IMG/VR virus record: IMGVR_UViG_2563366990_000017 | Location: 1 to 40,314 of that record | Origin: a virus | Lineage: Duplodnaviria; Heunggongvirae; Uroviricota; Caudoviricetes | Reading direction: 5' to 3' (one strand) | Length of the DNA: 40,314 nucleotides | In this document: piece by piece, positions 1 to 40,314 of the stretch | Numbering within the stretch: position 1 is the stretch's first letter | Layout of the letters: the number at the start of each line of letters is the position of its first letter | Notes under the pieces: model-generated | What the model saw: only the letters and a program-made list of their open reading frames with translations | Told to the model about the DNA's origin: nothing | Database searches by the model: none | Translations under genes and position numbers: made by a program

Positions 1-1158
1 ATGCTCACCGTTAAGCAGATTGAAGCAGCAAAGCCGAAAGAAAAACCATATCGCCTTCTCGATGGTAATGGCCTGTACCTTTATGTCCCTGTGTCAGGGA
101 AAAAGGTATGGCAGCTTCGCTACAAGATTGACGGTAAGGAGAAAATCCTGACTGTCGGAAAATATCCGCTTATGACTTTGCAGGAAGCAAGGGATAAGGC
201 ATGGACCGCAAGAAAAGACATCTCGGTTGGCATCGATCCGGTAAAGGCGAAAAAGGCTTCGTCTAACAACAATTCCTTTAGCGCCATTTACAAGGAATGG
301 TACGAGCACAAGAAGCAAGTCTGGTCTGTAGGGTATGCGACTGAACTTGCAAAAATGTTTGATGACGACATTTTACCTATCATCGGCGGCCTTGAAATTC
401 AGGATATTGAGCCGATGCAACTGCTGGAAGTAATCCGCAGATTTGAAGATCGCGGTGCAATGGAGCGAGCCAACAAAGCACGAAGAAGATGCGGCGAGGT
501 TTTCCGTTACGCTATTGTCACCGGAAGGGCTAAATATAACCCGGCACCTGACCTTGCTGACGCCATGAAGGGATACCGCAAGAAGAACTTCCCGTTTCTT
601 CCTGCAGACCAGATCCCGGCATTTAACAAAGCACTGGCAACATTTTCAGGAAGTATCGTATCGCTCATTGCGACCAAAGTTTTACGCTACACAGCCCTCA
701 GAACAAAAGAGCTTCGTTCCATGCTATGGAAGAACGTCGATTTTGAAAACAGGATTATCACCATCGACGCCAATGTGATGAAGGGACGCAAGATTCATGT
801 GGTTCCGATGTCGGACCAGGTGGTTGAACTTCTCACTACGCTAAGCTCCATCACTAAACCAGTATCAGAGTTTGTTTTTGCCGGACGCAACGATAAGAAA
901 AAGCCAATCTGCGAGAACGCGGTGCTACTTGTGATCAAACAAATCGGCTATGAAGGTCTGGAAAGCGGTCACGGATTCAGGCATGAATTCAGCACGATTA
1001 TGAACGAGCACGAATGGCCTGCTGATGCTATTGAAGTGCAACTGGCACATGCCAACGGCGGATCTGTGCGCGGGATTTACAACCATGCACAGTATCTCGA
1101 TAAGCGCAGAGAAATGATGCAATGGTGGGCGGACTGGATTGATGAAAAGGTGGAGTGA
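1..1158 (+). CDS. int: Tyrosine integrase, P4/IntS-like
   Basis: 385-aa ORF with ATG at 1 and TGA at 1156-1158. N-terminus MLTVKQIEAAKPKEKPYRLLDGNGLYLYV is typical of P4-family integrases; C-terminal half has the R..HxxR..Y catalytic pattern (HGFRHEF, RGIYNHAQY). Identity is from recalled similarity. Confidence 0.9.
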   Translation: MLTVKQIEAAKPKEKPYRLLDGNGLYLYVPVSGKKVWQLRYKIDGKEKILTVGKYPLMTLQEARDKAWTARKDISVGIDPVKAKKASSNNNSFSAIYKEWYEHKKQVWSVGYATELAKMFDDDILPIIGGLEIQDIEPMQLLEVIRRFEDRGAMERANKARRRCGEVFRYAIVTGRAKYNPAPDLADAMKGYRKKNFPFLPADQIPAFNKALATFSGSIVSLIATKVLRYTALRTKELRSMLWKNVDFENRIITIDANVMKGRKIHVVPMSDQVVELLTTLSSITKPVSEFVFAGRNDKKKPICENAVLLVIKQIGYEGLESGHGFRHEFSTIMNEHEWPADAIEVQLAHANGGSVRGIYNHAQYLDKRREMMQWWADWIDEKVE

Positions 1159-1311
1159 TCCGCCTTAACAACTATCGAATATCACAAAGCCTTGTAATCC
1201 AGTGCAAAGCTTTGTTTGTCTCAGTTTTGTCTCATCAACCATAGCAAGTCATCGATCGATTGAGACTTGGATGATAGACTTCATGCCTTTGATTATTAGC
1301 TGACAAAAGAA

Positions 1312-1503
1312 ATGTTAAAGCTATTTGCAAAGTACACCTCTATTGGTGTGCTGAACACCCTTTTACACTGGGTGTTTTTTGGTGTTTGTATCCATGCAGC
1401 GCATACAAATCAAGCTATGGCGAACTTCGCAGGTTTCGTTGTGGCTATGAGTTTTAGCTTCTTCGCGAATGCAAAATTCACATTCAAAGCATCGACTTAT
1501 TGA
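1312..1503 (+). pseudogene. gtrA: Truncated gtrA (bactoprenol-linked glucose flippase), N-terminal ~62 codons only
   Basis: MLKLFAKYTSIGVLNTLLHWVFFGVCIHAAHTNQAMANFAGFVVAMSFSFFANAKFTFKAST matches the N-terminal half of phage GtrA (~120 aa full length), then a stop and unrelated AT-rich DNA. No gtrB or gtrC follows. Confidence 0.7.
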
Positions 1504-1599
1504 TCATTTGATAGCATATCCTCTACAGCATTATACGACATAAAATATAATGGAACTGTATTTGTAATTGATTTTAGTAAGAAATGCGAGTGAGAAAAT

Positions 1600-1630
1600 A
1601 AACCTAGTGATAATAATTAACACTAGGTTT
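1600..1630 (-). terminator. Rho-independent terminator downstream of tailspike (possibly bidirectional)
   Basis: Perfect 10-bp inverted repeat aaacctagtg / cactaggttt with an 11-nt loop, directly after the tailspike stop. U-tract on the minus transcript (attttctc), T-rich on plus as well. Confidence 0.6.
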
Positions 1631-1640
1631 ATTATATTTA

Positions 1641-3569
1641 TCAATTCGATAGAGTAACTGAAAGATGAGAGCCAGCTATAACAGTTAATGTATTCCCAGC
1701 CCTGTTATCTATGGTAAAAGCTCCATTAATGAAATCAGTAGAAACTGAGGCAACTACATTTAAAGTAACACTTCCATTAACATCAGGAAGAGTGAATTGC
1801 ATAATATTGCTGCCATTTGGAAGTATAGTACCACTTGGCGCAGTAATTCCTATTACTTGCGTCGTGCTTCCAGCACCACCAAGGTAAGAAATGTTTATAT
1901 TTATTGAAATTCTACTACCTTTAGCGATTGTCATCTGCAACTGATTTATATTTGAACCTATTGCTACTATCTTGTTAGAAGATACAAAATCATTTTTTAT
2001 TGAAAAAACAGGTGTAGCAACACCGATGACTGGTACGTTTGAAAGCTTAACAGGCCTTGGAAGTGATAAAGCCTCCCCTGCTCCTGAGTATGAAAAGTCT
2101 GATATTGAACAATTACCACCATCGGTGCCAGAAAACAATATTCCAGAGGTGTGTGAAGAGTCTGTGCTTATATCAGAAAAATGAATATTTGAAGAACCAT
2201 TACCAACAGTTGCTACAACGTGTCCTGTATTAGTTGTAAACTTCATACCAATAACATCAACTCCAGATATATTATTGCCAATGGCAAAACACACCCCACC
2301 TCCCCCCTTGCAGTAGGTTATCTCACCGCTAAATTTTGCATGACACAATCTCTCGATAGTGGCGTTGTTAAACTTAACCCTACCTCCTATGACTGTATTA
2401 ACATTAATTTCTCTACAATGAGTTGTATTTCCCTCTCCAAAATACATAGCAAATCCAGTATTTGAGTTATTTCCTATGAATCCACCATTGACAGTTAACA
2501 CATATATATCAGAGACATCAAATGTTCTTTCGAAATTATCTATTGTGCAATCGGTAAAATGCCAACCCTCATTATAATAAGGGCCACCGGTTGCAGTACT
2601 ATAAATGCCAATTCCAACAGTATCAGTAGCCGATGTCGCCCCAAATACAATGCTCTTATTACAAGCCAACTCTACTGTTTTCCCTGATGAAACAATCCCA
2701 TTTACGGTATAAAACATGCAGGAATCAATAAATATTTGACGAACTGCTTTTTTTAACAAAAGCGCATATGTAATCATTGAAGATGATACATGAACACCGT
2801 AAAGTCTTATCTGTTTAATATAGTCTTCATTGCTAGGTGTGTCGCTATCACCTTCAGCCTCTAAGAATGCACTTGCCGTTCCTGTAACAATGCAGCTGCC
2901 GCCCCAAATTGTTAATCCGATATTTTTACCATTATACTTAAATATAGGAGAACTACCTGTAGAAGCTGTTAACTTTGATCCGCCAAGATAAATAACCCTG
3001 CCATCAGGTATATTTATTGTTCTTTCAATAAGGTAGTCGGTAGGTTCCATATATACAATTTCACAATCATCAATTGCCATCTGAATAGCCTCGGTTATGT
3101 CTGAGGACTGTGAAATATACATTTCTGGTGTTACATACTTTATTGAATATTTAATTGCATTCTCAATTGTACCATATTTATCTATACCTATTAATGATGC
3201 TCCTGATGTGCTTGAAAGTCTTTGCTCCAGCTGATCAGGGTCATACTTCAGCACATTAGGAAAATAGAACTGCTGCGCACCATATGCATCATAAACAGCC
3301 ATAGAATGGCCTTGCACGGTAACGAATTTGGCAATCTGTCCGTTATATACTGGATACCCAGCGGCATTGATGACGATTGGCTGTGCAACAGGAACGTGAG
3401 AACCATCTTCGTTCTCTACATAAACCTGAATTTGGTTTTCAGGATTTACCGGGTCAGTGTCAATTTTACCGATATAAATTTTTCCATTGGCTACGGCTTT
3501 AAAAGAACGCGCCATAGTGAAGAGTTGCGAAGGCATGCTCACTACAACATTGGCTGTAATGTCTGTCAT
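1641..3569 (-). CDS. Tailspike protein (P22 gp9-like head-binding domain plus divergent beta-helix receptor domain)
   Basis: 642 aa with ATG at 3569 and GGAG RBS. N-terminal ~110 aa ([11 protein letters not shown]...[22 protein letters not shown]...[12 protein letters not shown]...NVLKYDPDQ) closely resembles the P22 tailspike head-binding domain. The rest is AT-rich, N/S/T/G/I-rich repeats typical of a right-handed beta-helix. Confidence 0.85.
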
Positions 3570-3625
3570 TTAATTTGCTCCAGATACAAGGAATCGCCGC
3601 AGCATGGCTACGGTGAATTTTGGGC

Positions 3626-3650
3626 ATAAAAAAACCCAGCCGAAGCTGGG
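3626..3650 (-). terminator. Rho-independent terminator between the ant operon and tailspike
   Basis: On the minus strand: cccagc-ttcg-gctggg hairpin followed by ttttttt. Confidence 0.55.
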
Positions 3651-3669
3651 TCGTTGAGTTGGTTATCTG

Positions 3670-4005
3670 TCAGTAGTTATGTACTGAAGGAGGTAATTCT
3701 TTATTCTTAAGTCTCATCCATGCGGAAAGATTCGTTGGTCCGTCTGGCTCATTAATATCAACATCTCGTGTATGGTTGATTAAAACATCTCTCGCCATTC
3801 CGATAACATACGAGAACTCATGACCGTAGTCGTAGCATCTGCCGGAATAGTTCGATTGAATTTGTTTTAATGCCGGATACAGTTCACGGAATAATGCCTG
3901 TGAACGGTTGGCATAATCCCATAGCCATACAAGGCTGTTTGCTTCTTTTGCAGAAAGCTCGTTTGCTTTCTTCTCTTGTTTGCCGATAAACTCGCCTTCA
4001 AGCAC
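3670..4005 (-). CDS. Hypothetical protein (111 aa)
   Basis: ORF begins 15 nt after the ant stop but with a GTG start (4005-4003) and a weak RBS. No recognised domain. Confidence 0.4.
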
Positions 4006-4020
4006 TACCCTGTGGATGTA

Positions 4021-4548
4021 CTATACGGCCAGCGGGATTTGTTCAATTGAAAGTTCATCAATGCTGTCAATACCAAAACGCTGATGAACCATATTGTATG
4101 CATCGTCATAGCGAAGTCCTTTCTTTCCTACCAGCATGTTTACTGCATCGCGTAGCGGCGTTCTTTCCTCAACAGTGGTTTTCTTGCCTTTCACATACTC
4201 GCCATGTTTGCGAATTGAAGGTAGAACTTCTGCTGTTACCCACTTGCGGAATTTGTGCGGGACCGAACCTTTATTGACAGCATCGCGGCAGCGCAGAACC
4301 AATGTATACATACCTGATTCGCTAACAATGCTTAGATTCTGCTCACCACCAAGGGTGTAACTTAAAGTTACTCCCTTTTCATCGTCATCAAGTGCAGTAA
4401 TCGCCTTGCGTGAGTTAGTCAGGGTTAAAGCATCACAAACATCTTTTGCTACAAACCACGGCTCACCGCATTTGTTGATGACGCGGATTTCACTGTCGCC
4501 GAATTTGAAGATGGTGAAATCGTTTTGTGCCTTTGCTATACTTTTCAT
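4021..4548 (-). CDS. ant: Antirepressor, Bro-N domain protein
   Basis: Start moved to the internal ATG at 4548 ([24 protein letters not shown]..., a typical Bro-N start) with an AGGAAA RBS. Sits directly downstream of arc as in the P22 immI operon. Confidence 0.75.
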
Positions 4549-4616
4549 GTCAATATTTCCTAATCCGATTTGTTGATACCGAAGCCCTGACTGTTCCCGC
4601 AGTTGGGGCTTCAACT

Positions 4617-4778
4617 TTACGCGCCAATGCGCCCTTCCTTCTTAAAGCTTTCCATTACTCTCTGATAAATCTCAGAGTTAACAGACCGACCATTCTCTTC
4701 CGCCACCTTGCGTACCAAATCCAATACTTCTTTAGGCCACCGCAAATTGAACTGCGGCATCTTGCTCATTCCTTTCAT
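4617..4778 (-). CDS. arc: Arc repressor (ribbon-helix-helix)
   Basis: 53-aa product [53 protein letters not shown] is near-identical to P22 Arc. Start set to ATG at 4778; the ORF-track N-terminal extension is rejected. Confidence 0.9.
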
Positions 4779-4792
4779 ATTCACCTCACAAT

Positions 4793-4813
4793 ATAGGTCC
4801 ACCGTGGACCTAT
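4793..4813. promoter_or_regulatory. Mnt operator-like palindrome (Omnt)
   Basis: ataggtccaccgtggacctat, a near-perfect 21-bp palindrome in the arc-mnt intergenic region, matching the recalled P22 mnt operator core AGGTCCAC.GTGGACCT. Confidence 0.6.
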
Positions 4814-4820
4814 TGAGAAT

Positions 4821-4841
4821 ATAGTAGAGTGCTTCTATCAT
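4821..4841. promoter_or_regulatory. Arc operator-like site (Oarc)
   Basis: atagtagagtgcttctatcat between arc and mnt, matching the recalled P22 arc operator sequence. Confidence 0.6.
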
Positions 4842-4868
4842 GTCAATACACTAACTTGGAGTGATGGC

Positions 4869-5123
4869 ATGGCTAGAGATGATCCGCACTTTAACTTCCG
4901 CATGCCTTTGGAAGTAAGAGAAAAATTAAAATACAGAGCAGAGTCAAATGGTAGATCAATGAACTCAGAATTGTTGCAAATCGTCCAAGATGCTCTATCG
5001 AGACCATCTCCTGTAAAAGGTTATCGCAATGAAGCTGAACGATTAGCCGAGATGCAGGCTGAACAGTTCAAGTCTGTGGTATTTGAGACACTTAAAAACA
5101 TGTATGGCAAGGATGCAAAATGA
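4869..5123 (+). CDS. mnt: Mnt repressor
   Basis: MARDDPHFNFRMPLEVREKLKYRAESNGRSMNSELLQIVQDAL... closely resembles P22 Mnt. Divergent from arc across the operator region. Confidence 0.9.
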   Translation: MARDDPHFNFRMPLEVREKLKYRAESNGRSMNSELLQIVQDALSRPSPVKGYRNEAERLAEMQAEQFKSVVFETLKNMYGKDAK

Positions 5124-5701
5124 TCGATTACAACCCAGCAAAAAAAGAAATCATCGCAGCTAAAAAGTGCCTAGAGCAGATGAAATCATCTACAAACCAT
5201 GATGATTTTGAAATGCACTGGCGAGAATGTCTTGGGCATATAGAAAAGTCTTTCAGTAAGTTGCTCTGTGCAACAAAGCCGGTTAGTGGAAAATTTAGCA
5301 GCCACTTCAACCAAAAGTTCATGCTTAGAAAAACAGACAAAACACTTGCTTACCTTCACCAAGCAAGAAATGCTGATCATCATTCCACTATGGAAATCTC
5401 AAAACTTGAACCTCCTTATACTACTCTTGGGGCATTTCCGGGAGCAAGAAGCCATTATATTAAAGAGTTAATCATTGATTCAACAGGGAAAATAGCAAAA
5501 TACGAAGGCGACCCTATGATAGTTGAGTTTCATCCAGCAACAACTATGCCTATAACCGTAAGAAACCAAGGCAAAGATTATCCACCTCCAACAGAACATC
5601 TTGGCGAAAAGCTTGTTGATATACATCCATCTGTTCTTGCCTATCTCGGTATACAATTTTATGAAAAATGGATAGATGAGTCGCGTGCAATGTTTAGATA
5701 G
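5120..5701 (+). CDS. Hypothetical protein (193 aa), AT-rich accessory gene
   Basis: ATG at 5120 overlaps the mnt stop (ATGA), so likely co-transcribed with mnt. Markedly AT-rich compared with flanking phage genes. No recognisable motif. Confidence 0.6.
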   Translation: MIDYNPAKKEIIAAKKCLEQMKSSTNHDDFEMHWRECLGHIEKSFSKLLCATKPVSGKFSSHFNQKFMLRKTDKTLAYLHQARNADHHSTMEISKLEPPYTTLGAFPGARSHYIKELIIDSTGKIAKYEGDPMIVEFHPATTMPITVRNQGKDYPPPTEHLGEKLVDIHPSVLAYLGIQFYEKWIDESRAMFR

Positions 5702-5918
5702 TTATTTTTGATAATTTCAAGTATTTCCTCTTGACTTTGATTTACCCAAACGTGATCACACTCATGAAACCAGATTATGCTTCCTGTTTCGCCTTGTGCA
5801 ATATAGGTGATCATGTTTTCATTAACAATTATTACTGAGTTATCATGTGCGCAATTTAGTTTTATCAATTCGCATATCCTATCGTGACAAAGTAACTAGA
5901 AAAACTAAAGAGGTTGGT

Positions 5919-6413
5919 GTGTCTGATTCTATGAGTTACGCTGTGCTAGTTGCCGCAACTCTATTTATGGGGATAGGGTTGCAGATTGCGTGGTTCTTTT
6001 TTTCTAGTTTTATTAAACGCAAAAGAATTGAATCAAGGATATCTGAGATTTCTATTGCTATAGGGAAAAATGCTGAAAATCCAGAGAATGAGGCCTGCGC
6101 ACTGAATTACCTTAAAGAAAAGTTTTCCCCTGAAAAATTTGAAAATAGAATTACTGATGCTCTTGGATTGGTAATATCAGTAATTCATATGCCACTAAGT
6201 TTGCTGATAACAGTGTGGTACTTCGCCATGATCGCCGGAAGAATATTTGGTTTCATGAATATAGAGCCTGTAGTTCTTTGGGTTCCAATGATACTGCAAC
6301 TGTTGTTAAGCGTTGCTATCTTTATTTTTTCTGTTTTTATAAAAATTGTCTTTGGAAGATACCCCGGAGAAGCTAAGGGATTTAATAAAGAATTCATAAA
6401 AACTATAAAATAA
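5919..6413 (+). CDS. Multi-pass inner membrane protein, possible SieA-like superinfection exclusion protein
   Basis: ORF-track start 5847 is GTG with no RBS. Preferred start is GTG at 5919, 5 nt after AAAGAGG (alternative ATG at 5931). Product has about 4 hydrophobic helices ([22 protein letters not shown]; [18 protein letters not shown]; [28 protein letters not shown]). AT-rich. Convergent with gp16, in the position sieA occupies in P22. Confidence 0.55.
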
Positions 6414-6435
6414 ATGCCGTCCTTGGCTTACAGTG

Positions 6436-8277
6436 CTACTGCCGGGTCGCTTCGTTAGCTAAGAGCGGGCGCACGGCAGTAGCAGCCTGATTTAGCGCTC
6501 TTTCATAAGCTGGCGTTCCAGCTTTAGTGTTTGCCAGACGTAAGAGCGCATTCCTTGCTGCTTTGGACTCATACAAACGCATCATTGCACCAAAACCAGC
6601 CTCAAGCCCCATTGATACTCCAAGAGTCGCAGTTGCGCCAATCGTCCTTATCCTGTTGGCTTGTGATTGCCCCGTCTGAGTTACTACATTTGCGGTGTCT
6701 GACCTTGCTGTTTGCTGTAGAACTTCATGAAGAGCATCAAGCTCTTTCATGTGCTTTCCAGAAAAAATAGTGTTGTAAATTTCACCGCCTGACTGAGATT
6801 TCAGCTTATTAACTTCAGTGATGAACTTGGCTGGAGAGTCACCGGCCTTTTCCGCTATTTTGCTGACGTAAGCTGCACGCATAGCATCTTTCCCTTTATC
6901 ATCCAGTGCGCTCCAGATTCGTTTCACGTCAGATGGTTTTCTGCTTAATACAACGGTATTTATAAGTTCAGGACTGGCTTCACTGCTTGCCTTGTTGAGT
7001 TTGTTAGCAATGTTTTTATTAAGCACCTTATTATAAACGTTTGCATAATCGGAATTTGCTTTAAGGTATTTTGCTGCGTCTGACGCACCAAGGTTTTTTG
7101 CAACTGCGTTACGAAGGTCTTTTGACATTGCATTCTCTACCATATTGGTAGCTGCTTTTGCCTGGTTGGGGAAGACCATAGCATCTCCCTGAACATTAGA
7201 TCTAAATGCTGTTCTGTGCTGACGCAAGAGATCAAACGTAACATCCAAATCAGTTGCAGGGTTAGCTAATTCTTCACGTAGGTTACGCAAGGATGTAAGC
7301 AGGCTTTGATTGGCTGAAGTCCCAAGTCGTTCCTGTCTTGCGATCGCTGCATTCAGAGCATTCATGGTATTTGTGGTATCAACTGCGGCATTACCCATTT
7401 TATTGGTGACGTCATTGATAACAGCGCCAGCAGCATCCTTCCGCCCCCTTAACGTGATGGTCAGAGATTTCACCACATCATCCGGGTTGTACTCACCAAA
7501 ACGGTCAAAATAATTACTTACCAACTTACTACGCGTTGCATATTGCTCCGCTCGCTTTGAGCCTGTCCCGAGCAAAGCCCCCTCGGCATCCTGAGTAAGG
7601 CCGCGAGTGAAAGCATTTTTCGGCGGGATAACATCAGATGTCATTGGTGTCACGCCCATCGATTCTGATGTGGCAATTTTCTTCGCCACTTCTGGCGCAA
7701 TATCACCTTTTATAGCCGTTATTCCACGCCCTATTCCCTTTGCTGCTGCGGAAAGAACACCCTGAGCGGCAAGGTTAACTCCGGCATTTTTAGCTGCGTT
7801 TTGTGCGAAATCGCCTTTCTGATTTGCGGCCTCTGCCAGTGATCCAATAGCCATGCTTCCTGCCGTTCCAACTCCTGGAACTAAATACCCACCAATTGTT
7901 TCTCCAGCTTGAGCGTAGGGGTCTGTCGGTCTGTCTACTGGACGATAAACATCATCCAAAACCTTGGGGCCACCAAGCCCCTGACTGATTGCATTAATCA
8001 GACTTGCGCCACCCTGCAATACGTCAAATGGTATGTTTACCAGACCACGACCAGCCTGTTCTGCAATTTGCCCTGCACTTTGACCACCAGTGAGCCAATC
8101 GCCAGCTTGTTGCATCAATGATGGTTCTTCACGTGCTGGTTCATTATTGGCCTGATTAACTGTTTGTTGCTGAACAGCCTGACCAGCAAAATACTCATCA
8201 ATGGCGGTGCCAATATCTTCCGTGCTCGTACCATCAGGGAAGGTAAATGTCTTACCGTTTGCAGTTACTTTCATCAT
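6436..8277 (-). CDS. DNA ejection / internal virion protein, gp16-like
   Basis: 613 aa, Ala/Gly/Gln-rich. ATG overlaps the gp20 stop (ATGATGA). Position and size match P22 gene 16. Confidence 0.8.
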
Positions 8278-9746
8278 TCCACCGTAAATTGAATGCCTGA
8301 TTTTGAGGTATATGATCCGGATTGACTCTGCTGCTGTTGGGTATTTGTCGGTTGTTGGCTATTGCTCTGTTGTTGACTATTTGCAGCACTTGAAACCACC
8401 AAAGCATCATAAACGCGACCAGACTGACCACGTAATGAGTTATATTGGCCCTGCATTTTTCGCATTTTTGTTTCAGTAGCAGCCTTGGAATCACCGGGCT
8501 GAGGCAGGTACATTTTGGAATACTCCTGCATCTCTGGCAGAGTAATTGCTGCACCTGTTTCTGGGCGCAAAATTGCATACAAGGCGTCTCTCGCATTTAC
8601 CATATATTGCTGCTCCGCTGGTGATAGGCTTAAATTTGCAATAGTCCCATCACCAAGAGAGCGATTTATTAATGCAACTCGCTTAGGGTCAATGCTTTTA
8701 CTAAGCTGATTCATTGAGTCCATTGAATCTTTTAATCGCAAAGCAAATCCTGCCGCCTTCTTGGAACCCTCATTAGCCTTATCTATGATGCTTTGCGCTT
8801 GTGGCAAGCTAATTGGTTTAATGCCATCACCAGATATAGGTTGGTTTAGTTTTCCTGCTTCCTCGCTGCCATCGGTGTAATACTTAGTTACCGAGCCATC
8901 AGGATTGGTTTCAACCTTAAGTAATTTCTTAGCATTGGGATTAATTCCCGCCGCTGCCGCAAATGCCGCTGCACCATCTGGATCCGCCTTTAACATTTGC
9001 GCGTACTGATTGTAATTCTGCATTGCGGCTGTTGGTGCATATGCTGACGTTAACGCATTTGCTCGGCTAATATCCTGCCCTCTCGCCTGAAGTGCCTCTC
9101 CTGCCTGATTGCTGCGGATTGTCTCTGCCAGTCTGCCTCGGTCAATCTCACGACCAACGATTCTGTCTTGTGCCTGAAAATATTGTTCTGGACCAAGTGC
9201 AGCCATTCCAAGGTGATCAACAAACTCTGTGAAACCTTGTGGATTTTGCTGATACATTTTAGCCACATCCAGAGGGTCTACTCCGGCACGAGTAAGCTCA
9301 GATGAGTTGTTCTGCAACCATGACATCATGGCTTCTGGGGATGAAGCTGCGAGTCTGGCACTTGCTGCCAGTGTGCCGACAGTGGAACGCTGGTCTTCAT
9401 CGACAAATTTCATGCCGTTTCTTACAGCGTCAAACTGCTCAGGATACTGTGATGCCAGTTTTCGCATTGCATCGCGGTCACCAGATGTATATGCATCAGC
9501 ATAAGCCTGCTGAAACTCTTGCTGCCGCTTCTGCTGATCCATCTGCTTATACATATCCATGACAGATGAAATGCCCTGCAAAGCCTGCAAGCCAACGTTA
9601 TTACGTCCTGAACGCTCCATCTCGTTATTTTGTCGAATGTATGCAAGCGTAGCGTCTGCATCACTTGCTCTTGGAGCGTTGGAGTTCATGCCGCCTAACC
9701 CGGCAAGAAGCGCGCCTGAATTACCAGCCTGTTGCCATGTAGCCAA
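8274..9746 (-). CDS. DNA ejection protein, gp20-like
   Basis: 490 aa. Apparent TTG start at 9746, 4 nt after a GGAGG RBS and just after the gp7 stop. Synteny 7-20-16. Confidence 0.75.
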
Positions 9747-9758
9747 GAGACACCTCCA

Positions 9759-10412
9759 TTAAAAAAGTGAACCAAGAAGACCGACGCCAGCACCAATTGC
9801 TGTACCCCAACCAGGCATGATTGCAGTACCTGCAGCTGCACCTGCTGCCGCTCCACCCAAGGCGCTCTGAAATCCTGATGGTTTATTCGCATTAGCCGCA
9901 GATGCTGCCGCCTGCTGTTGATACAGTTGGCTGACGTTGTTAGCGTAGTTCTGTCCGGCGTTTGCCTGACCTGTAAGAGCACCAAGGCCGATATTTGCCA
10001 GATTGTTGTAGTTGTTCATCTGACCTGACAGCCAGTTTTGACCGAGTGTAGGTGCGATTGCAGCTAACTGGTTTCCTGTTGCTGTAGAGCCTAATCCACC
10101 CGTTGCCTCTGCTGCTGCCAGACTCTGGTAACGCGCCTGCCCTGCAAGGTCTTTATACTGCTGAGAGTTGTAATACTGGTTAAGCGCCTGACCTTGCCCC
10201 TGAAGAGAGGAAAGATTCTGCAGCTGTGATACGTACTGCTGAGCGAGTGGCGTGAACGGTGCAAGGTTTTGCATGTTCGTCTGCCACATTTCACGCTGCA
10301 GTTCGATGCCCTTTTCAGTTGCGCGGGCCTGCTCTTTTGCTCCGCTATCACTGCCGCCTTTGCAGTACACAGCTTTGCTGAGGTGCTTATTGGCAATCTG
10401 GAAAATTAACAT
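9759..10412 (-). CDS. DNA ejection protein, gp7-like
   Basis: 217 aa, Q/A/G/N-rich low-complexity protein with a hydrophobic C-terminus. Position matches P22 gene 7. Confidence 0.65.
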   Translation of the reverse strand: MLIFQIANKHLSKAVYCKGGSDSGAKEQARATEKGIELQREMWQTNMQNLAPFTPLAQQYVSQLQNLSSLQGQGQALNQYYNSQQYKDLAGQARYQSLAAAEATGGLGSTATGNQLAAIAPTLGQNWLSGQMNNYNNLANIGLGALTGQANAGQNYANNVSQLYQQQAAASAANANKPSGFQSALGGAAAGAAAGTAIMPGWGTAIGAGVGLLGSLF

Positions 10413-10866
10413 TCTTTAGCTCCTCGTATTTTGAGCGCGGTAACTGATAAATCGTGATGCCTACAGGCTTTCCATTGCTGGTATAAGCATCATCAAGGTG
10501 ACCAACACGGGTAGCGCCAAGCAAACGGATAATTGCCCGTCCGTATTTGGTGGTGTCAGGAACCATGGTGATGCTGTTAAGGAATGGTGAGTTTTCGAGA
10601 AGCCATTTGCAGAATAATCGATGCCCTTGCAGTGCATATTCTCCACGGAATCCGGGGTCATACACCGCATGGCATTCAACAACGCTATGCCAGAAGTTAC
10701 GCACTTCATGAACTCCAGCCAGCACTAATCCTTCGTAGATGCCGAGATATACCGCATCAGGCTTGATGTAGTATTTATCTCCACTGTCTACGATATTTCC
10801 CGTGTTTGCCGGGTTGTTGAGGAATTCCGCAAGCTTCACCGGATTATCGATGAGCTTTATTTCCAT
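10387..10866 (-). CDS. gp14-like virion protein
   Basis: Start set to ATG at 10866, overlapping the gp26 stop (GTGATGGA). Called by position in the P22 order 26-14-7-20-16. Confidence 0.5.
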   Translation of the reverse strand: MEIKLIDNPVKLAEFLNNPANTGNIVDSGDKYYIKPDAVYLGIYEGLVLAGVHEVRNFWHSVVECHAVYDPGFRGEYALQGHRLFCKWLLENSPFLNSITMVPDTTKYGRAIIRLLGATRVGHLDDAYTSNGKPVGITIYQLPRSKYEELKNVNFPDCQ

Positions 10867-11714
10867 CACTGCTCCGCAATGATTTTGATGGTTGTGGCAG
10901 TAAACGCCGCACCATTTGACTGAATGGTTAACGTACTGCCATTTGTGGCAAGAAAGCCGTCTTTATCCACGCTGAAGAACGTAGCTAACAGAATGTTATC
11001 GGTTGTTGTCGCCGAGTTGCGACTGCTTACCAGTGTGTCAGGAACAGAGCCGGAAAAGGTTAGCTGCATTGACCTGTTGGCGGTTCCGCTGGGCCACGTC
11101 CCGACGATCGACAGCTTGAAGAACAAGGTTTTGTTCTCGTTGAACACAACCATCTTGTTGTTAACGGTGTCGAAGAATGGTGCCAACGTGCCGGATGACG
11201 GCATGAGCGTTTTCAGTAGGCTAACAAGGTTGGTCGGCGCTGTCGGGATGGTTACAGATACGCCAGAGTAAACAACCTCTGACTTCTTGCGAGTAGTGGC
11301 ATACTCCAGAGCATCGATGCGCGATTCATGGTCTGAAACCTGCGACTCCAGCGACTGAACTCTGGTATCAAGCGACGCAATATCGCTTTCATTCTGAGCG
11401 ATTCGCGTTTCATGTTCCTGAAGAGTTGATTCTGCCTGGCTGATTCTCTCCTCATGATTAACAAGCGTTGCTTCCGCAGCAGAAATTCGCTGCTCATGGT
11501 CAGCGAGAATCACATCCTGCTCATCGTTCCTGACTTGTGCGTCATAAGCGCCCTGTCCGGCTTCGTTGGCCTTGTTAGCCACGTTACCAACATCAGTGCC
11601 CTGTGCGATAACATAAAGCAGATACGACTGCGAGAAGATATTGCGTGGAAGAACTGATGTGTCGAGCCGCGTAGCCTGGATGATTACTGGCTCATTGAGA
11701 TTCGAATCAGCCAT
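10866..11714 (-). CDS. Tail needle, gp26-like, with C-terminal knob domain
   Basis: N-terminus [43 protein letters not shown]...[17 protein letters not shown] resembles P22 gp26, then heptad coiled-coil repeats and an extra ~100-aa C-terminal domain. Confidence 0.8.
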
Positions 11715-13132
11715 TACTCAATCCTTATCTGAGCGCCAGACAGAGTGACAGGTGACTTAGTGATAACGCGCAATTTGAAACCAATGTTTTTCCTGATGCG
11801 CCCTACTCGTTTCCACAAAACGCGTTTGTCGTAAACGAACGGTTCATTCTGCTCAATCATCTGCTCACGCCCATAATTTATGCCGTCAGTGGTTGCAGAG
11901 AGGAACAGGCGGTCGGCGTACTGAGCTACGCCAGTGGATGATTCCACCTCCAGATCGAAGCATCTGGCGTTATCCGCTTTGAACAGTGGAGTAAACAGCA
12001 GGTGTTCCTGTTGAAGCCCATACTGACTGCTGATATCGAACTGCAATTTCCCGGTCACCGATTCCAGCTTATCGCCGCACGTTATCTGATTTCCTTCGTA
12101 AATGAAGTCGATAGCGCGGTACACATCGTCATACAAGCCTGTTTTCAGCACACACCATTGCGGACCATTGGCGCTTGAAGATGCGTCGTAAACAAGAACA
12201 TGGCGCGGCAGGTGAATAATCAGCAACTCATGAGCATCAAACCGCAACGATTCCATCACGCCATCAGCCAGTTCATCAGCAGTGTAGGAGCGTAGTATTT
12301 TCTCAATGCTCGCGCTGGCGATTGGTGATACCTGACCAGAGCCGATGATATACACAGACGGCGCACCTGTTGCAGGGTTGCTGATGAACGCATAAGAATC
12401 AGCAAATGGTGTTTTGCAGTAAGTCCCGGCGATGCCTTTTTGCACCATCAGTGATGGCTGTGCGACATACAAAGCAGCACCAACGGTGGTTGCGCCAGTC
12501 AGGGAGAAATATTCAATCGTCGATGAACCAAAGCAGACGATGAAGTCTCGCCATGTTCCGATTCCGATGATGCCGTCAGGCTGAGACTCAGCACGATATT
12601 GTGCGCTGTAACGGTCAGGATGTGATTCGTCTTCAAGGTCAGTGATGAACCATGAATCAGTACCATCTTTTGACCACGCATAACGCCCACGTAAGCGAGT
12701 AATGTCGCGAACTGAACCTAACTCATACTGCGTGAATCCACTGTCTGTAGGCCAGTTTGAGACGGTTTTAACCGTGCCATCATAACGATACTCGACCAGT
12801 TGACCATTAACGCCTACAGCCTGTGATGTTCGACCATGCGCCATTGATACGCGACCACTTCCGGCGACATCACCGACTTCACTTTCTCCTTTGTAGAGCT
12901 TCCCACCACACACACGATAAACAGCATTCTGCGCCATGTTGTACTCGACGCCGCGCGATACACCGTTCACATCAGAGCGTTTGGCAATGCCCGGGAATGA
13001 GCGAAGATATCCGCTGCTGTTCAGGATTTCTTTGGGTGTAGCCAGCATATTCACTGGCAGATAGTCGATATAGTCGGCATTTCGGAAGTCTTTGCCGACA
13101 CCTTTCATGAGCGGAAGTTGCTGAATCGGCAT
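11714..13132 (-). CDS. Tail hub protein, gp10-like
   Basis: 472 aa, [49 protein letters not shown]... closely resembles P22 gp10 over its full length. Confidence 0.9.
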
Positions 13133-13141
13133 TTATTCACC

Positions 13142-13603
13142 TCACGTACTCGGATCATCTTTCTCGATGTAAAACCGATTCCACGTAAACGCGCTTTTGT
13201 TACCACTACCGCGAGGCATGTCATTTCGCCGCTCAAGTGGTGGTATTTTGGTTAAAGCGATGCAGATTGTCTGATATGCACTGTCAGCAGCGGTAAGGAG
13301 AGCGTCTGACGGCTGAATGACGTTATCCATGCACACTTGCACAGCGAGCTTCAAAGCGACGCCATCATTTGCCCATGCAGGGATACCTGAATCATCGTCA
13401 GGTAACGGCATGATGCCGTTTTCTGTATCCGCAAACTGATATCCAAGCTCGATACCTTTCGCCTGCCATGCTGCCATCATGTCTTCGAGGTCATTAATGG
13501 CATCTTCAATTGCCTGAGGGTCGGCATCTGTCAACGTGGCATTGGAATACAGCCCGGCTTTTCGTAAAGCCTTAAGAACGAGATCACCCTTCGTTTTCGC
13601 CAT
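13142..13603 (-). CDS. Tail accessory / head completion protein, gp4-like
   Basis: 153 aa between coat-proximal genes and gp10. Called by synteny with P22 gene 4. Confidence 0.65.
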   Translation of the reverse strand: MAKTKGDLVLKALRKAGLYSNATLTDADPQAIEDAINDLEDMMAAWQAKGIELGYQFADTENGIMPLPDDDSGIPAWANDGVALKLAVQVCMDNVIQPSDALLTAADSAYQTICIALTKIPPLERRNDMPRGSGNKSAFTWNRFYIEKDDPST

Positions 13604-13772
13604 CTTCTTCCGCCTTAGCCACTTTTTGCTTCGTTGCGGTTTCTTCAGGAGTTTTTACCCAGCCTTTTTTCAGGTGAGATTTAACTTCTTCGTCATCAAC
13701 AATGATGTAATCGACAGCAAACTGACCACAGGTGATCATGTTGCCCGGCTTATAGAGCATTGTTCGTGCCAT
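13584..13772 (-). CDS. Small hypothetical protein (62 aa)
   Basis: Start set to ATG at 13772 with a GGGAGA RBS; the ORF-track start is TTG. Lies between coat and gp4. Confidence 0.4.
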   Translation of the reverse strand: MARTMLYKPGNMITCGQFAVDYIIVDDEEVKSHLKKGWVKTPEETATKQKVAKAEEDGENEG

Positions 13773-13813
13773 TGTCTTCTCCCAATAAAAATGGGGCCGA
13801 AGCCCCACCAAAA

Positions 13814-15067
13814 TTACTGCCCGGCAATAACGATGCCCGTATATTCAGGAACAAGTACAGAGCAACCGTACAGGGTGGTGAAACGCGCAGTGGTTACACC
13901 TTTGATGTGGTCGAAGGCGTAAGACATGATCAGCGTAGCGCCCTGCTCGGTGGTTGCTGTCATTACTTGTGGACCCTGACCAGTTGGGAACGCCAGCTTG
14001 CCGTACATCAGTTCAACAGAACCATCAGCCCAGAACAGGTTAGCCGGTGCGGCATTTTTGTTGAGAATGGTGATTGCTGCGCTACTTGCCGCATTAGCAT
14101 CAACGTTTGCATATGGTCGGCTGGCGACATCCGCGTTGTCAGGCGGCAGAATTTTCGGGGAGATAGTTACTGTCGTTCCGCTTACTGCCAGAACGCGGAA
14201 TACCTGCGGCTGCCCGGTGGTATCTTTGGTGATCTGGTGTACAGAATTCACCCCTGCGATGGTAAACGCATCGCCAACCTGCAAACCTTCAGCAGATACC
14301 GTAATGGTCCCCTGCCGGTTATCCACTGGCATATCGTTAGCATCTTTCGCTTCAACCTTGTGCGCAGGTGCTGCTGCCAGCGTAATGGAAGTTGCTGTAC
14401 CCTTCGGAACACGACCAGAAATATCGGTCTTGTAGCTATCGAAGGACGCAACCGGAGGGATTTGCGCTTTTTCGTATGCTGTCAGGGTTGCGCCCTGAGC
14501 ATAGGCACGGTGACCAAGCTCGCCAGCAAGGTCTTTGTAGTTGAAGGGGTTCCAGAAAGAGCGACGGTTGATACCCTGAGGTACACCAATCGCCGTCATG
14601 GTGGCATCAATACCTGCCGCACAGTTCCACAAATCACGGCCCTGTGACCCTGTGGTTGAGTCAGCCATCGTGATCACGTTAGTAGCACGCTGCGTAACCA
14701 TGGAAATCAGGTCAGAGTCAATCTGTGCAGCAAGGCGCATACCTGCGGCGCGACCAGCTTCAGTTTTATGTTCCGGGTCACGCATTTCACGCGCATCCAG
14801 AGTGTACAGAATGTTTTTCGGCTCCTTGAACACAGAAGGAACAAGGCGCTGAACCAGTGCTGTTGGCGTTTTGCCGCTGAGGTCTAGGCCTTCCTCAATG
14901 TTCATGTGGTAATGCTGCGGACGATACAGAACATCACCTGCTCGCTGCATTGCTGTATCACCGGGACGGAATTTTTTAGCGTTACGGGAAACTACGCAGG
15001 CGGCCTCAAAGCCTTCAACGTAGTTTTCGAACATGATTTCAAGGTCTTTTGCTAATTGGTTAGCCAT
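13814..15067 (-). CDS. Major capsid (coat) protein, gp5-like
   Basis: 417 aa, follows scaffold and portal in the P22-type order. HK97-fold-sized product. The 295-aa ORF on the opposite strand is treated as a shadow ORF. Confidence 0.8.
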   Translation of the reverse strand: MANQLAKDLEIMFENYVEGFEAACVVSRNAKKFRPGDTAMQRAGDVLYRPQHYHMNIEEGLDLSGKTPTALVQRLVPSVFKEPKNILYTLDAREMRDPEHKTEAGRAAGMRLAAQIDSDLISMVTQRATNVITMADSTTGSQGRDLWNCAAGIDATMTAIGVPQGINRRSFWNPFNYKDLAGELGHRAYAQGATLTAYEKAQIPPVASFDSYKTDISGRVPKGTATSITLAAAPAHKVEAKDANDMPVDNRQGTITVSAEGLQVGDAFTIAGVNSVHQITKDTTGQPQVFRVLAVSGTTVTISPKILPPDNADVASRPYANVDANAASSAAITILNKNAAPANLFWADGSVELMYGKLAFPTGQGPQVMTATTEQGATLIMSYAFDHIKGVTTARFTTLYGCSVLVPEYTGIVIAGQ

Positions 15068-15085
15068 GCTTAATGCTCCGATAGG

Positions 15086-15979
15086 TTATTTTTTTGCCTT
15101 TTTAGCGGCGAAATACGGCGTCCAGTCACCAGTTTCCAGCGCCTTGGCTTTCAGTTTGTCGAGGTTGTTGATTACTGCGCCGTTGCTCCCCTTAACTGTC
15201 GGGGTTGTGGCTGCCGTGGTTTTTGCTTTTGGCATGATTCTGGCCTTCGATTCGATACGTTCCAGCAGACGACCAATTGCTACGGGGTTGGTAGCTTCTG
15301 CCAGTTGCTTGCGCAGTTCAGCGTTGCGACCGAGTGCCAGAACAACGATTTCCGGCTTCTCTGACTCAAACAAGATCGCGTTTTGTGTCTCGATGGGGAT
15401 TTCCTCGAGTACGGCCTGCTCAGCTTCCTGATAGCCAGGAACTTTGAGAGCCTTAACACGTTGCTGATATTTGGATAATCGCTCTTGATAAGCAGCCTGA
15501 AGCTCCTGCTCCTTCTGCTTGCGAGCCATCTCCTGTTGCTGGTACTTTCCGTTATCCTCTGCCCACTTAGCCATGCGTTGCTGATAGATTTCTTCATCGA
15601 AACCGATGTCCTCATCATCCAGTTTTGGCATTCGCGGTGGTTGAGTGATTACCGGCTGCTGCTCGACGGGTTTCTGAGACTGACGCATCAGCTCTTTCAG
15701 CTCGCGGTCTTTCTCTTTAATCGTCTTGCGCAGGTGTTTTACCAGTCCATGCTCTGCGCTATCTTCGCTGGTTGGCGAATCCAGCTTTTCGTCACCAAAG
15801 TAGAATTCCTGTTCTGATTCGTCGTCATCAGTTTCAGTAGCTTCCTCTGCATCATTGCCAGAGGACTCACCGCCATCTTCTGTTTCGACTTCTTCAGCCA
15901 GTTCGACATCATCAGGAATCTGCTCTGACGCGTCGGTTTCGATTTCAACTTCTGGTGTGTTTTCTGCCATCTGGTCCAT
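15086..15979 (-). CDS. Scaffolding protein, gp8-like
   Basis: 297 aa, highly acidic N-terminus, long charged coiled-coil segments and a basic C-terminal tail (KAKK). Lies between portal and coat. Confidence 0.7.
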   Translation of the reverse strand: MDQMAENTPEVEIETDASEQIPDDVELAEEVETEDGGESSGNDAEEATETDDDESEQEFYFGDEKLDSPTSEDSAEHGLVKHLRKTIKEKDRELKELMRQSQKPVEQQPVITQPPRMPKLDDEDIGFDEEIYQQRMAKWAEDNGKYQQQEMARKQKEQELQAAYQERLSKYQQRVKALKVPGYQEAEQAVLEEIPIETQNAILFESEKPEIVVLALGRNAELRKQLAEATNPVAIGRLLERIESKARIMPKAKTTAATTPTVKGSNGAVINNLDKLKAKALETGDWTPYFAAKKAKK

Positions 15980-16069
15980 TTGTTACCCCTGTTTACTCGA
16001 TGTTCAGCCCATCGGAAGGCAATAGGGTGCCAGGCCTCATAAAGACAGCCATTGCACGTTATGGGTTAA

Positions 16070-18268
16070 TTACTGCTGTGGTTGTTGCTGAGTTGATTTT
16101 TGCAGGATGCTGCTGATGTCCATGCGCTGCGCATGGCCCTGTGCCTGACTTTTCAGGACAAGCTCTGCATCAGCACGGGCATTGTCTCCTTGCTGTTGCT
16201 GGAACTGTCCGAGCAGTTTCAGAGCCTCGCGGATATCAGATTTCTGCTGGCTATCGGCAGATGCGAGGATTTTCACAACATTTGCCGCTGCAACCTGAGC
16301 ATCAGTCTGTGCCTGGAATGCTTTAACCTGAATGGCTGCCTGTTCGTTCTGCGCTTTCTGCAATTCAGCCTGACCAGCAAGAAGCTGACCTTGCGCAGCA
16401 ACCATAGCAGGATCTGGCTGACTGGCCTGTTGTTGTTTCGCCTGCTCAACCATCTGCTGTTCTTCTGGCGTTCTCGGCTTGATAACTCCAGACAGAAGCA
16501 ACTGATTGCGGTTGTATTCTTTAAGGTCGTCCATCCCTTCGCCGTCCATATTGTCGAGAATCATCGACGATACAAGGTCGTGCTTCGGCGTTCCTGGTGG
16601 GATAAGTGCCAGCATGGAAAGTAACGACTTAACCGTTGCATCACGGCGAGTAGCGAACGACTGGCCGACATCGACAGTCACTTCATAGTTACCCTGCGAA
16701 AGGTCGTTAAGCGCGATAACCTGCCCTGTCTGACGGTCAACCACTTCACCAGTCATCAGCGCCACGTCATCGCTGCCATCCTCATTAACGATGCGCATTG
16801 GCGTATCGCTGCCATAGACTTCACGAGCCATAGAAAGCCACACGACGCCAGCACGGCGCATGGATTTAGCCATGTTGTCCATGTAGATATAGGACTGCGT
16901 GTCCATCCGGTTAAAGATGCTATCAACGGTATCGGTAGCGACGTTGCTCGGCATGTTCTCAAGCTGCGACGCACCTGTAATTTGCTGAATAGCCGTCCCG
17001 GTGTACTGCAATAGCCCGGCAAGAGCAGGAGGCATTTGTGTCGGAGGTGTCCAGCCAGCAACCTGAGCCTCTGAAATGACCGTTCCGTTTTTGTCCTTCT
17101 TGCTGGTCATGGGAAGAACTGCAGGTCTTTTCTTATTCCTCTCTGCCCAGTGATTCATTAATGGACCGGGAATGAAATCAACATCCACGATAGGAATGCC
17201 ATCACCGCCAGCCTGAGTAGCGTTATCTGCAATCATGGAAACCATCAGGTTCTCAAGACGCTGTGCATCCATCGCTTTTGCTGCGTGGCCTTCGATTCGC
17301 TCCTGATTATCAACAAATGAACGACGCCCATATACCGGGATGAGAGGAATATGTTCGCCCGGAATACGCTTAGGTTCTTCCAGCCATTCAGCGCCAGACA
17401 GAAGACCGCAATAAACTCGGCGTTTCTTCACCGTTCGCTCGCCAATCAGTTCGAATGCACCATCGGTCAGCTCGTCGACAATATCTTTGATTTGCTCTTC
17501 ATCATAGATTGCCGTTTCTCCGCTGACAGGGTTACGCCATGCTGCGAGCTTCACCTTCTCTATGCGGACTTCGTAGTAACGTCCAACATAGATAGCGTCA
17601 GGCGTTGACCAGTCATACTGAGTACCAGTGTCATCACGAGAAAGACTTGCCGCGATGGAATCAGGGTATTCAGCCTCGAACGCTTTAGGCGTCATGGAGA
17701 ACATTTCCATAGCCCACATAGCATCAGAGCGGTCATATTGCTTGCTGTCCTGATCGAAGAATACGCATGTCGCTGGGTCGTAAACAGGAAGAAGGCTGAT
17801 GCGGCGCTGCTCGTTACTCGGATCCATTTCATCTTCGTAATCGGCACACATGCGGAAACAACCGAATCCGCCCGTTACAGCATCATCAAATGCGTTATCA
17901 CACGCTTCGCCACCGGATGTTTCCTGATAGTCAGCGCGGAATTTGCCGTTCATTTTTTCGGCTAACGCTTCCGATGCCTTGTCATCCTTCGGCCTGAATT
18001 TAACGCTGATGCGATTCTGTCGATACTCGCCAATGATGCGATCACATTCACGGGCAATCTTATTCAGTTCAAAACGCGGATAATGCTCAAACCTGCCTTC
18101 ATCAAATGAGTAACCAGCGTTTGTGCTGCCTTCCCACTGTGCGCCGGACACCCGGACGAAACGCTGAGCCTCAATAATCTGCTCACGCATATCCTGCGTT
18201 GCTGACCAGGCATTATCAAAGTTGCACAGCACCTTGCGATGCCAGTCAGTCATCTTTTTTTCTGCCAT
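16070..18268 (-). CDS. Portal protein, gp1-like
   Basis: 732 aa. C-terminal region EQQMVEQAKQQQASQPDPAMVAAQGQLLAGQAELQKAQNEQ resembles the P22 portal barrel region. Immediately downstream of TerL. Confidence 0.9.
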   Translation of the reverse strand: MAEKKMTDWHRKVLCNFDNAWSATQDMREQIIEAQRFVRVSGAQWEGSTNAGYSFDEGRFEHYPRFELNKIARECDRIIGEYRQNRISVKFRPKDDKASEALAEKMNGKFRADYQETSGGEACDNAFDDAVTGGFGCFRMCADYEDEMDPSNEQRRISLLPVYDPATCVFFDQDSKQYDRSDAMWAMEMFSMTPKAFEAEYPDSIAASLSRDDTGTQYDWSTPDAIYVGRYYEVRIEKVKLAAWRNPVSGETAIYDEEQIKDIVDELTDGAFELIGERTVKKRRVYCGLLSGAEWLEEPKRIPGEHIPLIPVYGRRSFVDNQERIEGHAAKAMDAQRLENLMVSMIADNATQAGGDGIPIVDVDFIPGPLMNHWAERNKKRPAVLPMTSKKDKNGTVISEAQVAGWTPPTQMPPALAGLLQYTGTAIQQITGASQLENMPSNVATDTVDSIFNRMDTQSYIYMDNMAKSMRRAGVVWLSMAREVYGSDTPMRIVNEDGSDDVALMTGEVVDRQTGQVIALNDLSQGNYEVTVDVGQSFATRRDATVKSLLSMLALIPPGTPKHDLVSSMILDNMDGEGMDDLKEYNRNQLLLSGVIKPRTPEEQQMVEQAKQQQASQPDPAMVAAQGQLLAGQAELQKAQNEQAAIQVKAFQAQTDAQVAAANVVKILASADSQQKSDIREALKLLGQFQQQQGDNARADAELVLKSQAQGHAQRMDISSILQKSTQQQPQQ

Positions 18269-18269
18269 A

Positions 18270-19685
18270 TCAACCTACACCACAAGGAATTGAGTAACTG
18301 GAATAGTCGGGTTGCGCAGCCGACTCCGGGCAATGCATACACATCATCAGCGCATCAGCCAGGTTAGGAGATGGAATACCGAGCTTCTGCTTCATTTCGA
18401 CCTTAGTCATAAGCTCCAGCTTCCCGTTGTTATTGAATTTGCGCTGAATCTGCGTCAGTTCTGCAAACAGCTTCTCCAGCATCTTCTCGCCTATCGCTTC
18501 TTTGTCGAAACTCAGCATGTCGTCAGGATCTGCATACTCCCCATGGACAACCGCCCGATATGTCAGATACAGCCTGTCAGCCAGTGCGTAATAGAATTGC
18601 GCTCGCTTATTGCGGAACACATCGCCAATAGTGCGAACGTTGTCACCCTGTACGACTTCATCAGCCCATGCCCCGGCCTGATAAGGCGCATCTTCATCGA
18701 ATGGCGATTCGCTGCCCTTGAACATCGTGGCGGTTATTTTCTTGCCGGAGAACGCTTCCGTTGTCTGTCTGCGTAGCCCGGCACCAACACCATCACCATC
18801 CCACAGGTAGTGGTCAGCGCCGTCTTCAATCGCCAGCGAAGTAGCCCAGTCAGCACCCTCGTTGATGTCCATCAGCAGACCTTCGGCAATGCGCTTAACT
18901 ACCGAACCGTGACGCGATGCATAACCTTTAGCATCTGGCCCTGTATCTGATGGGTCATGTGCAGAAACAACCGCGCCTTTCGCTTTCCATCCGAGTTTCT
19001 TGTGCGCATCGGTTTCGGCTTCAAGCCATTCACATTTGATGATTGCCATATCACTTGCGCTTACTGGCTCACCAAGCCAGATGTGACGATACAGTGTCGG
19101 GTTTCTGCGTTTACACTCTTCCATCTCCAGACGGAGAACTTCAGGAAAGTGCGGATTGTCGGTGTAGTTGACCGTCAGCAGGCAAATATCATCGGGAGGA
19201 TTTACGACGAATCGCTGATAGGTATCGTCGAGGATGTTTTTCGGGTTGAAGCTCACCCATATTTCAGAGAACGGCTTACGGATGGTTGGGATCAGAATAT
19301 CCCACGATTCCTTTGTTACCGCTTCCGCTTCTTCCACCCAGCAGATATCAATGCCTTCGAGCGATTTAATCTTCGTAGGGTTGTTTTTTATGCCGTAGAA
19401 CATGAATTCAGCATTCGTTCCGAGATGACGAATCATTGAACGCTGAATTTCAAACTCAGCCGAATACCCTTCCCGCTCTATGGTGTCTTCAAGCAACCGG
19501 ATTACCGAATCGCTGATACTGTTTTGCAGTTCACGAGCGCAGAGAATACGCACCGGCTGCCGACGCGCCGCTTCAACAAGCAGTCTCGCAATTGCCCATG
19601 ACTTACCGCTACCTCGACCGCCTTTGGCGACTTTATAGCGATGCGCCTCAATGAACGGTTCAAAGATAGGATTAATCGAGGTCAT
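18270..19685 (-). CDS. Terminase large subunit
   Basis: 471 aa, Walker A KGGRGSGKSW near the N-terminus. Recalled near-identity to Sf6-type TerL. ATG overlaps the TerS stop (ATGA). Confidence 0.9.
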   Translation of the reverse strand: MTSINPIFEPFIEAHRYKVAKGGRGSGKSWAIARLLVEAARRQPVRILCARELQNSISDSVIRLLEDTIEREGYSAEFEIQRSMIRHLGTNAEFMFYGIKNNPTKIKSLEGIDICWVEEAEAVTKESWDILIPTIRKPFSEIWVSFNPKNILDDTYQRFVVNPPDDICLLTVNYTDNPHFPEVLRLEMEECKRRNPTLYRHIWLGEPVSASDMAIIKCEWLEAETDAHKKLGWKAKGAVVSAHDPSDTGPDAKGYASRHGSVVKRIAEGLLMDINEGADWATSLAIEDGADHYLWDGDGVGAGLRRQTTEAFSGKKITATMFKGSESPFDEDAPYQAGAWADEVVQGDNVRTIGDVFRNKRAQFYYALADRLYLTYRAVVHGEYADPDDMLSFDKEAIGEKMLEKLFAELTQIQRKFNNNGKLELMTKVEMKQKLGIPSPNLADALMMCMHCPESAAQPDYSSYSIPCGVG

Positions 19686-20122
19686 TTCCCAAATAGAGTG
19701 CTCATCGGTGATGTTTCAATCTGGATTGCGCCGCCGTCTTTGCCTGTTAGCTCGTGATCAACCTTGTCGCGCCATTTATCCTTCTGTCGGTTCTTAAGCC
19801 AGAAAATGGCAGCTGTTGTATCCGGCGGGTAATACTTCTCAAGCGGAGTTTCGACAATTCTGTTTTCAATAACACGAATATCAATGTCTGGGGCCACGAA
19901 GCCCATAGCGCGTTGATAAAGACGGTCACTAACTTCTGCATCAGCGACGGCCTTACCCTTTTTTATGGACTCCGAAAACTCAGGATAATCAAGCTTCCAC
20001 TTGTTAATAGTTGACTCACTGACTTCGAAGAAATCAGCAAGCTCTGCATCGGTGTAGCCCAGCAAGCACAGTTTGCGTGCCTGTTCGGCGTACGCCTCTT
20101 GATACTTTGTTGGGCGCGCCAT
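19682..20122 (-). CDS. Terminase small subunit
   Basis: 146 aa. C-terminus ELTGKDGGAIQIETSPMSTLFGK resembles Sf6 gp1; N-terminal helix-turn-helix-like region differs. Confidence 0.8.
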   Translation of the reverse strand: MARPTKYQEAYAEQARKLCLLGYTDAELADFFEVSESTINKWKLDYPEFSESIKKGKAVADAEVSDRLYQRAMGFVAPDIDIRVIENRIVETPLEKYYPPDTTAAIFWLKNRQKDKWRDKVDHELTGKDGGAIQIETSPMSTLFGK

Positions 20123-20124
20123 GT

Positions 20125-20367
20125 TTATGCTCCGGTAGTGAACAGGTCTAACGCTTCCTTCGATTTACGCACCGCTTCGATAGTGCGGGTCGTGGTATCT
20201 GAATTAGCGCCGCCTGACTGGAAGTGAATTTTGAATAGCTCAAGCTTCAGTTCGTCAGTGCCAATGAACTGAAATGCTTCCTCTGCGGCTGCGTTCTGGT
20301 TCATGACCAGTTTGTAAATCTCTATCTGGAATTTCTGTTCTTCAGTCATGGGGGTAATCTCTGCCAT
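20125..20367 (-). CDS. Hypothetical protein (80 aa)
   Basis: ATG at 20367 with a GGAG RBS 7 nt upstream. Directly upstream of TerS. Confidence 0.5.
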   Translation of the reverse strand: MAEITPMTEEQKFQIEIYKLVMNQNAAAEEAFQFIGTDELKLELFKIHFQSGGANSDTTTRTIEAVRKSKEALDLFTTGA

Positions 20368-20623
20368 TGTTGGCTCCGTTTATCCGTTAAAAGGGATATC
20401 AGTTAAGTTATCCCGTGTAAGGTATAAGCCATTGTCGAGACCACTCATTGAATGGTCTCTGCAATAACCGATGTCTTTCCATCAGTCCGCCACCACAAAG
20501 AATCTTTTTTGCCATAAGGCTGGAGGTTCATCTTTCAGTGGCTGCCAGTGTTATTTCCCCACTTTCTGGCTTGGGTTGCTTCGTGGTACTGCCGTAATGT
20601 ACAAACTGGATTAACCTGCGAAA

Positions 20624-21154
20624 TCACACCATTCCGGGCAAATACATTTGCACTTCATTTGCCGCTCTCTCACGTGCAACATGAAGCAATCTTTTTCGCC
20701 CACCAACGCCCCACTTAGCCATTTGGCTTGCGCACTGGCTTATCGCTTTGGTTTCAGTATTGATGATGTGATCGATTCTATTCAGACGGGACATTGCGCC
20801 AACGCCGAGACGGACAACCGTTTTGAAAACTTCATAAACTTCGATTTCAAATTCCGGCTTAATCCATGCTGCATATCTGATTGCCAGAAGTTCAACACCC
20901 CACACACCTGGTTCCGCACCACCTTTGATTATTTTAAGTGGTTGAATTTGTTCCAAAGTGCTTTTTTGCACTTTGGCCTCCAGTGCTTTTATGAAGCGTT
21001 TTATCTGCGCGCTACGCAAAAACTGGCTTGGGCGCTGTTGCTCTGTAGCCTCTCCATTTGCAACTGCTGCTGCATGGAGATCGTTTAAGTTGTAGCGTCC
21101 ATCCTCATCAACACGAACGGACACACCATTGACAATAACTGTTGGGTACTTCAT
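20624..21154 (-). CDS. KilA-N domain protein
   Basis: 176 aa. N-terminal MKYPTVIVNGVSVRVDEDGRYNLNDLHAAAV pattern is typical of KilA-N DNA-binding domains. Sits between the lysis cassette and the terminase genes. Confidence 0.65.
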   Translation of the reverse strand: MKYPTVIVNGVSVRVDEDGRYNLNDLHAAAVANGEATEQQRPSQFLRSAQIKRFIKALEAKVQKSTLEQIQPLKIIKGGAEPGVWGVELLAIRYAAWIKPEFEIEVYEVFKTVVRLGVGAMSRLNRIDHIINTETKAISQCASQMAKWGVGGRKRLLHVARERAANEVQMYLPGMV

Positions 21155-21295
21155 CAGTGGTTACCTTTTAGTGATGAACCTTGTCACACAGGATTCCGGC
21201 CCACAGAAAGGCACCGATCACCAAACCGGCATCCTCAAGGGTCATCCTGAAAGGTTCTGTGTTCAGAAGTCGCGCGTGTGAAGCGCGTTTGTTGC

Positions 21296-21325
21296 AGATA
21301 TAAAAAAGCCCCGCGAATGCGAGGC
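21296..21325 (-). terminator. Rho-independent terminator downstream of Rz
   Basis: On the minus strand: gcctcgcattcgcggggc hairpin followed by ttttttatatc. Confidence 0.5.
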
Positions 21326-21499
21326 TAAATCCTGGTGTTTGTGATGACAGGCTCTTATCTCAACGCAGCCCCTTACCGCGCGCCAGATGCTCAATATCAA
21401 GCATCAACAATGAGATATTTAATCTGGATTTACTCCAGAAGTGACCACCACCCTGTCTACAGAGCCAGATGTGAAGGATGATGAGTAAAATTATCGCTA

Positions 21500-21967
21500 T
21501 CATCGAAGGCATTGCGTCCTGATATATTCCTGAAGCGTTCTCAGTGCTGTTTGGTCGCGGATAATTCCGTCTCGGACACCGAGAACGTTTCGTCCAGCAA
21601 CTGGAGAGAGTTCGACGGTGGAATCATTGCCCATGCCGGAGGCGCCGGAGGTTTCGGCTGAGGATGGCACAGAGCATTTTCCTTTGACGAGCACCCGGCC
21701 ACCATTATCAAGCTTGCGCCGAAGAGCATCATTTTCAGCTTTCGCATCAGCTAACTCCTTCGTGTATTTAGCATCAAGTGCATCAGCATCACGCTGGCGC
21801 TGCTGCATGTCAGTAATGGTGGCGGTCGCCTGCTTCAGCTCACTGACTTTTTTATCGCGCTGTTCTTTGTAGGCGATTGCATTATCACGGTAATGATTAA
21901 CAGCCCATGACAGGCAGACGATGATGCAGATAACCAGAGCGGAGATAATCGCGGTGACTCTGCTCAT
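21500..21967 (-). CDS. Rz: Rz i-spanin
   Basis: N-terminus [31 protein letters not shown] is lambda Rz-like. ATG overlaps the R stop. Confidence 0.85.
21541..21747 (-). CDS. Rz1: Rz1 o-spanin lipoprotein, embedded in Rz in the +1 frame
   Basis: [21 protein letters not shown] has a lipobox (VAGC) followed by a proline-rich segment ([16 protein letters not shown]). Lies entirely inside Rz. Confidence 0.7.
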
Positions 21968-22440
21968 ACCTCAATCTCTCTGACCGTTCCGCCAGACTCT
22001 TTGAATTTTGCAATCAGGTTGTCAGCCTTATGCTCGAACTGACCATAACCAGCGCCCGGCAGTGAAGCCCAGATATTGCTGCAACGGTCGATAGCCTGAC
22101 GGATATCACCGCGATCAATCATCGGCAAAGCGCCACGCTCTTTAATCTGCTGCAATGCCACAGCGTCCTGGCTTTTCGGAGAGAAGTCTTTCAGGCCAAG
22201 CTGCTTACGGTAAGCATCCCACCAACGGGAAAGAAGCTGGTAACGTCCTGCTGCTGTTGATTTGAGTTTTGGGTTTAGCGTGACAAGTTTGCGAGGGTGA
22301 TCGGAGTAATCGGTAAATAGCTCTCCGCCAACAATGACGTCATAACCATGATTTCTGGTTTTCTGACGTCCGTTATCAGTTCCCTCTGACCACGCCAGCA
22401 TATCGAGGAACGCCTTACGTTGATTATTGATTTCCACCAT
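21964..22440 (-). CDS. R: Endolysin, lambda R-type lytic transglycosylase
   Basis: 158 aa, [42 protein letters not shown]... near-identical to lambda R. Confidence 0.9.
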
Positions 22441-22747
22441 CTTCTACTCCGGCTTTTTTAGCAGCGAAGCGTTTGATAAGCGAACCAATCGAGTCAGTAC
22501 CGATGTAGCCGATGAACACGCTCGTTATATAAGCGAGATTGCTACTTAGTCCGGCGAAGTCGAGAAGGTCACGAATGAACCAGGCGATAATGGCGCACAT
22601 CGTTGCGTCGATTACTGTTTTTGTAAACGCACCGCCATTATATCTGCCGCGAAGGTACGCCATTGCAAACGCAAGGATTGCCCCGATGCCTTGTTCCTTT
22701 GCCGCGAGAATGGCGGCTAACAGGTCATGTTTTTCTGGCATCTTCAT
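22424..22747 (-). CDS. S: Holin, lambda S-type with dual-start motif
   Basis: 107 aa, [39 protein letters not shown]... near-identical to lambda S. The MKM start gives holin/antiholin dual starts. Confidence 0.9.
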
Positions 22748-22989
22748 GTCTTACCCCCAATAAGGGGATTTGCTCTATTTAATTAGGAATAAGGTCGATT
22801 ACTGATAGAACAAATCCAGGCTACTGTGTTTAGTAATCAGATTTGTTCGTGACCGATATGCACGGGCAAAACGGCAGGAGGTTGTTAGCGCAACTTCTTG
22901 CCACCCGCTTTCACGAAGGTCATGTGTAGAAGGCCGCAGCATAACTATCACTGATGAATTCAGGATAGCCAGTGGCTACGGCTCAGTTA

Positions 22990-23065
22990 TGGTGCTGGTT
23001 AACGGACTTGAACCGCTACCCATTCGCTTACAAGGCGACTGCTCTACCATTGGAGCTAAACCAGC
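22990..23065 (-). tRNA. tRNA, anticodon UGU (Thr) by manual folding
   Basis: 76 nt on the minus strand: acceptor GCTGGTT/AACCAGC, D-stem GCTC/GAGC, anticodon loop CTTGTAA, T-arm AGCGG-TTCAAGT-CCGTT, discriminator A, CCA. One mismatch at the first anticodon-stem pair. Not verified computationally. Confidence 0.5.
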
Positions 23066-23070
23066 ATATT

Positions 23071-23145
23071 TGGCGGGACAGCATGGGCTCGAACCACGAT
23101 AAGAAGGTTAACAGCCTTCCGTAATGACCTTTATACGACTTACCC
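23071..23145 (-). tRNA. tRNA-like sequence, anticodon GUU (Asn), possibly a pseudo-tRNA
   Basis: 75 nt on the minus strand: perfect anticodon stem GAAGG/CCTTC with loop CTGTTAA, T-arm CGTGG-TTCGAGC-CCATG, 3' CCA. Acceptor stem has 2 mismatches and the D-stem is weak. Confidence 0.35.
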
Positions 23146-23208
23146 AAATAAAAAAAGCCACCGTTGCAACTTAAGAGTCACTAACGGCAGCTTACCTTCT
23201 AATTATGG

Positions 23209-23727
23209 CTAAATGGATAATTGCATGTCAAGGCTTTTAACAGCAACATGCTTAACTTTCTCAACACGTTTACGCATTTTGAAAGCATTTTGCATTGGCT
23301 GGTACAAAACAAATAACGACGCTTTCAGGATGTCGTCAATTTCGTTTCTACAGGTTGCCAGTGAAGGTTTTCTCCATCCCTCGCCACCACGTCCACACAT
23401 CTTGCGTGGCTTTGCAGTCGCGTGATAGTAGGATGCAATTGCTCGCTTAGATGAACCATGAGCGTAGTAGCTGAGGAGGATGCCAAAGGCTTTCTTGTCA
23501 ATGCACATGACGGAATCGACGACCTGAGAAATCAACATTCCATCATCATCATTGCACATTGGCCTTGTCATAACTCTTCCCGGCTCTACGCTCTCCATGA
23601 ACTTCGCTATTACGCTGCTCATGCGCTTTTCCAGACGACCTGAATAAACCCATGCGCCCCACAGTTCAAGCCAGCCATTCAGCCACTCGTGCTGCTCTTT
23701 GGTGAGGTTTAGTTCTCTTATTCCCAT
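23209..23727 (-). CDS. Q: Late-gene antiterminator Q (non-lambda Q family)
   Basis: 172 aa, immediately downstream of ninI and upstream of the tRNAs and lysis cassette. Size and position fit Q of 21/82-type lambdoid phages. Confidence 0.7.
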
Positions 23728-24389
23728 GCGCCTTCTCCCTGTACCTGAATCAATGTGAGATTTCCGCAGAACACTGCGCCGGTATCGATATACATCTGGT
23801 TGGAAAACTTGAGTGGTTTCACTGCTGGCGTATGACCAAAGATGAACGTGTCCGCTCCTTTGATTTCTTTCACGATTCCGTCTTGTGAGTTGCTGATTCG
23901 TTCGCGGTTCCAGATTACCTGCTGATGATCAACTGGCTTTCCAAACTCGTATTCGTCACAAGGATAATCGGCGTGGCAGATGACATATTTTTTACCTTTA
24001 CTCACCAGTTCGATGATTAACGGAAGTTCATCTGCTTTATGGGCAAGAGCTTTAGCCAGAATTTCTTTGTCGTAATCGAGATTAAAGAACCAGCCACCGC
24101 CATTAAGCAGCCAGTGATTGACGTTTCCGCGTTCTGATAAGCCATCAATCATCATTTGCTCATGGTTTCCACGTACAGCTCTGAACCAGGGGAATGTGAT
24201 TAATTCCAGGCATTCAACGTTCTCTGTACCGCGATCGGCCAAATCGCCAACCGAGATAAGCAGGTCTTTTTTGGTGTCGAATCCTATCGTCTCCAGTTTT
24301 TTCATCAGGTTCGTGTAGCATCCGTGCAGATCGCCAACTACCCAAATATTTCGGTATTTGCTGCCATCAATTCTTTCGTAATAGCGCAT
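23718..24389 (-). CDS. ninI: Ser/Thr protein phosphatase (lambda PPase, NinI)
   Basis: Start set to the internal ATG at 24389 ([23 protein letters not shown]...), as in the lambda phosphatase. Metallophosphatase motifs GDLHG, GDLADRG, GNHE. Confidence 0.9.
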
Positions 24390-24573
24390 CTCTTTCACTC
24401 CATCCGCGATGAACCATGAGAACGTCGTTGACGATGGCGTGCATTTTCCCGTCTTTATCATCAACGTATTTTCTGACCGTACCGCGACTACATTTCAGTC
24501 TGCGTGCTACTTCTGTCTGGTTTCCGTATGCTTCAACGAGCATGTCTGGAATGGTTTTTACTGAGAACGTCAT
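24367..24573 (-). CDS. ninH: NinH
   Basis: 68 aa, [39 protein letters not shown]... resembles lambda NinH. Confidence 0.9.
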
Positions 24574-25181
24574 GCAGCCTCACTTCTGCTATTTCGCAGG
24601 TCTTTGAGTTTCTGTTGGTACTCTGCCTTGATCGCCTTGCACTCTTCGATAGTCCAGCGATGACGGTTATGGTTTGATTCGATTTCGTCTACTGCTTCCT
24701 GCCCGATGCGGCTAATCAGTTCGACGCGATACGGAACGAGATTTCCGCTTTTGTGCTGGTTGCACACCACGCATTGCTTGTGAATATTGCGTTCATCAAA
24801 TCGGAGTTGAGGTGCCGCAGCAGTTGTCCGGTAATGTCCGGCATCCCACTGAGCAGACGTGAGCGTTCCGCACGAGATACATGGTAAGTCGCGGTCTCTT
24901 TCTCTGATGAAGGCGTTTACGGCTTGTTGGGCTTGTTTAATCCAGTAACTGCGGGGCTTTAAGGCGAGTTTTCGAATCTTAAGTTTATCTTTCTGTTTCT
25001 GCTCCTCTCGTCGTCGTTTCTTCTCTGCTGCTTTTTCCGCTTTTTCGCGTTCTTTACTTCGTCGTTCGAGTGCTATCTTGGTTCCACACTCTGGAGAGCA
25101 CCACCACTGATTAGCGAATGCAGGGTGAAACCATTCCCGACATTCATTGTTTTTACATCGTCTTCGCGCTGGTTTAGCCAT
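24570..25181 (-). CDS. ninG: NinG (Rap) recombination endonuclease
   Basis: 203 aa, Cys-rich N-terminus ([12 protein letters not shown]...CSPEC) and lambda NinG-like sequence. Confidence 0.9.
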
Positions 25182-25350
25182 CGTCTTCTTCCTCGTACAT
25201 TGAGCTATTCGGATCGCTCATCAGTTCTGCGCAGCAATCGGCGCACACGTGAACTTCCAGCACGTGCAGCTTCTGACCGCAGTTAGCGCACGTTAAAGCC
25301 CGCTCGACGCTTTCTTTCTGGTATTGAAGAGATTGGGATGGACTAAGCAT
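25174..25350 (-). CDS. ninF: NinF
   Basis: Start set to the internal ATG at 25350 ([36 protein letters not shown]...), lambda NinF-like. Confidence 0.85.
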
Positions 25351-25750
25351 GGCTTTCACCATTAAAAAGTCGCTTGTAAGCATCAATGTCTCGTTTTGCT
25401 TCACCAAGCTTTCGTCTTAATTCCATGTTTTCTGATTCAAGCTTTTCCATGTCTTGCTGGTATCGATCGCGGTGTTCTTTCCATGCTTTTCGATACGCCT
25501 TCATGTATGTCGTATTGGCCTTTCTCTTTGCCTGACGAACTGCGTGGTGGTTTTTCACAAACCAGTCAGGGTCGTTAAATGCTGCTCTGGCGCATGTATA
25601 CCAATAATTTGTTGCCTCCCTGTTTAGCCAATAAATACTGATAAATGGCAACCGGATAGACACCATTTTTCGTTGTGACTCTTTCTCACCAAACATGTGC
25701 CCTTTTTTGATGCTAAGGCCAAATCTAGGTTGAATTAAAAGCATTGTCAT
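25343..25750 (-). CDS. Hypothetical protein with C-terminal coiled coil (135 aa)
   Basis: ATG at 25750 overlaps the ninE stop (ATGA). C-terminal heptad-like segment [28 protein letters not shown]. No lambda counterpart recognised. Confidence 0.5.
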
Positions 25751-25923
25751 TTCCTCGCGCGTTCTCTAAGCCACCGGATATCCCACAGGTGAGCCGTGTA
25801 GTTGAAGGTTTTTACGTCAGATTCTTTTGGGATTTGCTTGCGTTTATTTCTGGAGCGTTTCGTTGGAAGGTATTTGCAGTTTTCGCAGATGATGTCGGTG
25901 ATACTTCGTCGCTGTCGTCTCAT
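25747..25923 (-). CDS. ninE: NinE
   Basis: Start set to ATG at 25923 ([29 protein letters not shown]...), lambda NinE-like. Overlaps the ninB stop (ATGA). Confidence 0.85.
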
Positions 25924-26363
25924 GCTGCCCTGTCTCCCCATCGCGCTTTCCACTCCAGAGCCAGTCGCGCTTCGTCTGACCACTTAACGCCACGCTCTGT
26001 ACCGAATGCCTGTATAAGCTCTAATAGCTCCGCAAATTCGCCTACACGCATCCTGCTGGTTGACTGGCCTATTACCACAAAGCCATTCCCGGCAAGGTTA
26101 GGAACAACATCCTGCTGCTTTAATGCTGCGGTAAACACACACTTCCAGCTTTCTGCATCCAGCCAGCGACCATGCCATTCAACCTGACGAGAGACGTCAC
26201 CAAGGCAAGCCCAAAGCTTTCGGTTTTGGTCTAAGCTACGGTTTCGTTCCTGGATGGTCACTACGATTGGTTTGGTTGGGTCTGGAAGGATTTGCTGGAT
26301 AGCTTGAATGGCGTTCTGCTGATGGATGGTGCTTCTTAGTTCAAACGTTAGTTTCCTCACCAT
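25920..26363 (-). CDS. ninB: NinB (Orf) recombination mediator
   Basis: 147 aa, ...[56 protein letters not shown]... near-identical to lambda NinB. Confidence 0.9.
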
Positions 26364-26507
26364 TTACGCTCCTGTAATCGTCAAGTGCAGCTGCAATAGT
26401 CCCTATCGGGTCATGGTCTTGCCCGATAATCTCATTTACGTTTTCATCTTCTTCCACACCGAAAAAGAATCGCAGGGCTAACATGATTTCTTCGTATGCG
26501 CTCATAC

Positions 26508-26810
26508 TCACTCCTTCACTTTGACTCCAGCAGCGCGGATGGCGCTCTGCACCTCGCTTACATACAGATATGGGGTTCGCCCACTATGCATGGTAAAGCT
26601 TTCAGGCAACTCAATTTCAATAGCTGCTCGCGATGCCTGCCACGTTTGCCAGTGGCCTTGAACATCGTCCATCACGTATTGACCACCAATATCACCACTG
26701 CCAATTTCATGGTGATTTTCAGGGTAACGGATAAGGTATGAAGATTCGCCTCCACGTCGCAACCAACTTTCTTCAAACTGCTTTCTTGATTCGTCCATAT
26801 TCCTCTCCAT
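26508..26810 (-). CDS. Hypothetical protein (100 aa)
   Basis: Start set to ATG at 26810, overlapping the stop of the upstream ORF (ATGA). nin-region gene of unknown function. Confidence 0.5.
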   Translation of the reverse strand: MERNMDESRKQFEESWLRRGGESSYLIRYPENHHEIGSGDIGGQYVMDDVQGHWQTWQASRAAIEIELPESFTMHSGRTPYLYVSEVQSAIRAAGVKVKE

Positions 26811-27058
26811 CACTCGTCAATGAAAATCAGGCCTTTCGGACAGGAGTCCCAGAAGTTACCTTTGCGTTCTGTCATCGTGTACCAGAGCCCGGGATTCATT
26901 CGTCCTGTCACTCTTTTCTGTTTCACGAAGTAGGCATCGCGGCGCGGGTTGTCTTCACCGGCCACAAGGTTTCGCATTTTGTCCCCAAACTGAGGCTTTC
27001 GTCCTGCGTTAATCGCTGCCGCCTTTTCGTGAATTTCTAAAATGTGCGGATATGTCAT
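26810..27058 (-). CDS. Hypothetical protein (82 aa)
   Basis: ATG at 27058 with a strong GGAGAGG RBS. Confidence 0.5.
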   Translation of the reverse strand: MTYPHILEIHEKAAAINAGRKPQFGDKMRNLVAGEDNPRRDAYFVKQKRVTGRMNPGLWYTMTERKGNFWDSCPKGLIFIDE

Positions 27059-27086
27059 AATTCCTCTCCATCAGCGTGCTGGGGTG

Positions 27087-27356
27087 TTAAGCGTCGTCGC
27101 CCTGAACCATCACGTACTGACCGCATGAGTCGCAGCAGTACTCATTCATGCTTCTTCCATCATCTGTCCAGTTATCGCTTCCGCATTTGTTGCAAAGGAG
27201 TTTTCTAAACTGCGGCGGAGTTATTCTTACCTTTCCGAAATTAGTTACCCATTGAGTTGCATCGTCGAATCTATAACTATTAACTTTCATTTTTCTGTGC
27301 CCCCAAATAGACCTATATTTTAAATAAAGGTCAGGAGACATAATCGGCTCGCTCAC
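27087..27356 (-). CDS. Zinc-ribbon-like hypothetical protein (89 aa)
   Basis: Two Cys pairs (CNKCGSD...CCDSCGQ). GTG start at 27356 with a GAGG RBS, alternative ATG at 27341. Confidence 0.45.
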   Translation of the reverse strand: MSEPIMSPDLYLKYRSIWGHRKMKVNSYRFDDATQWVTNFGKVRITPPQFRKLLCNKCGSDNWTDDGRSMNEYCCDSCGQYVMVQGDDA

Positions 27357-27380
27357 ACTCTCACCTCTCGCTTCCGATCC

Positions 27381-27412
27381 AATAAAAAAGGGCTACTGTG
27401 TAAATAGCCCCT
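27381..27412 (-). terminator. Rho-independent terminator after the helicase gene (tR2-like position)
   Basis: On the minus strand: gggcta-(loop)-tagccc hairpin followed by ttttttatt, between the helicase stop and the nin region. Confidence 0.5.
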
Positions 27413-27440
27413 GTTATTAGCTCAGTGATGTAGATGGTCA

Positions 27441-28877
27441 TCAGAATCCTCCTTTCTTCTTGGATTGCGGTTCCTCGCGTTCACGGCGGCGCATTTCAGC
27501 GGACTGTTGGTCTGTGTCATAAATAGCGCCATTTGCCTGAATGCAATACACCGTGCCGGTATTGCCATGACGATTGAGACGAAGGATTAGTTCAGTTTCA
27601 CCAGGTGGAACACTGTCATCAAAAGCGCCTTCACGATGGATCCCGACCCAATAATCGCAATCCTGTTCAATCTGCCCTGTATCTCGTGAGTCACTTGGTA
27701 ATGGGCGTTTATTGGTTCGGCTTTCCAGTGCGCGGTTAAGCTGTGTCAGAAGCACAACAACGCAATCAAGCTCTTTGGCAAGGTTCTTCAGTCCTTTGGT
27801 GATCATGCCGTAAGCAAGGTCGTTGCGATCGGCCTTCTCAGCGGTCATTAGTGTCAGGTAATCGACCAGAATCATGCCAACACATCCTTTTTCTCGCTTG
27901 ATTCGACGGCTTTCGCTGACGATTTGAGTCAGAGATAATCCCGGCGTGTCGTCGATGTAAAGCATGTCGATTTCACTCAAGCGATTTGCTGTTTCTATCG
28001 CCCTGTTGAAGTCACCATCGTAATCACCCTGATAGCCGTCATCAGCGTCATTTGTCGCCGGAAGGTAAAAAATATTCGGATTAACACCAGACTTCTGCCC
28101 TACCAGTTTTTCCAGTATCTGATCACCTGGCATTTCAAGGCTGAACATCAGAGCGGGCTTTTTCTCATGCACTGCGCAGTTGATTGCCATCTGGCTGTAT
28201 AGCGTCGTTTTCCCCATCTTAGGGCGAGCGCCAATGACAAACAGAGAGCCTTTCACCAGACCTTTCGGTGACAGCATCCTGTCCAGCGATGGGATCCCTG
28301 TGCTCATTCCTCGTTGTTCGCCTGACGGGTCAAATCGCTTCTCAAGGTCGCTAACCCAGTCTTCCATGACCTCACCAAATGAGCGAAGGCCGCGACGCGA
28401 TCCGGTTTTTGCATGGTCTGTCAGTTGCGTGAAAATCGCCTGAATAGCTTCGTACTTCTGCATTGCAGTCATTCCGTTGCGGGAATAGAGCAATTCCGTC
28501 GCTTCAGTCATGCGGTTGATGGCGTAGCGTTCCATTGCGGTTTCACGAACCTGCATTGCATAGGCAACGATGTTTGCTGCGCTTGGAGTGTTCTTTGCGA
28601 TCTCAGCGATATAAGCAAAACCGCCAACAGACGCCGTTAACGATTTACGCTCCAGTTCATCGAAAAGCGTCAGGCCATCTACCGGCTTTTGCTCCCGGTG
28701 CATTCTGGTTATTTCTTCGAAAAGGATTTTGTGTGGTCGGCTGTAAAATGAATCGGGCTTCAGCATCGCCAGAACTTTCTGGACGCGCTCACTGCTGTCA
28801 TCATCCAGAAGCAATCCACCAATCACCGCCTGCTCTGCCTCGATGCTATGGGGCGGCGCATAAAAATTATCGGTCAT
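27441..28877 (-). CDS. Replicative DNA helicase, DnaB-like
   Basis: Start set to ATG at 28877 ([25 protein letters not shown]...), overlapping the O-like stop. DnaB N-terminal domain plus Walker A GARPKMGKT and RecA-like core. Confidence 0.9.
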   Translation of the reverse strand: MTDNFYAPPHSIEAEQAVIGGLLLDDDSSERVQKVLAMLKPDSFYSRPHKILFEEITRMHREQKPVDGLTLFDELERKSLTASVGGFAYIAEIAKNTPSAANIVAYAMQVRETAMERYAINRMTEATELLYSRNGMTAMQKYEAIQAIFTQLTDHAKTGSRRGLRSFGEVMEDWVSDLEKRFDPSGEQRGMSTGIPSLDRMLSPKGLVKGSLFVIGARPKMGKTTLYSQMAINCAVHEKKPALMFSLEMPGDQILEKLVGQKSGVNPNIFYLPATNDADDGYQGDYDGDFNRAIETANRLSEIDMLYIDDTPGLSLTQIVSESRRIKREKGCVGMILVDYLTLMTAEKADRNDLAYGMITKGLKNLAKELDCVVVLLTQLNRALESRTNKRPLPSDSRDTGQIEQDCDYWVGIHREGAFDDSVPPGETELILRLNRHGNTGTVYCIQANGAIYDTDQQSAEMRRREREEPQSKKKGGF

Positions 28878-29766
28878 CGTGTTCACCCTCACGAACTTTC
28901 AGGTAGGTATTATCGTTAAGCAGGAAATCAAATCCCTTTTTGTGCCAGACGGTTCCGCGCTGATGGTTTGGGCGCTCTTCGAACATCCATCGGCAATTTT
29001 CGCCTACGTAGCTCAAATAATTTCTCCAGTCCTGCACCGTGAACCCATGCCCGTCAAGCTGGCGGGTTATCACTCCGGCTTTGCGCCAGAACGTTCGGAT
29101 CTGGTTTTTACGCTTGTCATTCAGTGCGCGGATTCTTGGCGCTTCAGGAAGGATTTCGTGGTAAGCATCGACAACATCCTGACAGCTGACGGAAGGTTTT
29201 TTCTTGTCAGACTTTTTGTCTGCTGCGGTACTCTCTAATACGTCAGTATTAGAGATAATATTATTATATTCTTTATCTGTGGTAATTTGCTGGTAATCTG
29301 CTGGTACAGTATTGCTTGCAGGCATTGGTATTGCTGGCTTTGAGGTGGTGATTTGCTGGTAATCTGCTGGTACAAAATTTGACTGATAATCGTCATATTT
29401 CTCTACCGAGAAAACTGAGAATTTACCGTGTGAAACCCAGTCAATCATGCCGAGTTTTTTGAACTTTCTAAGCAGGTACTGAACGCGATCTGGTTTGAGT
29501 CCTGTTTCAAACGCCAGAGAGTTTCTACCGCCAAGTAGCTTCCCTCTGCCTACCAGAATTTCTCCTGCGTCAGTCATTACATACTCAGGCGTATGCTTTG
29601 CTTTGAGGATTAAGTGAACCCACAGATGCGCAGCTTCTGCGTCCTTGTAAAACGGCACATCCATAATTTTACGGTGCAGCAAGGCATACCCCTTACCGCT
29701 GCTTTGATGCGGTTGTTGTAGCCTTCTGGCCTCTCTGGCTTCGGCTAGATTAGATATGTTACTCAT
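28867..29766 (-). CDS. Replication initiator (O-like) containing the origin iterons
   Basis: 299 aa between cII and the helicase. Contains a tandem duplicated peptide ([10 protein letters not shown] twice) encoded by direct DNA repeats. Confidence 0.75.
29285..29374. repeat. Replication-origin iterons inside the initiator gene
   Basis: Exact 24-bp direct repeat atttgctggtaatctgctggtaca at 29285-29308 and 29351-29374, with degenerate ttgctgg copies between them. Confidence 0.6.
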
Positions 29767-29905
29767 GACCTTTCTCCTTCTGCATCAGCTTCACTTTTTC
29801 CAACTCAGCCCGGAATCGACCAGGCTGCTTGAAGCTGGACAGGAAGCGATCACGTAGTATGTGTTTGTGAATTTTGTCCTGGTAAGGACTGAGTTGTTTT
29901 GTCAT
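29759..29905 (-). CDS. Small hypothetical protein (48 aa) between cII and the initiator
   Basis: Not in the ORF track (under 60 aa). ATG at 29905 with an AGGAG RBS 6 nt upstream; stop overlaps the initiator start (ATGAGTAA). Confidence 0.35.
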
Positions 29906-29937
29906 AATGACTCCTGTGGATTGATCCAGTAATGACC

Positions 29938-30231
29938 TCAGAATTCCATCTGGATTTGTTCAGAACGCTCGGTTGCCGCCGGGCGTTTTTTATTGGTGAG
30001 AATCGAAGCAACTTGTCGTGCCAATCGAGCCATGTCGTCGTCAACGACACCCCATTCAAGAACAGCAAGCAGCATTGAGAACTTTGGAATCCAATCCCTC
30101 TTCCACCTGCTGATCTGCGACTTATCAACTCCCACAGCTTCCGCTGTCTTCTCAGTTCCAAGCATTGCGATTTTGTTAAGCAACGCACTCTCGATTCGTA
30201 GAGCCTCGTTGCGTTTGTTTGCACGAACCAT
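29938..30231 (-). CDS. cII: CII transcriptional activator
   Basis: 97-aa product [63 protein letters not shown]... essentially identical to lambda CII, with the lambda-like RBS aaggaaatacttacatATG. ORF-track N-terminal extension rejected. Confidence 0.9.
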
Positions 30232-30310
30232 ATGTAAGTATTTCCTTAGATAACAATTGATTGAATGTATGCAAATAAATGCATACACCATAGGTGTGGT
30301 TTAATTTGAT

Positions 30311-30342
30311 GCCCTTTTTCAGGGCTGGGATGTGTAAGAGCG
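30311..30342 (-). promoter_or_regulatory. nutR (boxB hairpin and boxA)
   Basis: Minus strand reads cgctcttacaca (boxA) then gccctgaaaaagggc (boxB), between cro and cII. Confidence 0.65.
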
Positions 30343-30350
30343 GGAATGTC

Positions 30351-30566
30351 TTAAGCGGCTTTGTGTTCCGGCGGGAACACGTCATCAAGACTGACTTTTG
30401 CGCCTAACTTGTTTAGGCACTCAACAAGAGCACGGCATGTTTTAAGGTCTGGGAAGCGACGACCAGATTCCCAATGTCCGATAGCTCCCTGTGTGCATCC
30501 AACTGCCTTAGCAAGTGTTGTTTGAGAGATATTCAGTGACTCTCGATATTTTCGTAGGTTGCTCAT
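30351..30566 (-). CDS. cro: Cro-like repressor
   Basis: Start set to ATG at 30566 (MSNLRKYRESLNISQTTLAKAVGCTQGAIGHWESG...) with a GGAGGG RBS. HTH protein divergent from the CI-type repressor. Confidence 0.75.
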   Translation of the reverse strand: MSNLRKYRESLNISQTTLAKAVGCTQGAIGHWESGRRFPDLKTCRALVECLNKLGAKVSLDDVFPPEHKAA

Positions 30567-30683
30567 ATGCCCTCCATAGTAACCATGAAACAATAATACG
30601 ATATGTACTTTTAGAATGCAAACAAAAAATACATCTTGTGCATGGATGGTTTTAGTACAGAGCGTAATAATAAGGGTATGAAA

Positions 30684-31337
30684 ATGAAATGGTATGAACT
30701 GGCTAGATCCAGAATGAAAGAGCTAGGCATAACTCAAGAGAAGTTAGCTGAAGAGCTTGGTATGACGCAGGGTGGAATTGGTCACTGGTTGCGCGGATCT
30801 CGTCATCCATCTCTTGACGAGATTGGTGTGGTGTTTAAATACCTTGGTATTGATAACGTCTCATTCAACCACGACGGTACATTTTCACCTGTTGGCGAAT
30901 ACTCATCTGCCCCCGTTAAAAAACAATATGAGTACCCTGTTTTTTCTCATGTTCAGGCCGGGATGTTCTCGCCTGAGCTTAGAACCTTTACCAAAGGTGA
31001 TGCGGAGAGATGGGTCAGCACAACCAAAAAAGCCAGTGATTGTGCGTTCTGGCTTGAAGTTGAAGGTAATTCCATGACCGCGCCAACAGGATCCAAGCCA
31101 AGCTTTCCTGACGGGATGTTAATTCTCGTTGACCCTGAGCAGGCTGTTGAGCCAGGTGATTTCTGCATAGCCAGACTTGGTGGTGACGAGTTTACCTTCA
31201 AGAAACTGATCAGGGATAGCGGTCAGGTGTTCCTACAGCCACTAAACCCGCAATATCCAATGATTCCATGCAATGATAGCTGTTCCGTAGTAGGGAAAGT
31301 TATCGCCAGCCAGTGGCCTGAAGAGACATTTAGTTAA
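30684..31337 (+). CDS. CI/C2-type prophage repressor (HTH plus S24 LexA-like peptidase domain)
   Basis: N-terminal HTH ([23 protein letters not shown]) and C-terminal S24 motifs ([10 protein letters not shown]...FTFKKL). Start set to ATG at 30684, 7 nt after TAAGGG. Confidence 0.85.
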
Positions 31338-31367
31338 CAGCCTCACAACTCTAAAATACACAACAAT

Positions 31368-31397
31368 AACCCGACCTTAGCGTCGGGTTTTCTTTTT
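31368..31397 (+). terminator. Rho-independent terminator after the repressor gene
   Basis: aacccgac-cttagc-gtcgggtt hairpin followed by ttttctttttcc. Confidence 0.6.
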
Positions 31398-31462
31398 CCA
31401 AAATATAAACCCATTAAATACAAAGCGTTATAAAAAACTAATTATATTTAGAACATTTTGTA

Positions 31463-31491
31463 TTGACTCAATAAAGTACAAATCGTACTAT
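31463..31491 (+). promoter_or_regulatory. Candidate PL promoter with overlapping operator palindrome
   Basis: TTGACT (31463-31468), 17-bp spacer, TACTAT (31486-31491). The spacer contains the palindrome agtacaaatcgtact (31475-31489); similar GTAC half-sites recur in the cro-repressor intergenic region. Confidence 0.45.
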
Positions 31492-31531
31492 TTAGCCATC
31501 AGCAGGACGCACTAACCACCATTGAAGGTGA

Positions 31532-31562
31532 GGCTCTTAAAAATTTAGCCCTGAAGAAGGGC
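31532..31562 (+). promoter_or_regulatory. nutL (boxA and boxB)
   Basis: ggctcttaaaaa (boxA-like) followed by gccctgaagaagggc, matching the recalled lambda nutL boxB hairpin. Confidence 0.7.
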
Positions 31563-31734
31563 AGCATTCAAAGCAGAAAGCTTTGGGGTGTGGTGAAGGG
31601 TTCATGGATGGGAATATGTCGCACGTAAAGCGGCGAGGCCTGCGGAACTATTGCCGAATTGAAGTCGGCCGAAGCAGGTCGAAATGGGTCTCCCACCTAC
31701 CACACCACCAAAGCTAACTGACAGGAGAATCCAG

Positions 31735-32067
31735 ATGGATGCACAAGCACGCCGCCGCGAACGTCGCGCAGAGAAACAGGCTCAATGGAAAGCAGCAAAT
31801 CCCCTGTTGGTTGGGGTAAGTGCAAAACCAGTTAACCGCCCAATTCTCTCGCTGAATCGCAAACCGAAATCACGAGTAGAAAGCGCACTGAATCCGATAG
31901 ACCTTACAGTGCTGGCTGAATACCACGAACAGATTGAAAGCAACCTGCAACGTATTGAACGCAAGAATCAGCGCACATGGTACAGCAAGCCACGCAGTGA
32001 AATGGGTGTGACCTGTTCAGGCCGCCAGAAGCAACGCGGAAAATCAATTCCAGCTTATTACGATTGA
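31735..32067 (+). CDS. N: Antiterminator N
   Basis: Start set to ATG at 31735 with an AGGAGA RBS. MDAQARRRERRAEKQAQWKAANPLLVGVSAKPVNRPILSLNRKPKSRVESALNPIDLTVLAEY... is near-identical to lambda N, including the arginine-rich motif. Confidence 0.9.
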   Translation: MDAQARRRERRAEKQAQWKAANPLLVGVSAKPVNRPILSLNRKPKSRVESALNPIDLTVLAEYHEQIESNLQRIERKNQRTWYSKPRSEMGVTCSGRQKQRGKSIPAYYD

Positions 32068-32075
32068 GGTGAGAT

Positions 32076-32525
32076 ATGGAAGAACAAGCAAACAAGATTC
32101 TCGTAGAACTACTGCAAAAAGCCAGCAATGGAATAGACGCGGCTGTTTCATTCAGCCAAGCGCAGATTCCTGATGTTGTTCATCAGTTGCTGCTATGGAA
32201 TATGGTTGACAGTCTGATTAAAACATTAATAGCCATTCTAACAATCCCACTGGTTTTCTGGTTTATGAAGAAGCAGTGCCAAAGAGTTGAGACAGGTAAA
32301 ATCGGTGATGAAGGATACTCATGGGAGAGGGGAAATCCCAAATACAGGCCGACAATGGTTTGGGATAGCAAAGGAGATATTAACCTTCTTATCATGCCAT
32401 TGGTTGGAGTTTTGACTCTGTGGGGGATTTTTATTATTGGTGTAGTAACCAATATGACTTGGTTAAAAATTTGGCTGGCCCCAAAGCTTTACCTTATCGA
32501 ATATGCAGCATCATTGGTTAAGTAA
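32076..32525 (+). CDS. Membrane protein, SieB-like superinfection exclusion candidate
   Basis: 149 aa with hydrophobic helices (LIKTLIAILTIPLVFWFM; LLIMPLVGVLTLWGIFIIGVV). Directly downstream of N, where sieB lies in lambda and P22. AT-rich. Confidence 0.5.
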   Translation: MEEQANKILVELLQKASNGIDAAVSFSQAQIPDVVHQLLLWNMVDSLIKTLIAILTIPLVFWFMKKQCQRVETGKIGDEGYSWERGNPKYRPTMVWDSKGDINLLIMPLVGVLTLWGIFIIGVVTNMTWLKIWLAPKLYLIEYAASLVK

Positions 32526-32529
32526 TTTC

Positions 32530-32556
32530 AGGCCGCATAGTCGGCCTTTATTTTTG
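32530..32556 (+). terminator. Rho-independent terminator
   Basis: aggccg-catagt-cggcct hairpin followed by ttatttttgg, directly after the SieB-like stop. Confidence 0.6.
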
Positions 32557-32578
32557 GCATAAACAATATGGGGTAAAA

Positions 32579-32905
32579 ATGAAAGTTTTAATGGTTTATG
32601 AAAATGTTCCAGAGTCGACTGAAATCTATATTTTTGATGCCAATGAAGATGAAGTTAACGATTTGAAATTGTCTCACGGCAATTACACAAATGCTAATTG
32701 TGATGAAAGTATCGAAAAAGCACTATCGCGTGTTCTTGTCAGAATTAGTGATCCAGAACATTGTGATGATGATTGGCTTTCTTATTGTGGAGCGGTAAAA
32801 ACTGATGCAGGAAAATGGAGTAAAAGTAAAGTTGATAACTCAACTCCAATCATTATGAAAGATAGTGATATTGAAATGGTAATAATAACCGGAATGATTA
32901 TGTAG
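32579..32905 (+). CDS. Hypothetical acidic protein (108 aa), AT-rich moron
   Basis: ATG at 32579. Very AT-rich, D/E-rich product (DANEDEVNDL, DPEHCDDDW, KDSDIEM). Bracketed by terminators at 32530-32556 and 33012-33037. Confidence 0.6.
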   Translation: MKVLMVYENVPESTEIYIFDANEDEVNDLKLSHGNYTNANCDESIEKALSRVLVRISDPEHCDDDWLSYCGAVKTDAGKWSKSKVDNSTPIIMKDSDIEMVIITGMIM

Positions 32906-33011
32906 GCTGAGAATAAGCACTGTGTATTCATTCCAACGAGTGAATACACGGAGCAATGTCGCTCGTAACCAAACAGGAGCCGACTTGTTCTGATTATTGG
33001 AAATCTTCTTT

Positions 33012-33037
33012 GCCCTCCAGTGTGAGGGCCTTTTTAT
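33012..33037 (+). terminator. Rho-independent terminator
   Basis: gccctc-cagtgt-gagggc hairpin followed by cttttta. Lies inside the ORF-track N-terminal extension of ORF 32997-33272. Confidence 0.6.
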
Positions 33038-33101
33038 ATGCATACCAATAACGCTTCACTTGAGGCGTTTTCGTTATGCAATCAAACAGAAGGAGCATCC
33101 T

Positions 33102-33272
33102 ATGCAACAGTTCGCTATTGCAGGGGCGGCATCGGTTCGCCCTTTCAACCCGATTTTATCGGTACAGCATTCACGAAAAAACATTTTAACCGGAGCAGAC
33201 TTTAAACAACCTCGCGTTAAGAGCTTGCTGGATCGTCTTGTTGAGTTTCTGAATCAAAAGGTACAGCCATGA
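33102..33272 (+). CDS. cIII: CIII-like protein (FtsH inhibitor candidate)
   Basis: Start set to ATG at 33102 with an AAGGAG RBS 6 nt upstream. 56-aa product MQQFAIAGAASVRP...LLDRLVEFLNQ resembles lambda CIII (MQYAIAG...LIDILNQ). Confidence 0.55.
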   Translation: MQQFAIAGAASVRPFNPILSVQHSRKNILTGADFKQPRVKSLLDRLVEFLNQKVQP

Positions 33273-33433
33273 AAAAACCAACTTACGAAGAACTGGAAGA
33301 AGCCCTGAAAGAACTTAGAAGAATGGCTTTCGCCCGACGCACTAACTCTCACAACTGCGGCCCATTTCAGTACTCTGATTTATGCGAGGACATCATTGAG
33401 GTAACTCAACTGATTAAGGTCGTTAAGCAATGA
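33269..33433 (+). CDS. Small hypothetical protein (54 aa)
   Basis: Not in the ORF track. ATG overlaps the cIII stop (ATGA). Followed by another overlapping small ORF (33430-33537, 35 aa). Confidence 0.35.
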   Translation: MKKPTYEELEEALKELRRMAFARRTNSHNCGPFQYSDLCEDIIEVTQLIKVVKQ

Positions 33434-33514
33434 GCATTGCGGATACATGGTCAGACGAAGAATTCATTCGTCAGATGAACAAAATGCTCAATCAGCACAA
33501 AGAACAGGAGAAAG

Positions 33515-33826
33515 ATGATGATTCTGACTCTGAATGATAAGCGTGAAATATCGCAAATAATCGCAAGTTTTACTGATGAAGATTACGAGCGAATCAACAG
33601 TGAAGTTGATCGCCTCTGCAAACGTTGCGACCCAATAAGCGAAATGCTTCGCTTATATAAACCAGATGAACACACTAAGGACGCTATCGACTGGCTGGAA
33701 GATGATGACTGTAACTATCAGGAAAAAGCCGCTGAATGGTTCTGGGATGCAATAACCGAAAGAGTTAAGGCTGAATATGCCTTCGCAATATTCAAACGCA
33801 GACATATTTATGGAGAAGCTGCATGA
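33515..33826 (+). CDS. Hypothetical early protein (103 aa)
   Basis: Acidic protein (DEDYERINSEVDRL, DWLEDDDCNYQE). Stop overlaps the RecT start (ATGA). Confidence 0.5.
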   Translation: MMILTLNDKREISQIIASFTDEDYERINSEVDRLCKRCDPISEMLRLYKPDEHTKDAIDWLEDDDCNYQEKAAEWFWDAITERVKAEYAFAIFKRRHIYGEAA

Positions 33827-34725
33827 GCAATATCGTTGAATTCGTTAAACAGCAGGAGCAGTTATTCTGCGGAGCATTGACTGAACAGACGGTGACATGG
33901 GCTAAGGAAAGCCAGTTTGCAATTCAGTATTTCCAGAAAAACGATTACCTGGCTAAAACAGCACTGGCAAATCCAACCAGCGCACAGAACGCCATCATCA
34001 ATGTTGCGGCGATCGGCATCACCTTAAACCCGGCCAGCAAACTGGCTTATCTGGTTCCTCGCGACGGCATGGTGTGCCTTGATATCAGTTACATGGGATT
34101 ACTTCATCTTGCGCAATCGACAGGATCAATTAAGTGGGGGCAATGCAAACTGGTGTACTCAAACGACACCTATGAATCAAATGGCCTTGATTCAGCACCA
34201 ACCCACAAATACAACGCATTTGGTGAGCGAGGCTCTATTGTTGGAGGTTATTGCACGGTTAAAACAGCAGATGGTGACTACCTGACTGAAGAAATGAGTC
34301 TGGCAGAAATTAAAGCTGTGGAAGCAACGAGCAAGGCTAAGAATGGACCGTGGAAGACATTCTGGGAAGAGATGGCGCGTAAAACCATAGTTAAACGCGC
34401 CAGCAAATACTGGCCTAAAGCCCAGCGACTGGATAATGCCATTCACCTGCTTAACGAAGATGAAGGTATGCATCAGGAACCAGTTATGCCGCACAAATCA
34501 GAGGAAGATATCCGCGAAGATGAACGGAAACGCCAGCAGGAAATAACTGATAAAGCACAACTTCTTTGTGATGAAATGGCTCAGGCTGAAAACATGGATG
34601 ATTTGAAGAGATATTTTGCAGAAGCATATCGCCTGACATCTGGAATGAAATTGCAGCAGAACATACAAGCCATTTACATAGAATGCAAAGCGAAACTGGA
34701 GGTTGCCAGTGAGCAAACTATATGA
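33823..34725 (+). CDS. recT: RecT-family single-strand annealing recombinase
   Basis: 300 aa. ...KNGPWKTFWEEMARKTIVKRASKYWP... matches the RecT signature (Rac RecT has NGPWVTHWEEMAKKTAIRRLFKYLP). Confidence 0.85.
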   Translation: MSNIVEFVKQQEQLFCGALTEQTVTWAKESQFAIQYFQKNDYLAKTALANPTSAQNAIINVAAIGITLNPASKLAYLVPRDGMVCLDISYMGLLHLAQSTGSIKWGQCKLVYSNDTYESNGLDSAPTHKYNAFGERGSIVGGYCTVKTADGDYLTEEMSLAEIKAVEATSKAKNGPWKTFWEEMARKTIVKRASKYWPKAQRLDNAIHLLNEDEGMHQEPVMPHKSEEDIREDERKRQQEITDKAQLLCDEMAQAENMDDLKRYFAEAYRLTSGMKLQQNIQAIYIECKAKLEVASEQTI

Positions 34726-35191
34726 AATAGCCAATGAATACGCAAAATTGATGGATTCAGATTTAGAGCCAGAGATGATTGCTGACACAATAGAAGGCAT
34801 GGAAGGAGAATTTACCGATAAAATAGAGCAACTTCTCGCCATTATTAAAAATGAATCTGGTTATGCTGAACGCCTCAAGGAAGAGGCAAAGTCACTAAAT
34901 GAACGAGCAGCAGTAATTCAAAATAAGATTGATAGCATTATGGCGTATATAGCGTCATCGCTTGAAATGGTTGGCAAGAAAAAGATTAGAGCAGGTATTC
35001 ACCAGGTAACAATCCGCAAACCGTCAGAAACTGTAGAAATCATCGACTCAAGCGCCATTCCTCCTGAATACGTTGAGTTCGAAACGACAATTAAAGCCGA
35101 CAAACTGGCAATCAAACACCAACTAAAAGCAGGAATAAATATCCCAGGTGCTCAACTCAAAGTTGGGAAACCTTCACTTCTTATCAAATAA
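34709..35191 (+). CDS. Hypothetical protein, possibly siphovirus Gp157-like, RecT-associated
   Basis: No in-frame ATG near the 5' end. Start taken as GTG at 34709, 7 nt after GGAGG (track uses TTG at 34703). Overlaps the RecT stop. Confidence 0.45.
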   Translation: MSKLYEIANEYAKLMDSDLEPEMIADTIEGMEGEFTDKIEQLLAIIKNESGYAERLKEEAKSLNERAAVIQNKIDSIMAYIASSLEMVGKKKIRAGIHQVTIRKPSETVEIIDSSAIPPEYVEFETTIKADKLAIKHQLKAGINIPGAQLKVGKPSLLIK

Positions 35192-35202
35192 CGGTATCGC
35201 CT

Positions 35203-35517
35203 ATGAAAAAGACTCCATGGGAGAAATGGGAAGTCGATTTCTTGCGCGAGGTAGCGGCGACAATGCCAGTTGAAGTTATCGCAGAAAAACTGGAAAGGAC
35301 TGAAAAAGCAGTAATGGCGAAAGCAACAAGGATTGGCGCTGACATTGTTAGCCGACTTCGTGGAAGACGCTGGACAAGAGCCGAAGTATCACTTTTCGGT
35401 AAGTTCTCCGCAGAAGAAATAGCAATTGCAACCTGCCGCTCAATTTATTCAGTAAGAGCTATGCGATACAAGCTAAAAAAACTCGATGAAGAAAGAGCAG
35501 GCATACGAATAAATTAA
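35203..35517 (+). CDS. Hypothetical protein (104 aa)
   Basis: ATG at 35203. Basic protein, no recognised domain. Confidence 0.5.
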
Positions 35518-35533
35518 CAAAGAGGAATTTACC

Positions 35534-35698
35534 ATGAGAGGACTTGCATACAATCCCGGCATTCTTCCGGCAGAAATGATTATTCGCCAACGCGTAAAGC
35601 CAATGCCATCGAGAGAGGAATTGCTTAAGAGAAATTCTTTTCCATCAGTGAATCAAAACAAATATCTGAATGCGATGTGGCGGAGTGGGAAGAAATGA
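35534..35698 (+). CDS. Small hypothetical protein (54 aa)
   Basis: Not in the ORF track. AGAGGA RBS 7 nt upstream; stop overlaps the next gene start (AAATGA). Confidence 0.3.
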
Positions 35699-36264
35699 AA
35701 CAAATGTCACTAATTGAGATGGATGGATTTCTGAAAGGTAAATGCATCCCACGAGATTTAAAGGTTAACGAAACAAACGCTGAATATCTTGTCCGTAAGT
35801 TCGGTGAACTTGAATCAAAACTGGAAACGGCGTTGCGGGAGTGTCGTTCTGCTGGAATCACGATTGATAACCTTGAGGCCAAGTGCGCGGCGCTGGCGGC
35901 GGAGAATGCGGGAATAAAGTCTGCAATTCCAGAATCACGGGATATTGAGGATGACAATGACAATATGGATGACGTATCTCTCGCGGAAGACTTCGGGTTC
36001 AATCATGCAATAGAACGGATGAGGAGACAGATACCTGAAACGCCAACCACTGATGCTTTCCTGGCTGAAGTCCGGGCGCAGGGGGTGGATGCTGCTATAG
36101 AAGCTGCAAAAAATCTGGTGGCCCAAGAATATGAGTATAAGGATTTCAAAGCGGCGCAGAGTGATTGCTGTATGCACCCTGGTTCAGACCTGGTAGGGAA
36201 GGTTGAAATGACTGAGTGGTTAGTTGACTTTGCTGCCCAGCTTCGCAAAGGAGGCAGCCAGTGA
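35695..36264 (+). CDS. Hypothetical early protein with coiled-coil region
   Basis: Start set to ATG at 35695 ([12 protein letters not shown]...); track start 35677 is GTG. Stop overlaps the next gene start. Confidence 0.5.
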
Positions 36265-37325
36265 GCAAGATTGATTATCAGGCACTGCGTGAGTTAGCAA
36301 AACAGGCAACACAAGGAGAATGGGTTGCATTTATTTCGACGGGTACTGGTACGTATGCGGTGCATACGCCCGGTGATAAACGATGTGAAGACGTTATCAA
36401 ATGGACCGGCTTTGATGGACAGAAAAACGCAGAGAACAACGCTCGTTATATCGCAGCTTTCAACCCTGAAGTAGTACAGGCACTGCTGGATGAGAACGAA
36501 AGCATGTGCCGCGACCTCATTGCTCGCAATGGTGAGATTGAAGGGCTTCGAAAACTGGTTGCTGAGCTTGAAGAGACAAAATCAAAACTCAACGAGCAGC
36601 GTGAATATTATGAAGGTGTTATCTCGGATGGGAGTAAGCGTATTGCTGAACTGGAGAAAAGCGAAGAGCAGCTCATTAACGAGCGTGACCATGCTGAGTC
36701 TGCTTTAGCTGATATGTATTTTGCAGCAACCGGGGATAGGCCGGAGTGGAGTAACTGTTTCAGTTTTTCAGATGCCGTCGATGCCGTGGTTGACAGAATT
36801 GCTGATTTAGAAGCTAAACAGCCATCGCCAGTAGTGCCGGATAATACATCAGAGTCTCTTGCTTATGCTTACAAAGAGCTTACGCCTGAGATTATGCGCG
36901 GTCATATCGCTGTATTCGAGCGATATGGAATAGCCCCAAACGATAGCTCCACCACAATTCAGGCACTGCGAATCGCGCTGGATGGCATAGAGCGGAGCGA
37001 CGCCATGCTTCATGGTGCCGAACCTGTAAGCCAAACTTACAAGTTGAACCAGCTATCGGGCAACTCTCCGGTAACTCCGGATGGTTGGATAAGCTGTAGT
37101 GAGCGAATGCCAGAAATGGGAGAGCGACAATGCTATGTGTTAGCGGCTGACTTTAAAAACAACTACCCACCAAACATCCCCAACACTCAGGTCGGCGTAT
37201 ATGGCGACTGGTTTAATGATGGCAATCCCACTTGGGATGACGGTGATGGCGAAGACCTGTATCTCAAAGAGGTAACCCACTGGATGCCGCTACCAGAACC
37301 GCCGCAGGAGGTTAACCGTGGCTAA
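36261..37325 (+). CDS. Ead/Ea22-like protein with DUF551-like C-terminus
   Basis: GTG start at 36261 with an AAGGAGG RBS. N-terminus [21 protein letters not shown] is Ea22-like, central coiled coil, C-terminal GWIS...VTHWMPLPEPP motif typical of DUF551. Confidence 0.55.
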   Translation: MSKIDYQALRELAKQATQGEWVAFISTGTGTYAVHTPGDKRCEDVIKWTGFDGQKNAENNARYIAAFNPEVVQALLDENESMCRDLIARNGEIEGLRKLVAELEETKSKLNEQREYYEGVISDGSKRIAELEKSEEQLINERDHAESALADMYFAATGDRPEWSNCFSFSDAVDAVVDRIADLEAKQPSPVVPDNTSESLAYAYKELTPEIMRGHIAVFERYGIAPNDSSTTIQALRIALDGIERSDAMLHGAEPVSQTYKLNQLSGNSPVTPDGWISCSERMPEMGERQCYVLAADFKNNYPPNIPNTQVGVYGDWFNDGNPTWDDGDGEDLYLKEVTHWMPLPEPPQEVNRG

Positions 37326-37602
37326 CCTGCAACTGGCAGTTAACGGTGAATATTTCGACCAGATGAAGTCAGGCGAGAAAACGGAAGAGTATCGCCTGTG
37401 TAATGACTACTGGAATAAGCGCCTCGTTAACCGTAAGTATGACCGCCTGATTATCACAAAGGGATATCCGAAGCGCGACGATTCCAGCCGCAGAATTGAC
37501 GTCCCGTATGACGGATATGAAATCAAGACAATCACACATCCGCACTTCGGCGATAAACCGGTAAAGGTGTTCGCGATAAAGGTGAATATCGGCAATGAAT
37601 AA
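37318..37602 (+). CDS. Hypothetical protein (94 aa)
   Basis: GTG start at 37318, 8 nt after AGGAGG. Overlaps the upstream stop. Confidence 0.5.
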   Translation: MANLQLAVNGEYFDQMKSGEKTEEYRLCNDYWNKRLVNRKYDRLIITKGYPKRDDSSRRIDVPYDGYEIKTITHPHFGDKPVKVFAIKVNIGNE

Positions 37603-37674
37603 CAATCCTCGCATTCGCGGGGATTTCTTTTATCTGAACTCGCTACGGCGAGTTTTGTTTTATGGAGATGATAA

Positions 37675-37842
37675 ATGCACTTCCGAGTCACAGGAGAATG
37701 GAATGGAGAGCCATTCAACAGAGTTATCGAAGCAGAGAACATCAACGACTGCTATGACCACTGGATGCTATGGGCACAGATAGCACATGCAGACGTAACC
37801 AATATTCGAATTGAAGAACTGAAAGAACACCAAGCCGCCTGA
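37675..37842 (+). CDS. Small hypothetical protein (55 aa)
   Basis: Not in the ORF track. ATG at 37675 with a GGAG RBS 6 nt upstream; stop lies inside the following terminator. Preferred over the overlapping track ORF 37595-37783. Confidence 0.35.
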   Translation: MHFRVTGEWNGEPFNRVIEAENINDCYDHWMLWAQIAHADVTNIRIEELKEHQAA

Positions 37843-37856
37843 TGGCGGTTTTTTAT
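37834..37856 (+). terminator. Rho-independent terminator
   Basis: gccgcc-tgat-ggcgg hairpin followed by ttttttatt. Confidence 0.55.
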
Positions 37857-37868
37857 TGGAGACAAGAA

Positions 37869-38213
37869 ATGTCAGATTTGGCTATGAAGGTTTTGAAATG
37901 GCAATCGACTGGCGATGTCGGCATCAGTAGCGCAACTCTTGCCTCAATCGCATGTGGACTGAAAAAGAATATCTATGGTCATAGCTTCGGTGCTCCACAT
38001 GACGCAGCCGATTTCAGACGATGCGTTGCACTTGTTGAGCAGATTCCAGAAATCAGAGATTCATTCGACAAGGTTGCAAAGCGCGTTCCGGCATTCAAAG
38101 GAATCCTCAACGAATGGGATTCACTCGTTGCTCTGTTGAAGTCTGAAATGAAGACGTACGGGAACAAAGCACCAGAGACTTACAGAAGAATCAGCGAGCT
38201 ACGCAAGGACTAA
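37869..38213 (+). CDS. Hypothetical protein (114 aa)
   Basis: Start set to ATG at 37869 (MSDLAMKVLKW...) with a GGAG RBS. Followed by a weak hairpin terminator at about 38217-38243. Confidence 0.5.
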   Translation: MSDLAMKVLKWQSTGDVGISSATLASIACGLKKNIYGHSFGAPHDAADFRRCVALVEQIPEIRDSFDKVAKRVPAFKGILNEWDSLVALLKSEMKTYGNKAPETYRRISELRKD

Positions 38214-38301
38214 CCCGCCTCACACTCGATGAGGCATTTTCATTTATCAAGATATCCAGACCTACCATCGCCGCATCAATACGGTTTTTTTATTACCTGA
38301 T

Positions 38302-38317
38302 TTGCAGGTTCGATTCC
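38302..38317 (+). other. tRNA T-arm-like fragment just upstream of the excisionase gene
   Basis: ttgcaggttcgattcc reads as a T-stem/T-loop (GCAGG-TTCGATT-CC) with no upstream D or anticodon arm. Joined to 38611-38625 it would form a continuous tRNA 3' half. Confidence 0.45.
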
Positions 38318-38336
38318 ATATTCGGAGATAGCACTC

Positions 38337-38537
38337 ATGCAACACGAACTACAACCTGATTCACTGGTTGATTTGAAATTCATCATGGCTGATACTGGCT
38401 TTGGTAAAACCTTCATCTATGACCGGATTAAGTCCGGCGACCTGCCAAAAGCCAAAGTTATCCACGGGCGAGCAAGATGGTTATATCGTGACCATTGTGA
38501 ATTCAAAAATAAGCTCTTAAGCCGCGCCAATGGGTAA
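38337..38537 (+). CDS. xis: AlpA-family excisionase / DNA-binding protein
   Basis: 66 aa, LVDLKFIMADTGFGKTFIYDRIKSGDLPKAKVIHGRARWLYRDHCEF fits the AlpA/Xis winged-helix pattern. Last gene of the plus-strand early operon at the prophage end. Confidence 0.7.
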   Translation: MQHELQPDSLVDLKFIMADTGFGKTFIYDRIKSGDLPKAKVIHGRARWLYRDHCEFKNKLLSRANG

Positions 38538-38610
38538 AATAGCGGGTAAAATATTTCTCACATCTAAAAAACACCATTCCAATCAATCCCCTGTCGCTTC
38601 AAGTAGATGT

Positions 38611-38625
38611 CTGCAGGGGACACCA
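38611..38625 (+). other. Putative attR core: tRNA 3' end (acceptor stem plus CCA)
   Basis: ctgcaggggacacca reads as T-stem 3' strand, acceptor strand AGGGGAC, discriminator A and CCA. From memory this matches the 3' end of E. coli tRNA-Arg argW, the usual target of IntS-type integrases. Confidence 0.5.
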
Positions 38626-39066
38626 GATACCCTTCAAACCAAATCTACCTTCACCCCGTAAAAGATGGGTTTGGCAGCACACTTGCCCTATATCTACTCA
38701 TTTTTACTGCAACAGGTTGAAATCTCAGCACTGTCAGAAAGCGCTGATGACTAAACAGCCCTGGGCCGGGCGATGTAACCATCATACAGAATCCTGATAG
38801 CGAAATATGGCGTGACTCGATACTTCACTCTGCAATGCATTCCTTGATGAATTCGCAGGCCCGTGATACACGGGACACGTCGCTGAATGACGACAATGTC
38901 CTGGAAATCAGCGAACCGCGTATCCGGAGTACATTTGAGCGACTGTACCAGAACATGAATGAGGCGTTTGGATTAGGTGATTATTAGCAGGGGTAAGCAT
39001 TTTTGTATTATTATTTTCCGGTTGAGGGATATGGAGATATCGACAACAACCGGAAAAAGTTTACGT

Positions 39067-40314
39067 CTATATTGCTGAAGGTACAGGCGTTTCCATAACT
39101 ATTTGCTCGCGTTTTTTACTCAGGAAGAAAATGCCAAATAGCAACATCAGGCAGACAATACCCGAAATTGCGAAGAAAACTGTCTGGTAGCCTGCGTGGT
39201 CAAAGAGTATCCCAGTCGGCGTTGAAAGCAGCACAATCCCAAGCGAACTGGCAATTTGAAAACCAATCAGAAAGATCGTCGACGACAGGCGCTTATCAAA
39301 GTTTGCCACGCTGTATTTGAAGACGGATATGACACAAAGTGGAACCTCAATGGCATGTAACAGCTTCACTAATGAAATAATCCAGGGGTTAACGAACAGC
39401 GCGCAGGAAAGGATACGCAACGCCATAATCACAACACCGATAAGTAATGCATTTTTTGGCCCTACCCGATTCACAAAGAAAGGAATAATCGCCATGCACA
39501 GCGCTTCGAGTACCACCTGGAATGAGTTGAGATAACCATACAGGCGCGTTCCTACATCGTGTGATTCGAATAAACCTGCATAAAAGACAGGAAAGAGTTG
39601 TTGATCAAAAATGTTATAGAAAGACCACGTCCCCACAATAAATATGACAAAAACCCAGAAGTTTCGATCCTTGAAAACTGCGATAAAATCCTCTTTTTTT
39701 ACCCCTCCCGCATCCGCCGCTATGCACTGGTGATCCTTATCTTTAAAACGCATGTTGATCATCATAAATACAGCGCCAAATAGCGAGACCAACCAGAAGT
39801 TGATATGGGGACTGATACTAAAAAATATACCAGCAAAGAACGCGCCAATAGCATAGCCAAAAGATCCCCAGGCGCGCGCTGTTCCATATTCGAAATGAAA
39901 ATTTCGCGCCATTTTTTCGGTGAAGCTGTCAAGCAAACCGCATCCCGCCAGATACCCCAGGCCAAAAAAGAGCGCCCCCAGAATTAGACCTACAGAAAAA
40001 TTGCTTTGCAGTAACGGTTCATAAACGTAAATCATAAACGGTCCGGTCAAGACCAGAATGAAACTCATACACCAGATGAGCGGTTTCTTCAGACCGAGTT
40101 TATCCTGAACGATGCCGTAGAACATCATAAATAGAATGCTGGTAAACTGGTTGACCGAATAAAGTGTACCTAATTCCGTCCCTGTTAATCCTAGATGTCC
40201 TTTCAGCCAAATAGCGTATAACGACCACCACAGCGACCAGGAAATAAAAAAGAGAAATGAGTAACTGGATGCAAAACGATAGTACGCATTTCTGAATGGA
40301 ATATTCAGTGCCAT
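39067..40314 (-). CDS. cscB: Sucrose permease, LacY-family MFS oligosaccharide:H+ symporter (bacterial flank)
   Basis: 415 aa with 12 predicted TM helices and LacY-like motifs. From memory resembles CscB, whose locus lies next to argW in csc-positive E. coli. Start codon at the window edge (40312-40314). Confidence 0.75.
   Translation of the reverse strand: MALNIPFRNAYYRFASSYSFLFFISWSLWWSLYAIWLKGHLGLTGTELGTLYSVNQFTSILFMMFYGIVQDKLGLKKPLIWCMSFILVLTGPFMIYVYEPLLQSNFSVGLILGALFFGLGYLAGCGLLDSFTEKMARNFHFEYGTARAWGSFGYAIGAFFAGIFFSISPHINFWLVSLFGAVFMMINMRFKDKDHQCIAADAGGVKKEDFIAVFKDRNFWVFVIFIVGTWSFYNIFDQQLFPVFYAGLFESHDVGTRLYGYLNSFQVVLEALCMAIIPFFVNRVGPKNALLIGVVIMALRILSCALFVNPWIISLVKLLHAIEVPLCVISVFKYSVANFDKRLSSTIFLIGFQIASSLGIVLLSTPTGILFDHAGYQTVFFAISGIVCLMLLFGIFFLSKKREQIVMETPVPSAI

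Follow-up and report, generated by a model that had tools for sequence, protein, structure and literature searches.

Positions 1-38625 of the window analysed here (IMGVR_UViG_2563366990_000017:1-40314, a stretch of 40,314 nucleotides) were described in an earlier note as a module-level mosaic of P22-type, lambda-type and Sf6-type parts with a P4-type integrase. Such a patchwork raises the question of whether the locus holds a copy of a described phage, the product of a recent cross, a defective remnant, an artefact of assembly, or a member of a phage group in which mosaicism is normal. We conclude with high confidence that positions 1-38625 are an apparently complete temperate P22-like prophage (genus Lederbergvirus) inserted at argW, a tRNA-Arg gene, in a sucrose-positive E. 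coli. Both the kind of element and its layout are ordinary, and its modules are already known from CUS-3, Sf6, HK620, Kapi1, P22 and lambda; it is the combination of modules that is new.

Composition of the prophage

Identities computed in 500-bp bins and gene by gene confirmed the mosaic across 1-38625. The bins were compared with seven references (lambda, Sf6, P22, CUS-3, HK620, Kapi1 and 683R2) at a threshold of at least 90% nucleotide identity; any single reference covered at most 48% of the prophage, and the seven jointly covered 72%. The ~28% that has no such match in these references includes the tailspike receptor-binding domain, orf193, the stretch sieA-gp16-gp20, the KilA-N gene and several small ORFs. 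A collinear match to one described phage was also sought, but none of 50,697 phages covered more than 62% of either half, the top records being Kapi1 (62%) and 683R2 (61%). The best phage matches (Kapi1, phiv205-1, CUS-3, Sf6 and 683R2) all belong to Lederbergvirus. Of 5,426 complete E. coli genomes, none reached 80% coverage of either the left 7 kb or the central 25 kb; the central 25 kb was matched collinearly over 79%, and one genome covered 81% of the right 7.3 kb. Every block has a counterpart in some described phage at 75-100% identity, but no one phage provides them all.

The gene order is int, tailspike, ant moron, ejection genes, tail and head genes, terminase, lysis, Q and nin, followed by replication, cro/cI, N, recombination genes, xis and attR, which is canonical for the CUS-3, Sf6 and HK620 prophages. 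The virion, lysis, replication and regulatory ORFs are all full length relative to their homologues.

Integration module

1..1158, plus strand: int, IntS-type tyrosine integrase, 99% amino acid identity to the Int of Sf6, CUS-3 and 683R2
38337..38537, plus strand: xis, recombination directionality factor TorI/HkaC, 66/66 residues identical to E. coli TorI (PDB 1Z4H)
38611..38625, plus strand: attR core, argW 3' end and right prophage boundary, 15/16 match to the Sf6 and HK620 attP core
39067..40314, minus strand: cscB, sucrose permease, a host gene outside the prophage, 100% amino acid identity to the cscB flank in the 683R2 record

The assignment of the integrase to the IntS type was borne out; it carries the Pfam domains Arm-DNA-bind_3, Phage_int_M and Phage_integrase, and aligns with P4 Int over its full length at 35% identity (E 2e-77). 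The excisionase had been called AlpA-type, which did not hold, as a Pfam AlpA match and similarity to P4 Vis were both absent and the protein is TorI, 100% identical also to HK620 HkaC and Sf6 gene 18. The proposed prophage end at 38625 was confirmed: the core CTGCAGGGGACACCA at 38611-38625 lies 74 bp downstream of xis and is followed by host DNA, and the Kapi1 record has the identical core-74 bp-xis spacing. With int at the opposite prophage end, the suggestion that attP lies between xis and int also stands. This arrangement is not new, having been annotated or published for Sf6, HK620, CUS-3 and KplE1; in the records of Sf6 and HK620 the attP core is marked between int and the TorI-like gene, and the CUS-3 prophage record has int first, as here.

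The IntS/TorI/argW module is conserved in KplE1, HK620, Sf6 and CUS-3, and transcription of int and of the directionality factor is uncoupled in it (PMC2951348, PMC3509656). By analogy with these homologues, IntS would integrate the phage at argW and TorI would direct excision, and the position of attP between int and xis would place the two genes at opposite prophage ends with separate transcription. Because the window begins at the int ATG, attL and argW fall outside it, and we infer the left junction and integration site from attR, from the neighbouring csc gene and from homologues. E. coli genome annotations list the flanking cscB as an MFS transporter; the host flank of 683R2 is also cscB, which points to the same integration locus.

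Virion and packaging genes

1641..3569, minus strand: tailspike, Pfam Head_binding on amino acids 1-113
6436..10412, minus strand: ejection genes gp16 (6436-8277), gp20 (8274-9746) and gp7 (9759-10412)
10387..13132, minus strand: gp14, gp26 (tail needle) and gp10
13142..20122, minus strand: procapsid and packaging genes gp4, orf75, coat, scaffold, portal, TerL and TerS, 95% nucleotide identity to CUS-3 throughout
20125..21154, minus strand: orf80 (DUF2560/HkbM homologue) and a KilA-N gene (20624-21154)

The tailspike has a P22-type head-binding domain (encoded at 3231-3569) and a receptor-binding domain (1641-3230) of low GC content (36.7%). A close DNA match to the latter was absent from the phages and complete E. 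coli genomes searched, and an E. coli protein cluster at 98% amino acid identity exists. Ejection proteins are diverse and mosaic (PMC10883804); here gp16 is 76% identical to P22, gp7 91% to Kapi1, and gp20 at most 43% to any reference. In the tail, gp14 is 99% identical to Kapi1, and gp10 is P22-like as claimed (93% to P22, 100% to Sf6). Two further P22-like assignments had to be revised, since gp26 is of the Sf6 type (98%, vs. 38% to P22) and the portal is 97% identical to CUS-3 vs. 35% to P22. Portal, scaffold, coat, gp4 and TerS are all of the CUS-3 type (95-100% amino acid identity, with coat at 95%), whereas the capsid genes are only 29-35% identical to P22 (coat 29%). The terminase had been described as Sf6-like, which is true of TerL, a type common to Sf6, HK620 and CUS-3 (99% to CUS-3, 17% to P22), but not of TerS (32% to Sf6, 100% to CUS-3). 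Beyond the terminase, orf80 is 95-96% identical in amino acids to all P22-like references. The KilA-N gene (Pfam KilA-N) occupies the position of P22 rha, and none of the seven references reached at least 80% nucleotide identity over 20598-21133.

immI region and accessory genes

1312..1503, plus strand: gtrA remnant, phrog_2224 GtrA-like, profile positions 1-62 of 120
3670..4548, minus strand: ant antirepressor, Pfam Bro-N and P22_AR_C on its two halves
4550..4616, plus strand: sar antisense RNA of immI, Rfam RF00262, 71.6 bits vs. a gathering score of 43
4617..4778, minus strand: arc, 98% amino acid identity to P22 Arc, Pfam Arc
4813..4846, opposite strands: overlapping, divergent Pant/Pmnt promoter-like sites, consensus 11/12 and 10/12
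4869..5123, plus strand: mnt, 76% amino acid identity to P22 Mnt, Pfam Arc and Repressor_Mnt
5120..5701, plus strand: orf193, start overlapping the mnt stop (ATGA)
5919..6413, plus strand: sieA superinfection exclusion gene, 92% amino acid identity to P22 SieA, phrog_7745

Arc and Mnt are P22-like, as the earlier note had proposed, and the Pant/Pmnt region is 91% identical in nucleotides to the P22 immI control region. However, immI is not intact, because ant has an in-frame TAG (amber) at 4021-4023; the product is otherwise close to Kapi1 Ant (311/315 amino acids identical), which has GAG at that position. A P22-type immI (mnt, arc, sar) is present, its antirepressor gene probably knocked out by the amber codon. 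The gtrA remnant encodes the N-terminal 62 of about 120 amino acids and is 85-91% identical in nucleotides to gtrA of SfII, SfV and HF4s; gtrB and gtrC are absent. Together, the amber stop and the gtrA remnant indicate that some decay has occurred. Coupled to mnt is orf193, a candidate gene for a HEPN-like protein that may be an RNase not recognised before.

Lysis, regulation and replication

21500..22747, minus strand: lysis cassette S, R and Rz, with Rz1 embedded at 21541-21747
22990..23145, minus strand: tRNA-Thr and tRNA-Asn, downstream of Q (ARAGORN, Rfam)
23209..23727, minus strand: Q late antiterminator, Sf6/CUS-3 type, 98% amino acid identity to Sf6 gene 59, Pfam PF06530
23718..26363, minus strand: nin region with NinI, NinH, NinG, NinF, orf135, NinE and NinB, lambda HSPs at 94-97% nucleotide identity
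27441..29766, minus strand: replication genes (DnaB-like helicase and O-like initiator), 99% nucleotide identity to HK620
29938..30342, minus strand: cII (29938-30231; 99% amino acid identity to lambda), nutR boxB (30311-30325) and boxA (30335-30342)
30351..31337, both strands: immunity region with cro (30351-30566, minus), OR and cI (30684-31337, plus), 99% nucleotide identity to 683R2
31532..32067, plus strand: nutL (boxA-like 31532-31539, boxB 31548-31562) and N (31735-32067; Pfam N36)
32076..38213, plus strand: early-left genes, namely orf149, orf108, the cIII/kil region, RecT module, Ea22/DUF551 protein and small ea genes

The lysis genes had been called lambda-like. S (99%) and R (97% amino acid identity) are, and the segment with S, R and the Rz 5' end (21720-22988) is 93-98% identical to lambda in nucleotides, but that identity ends at 21720, inside Rz, which is lambda-like at its 5' end only (62% to lambda vs. 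97% to Kapi1) and of the Kapi1/HK620 type. Rz1 has the lipobox MVAGC. The expectation of a Q unlike those of lambda and P22 proved correct (15% amino acid identity to both); the Sf6 record labels its gene 59 similar to phage 21 Q, and annotates the same tRNA pair as similar to phage 21. In the nin region, NinI/H/G with part of NinF (23722-25316), NinE and NinB are 93-98% identical to lambda in nucleotides, and NinC and NinD are absent. The lambda-like designation is upheld for NinB, NinG, NinH and NinI but not for NinE and NinF, which are closer to HK620 and P22. A homologue of orf135 was absent from the references; it matches phrog_1511 (function unknown).

The helicase and O-like initiator are 99% and 98% identical in amino acids to HK620, and unlike lambda P. 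Lambda-like N, cII and nut sites were likewise borne out, with both boxB sequences exact (31548-31562 and 30311-30325) and the nutR boxA also an exact lambda match; cII with nutR (29898-30344) is 98% identical in nucleotides to lambda 38247-38693, and nutL with N (31497-31991) is 86% identical to lambda. Four described phages (683R2, Louie, 720R6 and Dewey) are 99% identical over the cro-cI region, so that it is not new; identity is 98% with phi458 and about 93% with the Stx phages Nil2, 2851 and Stx2 II. The region differs from both lambda and P22, as had been anticipated: Cro is 28% and 21% identical, respectively, and the cI DNA-binding domain resembles neither. However, cI is a chimera in which this non-lambda domain is joined to a lambda C-terminal domain (the last ~135 amino acids are nearly identical to lambda cI), so that a non-lambda repressor/cro pair is correct for Cro and the cI N-terminal domain and incorrect for the C-terminal domain. 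Among the early-left genes, the RecT module (33515-35517) is 92-93% identical in nucleotides to Kapi1 and 683R2, and the remainder is a patchwork.

Relation to described phages

Kapi1 (vB_EcoP_Kapi1, MT813197), the best single match (48% at 90% or more), resembles the prophage in the virion genes from gp7 to TerL, Ant, lysis, the RecT module, xis and att core spacing. It differs in cI/cro, replication genes, nin set, TerS, gp16/gp20 and tailspike, and has a lambda/P22-type Q (624 nt) and an intact ant. CUS-3 (CP000711; 36%), a K1-specific P22-like prophage at argW, shares int-first orientation, the gp4-to-TerS cluster, Q (98%) and Int, but has an endosialidase as its tailspike receptor domain and differs in the ant moron, ejection proteins, gp26, replication, immunity and recombination genes and in a nin region with roi/rus. 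Sf6 (NC_005344) shares Int, the TorI-like Xis, attP position, TerL (96%), gp10, gp26, Q with the tRNA-Asn/Thr pair, N, helicase (99%), NinB/G/H/I and S/R; it differs in coat (21%), portal (53%) and TerS, has oac but no ant moron, and its immunity is of the 434 type and its recombination module of the Erf type. 683R2 (vB_EcoP-683R2, ON470594), Louie, Dewey and 720R6 match over cro-cI-OL (99% nucleotide identity), N, cII, Q and the RecT module, but differ in tailspike, O gene and nin content, and their capsid cluster is of the Sf6 type. HK620 (NC_002730) and the cryptic KplE1 (CPS-53) have the same recombination module. HK620 is also alike in O and helicase (98-99%) and Rz (91%), but its capsid is of the Sf6 type, its Q of the lambda type and its immI degraded; in KplE1, a remnant, cI and the virion genes are missing.

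P22 (NC_002371; only 6%) has the same virion gene synteny overall and shares the tailspike head-binding domain, the immI control region, sieA, gp16 and gp10, whereas its coat, portal and terminase are 17-35% identical and its Int/xis, attP position, Q, N, immunity and replication differ. Lambda (NC_001416; 12%) is alike in S, R, NinB/G/H/I and cII (95-100% amino acid identity), NinE (79%), N, the boxB sites and the cI C-terminus; its virion is wholly different, as are Int/xis, Q, P, cro, the cI DNA-binding domain and the operators.

Origin of the mosaic

The mosaic probably arose by the usual horizontal exchange in the lambdoid gene pool and not by a recent cross of lambda with P22. A recent direct hybrid of a lambda-like and a P22-like phage would be unusual, and we regard it as very improbable, although some segments are 93-98% identical to lambda in nucleotides and Arc is 98% identical to P22. 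Each lambda-like segment is as close or closer to Sf6 or 683R2, both P22-like phages (to Sf6, N is 95% identical vs. 89% to lambda, and NinB, NinI, S and R are 97-100%), and such alleles have long been described in Sf6 and HK620 (record annotation). The segments matching P22 are 73-91% identical in nucleotides, save a few short HSPs of less than 260 bp, and the capsid genes are far more distant. It is just as improbable that the prophage copies a phage such as CUS-3, Kapi1, Sf6 or 683R2; single blocks are 95-100% identical to one or another of these, but no phage record reached 80% of either half, and the left 7 kb and the central 25 kb each stayed below 80% in every complete E. coli genome searched.

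An assembly artefact fusing two different prophages has the least credit of all. The best-matching reference does change abruptly along the window, but the gene order is unbroken, essential modules are neither duplicated nor missing, and the junctions are bridged by different relatives (Kapi1 over 9.6-20 kb; 683R2 over TerS and adjoining DNA, parts of lysis-Q, most of 27.4-32 kb, and xis-cscB). E. coli genomes also match the central 25 kb collinearly over 79%. Decay of ant and the gtr genes, and an IntS/TorI module in common with KplE1, could suggest a cryptic remnant that no longer forms phage, which we consider unlikely, if less so than the other readings. The genes essential in P22 are all there in full length (terminase, portal, scaffold, coat, gp4/10/26/14/7/20/16, tailspike, lysis, Q, replication, cI/cro and N); the size to attR of about 38.8 kb is like that of the Sf6 and HK620 genomes; and ant and gtr are accessory, a working immI being absent in HK620 and Sf6.

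The phage would adsorb via a tailspike that combines the conserved P22 head-binding domain with a rare receptor-binding domain, and a cI of the 683R2/Nil2 immunity type would maintain lysogeny. Judging from homologues, early transcription would depend on a lambda-type N with lambda boxB nut sites and late transcription on the Sf6/CUS-3-type Q, and CUS-3-type TerS with Sf6/CUS-3-type TerL would package DNA into a CUS-3-type capsid. Mosaicism is pervasive in the early regions and ant morons of P22-like phages (PMC2629481), and the mosaicism of this prophage is the normal state of that known group.

Mosaic structure of the prophage

The earlier note described the prophage as a mosaic of P22-type, lambda-type, Sf6-type and P4-type modules. 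Comparison of the two halves of the window with 50,697 phage records by megablast gave Kapi1 as the best record for positions 1-20000 (62% covered at 96% identity) and vB_EcoP-683R2, hereafter 683R2, as the best for 20001-40314 (61% covered at 96.6% identity). No record in this collection covers 80% of either half. In the set of 5,426 complete E. coli genomes, coverage of positions 1-7000 stays below 80%, the best coverage of 7001-32000 is 79%, and one genome covers 81% of 33000-40314. Since no single described phage is collinear with the prophage in the phage and E. coli collections searched, the proposed mosaic, at the level of modules, is real. Most of the assignments in the earlier note are also correct.

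Seven reference phages were compared with the prophage by per-gene protein identity, nucleotide identity in 500-bp bins and HSP coordinates. The share of positions 1-38625 that is at least 90% identical in nucleotides is 48% for Kapi1, 36% for CUS-3, 35% for 683R2, 31% for Sf6, 24% for HK620, 12% for lambda and 6% for P22; jointly, the seven account for 72%. The modules labelled lambda-type are indeed lambda-like, yet Sf6 and 683R2 are equally close or closer. The simplest description is therefore a CUS-3-type head on a Sf6/HK620/683R2-like regulatory backbone, not a hybrid of lambda and P22. As a whole the prophage is ordinary, one more recombinant of the known P22-like and lambdoid gene pool.

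Its layout is that of Lederbergvirus, the genus to which all of the best database matches of both halves belong. By ORF order, the leftward genes form one long run (1641-30566) with rightward genes on either side. The late operon has the order typical of the genus (TerS, TerL, portal, scaffold, coat, gp4, gp10, gp26, gp14, gp7, gp20, gp16, ant moron, tailspike), and each of these genes has a homologue in P22, Sf6 or CUS-3. The window starts exactly at the ATG of the integrase gene, so that attL lies outside it, and ends inside host DNA, where the final ORF (39067-40314, minus strand) is cscB, a sucrose permease gene. ARAGORN found only a tRNA-Thr and a tRNA-Asn in the window (22990-23145). GC content is about 0.50 over the virion genes; the receptor domain of the tailspike, orf193, sieA and the orf149/orf108 pair are lower, at 0.35-0.39. 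Because the essential genes are all full length, the prophage is probably functional, as far as can be judged from its sequence.

Immunity, antitermination and replication

The P22-type immunity I region (immI; mnt, arc, sar and ant) proposed earlier is present in its control elements. Arc and Mnt are 98% and 76% identical in amino acids to those of P22, the sar RNA scores 71.6 bits in Rfam, and the divergent Pant/Pmnt promoter pair is in place, the region being 91% identical in nucleotides to P22 14589-15106. However, ant (3670-4548, minus strand) is not intact. The gene is of the Kapi1 type, its C-terminal domain resembling that of P22 (311 of 315 amino acids identical to Kapi1 Ant), and it carries an in-frame amber TAG at 4021-4023 (minus strand) where Kapi1 has GAG, separating the Bro-N and P22_AR_C halves. 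Because of this amber codon, arc, mnt and sar would control a broken ant.

The label of a non-lambda repressor holds for only part of cI (30684-31337, plus strand). Its N-terminal DNA-binding domain cannot be aligned to lambda, but its last ~135 amino acids are nearly identical to lambda cI; we read the gene as a natural chimera whose lambda part is the cleavage and oligomerisation domain. Cro is 28% identical to lambda Cro, and the operators in the intergenic regions, examined by eye, look like TAC-N5-GTA dyads unlike those of lambda. Lambda immunity specificity is thus absent, the DNA-binding domain of cI and Cro being non-lambda and the operators apparently so too. The cro-cI-OL region is 99% identical in nucleotides to 683R2, Louie, 720R6 and Dewey and about 93% identical to Stx phages. 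By analogy, lysogeny would be kept by a cI of the 683R2/Nil2 type.

The N/nut module was correctly called lambda-type. N (31735-32067) matches Pfam N36 (E 4.5e-25), has at its N terminus the sequence MDAQARRRERRAEKQ with the arginine-rich boxB-binding peptide, and is 95% identical to N of Sf6 and 89% to that of lambda. Both boxB sequences (31548-31562 and 30311-30325) are exact matches to lambda, and boxA is exact at nutR and matches at 7 of 8 positions at nutL, the nut sites lying downstream of PL and PR. N would be expected to act at these lambda boxB nut sites. Two low-GC genes lie just 3' of N (32076-32905, plus strand), a site occupied in lambda and P22 by accessory genes of the sieB and ral types: orf149, with predicted membrane helices (phrog_3054), and orf108 (phrog_4658). 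The ORF at 32579-32905 has no homologue in the references.

Q, likewise described as non-lambda, has 15% global identity to the Q proteins of both lambda and P22; it is 98% identical to the product of Sf6 gene 59, a gene annotated as phage 21-like in the Sf6 record, and matches Pfam PF06530. It is followed by the tRNA pair (Thr, Asn), the same as in Sf6. Late gene expression would, by analogy, be driven by this Q of the Sf6/CUS-3 type. In the nin region, NinI, NinH, NinG and NinB are 95-100% identical in amino acids to lambda and Sf6. NinE and NinF resemble the HK620 and P22 alleles more closely, and NinC and NinD are absent. An unrelated gene, orf135 (25343-25750, minus strand; phrog_1511), lies between NinF and NinE, in the place taken by ninX in P22, and has no homologue in the seven references. 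The helicase and O are 98-99% identical to HK620, cII with nutR is 98% identical in nucleotides to lambda, and the RecT block is of the Kapi1/683R2 type.

Virion, packaging and lysis

The virion had been called P22-type, with a P22-like portal and gp26. This describes the architecture but not the capsid cluster, which is of the CUS-3 subtype. The block from gp4 to TerS (13.1-20.1 kb) is 95% identical in nucleotides to CUS-3. The coat protein is 95% identical to that of CUS-3 vs. 29% for P22 and 21% for Sf6, and the portal 97% vs. 35% and 53%, respectively. The whole procapsid cluster (portal, scaffold, coat, gp4) thus stands well apart from both the P22 and the Sf6 type. Further along the operon, gp26 and gp10 are of the Sf6 type (98-100%), which overturns the assignment of gp26 to P22, and gp7 and gp14 are of the Kapi1 type. 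The gp20 homologue (8274-9746, minus strand), with at most 43% full-length identity to gp20 of P22, Sf6 or CUS-3, is new. Beside it, gp16 and SieA are closest to Salmonella phage P22 (76% and 92% amino acid identity, respectively), not to E. coli phages. By analogy, the virion would be P22-like and short-tailed.

Of the terminase, which the earlier note assigned to Sf6 as a whole, only the large subunit fits that description: TerL is 96-99% identical to Sf6, HK620 and CUS-3, but TerS is of the CUS-3 type (100%, vs. 32% for Sf6). Packaging would be carried out by a PBSX-family TerL (TIGR01547), presumably by the headful mechanism, by analogy with P22/Sf6-type phages. The TerL gene (18270-19685, minus strand) is 96% identical to Sf6 and HK620 in amino acids and merely 87-88% in DNA; because of this difference, the nucleotide changes would be mostly synonymous, which suggests strong purifying selection.

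In the lysis module S and R are lambda/Sf6-like. Rz and Rz1 had been called near-lambda, and this is true of the first ~250 nt of Rz but not beyond: the match to lambda breaks off within Rz, at 21720, and the remainder is of the Kapi1/HK620 type. Embedded in Rz is one further gene:

21541-21747, Rz1

A KilA-N domain gene (20624-21154, minus strand) lies at the position of P22 rha; apart from a weak match in HK620 (26% amino acid identity), it has no homologue in the seven references.

Integration module

The integrase is of the P4/IntS type, as first proposed. It is 98-99% identical in amino acids to the integrases of Sf6, HK620 and CUS-3 (99% to Sf6 IntS), and BLASTP aligns it over its full length with P4 Int (35% identity over 402 columns, E 2e-77). 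Its Pfam domains are PF13356 (Arm-DNA-bind_3/DUF4102), the N-terminal arm-binding domain, PF22022 and PF00589. The excisionase, in contrast, is not AlpA-type. The xis product (38337-38537, plus strand) is identical at 66 of 66 positions to TorI (PDB 1Z4H), a recombination directionality factor of the TorI/HkaC kind. It has no match to PF05930, its only Pfam match being a sub-threshold HTH_17 (16.9 bits vs. a cutoff of 27), and BLASTP gave no alignment with P4 Vis.

The attR core, CTGCAGGGGACACCA, lies at 38611-38625, 74 bp 3' of xis, with host DNA beyond it. The attP core of Sf6 and HK620, ATGGTGTCCCCTGCAG, is the complement of the 3' end of argW, the tRNA-Arg gene that is the predicted integration site, and matches 38611-38626 (plus strand) with one mismatch; an exact search of the window for this core found none, and the single mismatch is a host-side base. 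Kapi1 has the same 74-bp spacing from core to xis, and the 683R2 record carries the same csc flank beyond the core as the window. Since the core is followed by the csc host flank, the prophage ends at 38625, in agreement with the coordinates that the earlier note implied. Its placement of attP between xis and int is borne out as well, with the same layout in Kapi1 and annotated in the Sf6 and HK620 records; this position accounts for xis and int lying at opposite ends of the prophage. The CUS-3 prophage record mirrors the arrangement, and in P4 attP is likewise upstream of int. In KplE1 and HK620, the promoter of intS itself overlaps attL, and transcription of int and of the directionality factor was shown experimentally to be uncoupled (PMC2951348, PMC3509656). 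By analogy, IntS and TorI would integrate and excise the prophage at argW.

A second candidate boundary was considered. The sequence TTGCAGGTTCGATTCC, at 38302-38317 (plus strand) upstream of xis, is the 16-bp "attL/attR core" of the CUS-3 GenBank record, and it was rejected as a prophage boundary as Sf6, HK620 and Kapi1 have their core 3' of xis. No homologue of xis is present in the CUS-3 record; presumably the record stops at this 16-bp repeat and so leaves the gene out.

A gtrA remnant (1312-1503, plus strand) lies 3' of int; it consists of the first 62 of about 120 codons, gtrB and gtrC are missing, and it derives from an O-antigen glucosylation operon like those of SfII, SfV and CPS-53.

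Tailspike receptor domain

Residues 1-113 of the tailspike are a P22-type head-binding domain (Pfam PF09008, E 2.8e-67), which matches the N-termini of the P22 and Sf6 tailspikes in the PDB and is all that the protein shares with the seven references. Megablast of the receptor domain (1641-3230, minus strand, GC 36.7%) against the 5,426 complete E. coli genomes gave no match, and none of the 50,697 phage records matches it closely (70% identity over 19% of its length). At the protein level, an E. coli cluster with 98% identity exists, and in Citrobacter and metagenomic proteins the domain is found at 42-90% amino acid identity fused to another N-terminal adaptor, Pfam Tail_spike_N. That the same domain carries a different adaptor elsewhere indicates that it has been shuffled between phage types. 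Its absence at the DNA level from the collections searched suggests a rare host-surface specificity.

A candidate HEPN-like gene coupled to mnt

The start of orf193 (5120-5701, plus strand) overlaps the mnt stop codon (ATGA) in a low-GC stretch, and in other P22-like prophages the gene always follows mnt in the same manner. A homologue with 47% identity adjoins a tailspike gene at another prophage end. Searches for a known relative of orf193 found no match in Pfam (E<=10), NCBIfam or PADLOC, none by tblastn in the phage collection, and none in a PDB sequence profile search or a BFVD Foldseek search; the PADLOC run covered ten accessory ORFs and gave no hit in any of them. When 1.84 billion representatives were searched with a profile (E <= 1e-3), relatives turned up in at least 1,772 clusters at 50% identity. 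Across 46 diverse members, of 24-47% identity, W34, D73, Y78, A82, R83, H88 and P157 are invariant. In a smaller alignment (A1), all eight sequences have N or D directly after R83.

An AlphaFold (AF2) model built with the 46-member alignment (pLDDT 96.3) has helices at 5-23, 27-72, 74-88 and 170-192 and a beta domain at 94-154, and places R83-N-x3-H88 at the C-terminal end of the third helix (74-88). In HEPN proteins, which form a four-helix bundle, the Rx4-6H RNase motif closes helix 3 and its R is usually followed by N, D or H (PMC3710099); orf193 agrees with that description in its Rx4-6H spacing, the polar residue after R and the position at the end of helix 3. Because of this agreement, orf193 is put forward as a candidate HEPN-like RNase, possibly a defence gene expressed in the lysogen; the idea is tentative, a lead and not a finding. 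Its family, with the invariant R-[N/D]-x3-H that ends helix 3 and an inserted beta domain after it, may represent a new branch among the HEPN RNases. HepS, a HEPN defence protein of prophages, may be the analogue of orf193 in the ant moron of P22-like prophages. The joint reading, in which orf193 is the first member to be noticed in a large family so far uncharacterised, a new HEPN branch and an abortive-infection or exclusion gene all at once, we consider rather unlikely. As a candidate defence gene, orf193 is cheap to test.

Place among the P22-like phages

The prophage has little importance beyond cataloguing, and its practical use lies in the corrected module labels, the tailspike receptor domain and orf193 as a candidate defence gene. 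The early operons of P22-like phages are highly mosaic through exchange with other lambdoid phages, ant morons occur as "ten types in sixteen genomes", and procapsid clusters are inherited as blocks (PMC2629481). Ejection proteins are highly diverse and mosaic, with only the tailspike receptor domain more diverse (PMC10883804). The prophage fits each of these published rules and illustrates them: the procapsid cluster is kept as a block of the CUS-3 type, and shuffling affects the early regions, the ant moron, the ejection proteins and the receptor domain of the tailspike. It also illustrates the splitting of int and xis across attP in IntS/TorI prophages at argW.

Follow-up and report, generated by a model that had tools for sequence, protein, structure and literature searches.

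The region between the integrase gene int and the convergent tailspike gene of a P22-like prophage (positions 1159-1640) is very probably the scar of a gtrA-gtrB-gtrC O-antigen glucosylation operon which formerly occupied this site. This high confidence applies to the explanation as a whole, i.e. a single deletion, an in-frame fusion, its later spread, a later nonsense mutation and the absence of glucosylation. The prophage is of the Lederbergvirus type, resides in an E. coli-like chromosome and was analysed in a stretch of 40,314 nt, in the following called the window. According to the proposed history, one event of about 2.4 kb would have joined codon 62 of gtrA to codon 444 of a 474-codon gtrC. 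GtrA would thereby have lost its transmembrane (TM) helices 3-4 and GtrC its entire catalytic and membrane domain, and GtrB would have been removed completely. As the join is in frame, a 93-codon open reading frame (ORF) was left, which would keep the original gtr promoter region and the original terminator common to gtrC and the tailspike gene. Linked to the receptor-binding module of the tailspike, the scar would then have reached several P22-like backbones, and the lineage of the window would later have gained a TGC to TGA change, leaving 63 codons. Such a scar would be unable to glucosylate the O-antigen. At most, it would be transcribed from the gtr promoter to the hairpin, which would go on terminating tailspike transcription.

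The locus is a new and precisely mapped instance of a known process, since both gtr decay and the mosaic exchange of tailspikes are already well documented. With both breakpoints mapped, it provides a clean case in which a receptor-modifying operon is lost and the linked tailspike receptor-binding module stays and spreads. For annotation, this means that the ORF should be described as a gtrA/gtrC fusion pseudogene and not as a "GtrA family protein", and that serotype conversion via a gtr cassette should not be predicted for this prophage. All features of the region are compiled in Table 1.

Table 1. Features of the region between int and the tailspike gene, with coordinates of the window.
Feature	Position	Strand	Evidence and remarks
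int, IntS/P4-type prophage integrase	1-1158	+	Pfam PF00589 Phage_integrase, PF22022, PF13356 Arm-DNA-bind_3
Inferred gtr promoter	1252-1280	+	-35 TCGATC 1252-1257, -10 TAGACT 1275-1280; column-by-column alignment to P22
ORF, 63 aa	1312-1503	+	PF04138 GtrA_DPMS_TM, profile positions 1-55 of 117 only
gtrA-derived stretch	1312-1497	+	Codons 1-62, TM helices 1-2 of a 120-aa four-helix protein
Deletion junction, in frame	1497-1498	+	Side-by-side junction sequences
gtrC-derived stretch	1498-1593	+	Last 31 codons (444-474) and native stop TGA 1591-1593
Secondary nonsense codon TGA	1501-1503	+	TGC (Cys) in other scar alleles, TGT (Cys) in intact gtrC
Hairpin, inferred bidirectional terminator of the convergent gtr operon and tailspike gene	1597-1633	both
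P22-type tailspike, 642 aa	1641-3569	-	PF09008
Tailspike receptor-binding domain	1641-3227	-	Residues 115-642
Tailspike head-binding domain	3228-3569	-

Prophage setting and integration site

Over 55-59% of its first 25 kb, the window is 95-96% identical to the phages Kapi1, phiv205-1 and CUS-3. It begins at the ATG of int. In the related contigs L006, L009 and L018, the gene order yfdC-argW-int is found right upstream of this position, outside the window itself, and a repeat of the 3' end of argW forms the attR core (tctgcaggggacacca) at 38610-38625. The integration site is therefore located on the far side of int, and positions 1159-1311 are not attP. An attP in this interval, considered by analogy with P22 and SfV, was rejected on these grounds; in both phages a tRNA-derived attP lies between int and gtrA, in contrast to the attachment site across int in the window.

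The right end of the prophage carries xis (38337-38537), and beyond attR follows a host gene for a cscB-like sucrose permease (39067-40314, minus strand). Genes for tRNA-Thr(TGT) and tRNA-Asn(GTT) are prophage-borne (22990-23145, minus strand). The antirepressor gene ant (3670-4614, minus strand) contains an in-frame TAG at 4021-4023, where the related phage L015 encodes Glu; this is a second nonsense mutation in the prophage that carries the scar.

The ORF downstream of int is a fragment of gtrA

The ORF following int matches the GtrA profile with an E-value of 2.5e-10 and 41 bits (cut-off 26.1), and only the N-terminal half of the family is covered, as the earlier note had recognised. On the DNA level, identity is 94% to gtrA of the E. 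coli BUCT2930 prophage and 90% to gtrA of phage HF4s, spanning the end of int and the intergenic region into gtrA. Shigella phage gtrA sequences match from base 1186 onward with 85-86% identity. The 62-aa GtrA part is 92% identical to residues 1-62 of HF4s GtrA. In comparisons with HF4s, SfV/SfI/SfII/SfIV and the CPS-53-type yfdG (matched in 1280 of 5426 complete E. coli genomes), homology stops at 1497, the last base of codon 62, on both DNA and protein level. Past this codon, intact GtrA continues as ...AST/TTMRYMLYVG..., in place of ...AST/Y-stop in the window.

Compared with the full-length protein of about 120 aa and four helices, the ORF has 63 aa in the window and 93 aa in its sister alleles, of which 62 are derived from GtrA, and only two hydrophobic segments are left. 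When GtrA, GtrB and GtrC of HF4s and SfV were used as tblastn queries against the 40-kb window, only GtrA residues 1-62 were recovered. The C-terminal half of GtrA was found in none of the frames, which rules out a frameshifted full-length gtrA. GtrB gave nothing better than E = 1.8, so the claimed absence of gtrB is borne out and no gtrB stands beside gtrA. The ORF is thus a fragment of a member of the GtrA family, not a functional member.

The AT-rich flank is the 3' end of gtrC

Downstream of the stop codon, positions 1498-1640 have a G+C content of 25% compared to 46% in the whole window. The earlier note had described this flank as AT-rich non-coding DNA and had listed gtrC as absent; the stop codon and the base composition are as described, but the greater part of the flank derives from coding sequence for the C-terminus of GtrC. 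Its identity was traced via relatives of the tailspike receptor-binding domain and the genes downstream of them. Three contigs (L019, L020 and L021) have tailspike receptor-binding domains with 84-90% identity to that of the window, and each has a convergent gene for a 472-474 aa PF14264 protein exactly 47 nt past the tailspike gene. The gap between 1593 and 1641 in the window is likewise 47 nt. A blastn comparison of 1498-1900 with these contigs yields alignments of 88.6-89.3% identity which start exactly at 1498 and run through the spacer into the tailspike gene. For the last 31 gtrC codons, identity to the three contigs is 94% on the DNA level and 84% on the protein level. With BLASTP, the 31-aa tail aligns to residues 444-474 of the 474-aa GtrC (E 5e-16), flush at both C-termini. 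The C-terminus of GtrC reads ...IKIEYCSFENISSTALYDIKYNGIVFVIDFSKKCE-stop and is matched in the window by the tail in the gtrA frame. This frame contains no stop codon in the AT-rich stretch except the window-specific TGA; the other two frames contain 2 and 11.

In all three contigs gtrB comes next after gtrC, followed by a gtrA that is complete in L020, cut by the contig end in L021 and absent in L019. In L019 (5849-8187), gtrB and gtrC stand behind a related tailspike, and a holin gene is located 217 nt past gtrB. The parental GtrC carries the domain PF14264 Glucos_trans_II (GtrC type) at residues 25-323. Residues 444-474 are all that remains of it in the window, so that a type-specific gtrC with a glucosyltransferase domain is no longer present.

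Direct searches with the flank did not reveal its origin. Positions 1480-1680 showed only chance matches to deposited phages (DNA, distant mode), 1490-1645 had no match in the 5426 complete E. coli genomes, and 1498-3300 matched complete E. coli genomes only at the boundary of the head-binding domain. An exact 23-mer from the tail was absent from genome_contigs and metagenome_contigs, because the TGC of the scar corresponds to TGT in intact gtrC. A protein search with a 41-aa version of the tail returned no candidates, and tblastn of the tail against phages returned no match. Among 1.84 billion representative proteins, HMMER with the 32-aa tail retrieved no more than the cluster of the tail itself and P0128, a spurious repeat protein. 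Local alignments of the flank with the 3' ends of gtrC of HF4s, BUCT2930, SfV and P22 were no better than those of shuffled sequence, and no Rfam family was detected in 1100-1750.

Junction and origin of the fusion

Alignment to intact gtr operons, which the earlier note had suggested, maps the breakpoints to 1497 in gtrA and 1498 in gtrC. The missing stretch extends from gtrA codon 63 through gtrC codon 443; if the operon of L020, with 2698 nt from start to stop codon, is taken as a model, the window lacks 2416 nt. The complete order int-gtrA-gtrB-gtrC-tailspike is present in phage HF4s and in the E. coli BUCT2930 prophage. Together with the close match of the BUCT2930 sequence up to 1497, these layouts uphold the claim that an O-antigen glucosylation cassette was once carried and lost. 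Searches found no intact P22-like parent which combines this gtrA allele with gtrB, the 474-aa gtrC and the 642-aa tailspike. The 474-aa GtrC had no close relative in IMG/VR, JGI metagenomes or complete E. coli genomes, and its best matches in deposited phages reach only 26-28% identity.

The gtrA genes beside this gtrC in L020 and L021 are 72-82% identical to that of the scar, compared to 89% on the side of gtrC and the tailspike, and so the join could also have been made between two different operons. Instead of a deletion within one operon, illegitimate recombination of two phages would then have joined an incoming tailspike receptor-binding domain, with terminator and gtrC, inside a resident CPS-53-type gtrA. 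This would agree with the 94% identity of the left side to gtrA of the E. coli P22-like or CPS-53 type, with the mobility of the receptor-binding domain among phage types with different N-terminal adaptors, and with an SfV-like tract that one scar allele acquired later, by recombination, at its 5' end (both described below). Furthermore, no microhomology was seen at the junction in comparison with the available parental stand-ins. However, gtrA and gtrB are conserved and freely recombining genes, so that a mosaic intact parent is equally plausible. The in-frame outcome and the exact operon boundaries with promoter and terminator are what a simple internal deletion would produce, and a parental configuration of either kind was not recovered. 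Hence, we regard the two-phage origin as a serious but rather unlikely alternative and consider that the fusion probably arose by an intramolecular deletion.

Promoter region and the question of phase variation

Phase variation of gtrABC in P22 is controlled by a Dam/OxyR switch (Broadbent et al. 2010, PMC2909390). The P22 gtr promoter has been mapped experimentally, with the transcription start 25 bp upstream of the ATG and GATC4 at -33 (PMC2909390). In the P22 sequence we find four GATC sites in two pairs, at -135, -122, -71 and -58 from the ATG, as well as three OxyR half-sites which score 8, 10 and 8 of 10; this layout agrees with the published switch (PMC2909390).

Exactly one GATC occurs in positions 1159-1311 of the window, at 1254-1257 as the earlier note had reported. 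Located at -58 from the ATG, it falls within the -35 hexamer and corresponds in the alignment to P22 GATC4. The GATC density of the window leads one to expect about 0.3 sites in this interval, and a single site in 153 bp is unremarkable. The -10 element and the start region are conserved as well (TAGACTTCATGCCTTT in comparison with TACACTTCAGACCTTT). Unlike P22, the window has neither four GATC sites in two pairs nor three OxyR half-sites. A 15-mer scan found no half-site of at least 7/10 in the window or in the intact relatives HF4s, BUCT2930 and SfV. HF4s and BUCT2930, whose operons are intact, likewise have this one GATC alone; SfV is without any. Since intact relatives lack the switch as well, its absence is a trait of the E. 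coli/Shigella gtr lineage and not a sign of decay. In addition, one gtr operon described from Salmonella has a single GATC and lacks a recognisable OxyR site (PMC2909390).

The GATC can thus no longer be taken for a vestige of Dam/OxyR control, as had been suggested. The earlier interpretation in its literal form, namely a plain truncation of gtrA in front of an unrelated AT-rich non-coding flank with the GATC as a decayed phase-variation remnant, does account for the stop past codon 63, the low G+C content of 1498-1640 and the shared position of the window GATC and P22 GATC4. Against it stand gtrC codons 444-474 in the flank and the data on GATC and OxyR sites given above, and we consider it extremely improbable. 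In the explanation preferred here, with the gtr operon reduced by a deletion, the promoter looks intact in sequence, so the scar is probably still transcribed.

The direct repeat TTTGTCTCA occupies 1215-1223 and again 1226-1234, and TGAGAC at 1261-1266 is its inverted partner; the copies flank the -35 element with its GATC. The repeat around the -35 element is conserved in the intact gtr operons of E. coli and SfV, and L004 is without one copy (11-nt gap). The repeats at 1215-1266 may be an operator for an unknown regulator.

The probable shared terminator

The hairpin between the gtrC stop codon and the tailspike gene folds with -19.1 kcal/mol on the plus strand (z = -5.9) and -16.4 kcal/mol on the minus strand (z = -5.5). 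It is kept behind the intact gtrC in L019-L021, with one compensatory change of an A-U to a G-C pair. The stem is strong, the U-run is interrupted on both strands, and a simple consensus scan reported no terminator. On the basis of fold and conservation, the hairpin is likely a bidirectional terminator, in accordance with the earlier statement that the flank ends in the tailspike terminator.

Alleles of the scar and the secondary stop codon

The 90%-identity cluster of the window's protein comprises eight distinct sequences. Seven of them have 93 aa, and only that of the window has 63 aa. Its TGA allele was found in one other contig only (L005), which is identical over 601 nt. With the direction of change set by intact gtrC, Leu and Gly in the window are ancestral GtrC residues, in place of which the other scar alleles share the derived Phe and Lys, and the TGA is derived. 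This identifies the window as a separate branch of the scar clade, in which the nonsense mutation came later. As judged from these alleles, the stop after codon 63 is secondary and does not appear to be part of the original loss. All scar alleles show the same junction together with L36M and V46M, both lacking in intact GtrA, which points to a single origin of the scar.

About 16 substitutions could be placed within the scar clade, and all of them are non-synonymous or nonsense. A comparison of two intact gtrA genes over the same 62 codons shows 6 synonymous differences and not a single non-synonymous one, a contrast that is inflated because the scar alleles were sampled as distinct protein sequences. 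Contigs with the same protein are also without synonymous differences, and the pattern therefore fits neutral decay.

Is the fusion ORF functional?

Alternatively, the 93-aa GtrA(1-62)-GtrC(444-474) fusion could be a functional small inner-membrane protein, for instance one that interferes with a resident Gtr system, with the window copy knocked out. This view is supported by the in-frame join, by an ORF that stays open in seven of the eight protein alleles and in several phage backbones, and by a promoter region that is 100% conserved among the window, L006 and L022. However, the alleles are so close to each other that an open frame needs no selection. The changes within the clade are all non-synonymous; some of them, such as A52E, G to K and C to Y, are non-conservative. 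Between the window and L006, the tail diverges by 4.2% compared to 1.7% for the adjacent tailspike domain. Moreover, only two of four TM helices and no GtrC domain are left, the window allele has a nonsense codon, and no homologue outside the single cluster exists among the 1.84 billion representative proteins. A functional fusion is accordingly very unlikely in our view. The scar is an ordinary case of gene decay, a pseudogene, and judged by its sequence it is probably functionless.

Spread of the scar with the tailspike module

At least 10 further contigs from different samples carry the junction, and apart from the TGA allele of L005 the 93-codon ORF is open in them. Carriers are an IMG/VR prophage (L004), an NCBI E. 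coli assembly (L022) and gut-metagenome and Logan contigs (L006-L013). In these the junction is always found beside the same 642-aa tailspike and at argW. The occurrence in independent assemblies rules out an assembly artefact. Between the scar loci, the segment that begins with the upstream region and includes the receptor-binding domain shows 98-100% identity, compared to 95-96% for the flanking int and 88-94% for the head-binding domain; the adjoining immI and ejection-protein genes differ. The same junction and tailspike module across different backbones show that the loss is older than this prophage and that the scar hitch-hikes with the module. The earlier view that the cassette was lost in this very prophage has to be revised in this point. 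In L004, the 5' UTR and the first codons are SfV-like, which indicates a later recombination with an intact gtrA allele.

The 93-codon scar of L022 (7930-8411, GCA_001748915.1) has no gene call, and in other collections it appears as a GtrA-family protein. Protein databases therefore under-count this scar.

The receptor-binding domain shows 43-90% identity to the proteins P0131-P0155, which carry PF18668, PF03906 or no adaptor where P22 has its head-binding domain. One receptor-binding domain on different N-terminal adaptors implies that the domain moves between phage types. No relative of the tailspike domain was found in a one-genome-per-species collection. In the intact operons of L019-L021, the tailspikes have non-P22 N-terminal adaptors such as PF18668 and the gtrA is the diverged allele mentioned above; the receptor-binding domain and its gtrC thus pass jointly between phages whose tail adaptors differ. 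It is conceivable that receptor-binding domain, terminator and matching gtrC operon form a mobile cassette for recognising and modifying the receptor, and that the 93-aa fusion is kept as an active part of it. The scar would then not be inert and could act, for example, as a dominant-negative two-helix fragment which blocks resident GtrA-dependent glucosylation. We give this combined idea hardly any credence. That the receptor-binding domain and gtrC are transferred as one unit is already visible in the sequences compared here; the half of the idea that concerns a functional fusion is not supported.

Comparison with known gtr systems and decayed operons

In its position beside int, convergent with the tailspike gene and with a probable common terminator, the scar corresponds to the gtrABC operons of HF4s, BUCT2930, SfV and P22. 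Its closest counterparts are the intact gtrABC cassettes of P22-like E. coli phages and prophages at argW, i.e. HF4s (MT833387), the BUCT2930 prophage and CPS-53 with yfdG-yfdH-yfdI. The window shares with this group the placement of int, gtrA-gtrB-gtrC and the convergent tailspike gene as well as the upstream region with a single GATC. It differs from them by the missing 2.4 kb and by its different gtrC type. P22 is more distant. Its gtrA is homologous to that of the window (pN 0.18 and pS 0.80 over 62 codons), and both have the core promoter with GATC in the -35 element, the convergent tailspike gene and the probable common terminator, whereas of the two only P22 has the GATC pairs and OxyR half-sites.

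Decayed gtr operons are known from Salmonella, where gtrC pseudogenes and a conserved gtrB deletion have been described (Davies et al. 2013, PMC3688519). These are likewise horizontally acquired gtr operons inactivated by mutation (PMC3688519). In contrast to the premature stops or the deletion within gtrB in these cases, the scar of the window is a single deletion fusing gtrA to the end of gtrC.

Among sequenced phages, Kapi1 (MT813197, PMC8787464) is the closest overall; 59% of the first 25 kb can be aligned to it at 96% identity. Like the window, it is P22-like, uses argW, has the same int and virion modules and no recognisable seroconversion gene between tailspike and int. It differs in having another tailspike, an unrelated 35-aa ORF (hyp24) and no gtrA remnant, and its similarity to the window breaks off within int, at 1144. 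The contents of the slot between tailspike and int vary in related phages: int follows directly after the tailspike gene in L015, Kapi1 has the 35-aa ORF, and HF4s has gtrABC. In Kapi1 the equivalent slot is filled by hyp24 (MCDIIRDGIPAYTDNKHLTKASSKVVVEYAFKKN; L003, 4483-4587), which might be the remaining 3' end of an O-antigen-modifying gene that was lost.

Follow-up and report, generated by a model that had tools for sequence, protein, structure and literature searches.

Module swapping just past the head-binding domain is textbook knowledge for P22-like phages, and the tailspike modules are the main determinants of the O-serogroup that a phage can infect. Described tailspikes of this kind include two endorhamnosidases, gp9 of Salmonella phage P22 and gp14 of Shigella phage Sf6 (PDB 2vbk, 4urr, 7sg7), and the tailspike of CUS-3, which is also a Lederbergvirus with a swapped-in module, in this case an endosialidase directed against the K1 capsule. 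The gene of gp9 lies beside gtr and int on the P22 map. In P22, Sf6 and epsilon15, O-antigen-modifying genes of this sort mask the receptor of the phage carrying them.

In E. coli, module exchange has been surveyed across Lederberg-, Uetake-, Kaguna- and other viruses, and receptor-binding proteins (RBP) are grouped into one subtype when the amino-acid sequences of their receptor-binding domains are 30% identical or more (PMC10408124). One RBP subtype comprises the tailspikes of Escherichia phage vB_EcoP_PAS61 (PAS61, a Uetakevirus; WMX19002.1) and Kagunavirus 26 (UAW06957.1). PAS61 has an O146:H21 host and gives plaques with a halo, only on the smooth O146 strain of its test panel; its assignment to O146 is putative, being drawn from host range and one prophage, and its authors predicted two clusters of acidic residues to form a glycosidase site (PMC11522302).

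Here, we analyzed the tailspike gene of a 40,314-nucleotide stretch of viral DNA (positions 1 to 40,314 of IMG/VR record IMGVR_UViG_2563366990_000017), hereafter called the window. With a probability of roughly 80%, the gene product is a chimeric and functional tailspike, belonging to a P22-like (Lederbergvirus) prophage at argW and consisting of a head-binding domain joined to an imported module that would be trimeric and would cleave O-antigen.

An intact tailspike gene in a P22-like prophage

Positions 1641-3569 hold an intact gene, which encodes the tailspike of a P22-like prophage of E. coli (Table 1). The left end of the window is intS, which adjoins tRNA-Arg (argW) and yfdC in E. coli chromosomes, and the gene order of relatives is argW-intS-gtrA-gtrB-gtrC, then a convergent tailspike gene and ant-arc-mnt. 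The position of the gene, at the end of the late region with ant, arc and mnt on one side and gtr and int on the other, is typical of P22-like phages and syntenic with YA-1, Kapi1 and Sf6. Over the first 25 kb of the window, matches to Kapi1, phiv205-1 and CUS-3 cover 55-59% at 95-96% identity.

Table 1. Features of the tailspike locus and of its gtr side, with positions in the window
Feature	Positions	Strand	Basis
Backbone-type stub of gtrA (codons 1-62 of 120); in-frame fusion to the gtrC remnant	1312..1497	+	94% DNA identity to YA-1 int-gtrA
gtrC remnant (last ~31 codons), imported	1498..1593	+	translation matches SFENISSTALYDIKYNGIVFVIDFSKKCE* at the 3' end of L005/L006 GtrC
TGA stop just after the gtrA/gtrC joint	1501-1503	+	TGT/TGC-to-TGA change
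Hairpin between convergent tailspike and gtrC remnant; probable bidirectional intrinsic terminator	1597..1633	.	13-bp stem, then U-run
Complete tailspike CDS	1641..3569	-	ORF list; 642 aa plus stop codon 1641-1643; ATG start
Head-binding (virion attachment) domain, residues 1-113	3231..3569	-	Pfam PF09008 and PDB N-domain matches
Variable linker and recombination joint, residues 114-125	3195..3230	-	ends of backbone and module homology
Helical neck/cap before the beta-helix, residues ~126-170	3060..3194	-	AF2 helices, module residues 22-55
Right-handed parallel beta-helix body, residues ~171-513; E300, E334, D344, E387, E416, D438, D470	2031..3059	-	
C-terminal beta-sandwich, residues ~519-642	1644..2015	-	AF2 strands, module residues 411-527
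Whole horizontally acquired segment (receptor-binding domain, terminator, gtrC tail)	1498..3194	.	blastn to L005/L006

Several neighboring genes were also considered. The ant gene (Bro-N and P22_AR_C domains; 3670-4614, minus strand) is interrupted at 4021-4023 by an in-frame stop codon, which leaves ORFs of 197 and 111 aa; at the same site, no gene is called in three loci encoding an identical tailspike (L007-L009), and L014 and L016 carry an intact Ant of 300 aa. The arc/mnt pair and sieA flank an ORF of 193 aa (5120-5701, plus strand) for which Pfam gave no match. YA-1, L007-L009, L014 and L016 have this conserved ORF at the equivalent position; it may be a moron or a superinfection-exclusion gene. 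At the right end of the window, a gene on the minus strand (39067-40314) encodes a 415-aa sugar symporter of the LacY family (PF01306, E = 9e-194), which by its length and family would be compatible with the sucrose permease CscB. This gene is presumably chromosomal and located beyond the prophage end. Hence, the window would span the whole prophage, from int to host DNA.

The initial annotation had matched the first ~110 residues of the tailspike to the head-binding domain of P22, and our searches agree. Residues 1-113 cover positions 1-113 of the 113-position Pfam profile PF09008 (Head_binding; E = 2.8e-67), the domain that characterizes Lederbergvirus tailspikes, and phmmer aligned the N-terminus with the N-domains of Sf6 gp14, P22 gp9 and HK620-type tailspikes among PDB sequences. 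Over these residues, identity is 76% to P22 and 91-97% to Sf6 (93%), CUS-3 (96.5%), Kapi1, the E. coli YA-1 prophage and two further fusions, P0028 and P0031. The label "P22-type" is therefore correct, yet the domain is the E. coli/Shigella Lederbergvirus version. PF09008 domains precede different bodies in at least 29 PHROG families.

The exact 642-aa protein has already been deposited in NCBI from many draft E. coli genomes (ELE54359.1 and others), uncharacterised and under the name "phage head-binding domain-containing protein". In the assembly collection, the identical protein is indexed in 246 blocks; it was seen on 125 contigs, and the 24 contigs that were read all show the same context. 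Carrier assemblies, which include GCA_044552295.1, GCA_033688435.1, GCA_049245975.1, GCA_001748915.1 and GCA_001607605.1, were read within 3-6 kb around the tailspike gene; a literature search by their accessions found no paper naming them.

The tailspike could also be a relic in a decaying prophage that makes no working spike, its mosaic structure then reflecting history and not function. The in-frame stop in ant, the reduction of the gtr operon to a scar with a nonsense codon and the presence of the module in 0 of 5,426 complete E. coli genomes would agree with such a decay. However, the ORF is intact over its 642 codons, and its dN/dS of 0.13-0.15, calculated against the 90% relatives of the L005/L006 type described below, demonstrates purifying selection. 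Moreover, the identical protein recurs in the 246 blocks, 98% variants occur in several P22-like backbone mosaics, and the window holds a full run of ORFs of the sizes of virion, lysis and replication genes. A relic appears very improbable, but the nonsense codons in ant and in the gtr scar do show some decay of the prophage.

Composition, family and predicted fold of the receptor-binding module

Beyond the head-binding domain, the composition of the gene changes markedly. Codons 1-113 have a GC content of 0.434 and codons 114-642 one of 0.367, compared with 0.465 for the entire window. GC3 decreases from 0.40 to 0.25, and the share of N, S, T, G and I rises from 29% in the head-binding domain to 50% in the rest of the protein. 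The switch point lies around residue 123, past a short linker; from about G123, the residues follow those of P0003, a tailspike of a different prophage type (GSGLIGIERFGTVENAI). The DNA similarity of P22-like relatives stops at 3213-3250: according to blastn, backbone homology starts at 3213 (Kapi1) or 3250 (YA-1) and module homology ends at 3194 (L006) or 3145 (L005). The initial annotation had described this transition as an abrupt change to low-GC repeats rich in N, S, T, G and I. The switch, the GC content and the residue bias are as it stated, whereas the repeats are not: the tailspike contains no true sequence repeats, since Tandem Repeats Finder gave just one 23-nt, 1.9-copy match. The apparent repetitiveness of the body is compositional bias together with the structural periodicity of beta-helix coils.

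The overall design of the protein is that of P22 gp9. However, its body has no detectable sequence similarity to the receptor-binding domain of gp9 (residues ~125-666), as the initial annotation had already noticed by eye: phmmer alignments to P22 in the PDB end around residue 139, and no Pfam family matches the body. More generally, no Pfam family was found beyond residue 113 and neither NCBIfam nor PHROGs matched the module body, the lone PHROG match (phrog_17312, E = 6.4e-06) covering only the first 56 linker residues. Searching the PDB with a profile of the family retrieved the adaptor domains of other family members and never the module body. The family is covered by no model in Pfam, PHROG or NCBIfam, and its module has no solved structure; in this respect it is modestly new. 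It is not an orphan, since an exhaustive profile search of 1.84 billion representatives yielded 94 clusters of relatives at E <= 1e-30, most of them spanning the whole module; a word-indexed search of 5.8 billion proteins yielded 36 clusters. These relatives are found in E. coli, E. albertii, E. marmotae, Citrobacter and metagenomes, behind adaptors of the PF09008, PF18668, PF03906 (T7 fibre N-terminus) or PF03160 type or behind unrecognised ones.

The initial annotation had also called the receptor-binding domain divergent, and this description still holds: no near-identical characterised tailspike was found. Over the module (residues 114/117-642), the best phage records are the tailspikes of Kagunavirus 26 (51.4% identity) and PAS61 (49.1%), the latter being the nearest that is even partly characterised. 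Its identity of 49-51%, set against the rule given above, and seven conserved Asp/Glu residues place the window module in the PAS61/Kagunavirus 26 RBP subtype (PMC11522302). The two relatives differ from it by their adaptors, which are not the P22 head-binding domain of the window. Furthermore, since about half of the residues differ, the serogroup recognized here may not be O146.

An AF2 monomer model of the module, built from 34 sequences, has a mean pLDDT of 91.1 (around 50 over the first 30 module residues and above 90 thereafter) and a pTM of 0.84. It begins with short helices, continues with beta-strand coils over about 340 residues and ends in a beta-sandwich. In this model, the body folds as a right-handed parallel beta-helix of the pectate-lyase-like type found in glycan-active proteins, which is the fold that the initial annotation had anticipated. 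An SGNH or esterase-type deacetylase was rejected on the grounds of the beta-helix fold and of searches that gave no esterase domain.

The best Foldseek match of the module is Sf6 gp14 (E = 4e-9, TM 0.49), which combines a similar beta-helix with a C-terminal beta-sandwich and is encoded at the same gene position in the same type of prophage. However, identity between the two bodies is 14% in the structural alignment and their sequence similarity is not significant. The 96% probability given by hhalign for remote homology to the Sf6 body proved to be an artefact of the head-binding columns and fell to 2.1% when the module alone was compared with Sf6 residues 110-623. The catalytic Glu and Asp of Sf6 were not alignable by hhalign either, and the resemblance to the Sf6 receptor-binding domain remains one of fold. 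Sf6 catalytic residues are therefore not transferable to the module. The K1 endosialidase module of CUS-3 is unrelated to it in sequence.

The C-terminal domain has partial Foldseek matches, over about 140 residues, to TNF-like trimeric lectins (2wq4, the N-domain of BC2L-C, and 9ib7, PLTL; TM ~0.45). Amino-acid changes relative to the 90% relatives are concentrated in this domain and rare at residues 300-400. From the model, this beta-sandwich may be a second carbohydrate-binding domain or a trimerisation domain.

Candidate catalytic residues come from PAS61. Its E404, E437, D447, E491, E521, D541 and D573 correspond to E300, E334, D344, E387, E416, D438 and D470 here, all seven being identical; four of the seven are invariant in the 34-sequence alignment and lie within strongly conserved motifs. 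In the AF2 model, the seven residues fall on successive predicted strands, so that they may line a groove along one face of the beta-helix. The module could instead be a lyase acting by beta-elimination, or a binder that does not cleave, and not a glycoside hydrolase. The fold does not separate hydrolase from lyase chemistry, hydrolases scoring equally well in the comparison (GH87, GH110, GH28, CBA120 TSP3, Det7), and the conserved carboxylate clusters were read as glycosidase sites by the authors of the PAS61 study (PMC11522302). We consider this alternative rather unlikely and favor a probable hydrolase.

Transfer of the module and the gtr scar

Two uncharacterised tailspikes carry the module on other virion adaptors: P0004, encoded by locus L005 behind an adaptor of the PF18668 type, and P0003, encoded by locus L006 in a Uetakevirus-like prophage with a corresponding anchor and with holin, GH19 endolysin and spanin genes downstream. 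Their modules share 89-90% protein identity and 90-91% DNA identity with that of the window. Finding the same module at such DNA identity behind different N-terminal adaptors directly demonstrates its horizontal acquisition, which the initial annotation had proposed. Over the whole imported segment, blastn identity is 90.96% to L005 (1648 nt) and 89.57% to L006 (1697 nt), and GC content is 0.355 versus 0.465 for the window. Ordinary P22-like prophages of E. coli share 89-98% identity with the flanks, namely the head-binding domain on one side and int with half of gtrA on the other; for instance, positions 1-1497 (int and gtrA codons 1-62) are of the backbone type, with 94% identity to YA-1 (blastn).

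The module DNA had no megablast match among 5,426 complete E. coli genomes, sensitive blastn retrieved from these just a 108-nt patch in two genomes, and no relative was confirmed among GTDB species-representative genomes. The same module family is also fused to P22 head-binding domains in P0028 (E. albertii and E. coli) and P0031 (E. coli ETEC1738 and JX2), with 43% and 36% identity, respectively. Their linker sequences differ. These two fusions suggest that Lederbergviruses acquired the module family separately.

The likeness to L005 and L006 reaches beyond the tailspike gene. The imported homology crosses its stop codon and the hairpin that follows, and ends inside the last gtrC codons. The hairpin (dG -16.2 kcal/mol, z -6.3 versus shuffles) is conserved in L005 and L006 and probably terminates both convergent genes. 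Past their tailspike genes, L005 and L006 encode a convergent gtrC (474 aa, PF14264) and then gtrB, in intact gtrC-gtrB(-gtrA) operons. The window differs in this respect: positions 1312-1593 are an in-frame gtrA'::'gtrC deletion joint from which gtrB is absent, and complete gtrA (~120 aa), gtrB (~305 aa) and gtrC (~470-490 aa) are not present in the window. Since the imported segment includes the last codons of gtrC, this scar marks a deleted O-antigen glucosylation operon. While the gtrA stub of the window is 94% identical to YA-1, the gtrA and gtrB of L005 and L006 are only 76% identical to it.

The joint (GCATCGACT followed by TATTG) is identical in the nine other P22-type carrier loci examined, and the backbones carrying it vary in their ant, arc, mnt, sieA, Rap1a and gp16 content. 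Hence, the joint arose once, before the tailspike spread through several mosaics. Tailspike variants of 98% identity are present in several different P22-like backbones, and another IMG/VR locus, L018, shows the same arrangement of gtrA codons 1-62 and gtrC tail (protein match). The resulting 93-aa gtrA::gtrC fusion ORF is open (TGC) in six of the nine other loci and closed by TGA in the lineage of the window; its persistence in six of ten carrier loci, the window included, could point to some remaining function. The observations are compatible with two histories. The cassette may have entered through a crossover located deeper in gtr, the deletion occurring later, or the joint itself may be the illegitimate end of the acquisition event.

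The GtrC encoded beside the closest relatives of the module (L005, 2407-3831; L006, 5849-7273) is of a distinct type. Its identity is 27% to YA-1 GtrC and does not exceed 28% to any GtrC among 50,697 phage records; the 5,426 complete E. coli genomes gave no match to it. It is likely to be specific for the same O-antigen as the module.

Receptor class and significance

In temperate relatives, the gene directly downstream of the module is gtrCBA (90% clade), an O-acetylase gene (PAS61 clade) or an Oac-like gene (L023). The temperate member of the PAS61/Kagunavirus 26 subtype has such an O-antigen-modifying gene, the acetylase, where the window has the gtr scar. The recurrence of these genes next to the module supports O-antigen as the receptor class, and the module is most likely an O-antigen depolymerase.

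The module could instead be a depolymerase of capsule (K-antigen) or colanic acid, the phage then recognizing an exopolysaccharide layer. Enzymes that degrade capsules account for many of the best fold matches (Klebsiella K1, K2 and K21, Acinetobacter tailspikes, the Phi92 colanidase), and CUS-3, from the same phage group, bears a K1 endosialidase on the same head-binding domain. In addition, some RBP subtypes span several O-serogroups, possibly as capsule targeters (PMC10408124). However, the beta-helix is common to both classes of enzymes, so that fold matches do not discriminate between them. The pairing of the module with gtrCBA or an O-acetylase gene immediately downstream and the restriction of PAS61 to the smooth O146 strain of its panel (PMC11522302) both speak against a capsular target, to which we accord little likelihood. 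O-antigen is the target that we infer.

Residues 1-113 are the standard domain by which the spike is plugged into the tail hub, and the module, composed of neck, beta-helix and beta-sandwich, would form a trimer that most likely binds one particular E. coli O-antigen. Cleavage, probably of the endoglycosidase type, would involve the carboxylates E300, E334 and D344, and possibly E387, E416, D438 and D470, on successive coils, and would allow the virion to reach the outer membrane through the LPS layer. The module would have entered the lineage together with a serotype-specific gtrC, and the glucosylation operon would later have been lost when gtrA codon 62 was joined illegitimately to the last ~31 codons of gtrC.

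These data may also be viewed in a broader way. The receptor-binding module and a serotype-specific O-antigen modification gene (gtrC in the window lineage, an acetylase gene in the PAS61 clade) might move between unrelated phage backbones as one matched cassette that recognizes the receptor and then masks it. In that case, the family would represent O-antigen depolymerases not classified until now, with an invariant catalytic motif of their own, and in this lineage a single illegitimate gtrA::gtrC joint would have fixed the cassette, which would since have passed into many P22-like mosaics. Taken as a whole, we regard this proposal as tentative and open to doubt.

By itself, the tailspike described here extends a catalogue and leaves the understanding of such proteins unchanged. 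Tailspike modules serve as serotyping reagents, as parts for retargeting tailocins and phages and as anti-virulence enzymes; the serogroup and the chemistry of this module family would add one more usable specificity. What is modestly new besides the family itself is the DNA-level evidence of a module travelling with its gtrC and the single origin of the gtr scar. The scar records, cleanly and in a datable form, how a receptor-binding domain moved together with the cognate gene that modifies its receptor.

Follow-up and report, generated by a model that had tools for sequence, protein, structure and literature searches.

The immI region and its cargo slot

The window, by which is meant the whole 40,314-nt stretch of DNA that was analysed, belongs to a P22-like E. 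coli prophage and carries an immI region of the kind known from phage P22, which is among the best understood regulatory regions in phage biology. An earlier note on this DNA had placed the interval in the P22 cargo slot between gene 16 and mnt, and this assignment is borne out by the presence of the sar RNA, arc, the Pant/Pmnt promoter pair and mnt itself. The sar antisense RNA, a marker of the immI context, runs from 4550 to 4616 on the plus strand (Rfam RF00262, 71.6 bits, E 2.2e-14) and corresponds to the sar feature annotated in P22. Pmnt (4813-4841, plus strand) and Pant (4846-4818, minus strand) are divergent and overlapping, with the Mnt and Arc operators at 4813-4846; the pair gave consensus matches of 10/12 and 11/12 in a promoter scan, and by alignment offset both promoters lie at exactly the positions annotated in the P22 record BK000583. 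The mnt gene (4869-5123, plus strand), whose product represses Pant in the lysogen and which would be the first of the operon with ORF193, is recognised by the Pfam families Arc (2.8e-27) and Repressor_Mnt (3.4e-11), its product being 76.2% identical to the Mnt protein of P22.

Two further plus-strand ORFs follow mnt, as had been described, and converge on gene 16 (6436-8277, minus strand). The first, ORF193 (5120-5701, plus strand), overlaps the mnt stop, its ATG and the TGA of mnt forming ATGA, which would couple its translation to that of mnt, with AAGGA situated 7 nt upstream of its start; the second, which extends up to 6413, is sieA. Gene 16 encodes an ejection or DNA-transfer protein homologous to that of P22 gene 16, is labelled "DNA transfer protein" in E. 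coli genomes, and its product is of the class targeted by SieA. Scanning of the plus strand revealed nothing like a terminator between mnt and sieA, nor a strong promoter between ORF193 and sieA.

Both ORFs had been called markedly more AT-rich than the flanking phage genes. The contrast is real, GC content being 38.7% in ORF193, 32.7% in the 217-bp spacer that follows it and 35.2% in sieA whereas the window as a whole has 46.5% and gene 16 has 47.1%, and when ranked among 582-bp segments ORF193 falls in the 8th percentile and sieA in the 1st. It is not, however, peculiar to these two genes, GC being likewise low in mnt (40.4%) and in the tailspike gene (37.9%).

On both sides of the slot the flanking sequence is ~91% identical to P22. 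The variability attributed to the slot is confirmed, for 567 E. coli genomes match the flanks yet in only 12 is the interval itself matched over 80% or more of its length, and different genes occupy the slot in other prophages. Homology to P22 ends at 5050 and resumes at 5901, and a mosaic block of 866 bp (5056-5921) that takes in ~22 codons from the end of mnt together with ORF193, the spacer and a small antisense ORF, orf69, stands in place of P22 orf59a, the mnt terminator and PsieA. The P22 orf59a occupies the same place as ORF193, immediately 3' of mnt and on the same strand, but it is a 59-aa ORF unrelated to ORF193, does not overlap mnt and is followed by a terminator. Among E. coli prophages that differ in mnt allele and in downstream gene the block is ~98% identical.

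The second ORF (5919-6413, plus strand) is a type-A sieA, which codes for an inner-membrane superinfection exclusion protein. It matches phrog_7745 ("SieA-like") at 3.6e-106, and is 91% identical to P22 sieA in DNA and 92.1% in protein. SieA proteins have been defined by a position between gene 16 and gene 9, the motif FxRYPxEAxxFNK and about three transmembrane helices (PMC10883804), and all of these are found here together with the homology, the motif being the cytoplasmic one of type A. A hydropathy scan returned three hydrophobic blocks, not the "about four" helices reported previously, and three transmembrane helices have been predicted for P22 SieA (PMC10883804). Judged by its sequence, the membrane protein is no analogue of SieA but SieA itself, the already-known gene of this slot. 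The likeness to P22 extends to the position beside gene 16 and to the start, the same GTG being found at 5919, which gives a protein of 164 aa. The difference lies upstream, where PsieA, the mnt terminator and orf59a have been swapped for the ORF193/orf69 block, and because of this replacement the transcription signals of sieA differ from those of P22. In P22 SieA alone is sufficient for exclusion (PMC10883804), and the sieA described here would likewise block DNA delivery by P22-like phages, acting alone. No match to SieA was obtained from PADLOC-DB v2 at E up to 1.

The ORF193 family and its predicted fold

The 193-aa product of ORF193 had not been recognised in the earlier note, and it remains uncharacterised, with no annotation beyond a single PHROGs family of unknown function. 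No match was found in Pfam, NCBIfam or PADLOC, nor to any model of PADLOC-DB v2 at E up to 1, and tblastn against 50,697 phage records and PDB sequence searches with two profiles were equally empty. The Foldseek comparison that had been proposed for this protein was run against PDB and BFVD and gave nothing significant, the best hit being an unnamed viral protein at E 9.6e-3. When 106 members of the family were individually searched by hmmscan against Pfam no HEPN-clan family was retrieved, only scattered chance hits, and the longer members (P0177, P0183, P0215 and others) have no informative Pfam fusion, DUF6941 appearing below threshold only.

Proteins of this family, which are ~195 aa in length, are widespread and lack annotation in the libraries searched; they form 1,772 clusters at 50% identity that derive mostly from soil metagenomes, and the genes are typically monocistronic, most being environmental stand-alone genes. 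When 185,579 species genomes were scanned with a degenerate motif a single Alphaproteobacteria MAG was identified, the same approach on metagenomes yielding 80 loci. Those distant homologues that were examined lie among housekeeping and IS genes and not in defence islands. The enterobacterial branch recurs in prophage cargo positions. Nine relatives at 37-62% identity were examined, and all nine border on a phage structural module or lie within one, the phages being of different types. In E. coli ORF193 is present in 21 of 5,426 genomes. Its phage-module positions, this rarity and its low GC content are moron-like. ORF193 is a candidate anti-phage gene.

The predicted model of ORF193 (pLDDT 94.6, pTM 0.86) is a five-helix HEPN-like bundle with R-N-x3-H at the end of helix 4 and a beta-rich domain of ~80 residues inserted before the last helix. 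The R-x4-H motif, a candidate catalytic site, is encoded at 5366-5383 on the plus strand (codons R83-N84-A85-D86-H87-H88), and a second conserved motif, P156-P-T-E-H160-L-G162 (5585-5605, plus strand), is situated just ahead of the last helix. Across the 106 members R83 is retained in 105 and H88 in all, whilst residue 84 is N in 94, H in nine and D in two (105/106 being N, H or D); in the second motif conservation is similarly high for P157 (105/106), H160 (102/106) and G162 (98/106).

Two features of HEPN proteins can be recognised in ORF193, an all-alpha up-and-down bundle core, seen in the predicted model, and R-x4-6-H in which the R is followed by a polar residue (N, H or D). A control model of HepT has the same helix order with R-N-x3-H-G at the same place, and R-x4-H of ORF193 occupies the C-terminal end of helix 74-88, which is where R79-N80...H84 stands in the HepT model; the equivalence of R83/H88 with the HEPN catalytic pair rests on one-dimensional helix order. 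The sole local hhalign alignment between the two families pairs R83, N84 and H88 with HepT R79, N80 and H84; its probability was 0.06% against a HepT alignment that is shallow (the homologues used being at least 81% identical to the query), and comparison with two single HepT sequences was also not significant. Significant sequence or profile similarity to HEPN proteins was found neither in Pfam, nor by hhalign, nor in the PDB search. Going by the model, ORF193 looks like a HEPN-type RNase.

It differs from HepT (DUF86; PDB 5yep, 7ae2, 8xdj) in having no MNT nucleotidyltransferase partner, and in carrying the ~80-residue beta insert between helices 4 and 5 as well as the PPTEHLG motif. The locus does not have the layout of a HEPN-MNT system, as the upstream gene encodes the Arc/RHH repressor Mnt and not a nucleotidyltransferase, and a neighbour search of 84 loci revealed no conserved gene, recurring neighbours being seen only among near-identical contigs. 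Comparison may also be made with ApeA, DARNA/PD-T7-3 and DS-11, in which a stand-alone HEPN RNase with a sensing domain is activated by infection and cuts tRNA or other RNA (bioRxiv 10.64898/2026.01.26.701840; 10.64898/2026.02.22.705581; PMC13092281). ORF193 would share this single-protein HEPN design, but it is much smaller, its candidate sensor is an internal insert, and it matches nothing in PADLOC or Pfam. The identification of ORF193 as DARNA/PD-T7-3 was considered and rejected, DARNA being a 456-aa protein of other architecture and PADLOC giving no match.

orf69 and the comparison with Tha/Ith

The minus-strand ORF at 5659-5868, orf69, had been missed in the earlier note and is an addition to it. 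It has 69 codons, a TTG start and AGGA 8 nt upstream, and is unannotated in RefSeq. Running antisense to ORF193 it overlaps the 3' end of that gene by 43 nt, its own start codon lying outside ORF193, and it is oriented like gene 16 and the tailspike gene; the promoter scan showed no consensus promoter belonging to it. The 21 E. coli genomes that contain ORF193 are precisely those in which the DNA of orf69 is present, in copies that are nearly identical.

Beyond E. coli, orf69 shares 37% identity over 59 aa (E 3e-6) with a called 65-aa gene lying over the 3' end of the ORF193 homologue at locus L115. A 61-aa gene at the same position at locus L123 ranked first of the non-training hits in a search of 9,659 six-frame ORFs (E 0.46), and is placed in the orf69 family by this rank and by position only. 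Three ORF193 lineages carry a conserved antisense ORF of 61-69 codons at the 3' end, and there is no DNA-level similarity among the orf69 regions of the three loci. Within the enterobacterial clade orf69 was found in these three contexts only, and it is absent from four other homologue contexts, which include the Citrobacter-type loci, L003 and L120. Antisense ORFs over the 3' ends of two soil homologues (L010 and L125) were rejected as members, as they mirror the sense C-terminal helix and do not match the orf69 profile. We regard orf69 as a candidate partner of ORF193.

Our best explanation, which is tentative and draws on analogy with the Tha/Ith pair, is that ORF193 may be a lysogen-expressed HEPN-type abortive-infection RNase, possibly accompanied by a late-expressed inhibitor. 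ORF193 would be translated from the Pmnt transcript and therefore would be present in the lysogen, where it would stay idle until another phage infects, an event perhaps sensed through the beta insert; once activated it would cut RNA and abort the infection. Between gene 16 and the tailspike gene the late operon passes over immI, with orf69 in its sense direction, and it can be speculated further that orf69 would be made after induction and would switch ORF193 off, so that the prophage spares its own lytic cycle.

In S. aureus prophages the role of inhibitor for the HEPN protein Tha is played by Ith (PMC11087260). Like Tha, ORF193 would belong to a lysogeny-expressed operon that includes a repressor gene, its start overlapping the stop of mnt as ATGA and Pmnt being conserved; it would, according to the predicted model, be a HEPN-type protein with R-x4-H; and a small antisense gene is nested against it in the direction of lytic transcription, a homologue of which is found at L115, with a 61-aa gene in the corresponding position at L123, and which in E. 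coli strictly co-occurs with ORF193. There are also a number of differences. Neither ORF193 nor orf69 has any sequence relationship to Tha or Ith; Tha has ~300 aa and its HEPN domain is C-terminal, whereas the 193 aa of ORF193 include a beta insert within the bundle; the repressor of the operon is cI for Tha and mnt for ORF193; and Ith has its own promoter, whereas none was seen for orf69.

It would be a larger claim, and one that we consider unlikely, that ORF193 and orf69 constitute a new two-gene immunity unit of enterobacterial prophages, in which a compact HEPN-like RNase, with the internal beta domain as its sensor and produced in the lysogen through translational coupling to mnt, is paired with an antisense late inhibitor as an independently evolved Gram-negative counterpart of Tha/Ith. 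If true, ORF193 would be the first characterised member of an unannotated family of ~1,800 clusters. In immI the promoter, operator, repressor and antisense late transcription are all known, and this setting offers a ready-made genetic system in which to ask whether the family is a HEPN-type abortive-infection enzyme and how a toxin is silenced in the lysogen. A further question is whether antisense-encoded small inhibitors are a general means by which prophages escape their own immunity on induction; to our knowledge such an inhibitor has so far been shown only for the staphylococcal Tha/Ith.

The alternative that survives best, possible though somewhat doubtful, is that ORF193 is a moron with no relation to RNA cleavage or defence, serving for example in lysogenic conversion or regulation, with R-x4-H as a ligand or metal site and orf69 as an unrelated late gene or no gene at all. 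Such a reading has to contend with the residue preference of the motif (R, N/H/D, x3, H) and its placement, both of which match HEPN closely, and with the repeated occurrence of the gene in prophage moron positions. The strict co-occurrence of ORF193 and orf69 in E. coli, and the conservation of orf69 at the protein level across diverged loci, also argue against it.

Rather improbable is a toxin-antitoxin-like pair that stabilises the prophage and is not for defence, in which the RHH protein (Mnt or its analogue) would act as antitoxin or autoregulator and ORF193 as a HEPN-like toxin. HEPN domains are common as toxins, and an RHH gene immediately upstream, with a 4-bp overlap in the E. coli and Citrobacter-type loci and a 5-bp gap at locus L124, is the classic type II layout. 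Mnt, however, has a defined role as the repressor of Pant and exists in P22, which has no ORF193, and its C-terminus is the normal tetramerisation domain (Pfam Repressor_Mnt) with no new toxin-binding tail. Furthermore no co-directional gene abuts ORF193 upstream in any of the seven non-immI contexts with gene calls, and the family as a whole is typically monocistronic.

Linkage of ORF193 and exchange of cargo

The earlier note proposed a single superinfection-exclusion or abortive-infection module of two genes, in which ORF193 works with the membrane protein. The two genes are adjacent, run in one direction and are AT-rich, and with no plus-strand terminator or strong promoter detected between them they may be co-transcribed. 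Such a joint module is nevertheless very improbable, and the synteny data largely refute it. P22 has sieA without ORF193, and its SieA needs no second protein for exclusion. When synteny was checked across P22-like prophages the ORF193 block was found to precede three different and unrelated downstream genes in E. coli, namely sieA, the gene for a 122-aa signal-peptide protein (phrog_2651) or that for a 105-aa protein (phrog_10450). Citrobacter homologues, and those of metagenomic prophages, lack sieA, no sieA neighbour was seen in any examined homologue outside E. coli, and the 84 loci have no conserved neighbour of any kind.

The actual linkage of ORF193 is to mnt upstream and to a small antisense ORF downstream. 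An mnt-type repressor gene lies directly before it in three lineages. In E. coli ORF193 is linked to two different mnt alleles; in Citrobacter koseri and a metagenomic relative, whose proteins are 60-62% identical to ORF193, it follows another Arc-family gene, the overlap once more being ATGA; and the 40%-identical homologue at L124 starts 5 bp after an mnt gene with a Repressor_Mnt domain in another P22-like immI region. This recurrent association might suggest that ORF193 serves the immI switch as an accessory regulator, adjusting induction or the maintenance of lysogeny through Ant, Arc or Mnt, but such a role is hardly credible, most members (including prophage-borne ones beside tail or terminase genes) having no immI nearby, the 1,772 clusters being mostly environmental stand-alone genes, and ORF193 being intact in the window even though ant has an in-frame stop there.

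The explanation preferred above, tentative as it is, has two independent cargo units in the interval and not one module, sieA being the first and the 866-bp ORF193/orf69 block the second. The spacer was also examined as an RNA element, with no Rfam hit and folding z-scores of -0.27 and +0.42, and its conservation within E. coli could alternatively be due to its serving the downstream cargo gene as a promoter and ribosome-binding cassette. Even if the HEPN and inhibitor reading fails, the gene-16-to-mnt slot in E. coli P22-like prophages is put together from pieces that can be exchanged independently of one another, the junctions falling at the end of mnt (3') and at the start codon of whichever cargo gene follows.

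The immI region and the second cargo gene

The window carries a P22-like Escherichia coli prophage, with mnt, ORF193 (encoding a 193-aa soluble protein) and the membrane-protein ORF that follows it all lying within the immI region. The ORF listing places the tailspike gene (1641-3569), ant, arc and gene 16 (6436-8277) on the minus strand, with mnt (4869-5123) and ORF193 (5120-5701) on the plus strand; Pfam assigns Arc and Repressor_Mnt to mnt, and Bro-N and P22_AR_C to the two ORFs into which ant is split. The sar RNA has an Rfam match at 4550-4616, and promoter-like sites are found at the annotated P22 positions of Pmnt (4813-4841, plus strand) and Pant (4846-4818, minus strand). Alignment with the annotated P22 genome (BK000583) gives ~91% identity over 4533-5050 and 5901-6575, and 5051-5900 is without a P22 counterpart; at this position P22 has the end of mnt, orf59a, the mnt terminator and PsieA.

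Two further features of the region were observed. In ant (3670-4614, minus strand) there is an in-frame TAG (stop codon 4023-4021) at the site where the Ant of E. coli YA-1 has Glu (...IPLAV*YIHRVV versus ...IPQAVEYIHRVV), and ant may be an amber pseudogene, in which case the Mnt/Arc switch would be idle in this prophage; the N-terminal half has a Bro-N-type domain, where the relative has P22_AR_N. The tailspike gene is AT-rich like the cargo genes (37.9% GC), consistent with a recently exchanged receptor-binding module.

An earlier note described two AT-rich, co-directional ORFs after mnt, the first overlapping its stop, and read them as a two-gene exclusion or abortive-infection module. The description is right: the ATG of ORF193 and the TGA of mnt share an ATGA, with AAGGA upstream of the ORF193 start, and GC content is 38.7% in ORF193 and 35.2% in the second ORF against 46.5% in the window, with 32.7% in the spacer between them (5702-5918). 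By sequence the second ORF (5919-6413, plus strand) is sieA itself, as it matches phrog_7745 at 3.6e-106, its protein is 92.1% identical to P22 SieA, it has the same GTG start as in P22 (5919), and it contains FxRYPxEAxxFNK, the type-A motif of SieA (Leavitt et al., PMC10883804). Upstream of sieA P22 has both a promoter and a terminator, whereas a site scan of the plus strand of 5702-5918 found neither a sigma-70-like promoter (at least 9/12) nor a terminator, and sieA may be expressed from transcripts that read through from Pmnt. A weak promoter candidate (TTCATT-17-TATCAT, about 5818-5846) can be seen by eye in the spacer. On the minus strand a terminator-like hairpin with a T-run lies inside ORF193 (5345-5367), ~290 nt downstream of the antisense ORF orf69; the scan of 4500-6700 found 2 terminator-like sites against 1.4 expected by chance, and the hairpin may be without meaning.

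The ORF193 block and its linkage to mnt

The proposal that ORF193 is a partner of SieA is not supported, as the downstream gene varies and homologues elsewhere have no sieA neighbour. Among sequenced P22-like phages, P22 and 47 others matched only in the flanks of the interval, and tblastn of ORF193 against 50,697 phage records gave no match; a search of 5,426 complete E. coli genomes for ORF193 DNA found it in 21. In these the mosaic block 5056-5921 (the end of mnt, ORF193, spacer and orf69) is ~98% identical, yet three different genes follow it, including sieA in the window and strain YA-1 and the 105-aa hydrophobic protein phrog_10450 in SCAID URN1, and two different mnt alleles precede it. 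The gene 16-to-mnt interval is indeed a variable cargo slot, with the flanks matched in 567 genomes and at least 80% of 4600-6700 in just 12. None of the homologue loci examined from other organisms has sieA as a neighbour, and across 84 loci, the majority of them soil-metagenomic, no neighbouring gene recurs other than in near-identical contigs. The earlier note joined a known gene, sieA, to the unrelated and uncharacterised ORF193; the interest of the locus narrows to the ORF193/orf69 block and the way it is coupled to mnt.

The start codon of the cargo gene coincides with the recombination junction (window ~5921). Between block/mnt and gene 16, locus L013 has a 122-aa signal-peptide protein (phrog_2651, 2775-3143) and L015 a 105-aa hydrophobic protein (phrog_10450, 3303-3620), and a "Rap1a/Tai family immunity protein" occupies the slot of another E. 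coli P22-like prophage (match H56).

An mnt-type gene lies immediately upstream of the ORF193 homologue in three diverged lineages. Besides E. coli these are a lambda-like Citrobacter koseri prophage with a metagenomic relative (ORF193 60-62% identical), and another P22-like immI region in which a 40%-identical homologue begins 5 bp after an mnt with a Repressor_Mnt domain. In the Citrobacter type the gene in front of ORF193 encodes a different Arc-family protein of 83 aa and diverges from an arc-ant pair, the ATGA start overlap is found again, and DNA homology to the window starts just 29 nt before the ORF193 start. Other relatives (37-53% identical), from phages of different types, adjoin tailspike, tail or terminase genes and usually run counter to the structural operon, a position that is moron-like. 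Pmnt of the P22 immI region is active in lysogens, and ORF193 should therefore be made in the prophage state.

Family and predicted fold of ORF193

When 1.84 billion cluster representatives were searched with a profile, 1,772 clusters of the ORF193 family came up, nearly all of 170-220 aa with full-length coverage and no annotation. Sequenced species seldom carry the family: scanning 185,579 species genomes with a degenerate form of the core motif gave one Alphaproteobacteria MAG. A confident AlphaFold2 model from a 106-sequence alignment (pLDDT 94.6, pTM 0.86) has helices at 5-23, 27-55, 60-72 and 74-88, eight strands within 94-154 and a last helix at 170-191; Foldseek returned nothing significant. 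Conservation among the 106 members is concentrated in D73-P-L-L-x-Y78-L-H-Q-A-R83-N84-A-D86-E-H88-G and P-P157-T-E-H160-L-G162, with R83 in 105/106, H88 in 106/106, and N (94), H (9) or D (2) at residue 84.

The signature of HEPN RNases is R-[N/H/D]-x3-H. As a control HepT (DUF86) genes were taken from plasmids and one was modelled, giving helices at 6-24, 29-59, 61-66, 72-83 and 91-127, with R79 and N80 near the end of helix 4 and H84-G85 at its C-cap. The one-dimensional architecture is alike, ORF193 adding an insert of ~80 residues before the last helix. A single local hhalign alignment pairs R83/N84/H88 with R79/N80/H84, at a probability of just 0.06%. Fold and motif point to HEPN; sequence similarity does not. 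Given fold, motif and a helix order as in HepT, ORF193 is read as a probable HEPN-fold protein.

A few proteins of the family carry added N- or C-terminal sequence (P0215, 474 aa; P0183, 397 aa; P0177, 311 aa; P0182, 284 aa), in which no informative domain was found beyond one weak DUF6941 match. In soil loci L018, L046, L076, L084 and L091 the stop-to-stop ORF with R-x4-H starts ~22-25 codons upstream of the motif; they represent either copies with a truncated N terminus or a frameshift, or a shorter form without helices 1-2.

The antisense orf69 and a proposed mode of action

The minus-strand orf69 (5659-5868; 69 codons, TTG start, AGGA 8 nt upstream) overlaps the 3' end of ORF193 by 43 nt. 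A 65-aa antisense gene in L115 is 37% identical to it over 59 aa (pairwise E 3e-6) and overlaps an ORF193 homologue (53% identical) by 18 nt at the 3' end, and a 61-aa gene in L123 overlaps another (47% identical) by 9 nt. With a two-sequence profile of orf69 and L115 the L123 gene ranks first among 9,659 six-frame ORFs drawn from all loci, at an E of 0.46 that is weak alone. All three genes have ribosome-binding sites and are co-oriented with adjacent structural genes, and their regions have no similarity at the DNA level. The homologous part of orf69 lies outside ORF193, so that mirroring of the sense gene does not account for the conservation of orf69. Neither of the two small proteins searched matched the 50,697 phage records; within E. 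coli, spacer DNA and ORF193 have an identical distribution, 22 places in 21 genomes. The Citrobacter-type loci, L003 and L120 have no orf69-type ORF.

The best-supported reading is that ORF193 would be a lysogen-expressed, stand-alone HEPN-type RNase acting in abortive infection or defence, with the internal beta domain as a candidate sensor; the evidence consists of gene anatomy, conservation patterns and a fold prediction, from which we infer the mechanism. The late operon must cross immI to reach the tailspike gene and orf69 is in its sense direction, and would thus be transcribed exactly when self-immunity needs lifting. The arrangement is reminiscent of the Staphylococcus aureus prophage protein Tha, a HEPN RNase in the cI operon that is shut off after induction by Ith, which a small antisense gene encodes (PMC11087260). 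ORF193 may instead be one half of a toxin-antitoxin-like pair with the RHH protein, a moron that is not an RNase, or an accessory regulator of immI. The reading of ORF193 and orf69 as RNase and antisense control is readily testable.

The 65-aa L115 protein (1683-1880, minus strand) matches FlbD, a small flagellar/swarming protein family, below the Pfam threshold (E 0.018, 15.1 bits where the cutoff is 24.7), and the match is found in neither orf69 nor the L123 copy. The antisense ORFs called in the soil loci L010 and L125 were rejected as orf69-like, being explained by mirror conservation of the sense gene. In the distant, alphaproteobacterial-type loci L009 (4815-4988, minus strand) and L125 (4811-4990, minus strand), called lysine/arginine-rich ORFs of 57-59 aa lie 10-12 bp from the start of the family gene and diverge from it.

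Follow-up and report, generated by a model that had tools for sequence, protein, structure and literature searches.

The adjacent genes for tRNA-Asn(GUU) and for tRNA-Thr(UGU) considered here form a pair that is already known as the phage 21/Sf6 cassette and whose annotation goes back to the Sf6 genome record (AF547987), in which both tRNAs carry the note "similar to phage 21". The pair is likewise annotated in BTP1, SPN9CC, Oslo, and other phages, and many GenBank records of P22-like phages contain the cassette tRNAs in unannotated form. Other lambdoid phages with tRNA genes downstream of Q include the Stx phage 933W, which carries ileZ-argN-argO. The 933W tRNAs lie in the same late-leader slot, between Q/PR' and the first late genes, but decode the rare codons AUA, AGA, and AGG, whereas the cassette of the present virus decodes ACA and AAY. 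In addition, Asn(GUU) and Thr(UGU) co-occur in P7/P1, N4, and Klebsiella phages. The tandem of P1/P7 and the Asn-Ser-Thr array of N4 hold the same two isoacceptors in the same order, Asn and then Thr, and the two genes are 2–5 nt apart in P7. The Thr genes of N4 and P7 share 80–86% identity with the Thr gene described here; the Asn genes of P1/P7 and N4 belong to another, more canonical lineage (74.5 bits).

The two isoacceptors of the cassette are also substrates of nucleases that act in phage defence. The classic anti-lambdoid exclusion nuclease P2 Old is lethal because it degrades the tRNA-Thr(UGU) of the host (Govande et al. 2025, PMC12445682). Its cleavage sites follow the C of paired CNG motifs in the anticodon stem, at positions 28–30 and 40–42, and phage tRNA-Thr(UGU) genes, including "Thr21" of phage 21, rescue cells from Old (PMC12445682). 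Thr21 owes its resistance to cleavage to C28U/G42A and a shortened anticodon stem, and it restores the decoding of ACA; its protection was observed in trans, with the tRNA supplied on a plasmid to E. coli that expressed both Old and Gam (PMC12445682). Host tRNA-Asn(GUU) is cleaved by Old as well, at a slower rate, with Thr(UGU) as the primary target. A second nuclease, AriB of the PARIS system, depletes three tRNAs, Lys(UUU), Thr(UGU), and Asn(GUU), by cutting between nucleotides 40 and 41, after U36-A-A-U39-C40 (PMC12409363). Mutation of U39 abolishes cleavage by AriB, and all three T5 tRNA variants are needed to neutralise it (PMC12409363). Thr(UGU) is thus a prime target of AriB as well, and Asn(GUU) ranks as a secondary one for both nucleases.

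Organization of the locus

The window, the whole 40,314-nucleotide stretch of viral DNA that was analysed, is a P22-like genome (Lederbergvirus, Sf6-like) in which Rfam also identifies a sar RNA. The 801 bases around the tRNA pair are 98% identical to Sf6, HF4s, 720R6, and Bas106. As had been read from the sequence alone, the pair lies between the Q gene and the holin gene (Table 1). Homologues of the former are annotated as "antitermination protein Q" or "similar to phage 21 Q". The sequence-only reading had also taken phage-borne tRNAs in the late transcript, just past Q, to be an established lambdoid arrangement; such an arrangement is indeed known from lambdoid phages, and the Sf6 record refers to phage 21.

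Table 1. Features of the late control region and tRNA cassette, in order of transcription (positions in the window)
Feature	Position	Strand	Basis
Q-type late antiterminator gene, 172 aa, phage 21 Q family	23209..23727	-	ORF and homologue annotation
PR' late promoter, TTGACA-18 nt-CATAAT	23202..23231	-	Promoter scan, 11/12 matches
Late leader (qut region) including tR'	23146..23199	-	Folding and annotation
tR' hairpin	~23199-23157	-	U7 run at 23156-23150
tRNA-Asn(GUU), 75 nt, encoded CCA, G73	23071..23145	-	ARAGORN, Rfam, covariation, folding
Inter-tRNA spacer AAUAU, 5 nt	23066..23070	-	Locus comparison
tRNA-Thr(UGU), 76 nt, encoded CCA	22990..23065	-	ARAGORN, Rfam, covariation
Conserved untranslated late leader, 242 nt, from the tRNAs to the holin start	22748..22989	-	Sf6/HK75 alignment
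Holin/antiholin gene, 107 aa, dual start, first late protein gene	22424..22747	-	ORF; Sf6/HK75 annotation

The PR' promoter is the sole match of the promoter scan within 22600-23400, and the same sequence is labelled PR' in the Sf6 and HK75 records. Downstream of it, a hairpin with a folding energy of -21.5 kcal/mol (z = -4.74) is followed by the U7 run and corresponds to the terminator tR' of Sf6 and HK75 (qut/tR' in Sf6), as well as to the ~50-nt terminated "aRNA" of phage 21. Because its stem is long and bulged, this terminator was overlooked by a simple terminator scan and was revealed by folding. Only 4 nt separate the end of tR' from the start of tRNA-Asn. The same hairpin lies 3–6 nt upstream of the tRNA array in 101 of 132 related loci, and in at least two further leader types, which are unrelated, a hairpin and T-run likewise end immediately before the array. 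The untranslated leader between the tRNAs and the holin gene is nearly identical in Sf6 and also in HK75, which has no tRNAs.

Judging from this layout, PR' would transcribe the tRNA pair and, with the pair situated behind the late terminator tR', read-through mediated by Q would be needed for the tRNAs to be made in quantity. RNase P and 3' trimming would then release two tRNAs with encoded CCA. In RNA-seq of BTP1, the two tRNA genes are set apart from those listed with a TPM above 100, and the lytic operon is described as starting "directly after" the tRNA genes (PMC7067206).

Distribution and architectures of the cassette

The phage 21 record AJ237660 contains the same 166-nt cassette at 97.6% identity. 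The tRNA-Thr of the window is identical to that of phage 21 over 76 of 76 nucleotides, and the same allele is found in Sf6 and BTP1; BTP1 (LT714109) combines the identical Thr with the consensus Asn. The pair of the window shares with those of phage 21, Sf6, and BTP1 its gene order, the 5-nt spacing, the PR'/tR' leader, and its place upstream of the holin gene. It differs from them in three private or rare substitutions of tRNA-Asn, C5A, U60C, and C64U, and the spacer reads AAUAU in the window and AACAU in Sf6 and phage 21. Both spacers are common among loci with the Asn-Thr architecture, AATAT being found in 48 and AACAT in 50.

The pair is an ordinary sequence feature, with hundreds of E. 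coli prophages in which PGAP calls it: the cassette is present, with PGAP annotation, in 369 of 5,426 complete E. coli genomes (~7%). A scan for the D-arm motif places it in at least 120 IMG/VR contigs, and the motif is found in six scanned GTDB species genomes (Escherichia sp., E. albertii, Phytobacter, Shimwellia, and two gut MAG contigs). Among 132 loci, the architecture is Asn-Thr in 103, Asn-Gly(UCC) in eight, and Asn alone in six; the remainder are arrays of the Klebsiella/Phytobacter type, which add Phe(GAA), Arg(UCU), and Gly(UCC). The cassette slot is a recombination hotspot in which chimeras and T-loop fusions are seen. Decay of the cassette is seen elsewhere in the second tRNA of phage L and in Asn/Gly fusions.

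HK75 lacks the tRNA pair and shares promoter, terminator, and downstream leader with the window. In the sequence that takes the place of the cassette in HK75, ARAGORN finds no tRNA and Rfam finds only a 17-nt T-arm match (E 0.056). The existence of HK75 and of other relatives without the cassette indicates that the cassette is dispensable.

Fit to the tRNA model

Just two tRNA genes are called by ARAGORN across the 40-kb window. They are Thr(UGU) and Asn(GUU), with the coordinates and anticodons that had been proposed by manual folding. Against Rfam RF00005, which has a gathering score of 29 bits, tRNA-Thr scores 61.5 bits (E 4e-11) and tRNA-Asn scores 46.5 bits (E 6e-7), such that both sequences are called by both programs and neither falls below threshold. 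The Rfam alignment also agrees with the initial structural description of a near-canonical tRNA-Thr and of a tRNA-Asn with good arms and mismatched acceptor and D stems. In the near-canonical cloverleaf of tRNA-Thr, G27·A43 is the only mismatch; it shortens the anticodon stem, which also contains U28-A42. In tRNA-Asn, the anticodon arm is perfect, with a 5-bp stem, the T arm is good, the discriminator is G73, and CCA is encoded. Two mismatches stand side by side in the acceptor stem of this tRNA, U4·U69 and A5·G68, and a third, U13·U22, is in the D stem.

As read from the alignment, U8, A14, G18G19, U54-U55-C56, and A58 are present in both tRNAs; the anticodon loop of each, with U33 and R37, is 7 nt long, and the 3' CCA is encoded in both. 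The identity elements of AsnRS are G34, U35, U36, and G73, and those of ThrRS are G1-C72, C2-G71, G35, and U36. All of these elements are present in the respective tRNAs of the window. Judged by their sequences, both are genuine bacterial elongator tRNA genes.

Covariation within the two tRNA families

Alleles were compared across ~130 related loci. The 21 distinct alleles of tRNA-Thr show compensatory double changes at 3:70, 5:68, 6:67, and 49:65, with a covariation score of 0.128 as compared to 0.076 for shuffles, and the 20 distinct alleles of tRNA-Asn show double changes at 5:68, 6:67, 7:66, 28:42, and 29:41, with a score of 0.149 as compared to 0.062. For each tRNA, none of 500 shuffles reaches the observed score, and the covariation of both collapses in slid-partner controls. 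The window carries the commonest Thr allele, which is found at 66 loci. In this family the anticodon arm hardly varies, with G27·A43 unpaired in 21 of 21 alleles, while the acceptor stem covaries freely.

The mismatches of tRNA-Asn are for the most part shared by its relatives. Of the 20 alleles, 18 have U4·U69 unpaired and all have U13·U22 unpaired, and G73, the GUU anticodon, and all of the core tertiary nucleotides are kept across the alleles. The conservation of U4·U69 and U13·U22 together with the compensatory changes identifies these mismatches as family traits of a constrained tRNA and not as signs of decay. The suggestion made from the sequence alone that the second gene could be a decaying pseudo-tRNA is not supported for the Asn family, given its five covarying pairs and its conserved G73, GUU, and core; the accompanying suggestion of a regulatory tRNA-like element is rejected for the family on the same covariation and on the intact identity elements. 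With the Asn family under constraint and both Rfam scores above threshold, the tRNAs do not as families have the features of tRNA pseudogenes, and a private destabilising change is seen in the Asn copy of the window alone.

The same observations bear on the reading that the tRNA-like sequences act mainly in cis, as a processing or stability element, as an accessory to the terminator or antiterminator, or as a recombination or attachment site. The array always abuts a late terminator, and the chimeras and T-loop fusions of its slot would fit a site of recombination. The conservation of anticodons, discriminator base, CCA, and tertiary nucleotides and the compensatory changes of the stems are, on the other hand, typical of tRNAs that decode. 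Furthermore, the tRNA-Thr of phage 21 acts in trans from a plasmid (PMC12445682). Since HK75 retains the same promoter, terminator, and leader, with identical flanks, the tRNAs are not needed in cis. A cis-acting or attachment-site role was rejected on these grounds and is considered highly improbable.

The tRNA-Asn allele of the window

Relative to the consensus Asn allele, which is found at 91 loci, the tRNA-Asn of the window has the changes C5A, U60C, and C64U (standard numbering). C5A breaks the 5:68 pair without compensation, resulting in the tandem mismatches U4·U69 and A5·G68, whereas the same C5A at another locus (L120) is compensated by G68U. C64U converts a G-C pair to G50·U64. U60C alone occurs at nine loci, and the full combination of three changes is a singleton among ~130 loci; no cassette with at least 99% identity to that of the window is found among the 369 cassette-bearing E. 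coli genomes. The energy of the cloverleaf is -13.9 kcal/mol for the tRNA-Asn of the window and -19.1 kcal/mol for the consensus, a cost of ~5 kcal/mol. The minimum-energy fold of the former, at -16.8 kcal/mol (z 0.09), is not a cloverleaf; the corresponding energy for the consensus is -21.6 kcal/mol. In Rfam, the tRNA-Asn of the window scores 46.5 bits and the family consensus 55.3 bits.

One could read from these values that the Asn copy of the window is itself a decaying and non-functional pseudo-tRNA, leaving tRNA-Thr as the only functional tRNA of the cassette in this phage. The uncompensated C5A, set against its compensated counterpart at L120, the weaker cloverleaf, the non-cloverleaf minimum fold, the loss of 8.8 bits relative to consensus in a singleton allele, and the decay seen in phage L and in the Asn/Gly fusions all point in this direction. 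However, the sequence is still 17 bits above the Rfam threshold and is called by ARAGORN, and its anticodon arm, T arm, G73, CCA, U8, A14, G18G19, and T-loop are intact. Three changes in 75 nt are not significantly more than the ~1.3 expected from the ~1.7% divergence of the flanks (Poisson estimate, P ~0.14), and one of the three merely replaces G-C by G·U while another falls at the variable T-loop position 60. Real tRNAs, moreover, tolerate mismatches in the acceptor stem, and the Asn family always has U4·U69. Loss of function is unlikely on balance; the private acceptor-stem mutation probably weakens the Asn copy of the window without destroying it. The initial description of the second gene as decaying thus holds in part for this copy, with its private uncompensated C5A, and fails for the family.

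Codon usage of the late genes

A cassette of two genuine tRNA genes under Q control would, with good probability, sustain the decoding of ACA and of AAU/AAC late in infection, by supplying tRNA for these codons, by replacing host tRNAs, or by both. The Asn- and ACA-rich virion proteins would be translated at the stage at which the tRNAs are made. A first benefit would be a top-up of tRNAs for codons that are over-used by the phage; a second would be the replacement of host tRNAs destroyed by the Toprim tRNases of P2-like prophages and P4-like satellites. The two benefits are not mutually exclusive.

To describe codon demand, the late genes were compared with 42 annotated K-12 genes, a host baseline of only 50 kb. 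ACA occurs at 17.7 per 1000 codons in the late genes and at 5.4 in the host sample (~3-fold), which places it fourth by ratio and fifth by excess among 61 codons. AAU occurs at 26.3 per 1000 as compared to 13.8 (1.9-fold), placing it 10th by ratio and fourth by excess, while AAC is not enriched (29th of 61 by ratio). The support of late-gene codon usage that had been proposed from the sequence alone is therefore found for ACA and AAU and is not found for AAC. The two codons with the highest ratios, AGA (4.3-fold, first) and AUA (3.5-fold, second), have no phage tRNA.

Pure codon compensation, in which the tRNAs do no more than raise the supply for ACA and AAU/AAC and any nuclease resistance is incidental, draws on these rankings and on the tailspike gene, in which ACA reaches 37 per 1000 and Asn 73 per 1000. 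The host gene thrU is present in single copy, as would suit this explanation. N4, with its Asn, Ser(UGA), and Thr(UGU) genes, carries tRNAs for three of the top excess codons of the late genes of the window. A 2026 survey further matches both tRNAs of Sf6 to codons with a significant phage-host difference (PMC13015707). Several observations do not sit well with compensation as the whole account: AAC is not enriched, AGA and AUA lack cognate phage tRNAs in spite of their 3.5- to 4.3-fold enrichment, and the G27·A43 mismatch of tRNA-Thr is preserved in every allele of a tRNA with a freely covarying acceptor stem. E. coli also has four tRNA-Asn genes of its own. Codon compensation by itself is accordingly rather unlikely, and codon usage gives only half of the story because the Thr gene is the molecule that suppresses the toxicity of P2 Old.

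Relation to tRNA-cleaving defence nucleases

The anticodons of both tRNAs of the window are those of host tRNAs depleted by Old and AriB, and both tRNAs are changed at the published determinants of cleavage. The identity of the window Thr to Thr21 was established through the phage 21 GenBank record AJ237660. Like Thr21, it has lost both CNG motifs through C28U/G42A, with UCG/CGA in their place, and its stem is shortened by G27·A43. The difference lies in the setting, which for Thr21 was expression from a plasmid and for the window Thr is the native, Q-gated locus of a P22-like phage. Rescue from P2 Old by this tRNA has been shown experimentally for the identical phage 21 sequence, by analogy with which the Thr gene of the window would act. 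At the AriB site, the window Thr reads UAAGC↓G, without U39; resistance to PARIS AriB is predicted from this sequence.

In tRNA-Asn, the stem reads AAG/CUU as compared to CGG/CCG in host asnT, so that both halves of the CNG motif are lost, and the AriB site reads UAACC↓U, again without U39; the full 5-bp anticodon stem is kept. A counter-defence role for this tRNA is plausible. Seven of the 20 Asn alleles, of the Klebsiella/Phytobacter types, restore both CNG motifs through C28-G42. In P7, the Thr gene retains both CNG motifs and the full stem, and the Asn gene retains UAAUC↓A. Prediction of nuclease resistance from such comparisons is weak because differences in the stem are expected in any unrelated tRNA and the prior for lacking U39 is ~3 in 4.

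The tRNAs of T5 offer a second comparison. In T5, the validated Lys, Thr, and Asn tRNAs are likewise devoid of U39, and the pair at the base of their anticodon stem is broken. Similarly, the tRNAs of the window differ from the host at 39 and 41, the Mut1/Mut2 positions, and the window Thr has the broken base pair. The main differences are that the window has no tRNA-Lys, that its sequences are unrelated to those of T5, and that its Asn anticodon stem is intact; two of the three isoacceptors are the same. In the absence of tRNA-Lys(UUU), the main target of AriB, the pair alone should not defeat PARIS of the B185 type.

Two further forms of nuclease evasion were considered and rejected. Self-immunity to a tRNase of the phage's own would call for such an enzyme, and PADLOC gives no match among ten accessory ORFs. 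The anticodon loops, CUUGUAA and CUGUUAA, are identical to those of the host, which speaks against evasion of the anticodon-loop nickases PrrC and colicin E5; any evasion would concern nucleases that cut the stem and not those that nick the loop. As for a trigger of Old, the known kind, lambda Gam or P22 Abc2, is not found by Pfam or PHROGs among the ten early-left ORFs scanned, which include N, CIII, RecT, Gp157/"Mu Gam-like", and Ead/Ea22, with RecT and Gp157/"Mu Gam-like" as the recombination module. A link to an Old trigger is for this reason not established.

The furthest-reaching interpretation would make the pair a Q-gated cassette dedicated to counter-defence in temperate enterobacterial phages, its members co-selected because the Toprim tRNases (Old, AriB, and their relatives) of rival P2-like prophages and P4 satellites remove precisely these two host tRNAs. 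U4·U69, U13·U22, the odd D arm of tRNA-Asn, and G27·A43 of tRNA-Thr would then serve nuclease evasion and not reflect decay. We put this forward tentatively, as a possibility with the balance somewhat against it.

Biological implications

Asn(GUU), the constant partner of Thr, is the other non-lysine target that is common to Old and PARIS AriB, and the main point of interest in the cassette is its tRNA-Asn as a candidate co-selected partner of Thr21 against Toprim tRNases. If this is true, a small Q-gated tRNA cassette would help widespread temperate phages, present in ~7% of complete E. coli genomes, to withstand the tRNA-cutting defences of competing mobile elements.

Genome context

In addition to the two-tRNA cassette, which comprises tRNA-Asn(GUU) together with tRNA-Thr(UGU) and lies between the Q and holin genes, the window carries a sar antisense RNA, the presence of which indicates a P22-type immI (ant) region. 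The recombination module of this phage differs from both the Exo/Bet/Gam system of lambda and the Erf/Abc system of P22, and none of the ten early-left ORFs scanned in the window matches the recognised RecBCD inhibitor families. In the putative tailspike gene, both cassette-cognate codon sets are unusually abundant: ACA occurs at 37 per 1000 and Asn at 73 per 1000, versus 5.4 and ~37, respectively, in a 50-kb E. coli K-12 sample of 42 annotated genes.

Features of the window and of two related loci
Feature	Location	Strand	Remarks
Putative tailspike gene	window 1641-3569	-	
sar antisense RNA	window 4550-4616	+	RF00262, 71.6 bits
Recombination module	window 33823-35191	+	RecT-like + Sipho_Gp157 (PHROG 'Mu Gam-like end protection')
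HK75 filler	L002, about 1095-1300	-	counterpart of window 22990-23145
Second tRNA of phage L	L004 (MW013503) 786-857		GenBank: tRNA-Leu(TAA)

Variation of the second tRNA

Among the related loci compared with the window (L numbers), the second tRNA is a chimera in L018, L041, L087, L089, L098, L106, L107, L117, L119, and the E. albertii locus L135. The 5′ half, through nucleotide 26, is that of the phage tRNA-Thr, the remainder resembles the host tRNA-Thr(UGU) gene thrU, and a glyT-like tRNA-Gly(UCC) begins 3 nt past the chimera. This combination suggests that the chimeras are the product of recombination with a thrU-glyT-type cluster. Most of these chimeras retain an anticodon stem of only 3 bp (ACUGA...UCAUC) and go uncalled by ARAGORN; the second tRNA of L117 is a clean phage/thrU hybrid. 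L045 and L048 each carry a fusion of the 5′ part of tRNA-Asn with the 3′ end of a Gly tRNA, with the conserved GGTTCGA T-loop as the junction. This is a deletion in which T-loops recombined with each other, and neither fusion yields a tRNA call.

In the phage L/ST64T type of second tRNA, also found in L099, the anticodon stem has been shortened by a loss of 4 nt (...GCGCCUUCCUAAGAAGG...). The phage L copy is not called by ARAGORN and still scores 42.1 bits with Rfam; this type is probably a Thr gene that has decayed or been re-purposed. Among the P22-like genomes in GenBank whose corresponding region is 97-98% identical, many have no tRNA annotated there (for example, HF4s, MT833387; P6, OP265889; 118970_sal4, KU878967; 29485, KY709687), and some such records instead give a "hypothetical protein" in the interval from Q to the holin gene.

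Apparent exchange of the cassette

The late promoter PR′, the leader terminator tR′, and the downstream leader of HK75 are identical to those of the window, and the two-tRNA block (window 22990-23145) is exactly swapped for ~200 nt of unrelated filler. The end of this filler is a tRNA-like remnant of a T-arm and acceptor, GCCGGTTCGATTCCGGCCGCCACAACC. ARAGORN calls no tRNA in the filler, and the sole Rfam match is a 17-nt T-arm (E 0.056).

The same tRNA array is preceded by at least four different leader sequences (L014, L021, L024, and others; L010; L074; and the L005 type). Three of these leaders end in unrelated hairpins followed by a T-run, 3-6 nt ahead of tRNA-Asn. The cassette seems to move among late-regulation modules, with its position just after the terminator being kept.

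Follow-up and report, generated by a model that had tools for sequence, protein, structure and literature searches.

The early leftward operon of the phage studied here carries, between two hairpins with T-tracts, a short AT-rich gene for a strongly acidic protein. The locus raises two questions: whether this gene is a self-contained module that brought its own terminators, and what its product does. The gene, which we call ORF108, lies on the + strand at 32579-32905 of a window of 40,314 nucleotides, the whole stretch of DNA that was analysed. The window is of the P22-like/lambdoid coliphage type, and its early region matches Lederbergvirus-type phages (Gally, Louie, and Dewey). ORF108 starts with ATG, has a GGGGT ribosome-binding site 4-8 nt 5' of this codon, and encodes an acidic protein of 108 aa that belongs to PHROG 4658. 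The initial annotation had read the locus as an independently acquired, terminator-bracketed moron, possibly encoding a DNA-mimic anti-restriction factor.

ORF108 and the early leftward operon

ORF108 is a real gene, a statement that we make with little reservation. Its GC content is 33.0% (GC3 23.9%) against 46.5% for the window, and its product has a pI of 4.36 and a net charge of -11.3, with 21 aspartate and glutamate residues against 10 lysine and arginine residues. When the 49 non-overlapping window ORFs of at least 70 aa were ranked, ORF108 came first both in negative charge per residue and in low GC, with two other early proteins close behind it in acidity (-0.092 and -0.090 per residue, versus -0.105 for ORF108). 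The very low GC and the strong acidity noticed in the initial annotation, which had asked for pI and charge to be computed, were thus borne out. Full-length relatives at 24-44% identity in many phages further support a real gene. Moreover, comparison with an 82%-identical homologue from a more distant lambdoid prophage (locus L011) gave 41 synonymous and 24 non-synonymous differences. These correspond to a dS of about 1.4 and a dN/dS of 0.07, so the gene has been under strong and long-lasting purifying selection in lambdoid phages.

Promoters and terminators in this work were called by consensus scans. The promoter scan placed a pL-like promoter (TTGACT-17-TACTAT) at 31463-31491 on the + strand and, in a side-by-side reading with lambda pL and nutL, a lambda-like transcript start, ATCAGCAGGACGCAC, was found after it. 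The pL transcript start and nutL (31532-31562, + strand) are almost base-identical to those of lambda: boxB, GCCCTGAAGAAGGGC at 31548-31562, is the same as in lambda nutL, and the boxA-like sequence is GGCTCTTA, as compared with CGCTCTTA in lambda, whose record has Nutl annotated at the matching place. An N antiterminator of the lambda type follows at 31684-32067 on the + strand (PF11438 N36, E 4.5e-25; phrog_271). We observed this lambda-type set of N, pL start, and nutL in a window whose other features, sar/immI among them, are P22-like; a sar antisense RNA at 4550-4616 (RF00262, 71.6 bits) marks the P22-type immI/ant region. The cI/C2-like repressor gene is closely followed by a perfect 8-bp hairpin (31368-31389) that has T-runs on both strands and looks like a candidate for a bidirectional terminator.

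Directly after N, and co-directional with pL, a gene at 32076-32525 (+ strand, phrog_3054) encodes a 149-aa membrane-type protein with hydrophobic segments, for which Pfam, NCBIfam, and PADLOC returned no match. This neighbour had been called SieB-like, an identity that we rejected: there is no Pfam match, BLASTP against lambda SieB gave an E value of only 0.22, and the gene in the window runs with pL, unlike lambda sieB, whose annotation is on the opposite strand. On the other side of ORF108, the proposed cIII-like neighbour did hold (33102-33272, + strand; phrog_550, E 5.9e-19), and further small ORFs and RecT are found 3' of it in the operon. Early ORFs 3' of cIII (33430-33826) are acidic as well, one of 35 aa with a net charge of -7.4 and one of 103 aa (phrog_3486) with a pI of 4.65 and a net charge of -9.3.

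Consensus scanning of the + strand between 31491 and 32871 found no promoter-like site, although a weak or non-sigma-70 promoter could escape such a scan, and the left T-tract lies just ~22 nt 5' of the ribosome-binding site of ORF108. N, acting at the lambda-type nutL, would carry RNA polymerase from pL through the left hairpin into ORF108. Judging from established lambda biology, the gene would be transcribed only with N-mediated readthrough and would be silent in a lysogen. Because the pL transcript would reach it only via N, ORF108 would be a delayed-early lytic gene. Expression by N-dependent readthrough had been anticipated for this locus, and the lambda-type N, the pL start, and the identical nutL boxB all agree with it.

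Backbone hairpins, PreS, and the inserted cassette

Hairpins with T-tracts do lie on both sides of ORF108, as the initial annotation had described, and the scan picked up both of them on the + strand. The left one spans 32530-32556 (AGGCCGCATAGTCGGCCT and TTATTTTT at 32530-32547), and the right one, the equivalent of the lambda tL2a/PreS terminator, spans 33012-33037 (GCCCTCCAGTGTGAGGGC and CTTTTTAT at 33012-33029). A third hairpin with a T-run, which the initial annotation does not name, was found at 33050-33069 (+ strand), 30 nt 5' of the cIII start. One also precedes lambda cIII; we take the third hairpin to be, probably, the equivalent of tL2b, and it may overlap with the translational control of cIII. 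Across 4 kb, the terminator scan reported 8 sites versus 3.9 +/- 2.0 in shuffled sequences, a modest excess.

Comparison with other phages suggests where the two flanking hairpins belong. Both are present in lambda, Gally, and many E. coli prophages, about 130 nt apart and with no gene between them. The order in the lambda ral-ea10 spacer is the ral stop, a hairpin, GGCATAAATAACAGAATAAACACT, and a 121-nt PreS block. The hairpin after ral has its right arm and T-tract in common with the left hairpin of the window, and the 121-nt block closes with GCCCTCCAGTGTGAGGGC and a T-run at about lambda position 33925. The same right arm and T-tract are also found after Ral, Nmad5, or other genes in E. 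coli prophages, and we read the left hairpin as a junction sequence common to many different upstream genes.

The right-hand side is part of a longer conserved block. Window positions 32917-33035 align with lambda 34045-33925 with one mismatch in the first 113 nt and three in 119 nt, and the fold of 32906-33045 is much better than that of shuffled sequence (z -4.63). A perfect 12-bp hairpin (32922-32949, + strand), across which lambda is identical, lies just 5' of the 5' end of a PreS (LPR1) homologue at 32952-33035 on the + strand; this 5' end is approximate, as it was counted back by ~88 nt from the T-tract. LPR1, or PreS, has been described in lambda as an Hfq-dependent small RNA located between ral and ea10 with its 3' end at tL2a, about 88 nt long and processed to about 68 nt (bioRxiv 10.1101/2024.10.31.621285). 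The same preprint, in which LPR1 was renamed PreS, reports that its expression is confined to the lytic cycle, that it up-regulates dnaN of the host, and that some 2,500 genomes conserve it (bioRxiv 10.1101/2024.10.31.621285). Since the block in the window is homologous to LPR1 as described there, what had been taken for the right terminator of ORF108 is the 3' end of PreS, and PreS would lie within the 3' untranslated region of ORF108. Rfam scans of the whole window at the gathering threshold and of 32400-33300 at E <= 10 left the locus uncovered, and PreS/LPR1 has no Rfam model; the scans reported only sar and two tRNAs elsewhere. The latter form an adjacent phage-borne pair, tRNA-Thr(TGT) and tRNA-Asn(GTT), at 22990-23145 on the - strand.

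On these alignments, both flanking hairpins appear to be features of the phage backbone that are older than the insertion of ORF108. The proposal that the terminators are the brackets of the gene itself did not survive this comparison: lambda and Gally, which lack the gene, have both of them, the right one is tL2a, and the 82%-identical L011 homologue has no upstream terminator at all. Because both flanking terminators belong to the phage backbone, ORF108 is not a self-contained module, and we regard it instead as a plausible counter-defence candidate.

The inserted cassette is about 342 bp long (32567-32908, + strand, with boundaries good to a few bases) and consists of the ribosome-binding site, ORF108, and a few further bases. 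Lambda, Gally, E. coli LF82, and others lack it and have the flanks directly joined. A 751-bp query over the locus gave flanks-only matches in hundreds of phage records and in 2,237 E. coli genomes, and the ORF108 cassette was present in 16 of 5,426 complete E. coli genomes at 97-99% identity. All six prophages that we opened carry it within the pL operon (6/6), and in the three that were read base by base both junctions agree with those of the window. The surroundings vary: Ral, Nmad5, or unrelated small genes stand 5' of the cassette, and tL2a is followed by cIII directly, by a P22 gp17-like gene, or by a coiled-coil protein. Other one- or two-gene inserts were found at the same junction in PEC301, 19AR1724, and phage Dewey (loci L024, L025, and L026); the alternative inserts include phrog_1273, phrog_10407, phrog_1636, and phrog_14587, the last of which is annotated as 'anti-restriction protein'. 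From the comparison of these prophage inserts, the hot-spot junction lies between the post-gene hairpin and PreS (32556-32566 on the left and 32909-32921 on the right).

The L011 homologue occupies a different setting, between ral and cIII with unrelated flanks. No PreS homology was found 3' of it; a non-homologous hairpin with T7 (5442-5460) lies ~115 nt after its stop codon. We observed that the L011 segment 5328-5470, with this hairpin and T7 after the homologue, could be an analogous unit of a 3'-UTR small RNA and terminator.

Taken as comparative evidence, these patterns make it very probable that ORF108 is a single-gene accessory cassette at a recombination-prone junction of the pL operon, placed between backbone RNA elements. 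Of the earlier description as an independently acquired moron, acquisition stands, given the empty sites in lambda, Gally, and prophages and the foreign base composition, but a promoter and terminator of its own do not. More generally, the ral-tL2a spacer of lambdoid phages is a point at which cassettes are exchanged between conserved RNA elements on either side, and genes inserted there become 5' neighbours of PreS and may affect PreS biogenesis.

Protein family and predicted fold

To place ORF108 among known proteins, we compared it with profile, sequence, and structure collections. From end to end (residues 1-108), it aligned with positions 2-109 of the 109-position profile of PHROG 4658 at E 2.4e-38; this family includes RB16p265, MM5_130 of Morganella phage Mm5, and gp130 of Klebsiella phage FBKp34. 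A tblastn search of 50,697 phage records found relatives in 100 lytic phages, with 34.5% identity for the best relative; the hosts of the lytic-phage relatives are Klebsiella, Enterobacter, Cronobacter, Citrobacter, Escherichia, Morganella, Yersinia, and Buttiauxella. With HMMER, a full scan of 1.84 billion cluster representatives returned 59 relatives, all of them stand-alone proteins of 33-138 aa, the shortest being fragments, and none was a fusion. A broader profile search added no annotated member. Forms of 137-139 aa in T4-like Klebsiella phages (P0018, P0019, P0028-P0030, P0032, P0034, and P0035) carry an extra N-terminus of 30 aa, which probably reflects a mis-called start codon.

Acidity is conserved over the family at 25-40% identity (median pI 4.4, net charge -11), and P11, E12, T14, H33, Y36, N38, T104, and G105 are near-invariant. 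Searches for a known domain gave little: Pfam, NCBIfam, and PADLOC were empty for ORF108, with weak ferredoxin-like scores far under the cut-off. Pfam gave no family for ORF108 at E <= 0.1, and among 40 relatives no family appeared in more than 2 of 40 at E <= 1. A sequence search of the PDB, with both the single sequence and the profile, found nothing below E 0.28.

We predicted the structure of ORF108 with AlphaFold2 from a 40-sequence alignment and obtained a very confident model (pLDDT 95.4, pTM 0.87). In this model, a beta-hairpin at the N-terminus, three helices, and a strand at the C-terminus would make up a compact alpha/beta fold. The BFVD models available for relatives superpose on it with TM scores of 0.70-0.89. 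No match was found to solved structures, known mimics included, in PDB copies up to April 2026. The structure prediction and fold search proposed earlier as a check for DNA-mimic folds therefore yielded a confident model (pLDDT 95) and no mimic.

Existing catalogues list the family as hypothetical, and the elements flanking ORF108 are known lambda features. No homologue has a name, a literature search by PHROG identifier and by RefSeq and UniProt accessions found no paper that cites them, and the supplements of the accessory-gene screen of Silas et al. contain no exact string match to the ORF108 protein.

The genomic positions of relatives in lytic phages were compared as well. RB16 and Morganella phage Mm5 have the relative in their early hyperplastic region, with ndd on one side and the holin gene t on the other, and that of Mm5 follows rIIB-ndd. 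In phi92-like (Stephanstirmvirinae) phages, the homologue has a conserved place just 5' of a vWA-TerF-like gene and TerD (L006 3001-4067; L012 5001-6064). We observed that this phi92-like locus lies inside a phage-borne cluster of the tellurite-resistance type (Ter) with TerC, TelA, an RNA ligase, and a PRTase. Overall, the lytic-phage neighbourhoods are mostly runs of unknown small ORFs.

Possible functions and known counterparts

Our preferred reading, which is circumstantial and to which we give a probability of roughly 0.4, is that ORF108, expressed in the lytic phase in dependence on N, binds or inhibits a conserved host factor in counter-defence or takeover. Early in infection, the protein would bind and neutralise a factor conserved among enterobacteria, most plausibly one that serves in defence or handles nucleic acids, and it would not be a lysogen trait. 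Bearing on this reading are the conserved acidity, the exclusively stand-alone form at 70-140 aa, the early-region sites in lytic phages, and the accessory distribution. Family members in various genomes have Ral, Nmad5, Mom, and MT-A70 as neighbours, and the junction slot of ORF108 is also occupied by a PHROG annotated as 'anti-restriction protein' (phrog_14587). Against it, the lytic-phage contexts are unspecific, consisting mostly of unknown small ORFs, and acidity is common in early phage proteins (-0.090 per residue in the neighbouring 103-aa ORF and -0.116 in lambda Ea10). For the whole package of a real gene, the cassette architecture, and the function as binder or inhibitor, we consider the odds to be about even.

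The same acidity underlies the suggestion of the initial annotation that the protein is a DNA mimic with an anti-restriction role in the manner of Ocr, ArdA, or Arn, whose acidic surface would imitate the DNA backbone and titrate type I/III restriction-modification or BREX systems. The net charge of -0.105 per residue is on a par with the -0.100 of T4 Arn, acidity is conserved family-wide, and an anti-restriction-annotated PHROG shares the slot. Location also fits, in the ral neighbourhood here and, in T4-like phages, in the early hyperplastic region between ndd and t, where T4 arn adjoins t. We nevertheless find DNA mimicry very unlikely, as hhalign detected no similarity to Ocr or Arn (Ocr probability 0.15%), there is no Pfam or PDB sequence match and no fold match to a solved mimic, and the charge density is below half of the -0.24 of Ocr. 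Moreover, ORF108 co-occurs with ral instead of replacing it, and its invariant residues do not form an acidic array but are H, N, Y, and G. DNA mimics have, to our knowledge, no common fold, so the negative fold result on its own is compatible with mimicry. The near-invariant E12, H33, Y36, and N38, together with T14, T104, and G105, would be no less suited to binding a ligand or to catalysis than to an interface between proteins, which would allow for a small-molecule binder, such as an immune-signal sponge, or a small enzyme with its site at E12/T14/H33/Y36/N38/T104/G105. That the same polar residues are near-invariant at 25-40% identity across phages of Escherichia, Klebsiella, Morganella, Yersinia, Cronobacter, and Buttiauxella speaks for such a site, and known sponges are likewise small and stand-alone. 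We judge a sponge or enzyme unlikely, since PDB copies up to April 2026 gave no solved sponge or enzyme of matching fold, only one histidine is conserved, and no known catalytic motif was recognised.

Conservation of these residues across host genera could instead reflect a conserved target within the early programme of the phage itself. The protein would then modulate the host nucleoid, transcription, or an RNA factor (H-NS, RNA polymerase, or Hfq), possibly together with PreS, with which it would be co-transcribed in E. coli lambdoid phages; the early regions adjoining ndd in T4-like phages agree with such a role. PreS is missing 3' of the L011 homologue and in the lytic-phage homologues, however, and the rarity of the cassette (16 of 5,426 genomes, versus 2,237 with the flanks) argues against a core role; we hold a part in the phage's own programme to be distinctly unlikely. 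Least probable by far is a classical moron with its own promoter and terminator that alters the lysogen through superinfection exclusion or lysogenic conversion. The foreign base composition, the presence/absence polymorphism, and the hairpin with T-run on both sides first suggest it, but both hairpins exist without the gene, the ~22 nt between the left T-tract and the ribosome-binding site hold no promoter-like site, and the L011 homologue lacks an upstream terminator. Relatives are also found in strictly lytic phages, and PADLOC was empty.

Returning to the binder or inhibitor, a broader version is that ORF108 is the lambdoid member of a new-fold acidic counter-defence family, moving as a promoter-less cassette through the terminator/PreS hot spot. 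Such a family might inhibit restriction, BREX-like, or other nucleic-acid-targeting immunity, and it would span T4-like, phi92-like, and Klebsiella lytic phages as well as temperate coliphages; we put this version forward as doubtful. If the protein is a counter-defence or takeover factor, it would add a family of new structure with members in both lytic and temperate phages of enterobacteria. At the least, ORF108 is another uncharacterised accessory gene of the pL operon and a reasonable, unexceptional candidate for anti-defence screens. What makes it mildly notable is a fold that has no match among solved structures, a spread over lytic and temperate phages, and a hot-spot site just 5' of PreS.

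The closest counterparts in position are the lambda accessory genes ral and ea10, which lie in the same operon and interval as ORF108 and are N-dependent, dispensable, and mosaic. Lambda Ea10 is also small and acidic (122 aa, pI 4.28, -0.116 per residue). As both proteins are acidic and neighbouring, homology was considered, but a profile comparison of Ea10 with ORF108 found nothing; moreover, ORF108 stands 5' of PreS/tL2a, whereas lambda ea10 stands 3' of it. Membership in the Ral family (PF11058) was likewise rejected, with no Pfam match and a BLASTP E value of 44 against lambda Ral, and Ral is a separate gene adjacent to the ORF108 relative or cassette at three loci (L003, L011, and L019).

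With the morons of lambdoid phages, in the sense of Juhala and Hendrix, ORF108 has in common that it is an extra gene of deviant base composition and patchy presence. It differs from them in having no promoter or terminator of its own, in its dependence on pL and N, and in flanking terminators that appear to predate it. T4 Arn, an anti-McrBC DNA mimic, and T7 Ocr are small, acidic, early phage proteins, as is ORF108, but neither resembles it in sequence, profile, or fold, and the charge density of Ocr is much higher. The lytic-phage members of PHROG 4658, to which the lambdoid branch is 24-44% identical, have the conserved residues and the predicted fold in common with ORF108.

Follow-up and report, generated by a model that had tools for sequence, protein, structure and literature searches.

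Near the right end of a prophage, two short stretches of DNA resembling parts of a tRNA 3' half lie 293 bp apart with an excisionase gene between them. An earlier note, made from the letters of this DNA, took them for the abutting pieces of one continuous tRNA 3' half. We wondered whether they are indeed a single attachment site broken by an insertion, or separate copies of the same tRNA sequence. The window referred to below is the whole stretch of DNA that was analysed, all 40,314 nt of IMG/VR virus record IMGVR_UViG_2563366990_000017.

The two fragments and the recombination module

Fragment 1 (38302-38317, ttgcaggttcgattcc) and fragment 2 (38611-38625, ctgcaggggacacca) are both present in the window sequence at the positions where they had been reported. 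Each occurs once in the 40.3-kb window, and dinucleotide shuffles give an expectation of 0.01 (fragment 1) and 0.04 (fragment 2) chance matches with up to two mismatches per window. The proposal that they derive from argW also holds: a homologous lysogen, E. coli SCZE5, has argW 161 nt upstream of intS; the last letters of this gene are AATTGCAGGTTCGATTCCTGCAGGGGACACCA, and alignment to it places fragment 1 at argW nt 46-61/62 and fragment 2 at nt 62-75, in register and with one C common to both. Together, the fragments make up the last 30 nt of E. coli argW. The 293 bp separating them contain a 66-aa ORF and two GGGTAAAATA repeats. ARAGORN detects no tRNA at the fragments, and 38150-38750 has no Rfam match; the only tRNA genes that ARAGORN finds in the window are the adjacent tRNA-Thr(TGT) and tRNA-Asn(GTT) genes carried by the prophage on the minus strand (22990-23145).

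The ORF between the fragments, described earlier as an AlpA-like excisionase gene, is a torI/hkaC-type RDF (excisionase) gene (38337-38537, plus strand). Its 66-aa product aligns to PDB 1Z4H (Tor inhibition protein) over residues 1-66 (E 7e-43) and is 100% identical to HkaC of HK620 and gp18 of Sf6, and the same gene carries the torI annotation in thousands of E. coli genomes. The integrase gene (1-1158, plus strand) is of the IntS type (P4 family), as had been recognised: its product contains Arm-DNA-bind_3, Phage_int_M and Phage_integrase domains (Pfam, E 1e-25 to 1e-39) and is 97-99% identical to IntS and to the integrases of CUS-3, HK633, Kapi1 and IME10. Window position 1 is the int ATG, and argW, attL and the P' arm lie upstream, beyond the window. 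The int and RDF genes stand at opposite prophage ends, as the gene order xis-attP-int implies, and they are contiguous in the HK620 and Sf6 records. Window 38282-38625 shows 96-98% identity to the attP P arm of HK620, Sf6, Kapi1 and others. The locus is the IntS-TorI recombination module of KplE1, HK620, Sf6 and Kapi1.

At the 3' end of the RDF gene, where a direct repeat had been noticed, there are two copies of GGGTAAAAT(A), at 38532-38541 and 38544-38553. These direct GGGTAAAATA repeats (38532-38553, plus strand) are presumed to be the IntS arm-type sites of the P arm, following the repeat annotation of the HK620 attP, and published IntS arm-type sites carry a TAAA motif (PMC2951348). In phiEt88 and Emek the arm repeat becomes GCGGGCATA, and the P' repeats shift along with it. 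The module has been dissected experimentally in KplE1, for which IntS arm-type sites, five TorI sites and in vitro excision are published (PMC2951348; the module also in PMC3509656) and in which int has its own promoter within the P' arm (PMC2951348). Int- and RDF-dependent excision at the core has been published for KplE1, HK620 and Kapi1 (PMC2951348, PMC8787464).

Fragment 2 is the attR core and the right end of the prophage. In strain GPEC1042, which has an unoccupied argW-csc locus, argW is followed by GATACCCTTCAAACC..., identical to the window from 38626 on, and alignment with the empty attB and with the homologous attL identifies the window left of 38611 as phage DNA. The core is identical to the argW 3' end and is present both at attL of the homologous lysogen and at attR of the window. 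Its identity block in this prophage is the 15-bp CTGCAGGGGACACCA (38611-38625, plus strand), compared with a published core of 16 nt (CTGCAGGGGACACCAT) for KplE1 (PMC2951348) and a 17-bp att for Kapi1 (PMC8787464). Strand exchange occurs inside this 15-bp block, as established by the empty-site comparison and by the published experiments on the same module. The earlier note was therefore right to place the recombination core and the right boundary here, and its estimate of about 440 bp to cscB was close: cscB (39067-40314, minus strand) ends at 39067, 442 bp past the core. The match to the empty site shows that 38626-40314 is host chromosome, comprising the argW-downstream spacer, a DUF4942 gene fragment and cscB. 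Core, module and boundary are all already known, and this finding only places a known prophage boundary, because core, integrase and RDF belong to a textbook-level, experimentally dissected module.

Compared with KplE1 (CPS-53), HK620, Sf6, CUS-3 and Kapi1, the window shares the integrase (97-99% identity), the RDF (100%), the layout, the core, the GGGTAAAAT arm repeats and the box discussed below (PMC2951348, PMC3509656, PMC8787464). It differs in its host flank, which is the csc sucrose locus rather than dsdC and gives a 15-bp rather than a 16-17-bp identity, in the last box position, which is A rather than C, and in an extra gene (~37870-38213) between the usual terminator and the box. In HK620 the terminator/junction string ...GCCGCCTGATGGCGGTTTTTTATTG stands directly before the box. 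In the window, this GCCGCCTGATGGCGGTTTTTTATTG string (37832-37858) is followed by the extra gene, and a second junction, TTTTTTTATTACCTGATT (38284-38300), precedes the box; the extra gene looks like a cassette inserted at a terminator-type mosaic boundary. The segment 38200-38290 matches HK022, HK97, 434 and Stx1a phages, and not HK620.

Two small ORFs lie around the boundary. The stretch from attR to cscB contains a 50-aa ORF (38835-38987), which matching genomes annotate as a fragment of a DUF4942 domain protein; since the empty site has it too, it is an older island remnant between argW and csc. A 43-aa ORF (38530-38661), the positional homologue of HK620 hkaB and Sf6 gene 17, extends over the arm repeats, through the core and on into host DNA, so its C-terminus changes on integration; it is probably not a real gene.

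Displaced tRNA 3' fragments occur at island ends, an example being pawZ at the KplE1 attR. Fragment 2 fits this description exactly, as a copy of the argW 3' end that has been displaced or duplicated. Fragment 1, in contrast, is phage-borne, internal to the prophage and not made by the integration event.

A conserved T-arm box in the RDF leader

Comparison of RDF leaders shows that fragment 1 represents, in E. coli, a distinct box of 13-14 nt that selection maintains, CAGGTTCGATTCC(C). In the window this conserved T-arm box, which forms the core of fragment 1, reads CAGGTTCGATTCC(a) (38305-38318, plus strand) and includes a TorI pentamer, GTTCG, at 38308-38312. The Shine-Dalgarno sequence of the RDF gene, GGAG (38324-38327, plus strand; conserved as GGAG(A) at a fixed spacing), begins 6 nt past fragment 1 and 5 nt past the 14-nt box. 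The box equals the T-arm portion of argW, that is, the attB arm adjoining the crossover.

Loci were chosen by their RDF protein and not by the box, from 20 species-representative genomes, phage genomes and 80 viral contigs. The pattern GTTCGATTCC, with at most one error, is present in 43 of 55 dereplicated RDF leaders. The end of the box lies 18-19 nt before the ATG in almost all box-bearing leaders and usually ~5 nt before the ribosome-binding site, with 3-6 nt between box and Shine-Dalgarno in most lineages. An alignment of 19 leaders, four of which had originally been found via the box itself, has an information content of 1.5-2.0 bits per position over CAGGTTCGATTCC(C) and of 0.2-0.6 bits on both flanks, including the 5-6 nt from the box to the Shine-Dalgarno. 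Scanning with the box pattern (non-G preceding) returned 123 matches: 20 in tRNA genes, 20 before TorI-like ORFs of several lineages, and 83 unclassified matches in viral contigs, mostly without a common context.

The box is invariant in HK620, Sf6, Kapi1 and K-12 KplE1, and it stands between unrelated flanks in modules of the Erwinia, Salmonella, Serratia, Pantoea, Edwardsiella, Citrobacter and Klebsiella types. Tandem copies are found in L187, where the second is degenerate (AGGTTCGGTTCCC), and in Erwinia phage Midgardsormr38 (L087 1008-1036), where two copies of AGGTTCGATTCCC lie 16 nt apart before the RDF gene. Constraint from a coding role is excluded: the distance from box to ATG varies (16, 18, 19 or 25 nt), and there is no in-frame start upstream of the RDF ATG. 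Beyond the 13 nt, the leaders match argW in register no better than by chance, except for TT at -5/-6 and GGA.A (the Shine-Dalgarno); by this measure the ancestral piece was about one T-arm long, with selection holding only its centre. With the box aligned to the T-loop, the Shine-Dalgarno GGAGA (38324-38328) is in register with argW GGGGACA, and three positions match in 69-88% of lineages, which may be fortuitous or may point to a longer ancestor derived from the tRNA.

The box is also frequently missing: from the isolated phages Chronis and EhrS_49, from elements of Dryocola, Tatumella, Rouxiella, Arsenophonus, Xenorhabdus, Proteus and Erwinia tracheiphila, and from six of six phiEt88-type modules found as RDF relatives. 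Box-less lineages, including Chronis, EhrS_49 and the six phiEt88-type modules, keep the RDF gene, the arm repeats and the core intact. With so many lineages lacking it, any role of the box must be non-essential. Within a Klebsiella/Citrobacter clade, one extra nucleotide is fixed in the box (GATTTCC); point mutations of the box occur in rare E. coli contigs.

Two further observations concern the form of the box and its leader. In Edwardsiella and Pantoea stewartii (L101, L103, L102 ~1165-1190) it amounts to a full T-arm-like hairpin, gACAGGTTCGATTCCCTGTc, made of a 5-bp stem closed by an 8-nt loop, and the first stem pair is A-T compared with G-C in argW; in L249 the loop is mutated and the stem kept. 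The RDF leader at 38295-38310 (ACCTGATTTGCAGGTT) forms a weak direct repeat with xis codons 7-12 (38354-38369, ACCTGATTCACTGGTT). The idea that the box arose as a duplicate of the 5' coding part of xis was considered and rejected, as this similarity (ACCTGATT..GGTT.GATT, P ~0.01) is confined to E. coli-type modules and absent from nine other lineages.

We found no description of the T-arm box in the literature on the module; a mention is possible in Panis 2007, Panis 2010, Menouni 2013, Clark 2001, Casjens 2004 and Williams 2002. On present comparisons it is apparently an undescribed, sharply conserved cis element before torI, and as such a modest, testable addition to a well-studied system.

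Candidate binding partners of the box

With a slight lean in its favour, we read this attR end of a prophage with an IntS/TorI module as carrying, in the 13-14 nt box, what is probably a dispensable operator-like site for TorI and/or IntS. TorI and/or the core-binding part of IntS would bind the box in the RDF leader; binding would tune RDF expression from read-through transcripts, and the tuned RDF output would in turn affect the direction of recombination. Just upstream of the box there is an intrinsic terminator, and no sigma-70 promoter is predicted in 37600-38800; the box would therefore be transcribed only by read-through.

Published TorI sites have the sequences GTTCG, GATCG and GTCCG, TorI and IntS both repress PintS at attL, and PtorI is called uncharacterised in the KplE1 literature (PMC2951348). 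The box contains the TorI pentamer GTTCG and resembles TorI site I4 (GGTTCG). A second TorI-like pentamer (ATTCG, GTCCG, GTTCG, GATCG or GTACG) follows 12 nt later, abutting the Shine-Dalgarno, in E. coli, Edwardsiella, P. stewartii, L213 and L237. IntS is a candidate as well: the arm beside the crossover in attB is exactly the box, and the attP arm keeps its centre, TTCGAT. IntS has to contact the arm flanking the crossover, and the box reproduces this natural target in argW. The box is conserved at the level of primary sequence, and by eye it fits no IHF, LexA or nut-type consensus. Every TorI-type module found targets tRNA-Arg(CCU), and distant P4-family integrases (Stenotrophomonas S1, VarioGold, Klebsiella Kp4865-2, ST101-KPC2phi6.3) are without the xis-attP-int layout.

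Several observations weigh against a simple form of this operator reading. A single GTTCG is a weak site for the cooperatively binding TorI, and the clade with a 1-nt box insertion and the frequent loss of the box count against it too. In phiEt88 the box is kept despite P'-arm repeats that are GTWAC-like and not GTTCG-like, which argues against a pure RDF operator, and the free variation of attP's own left arm between lineages argues against strict sequence requirements of IntS.

Dual-purpose RDFs such as 186 Apl, P2 Cox, P4 Vis and TorI at PintS offer a parallel, being small winged-helix proteins that also regulate transcription. They recognise short direct repeats spaced by roughly one turn of the helix and act as promoter repressors (PMC7498355). 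The box, likewise, contains a TorI pentamer. It differs in that the leader has one canonical pentamer, with a second, TorI-like one only in some lineages, and its TorI site is putative.

A more specific version, which we entertain only tentatively and would not bet on, is that the box is a functional T-arm-side mimic of attB in the RDF leader, by which IntS and/or TorI gauge their own abundance and so determine RDF output. If true, it would add an unrecognised regulatory layer, or a pseudo-core decoy, to a paradigm integration module. More generally, binding of TorI or IntS to the box would explain RDF restraint in P22-like and lambdoid phages that have xis and int on opposite sides of attP, and would overturn an annotation, the 'cII-dependent pI promoter', in the reference records of HK620 and Sf6.

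The T-loop of argW itself contains GTTCG. In a homologous attL (L006 365-600, outside the window), the five published TorI pentamers of the P' arm lie at offsets of 31, 51, 94, 104 and 114 from it and are tightly phased (resultant length 0.96 at 10.5 bp per turn). The T-loop GTTCG is within ~1 bp of this phase and could serve TorI as a sixth site in phase with the others, on the side of attL that is bacterial DNA.

Alternative readings of fragment 1

Among the alternatives, an RNA-level element fares best, and it still seems unlikely. The box would then act within the RDF mRNA leader, as a T-arm mimic or as an anti-Shine-Dalgarno partner (UUCC/GGAG) controlling translation or stability, which agrees with the nearly fixed spacing between box and Shine-Dalgarno (3-6 nt in most lineages), with a box that would be transcribed by read-through only, downstream of an intrinsic terminator and with no predicted promoter, and with the full T-arm-like hairpin of Edwardsiella, P. 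stewartii, Serratia and L213. However, folding z-scores are ~0, no better than those of shuffles, the Shine-Dalgarno pairing partner differs from lineage to lineage, and in most lineages the 3' stem strand is missing, with no compensatory changes seen. A 4-bp UUCC/GGAG helix would also leave the conservation of CAGGTTCGA unexplained, and the region 38150-38750 matches no Rfam family.

The reading with which we began, a split attachment site, is quite improbable. It holds that a cassette with xis and the P arm entered an unbroken argW 3' half between ...GATTCC and TGCAGG..., leaving fragment 1 as a functionless scar. In its favour, the abutment in E. coli-type modules is exact and in register, and T-loop-class att sites with long identity blocks exist; the TT at -5/-6, retained in about half of the lineages, and the Shine-Dalgarno GGA.A in register with tRNA GGGGACA are both compatible with a longer tRNA-derived ancestor. 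The earlier note had also proposed a comparison of attP regions with Sf6/HK620 relatives, and in this comparison both fragments are found in the free-phage attP of HK620, Sf6 and Kapi1, and so are not a scar peculiar to this lysogen.

The DNA beside the core argues against a split. The attP of most relatives carries a degenerate T-loop of its own, TTCGATgtaTGCAGG, immediately beside the core: the DNA abutting it on the left is nnTTCGATGTATGCAGG, compared with GGTTCGATTCCTGCAGG in the tRNA, with TTCGAT in T-loop register. Exact carriers of nnTTCGATGTATGCAGG are Midgardsormr38, phiEt88, Serratia, Citrobacter, Pantoea, Rouxiella and a Klebsiella-like MAG, and near-matches stand beside the core in Dryocola, Tatumella, Xenorhabdus and Edwardsiella. 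The left arm of the E. coli-type attP is more degenerate (GTAGATGTC). In the window the arm is GTAGATGT (38603-38610, plus strand), which abuts the core in register with tRNA GTTCGATT (relatives, TTCGATGTA); we presume this T-loop remnant to be the left core-type arm of attP. With TTCGAT in register, the core region by itself already amounts to an unbroken, though decayed, tRNA 3' half.

The upstream copy, for its part, extends beyond the supposed break. It runs into CCTG or CCCTG in Serratia, Pantoea BAV, L213 and Edwardsiella/P. stewartii, so that the box overlaps the CTG of the core in several lineages; the T-arm copies therefore overlap and are two copies, not two halves. The TTGC that brings the match in E. 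coli to 16 nt is unconserved, being TTAC, TTCC, TTTC or unrelated sequence in relatives and TTAC even within E. coli-type modules (L182, L217). Thus, of the continuous tRNA 3' half described in the earlier note, the in-register match to argW stands and the division into two halves does not, and insertion of the xis cassette into the tRNA 3' half is contradicted by the second T-loop beside the core and by the overlapping copies.

Nor does the interval look like an insert. The identity block CTGCAGGGGACACCA is not directly repeated around the 293-bp segment; fragment 1 lacks it and is therefore no crossover site. Within 38250-38700 the only repeats are the two copies of GGGTAAAATA and the weak leader/coding repeat. 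No mobility gene (integrase or transposase) lies between the fragments, only the 66-aa RDF gene. With neither a duplicated identity block nor a mobility gene in the 293 bp, the earlier suggestion of a nested or tandem integration remnant fails as well. No unsplit argW 3' half was seen among the phage records sampled with an argW query, a non-exhaustive sample. A neutral scar, finally, would not keep 13 nt invariant while the adjoining 5-6 nt randomise, and would not be tandemly duplicated. Abutting tRNA-like fragments should accordingly not be read as a split att site without comparing relatives.

Sublocation classes of tRNA att sites were reportedly distinguished by Williams in 2002. T-loop-class sites of P4-family integrases resemble the window in that attP carries T-arm sequence of the target and the integrase is of the same broad family (bioRxiv 10.1101/2020.11.02.365908). 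In the window, by contrast, the crossover falls within the block on the 3' acceptor side, the T-loop beside the core is degenerate, and the well-preserved T-arm copy is ~290 bp away, before the RDF gene and without an identity block.

The GenBank records of HK620 and Sf6 imply a further alternative, which we consider very improbable: that this is a cII-activated 'integration' promoter pI, with TTGC repeats flanking the -35. The HK620 record has a promoter and cII site at L001 1510-1548, equivalent to window 38291-38329, where its sequence reads TTGC-N5-TTGC, and the Sf6 record annotates a homologous pI. The annotators thereby proposed an analogue of the lambda PI promoter, which lies inside xis and supplies Int without Xis during lysogenisation. 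Lambda cII sites have TTGC repeats at N6 spacing. Here the spacing is N5, the first repeat is TTAC in the window and in K-12 (window TTAC-N5-TTGC), and across lineages the second TTGC is replaced by TTAC, TTCC or TTTC or is missing altogether; neither TTGC-N6-TTGC nor a -10 hexamer is conserved (0.2-0.6 bits between box and Shine-Dalgarno). Conservation sits in the T-loop box and not in the TTGC repeats, no sigma-70 site is predicted in 37600-38800, the module also occurs in phages with unrelated regulators, and its int promoter is in the P' arm.

Chance likeness of fragment 1 to a generic tRNA T-loop, for which one could cite that GGTTCGANTCC is a common motif and that most of the 83 unclassified 14-mer matches in viral contigs are without common context, is effectively refuted by the shuffle expectation (0.01 per window for an exact 16-nt match to the very tRNA that serves as attB), by the 43 of 55 leaders with the box at the same position relative to the RDF gene in many lineages, and by the block of high information content.

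Two other observations touch on argW and on the integrase end of the prophage. Stx2a-converting phages at argW (LC616039, LC616044, LC645447) duplicate the 5' part of the tRNA (nt 1-42/43 or 1-69), and therefore a different integrase class uses another sublocation of argW. Just downstream of int, a short ORF (1311-1502) beginning MLKLFAKYTSIGVLNTLLHW... presumably resembles a truncated GtrA-type O-antigen modification gene.
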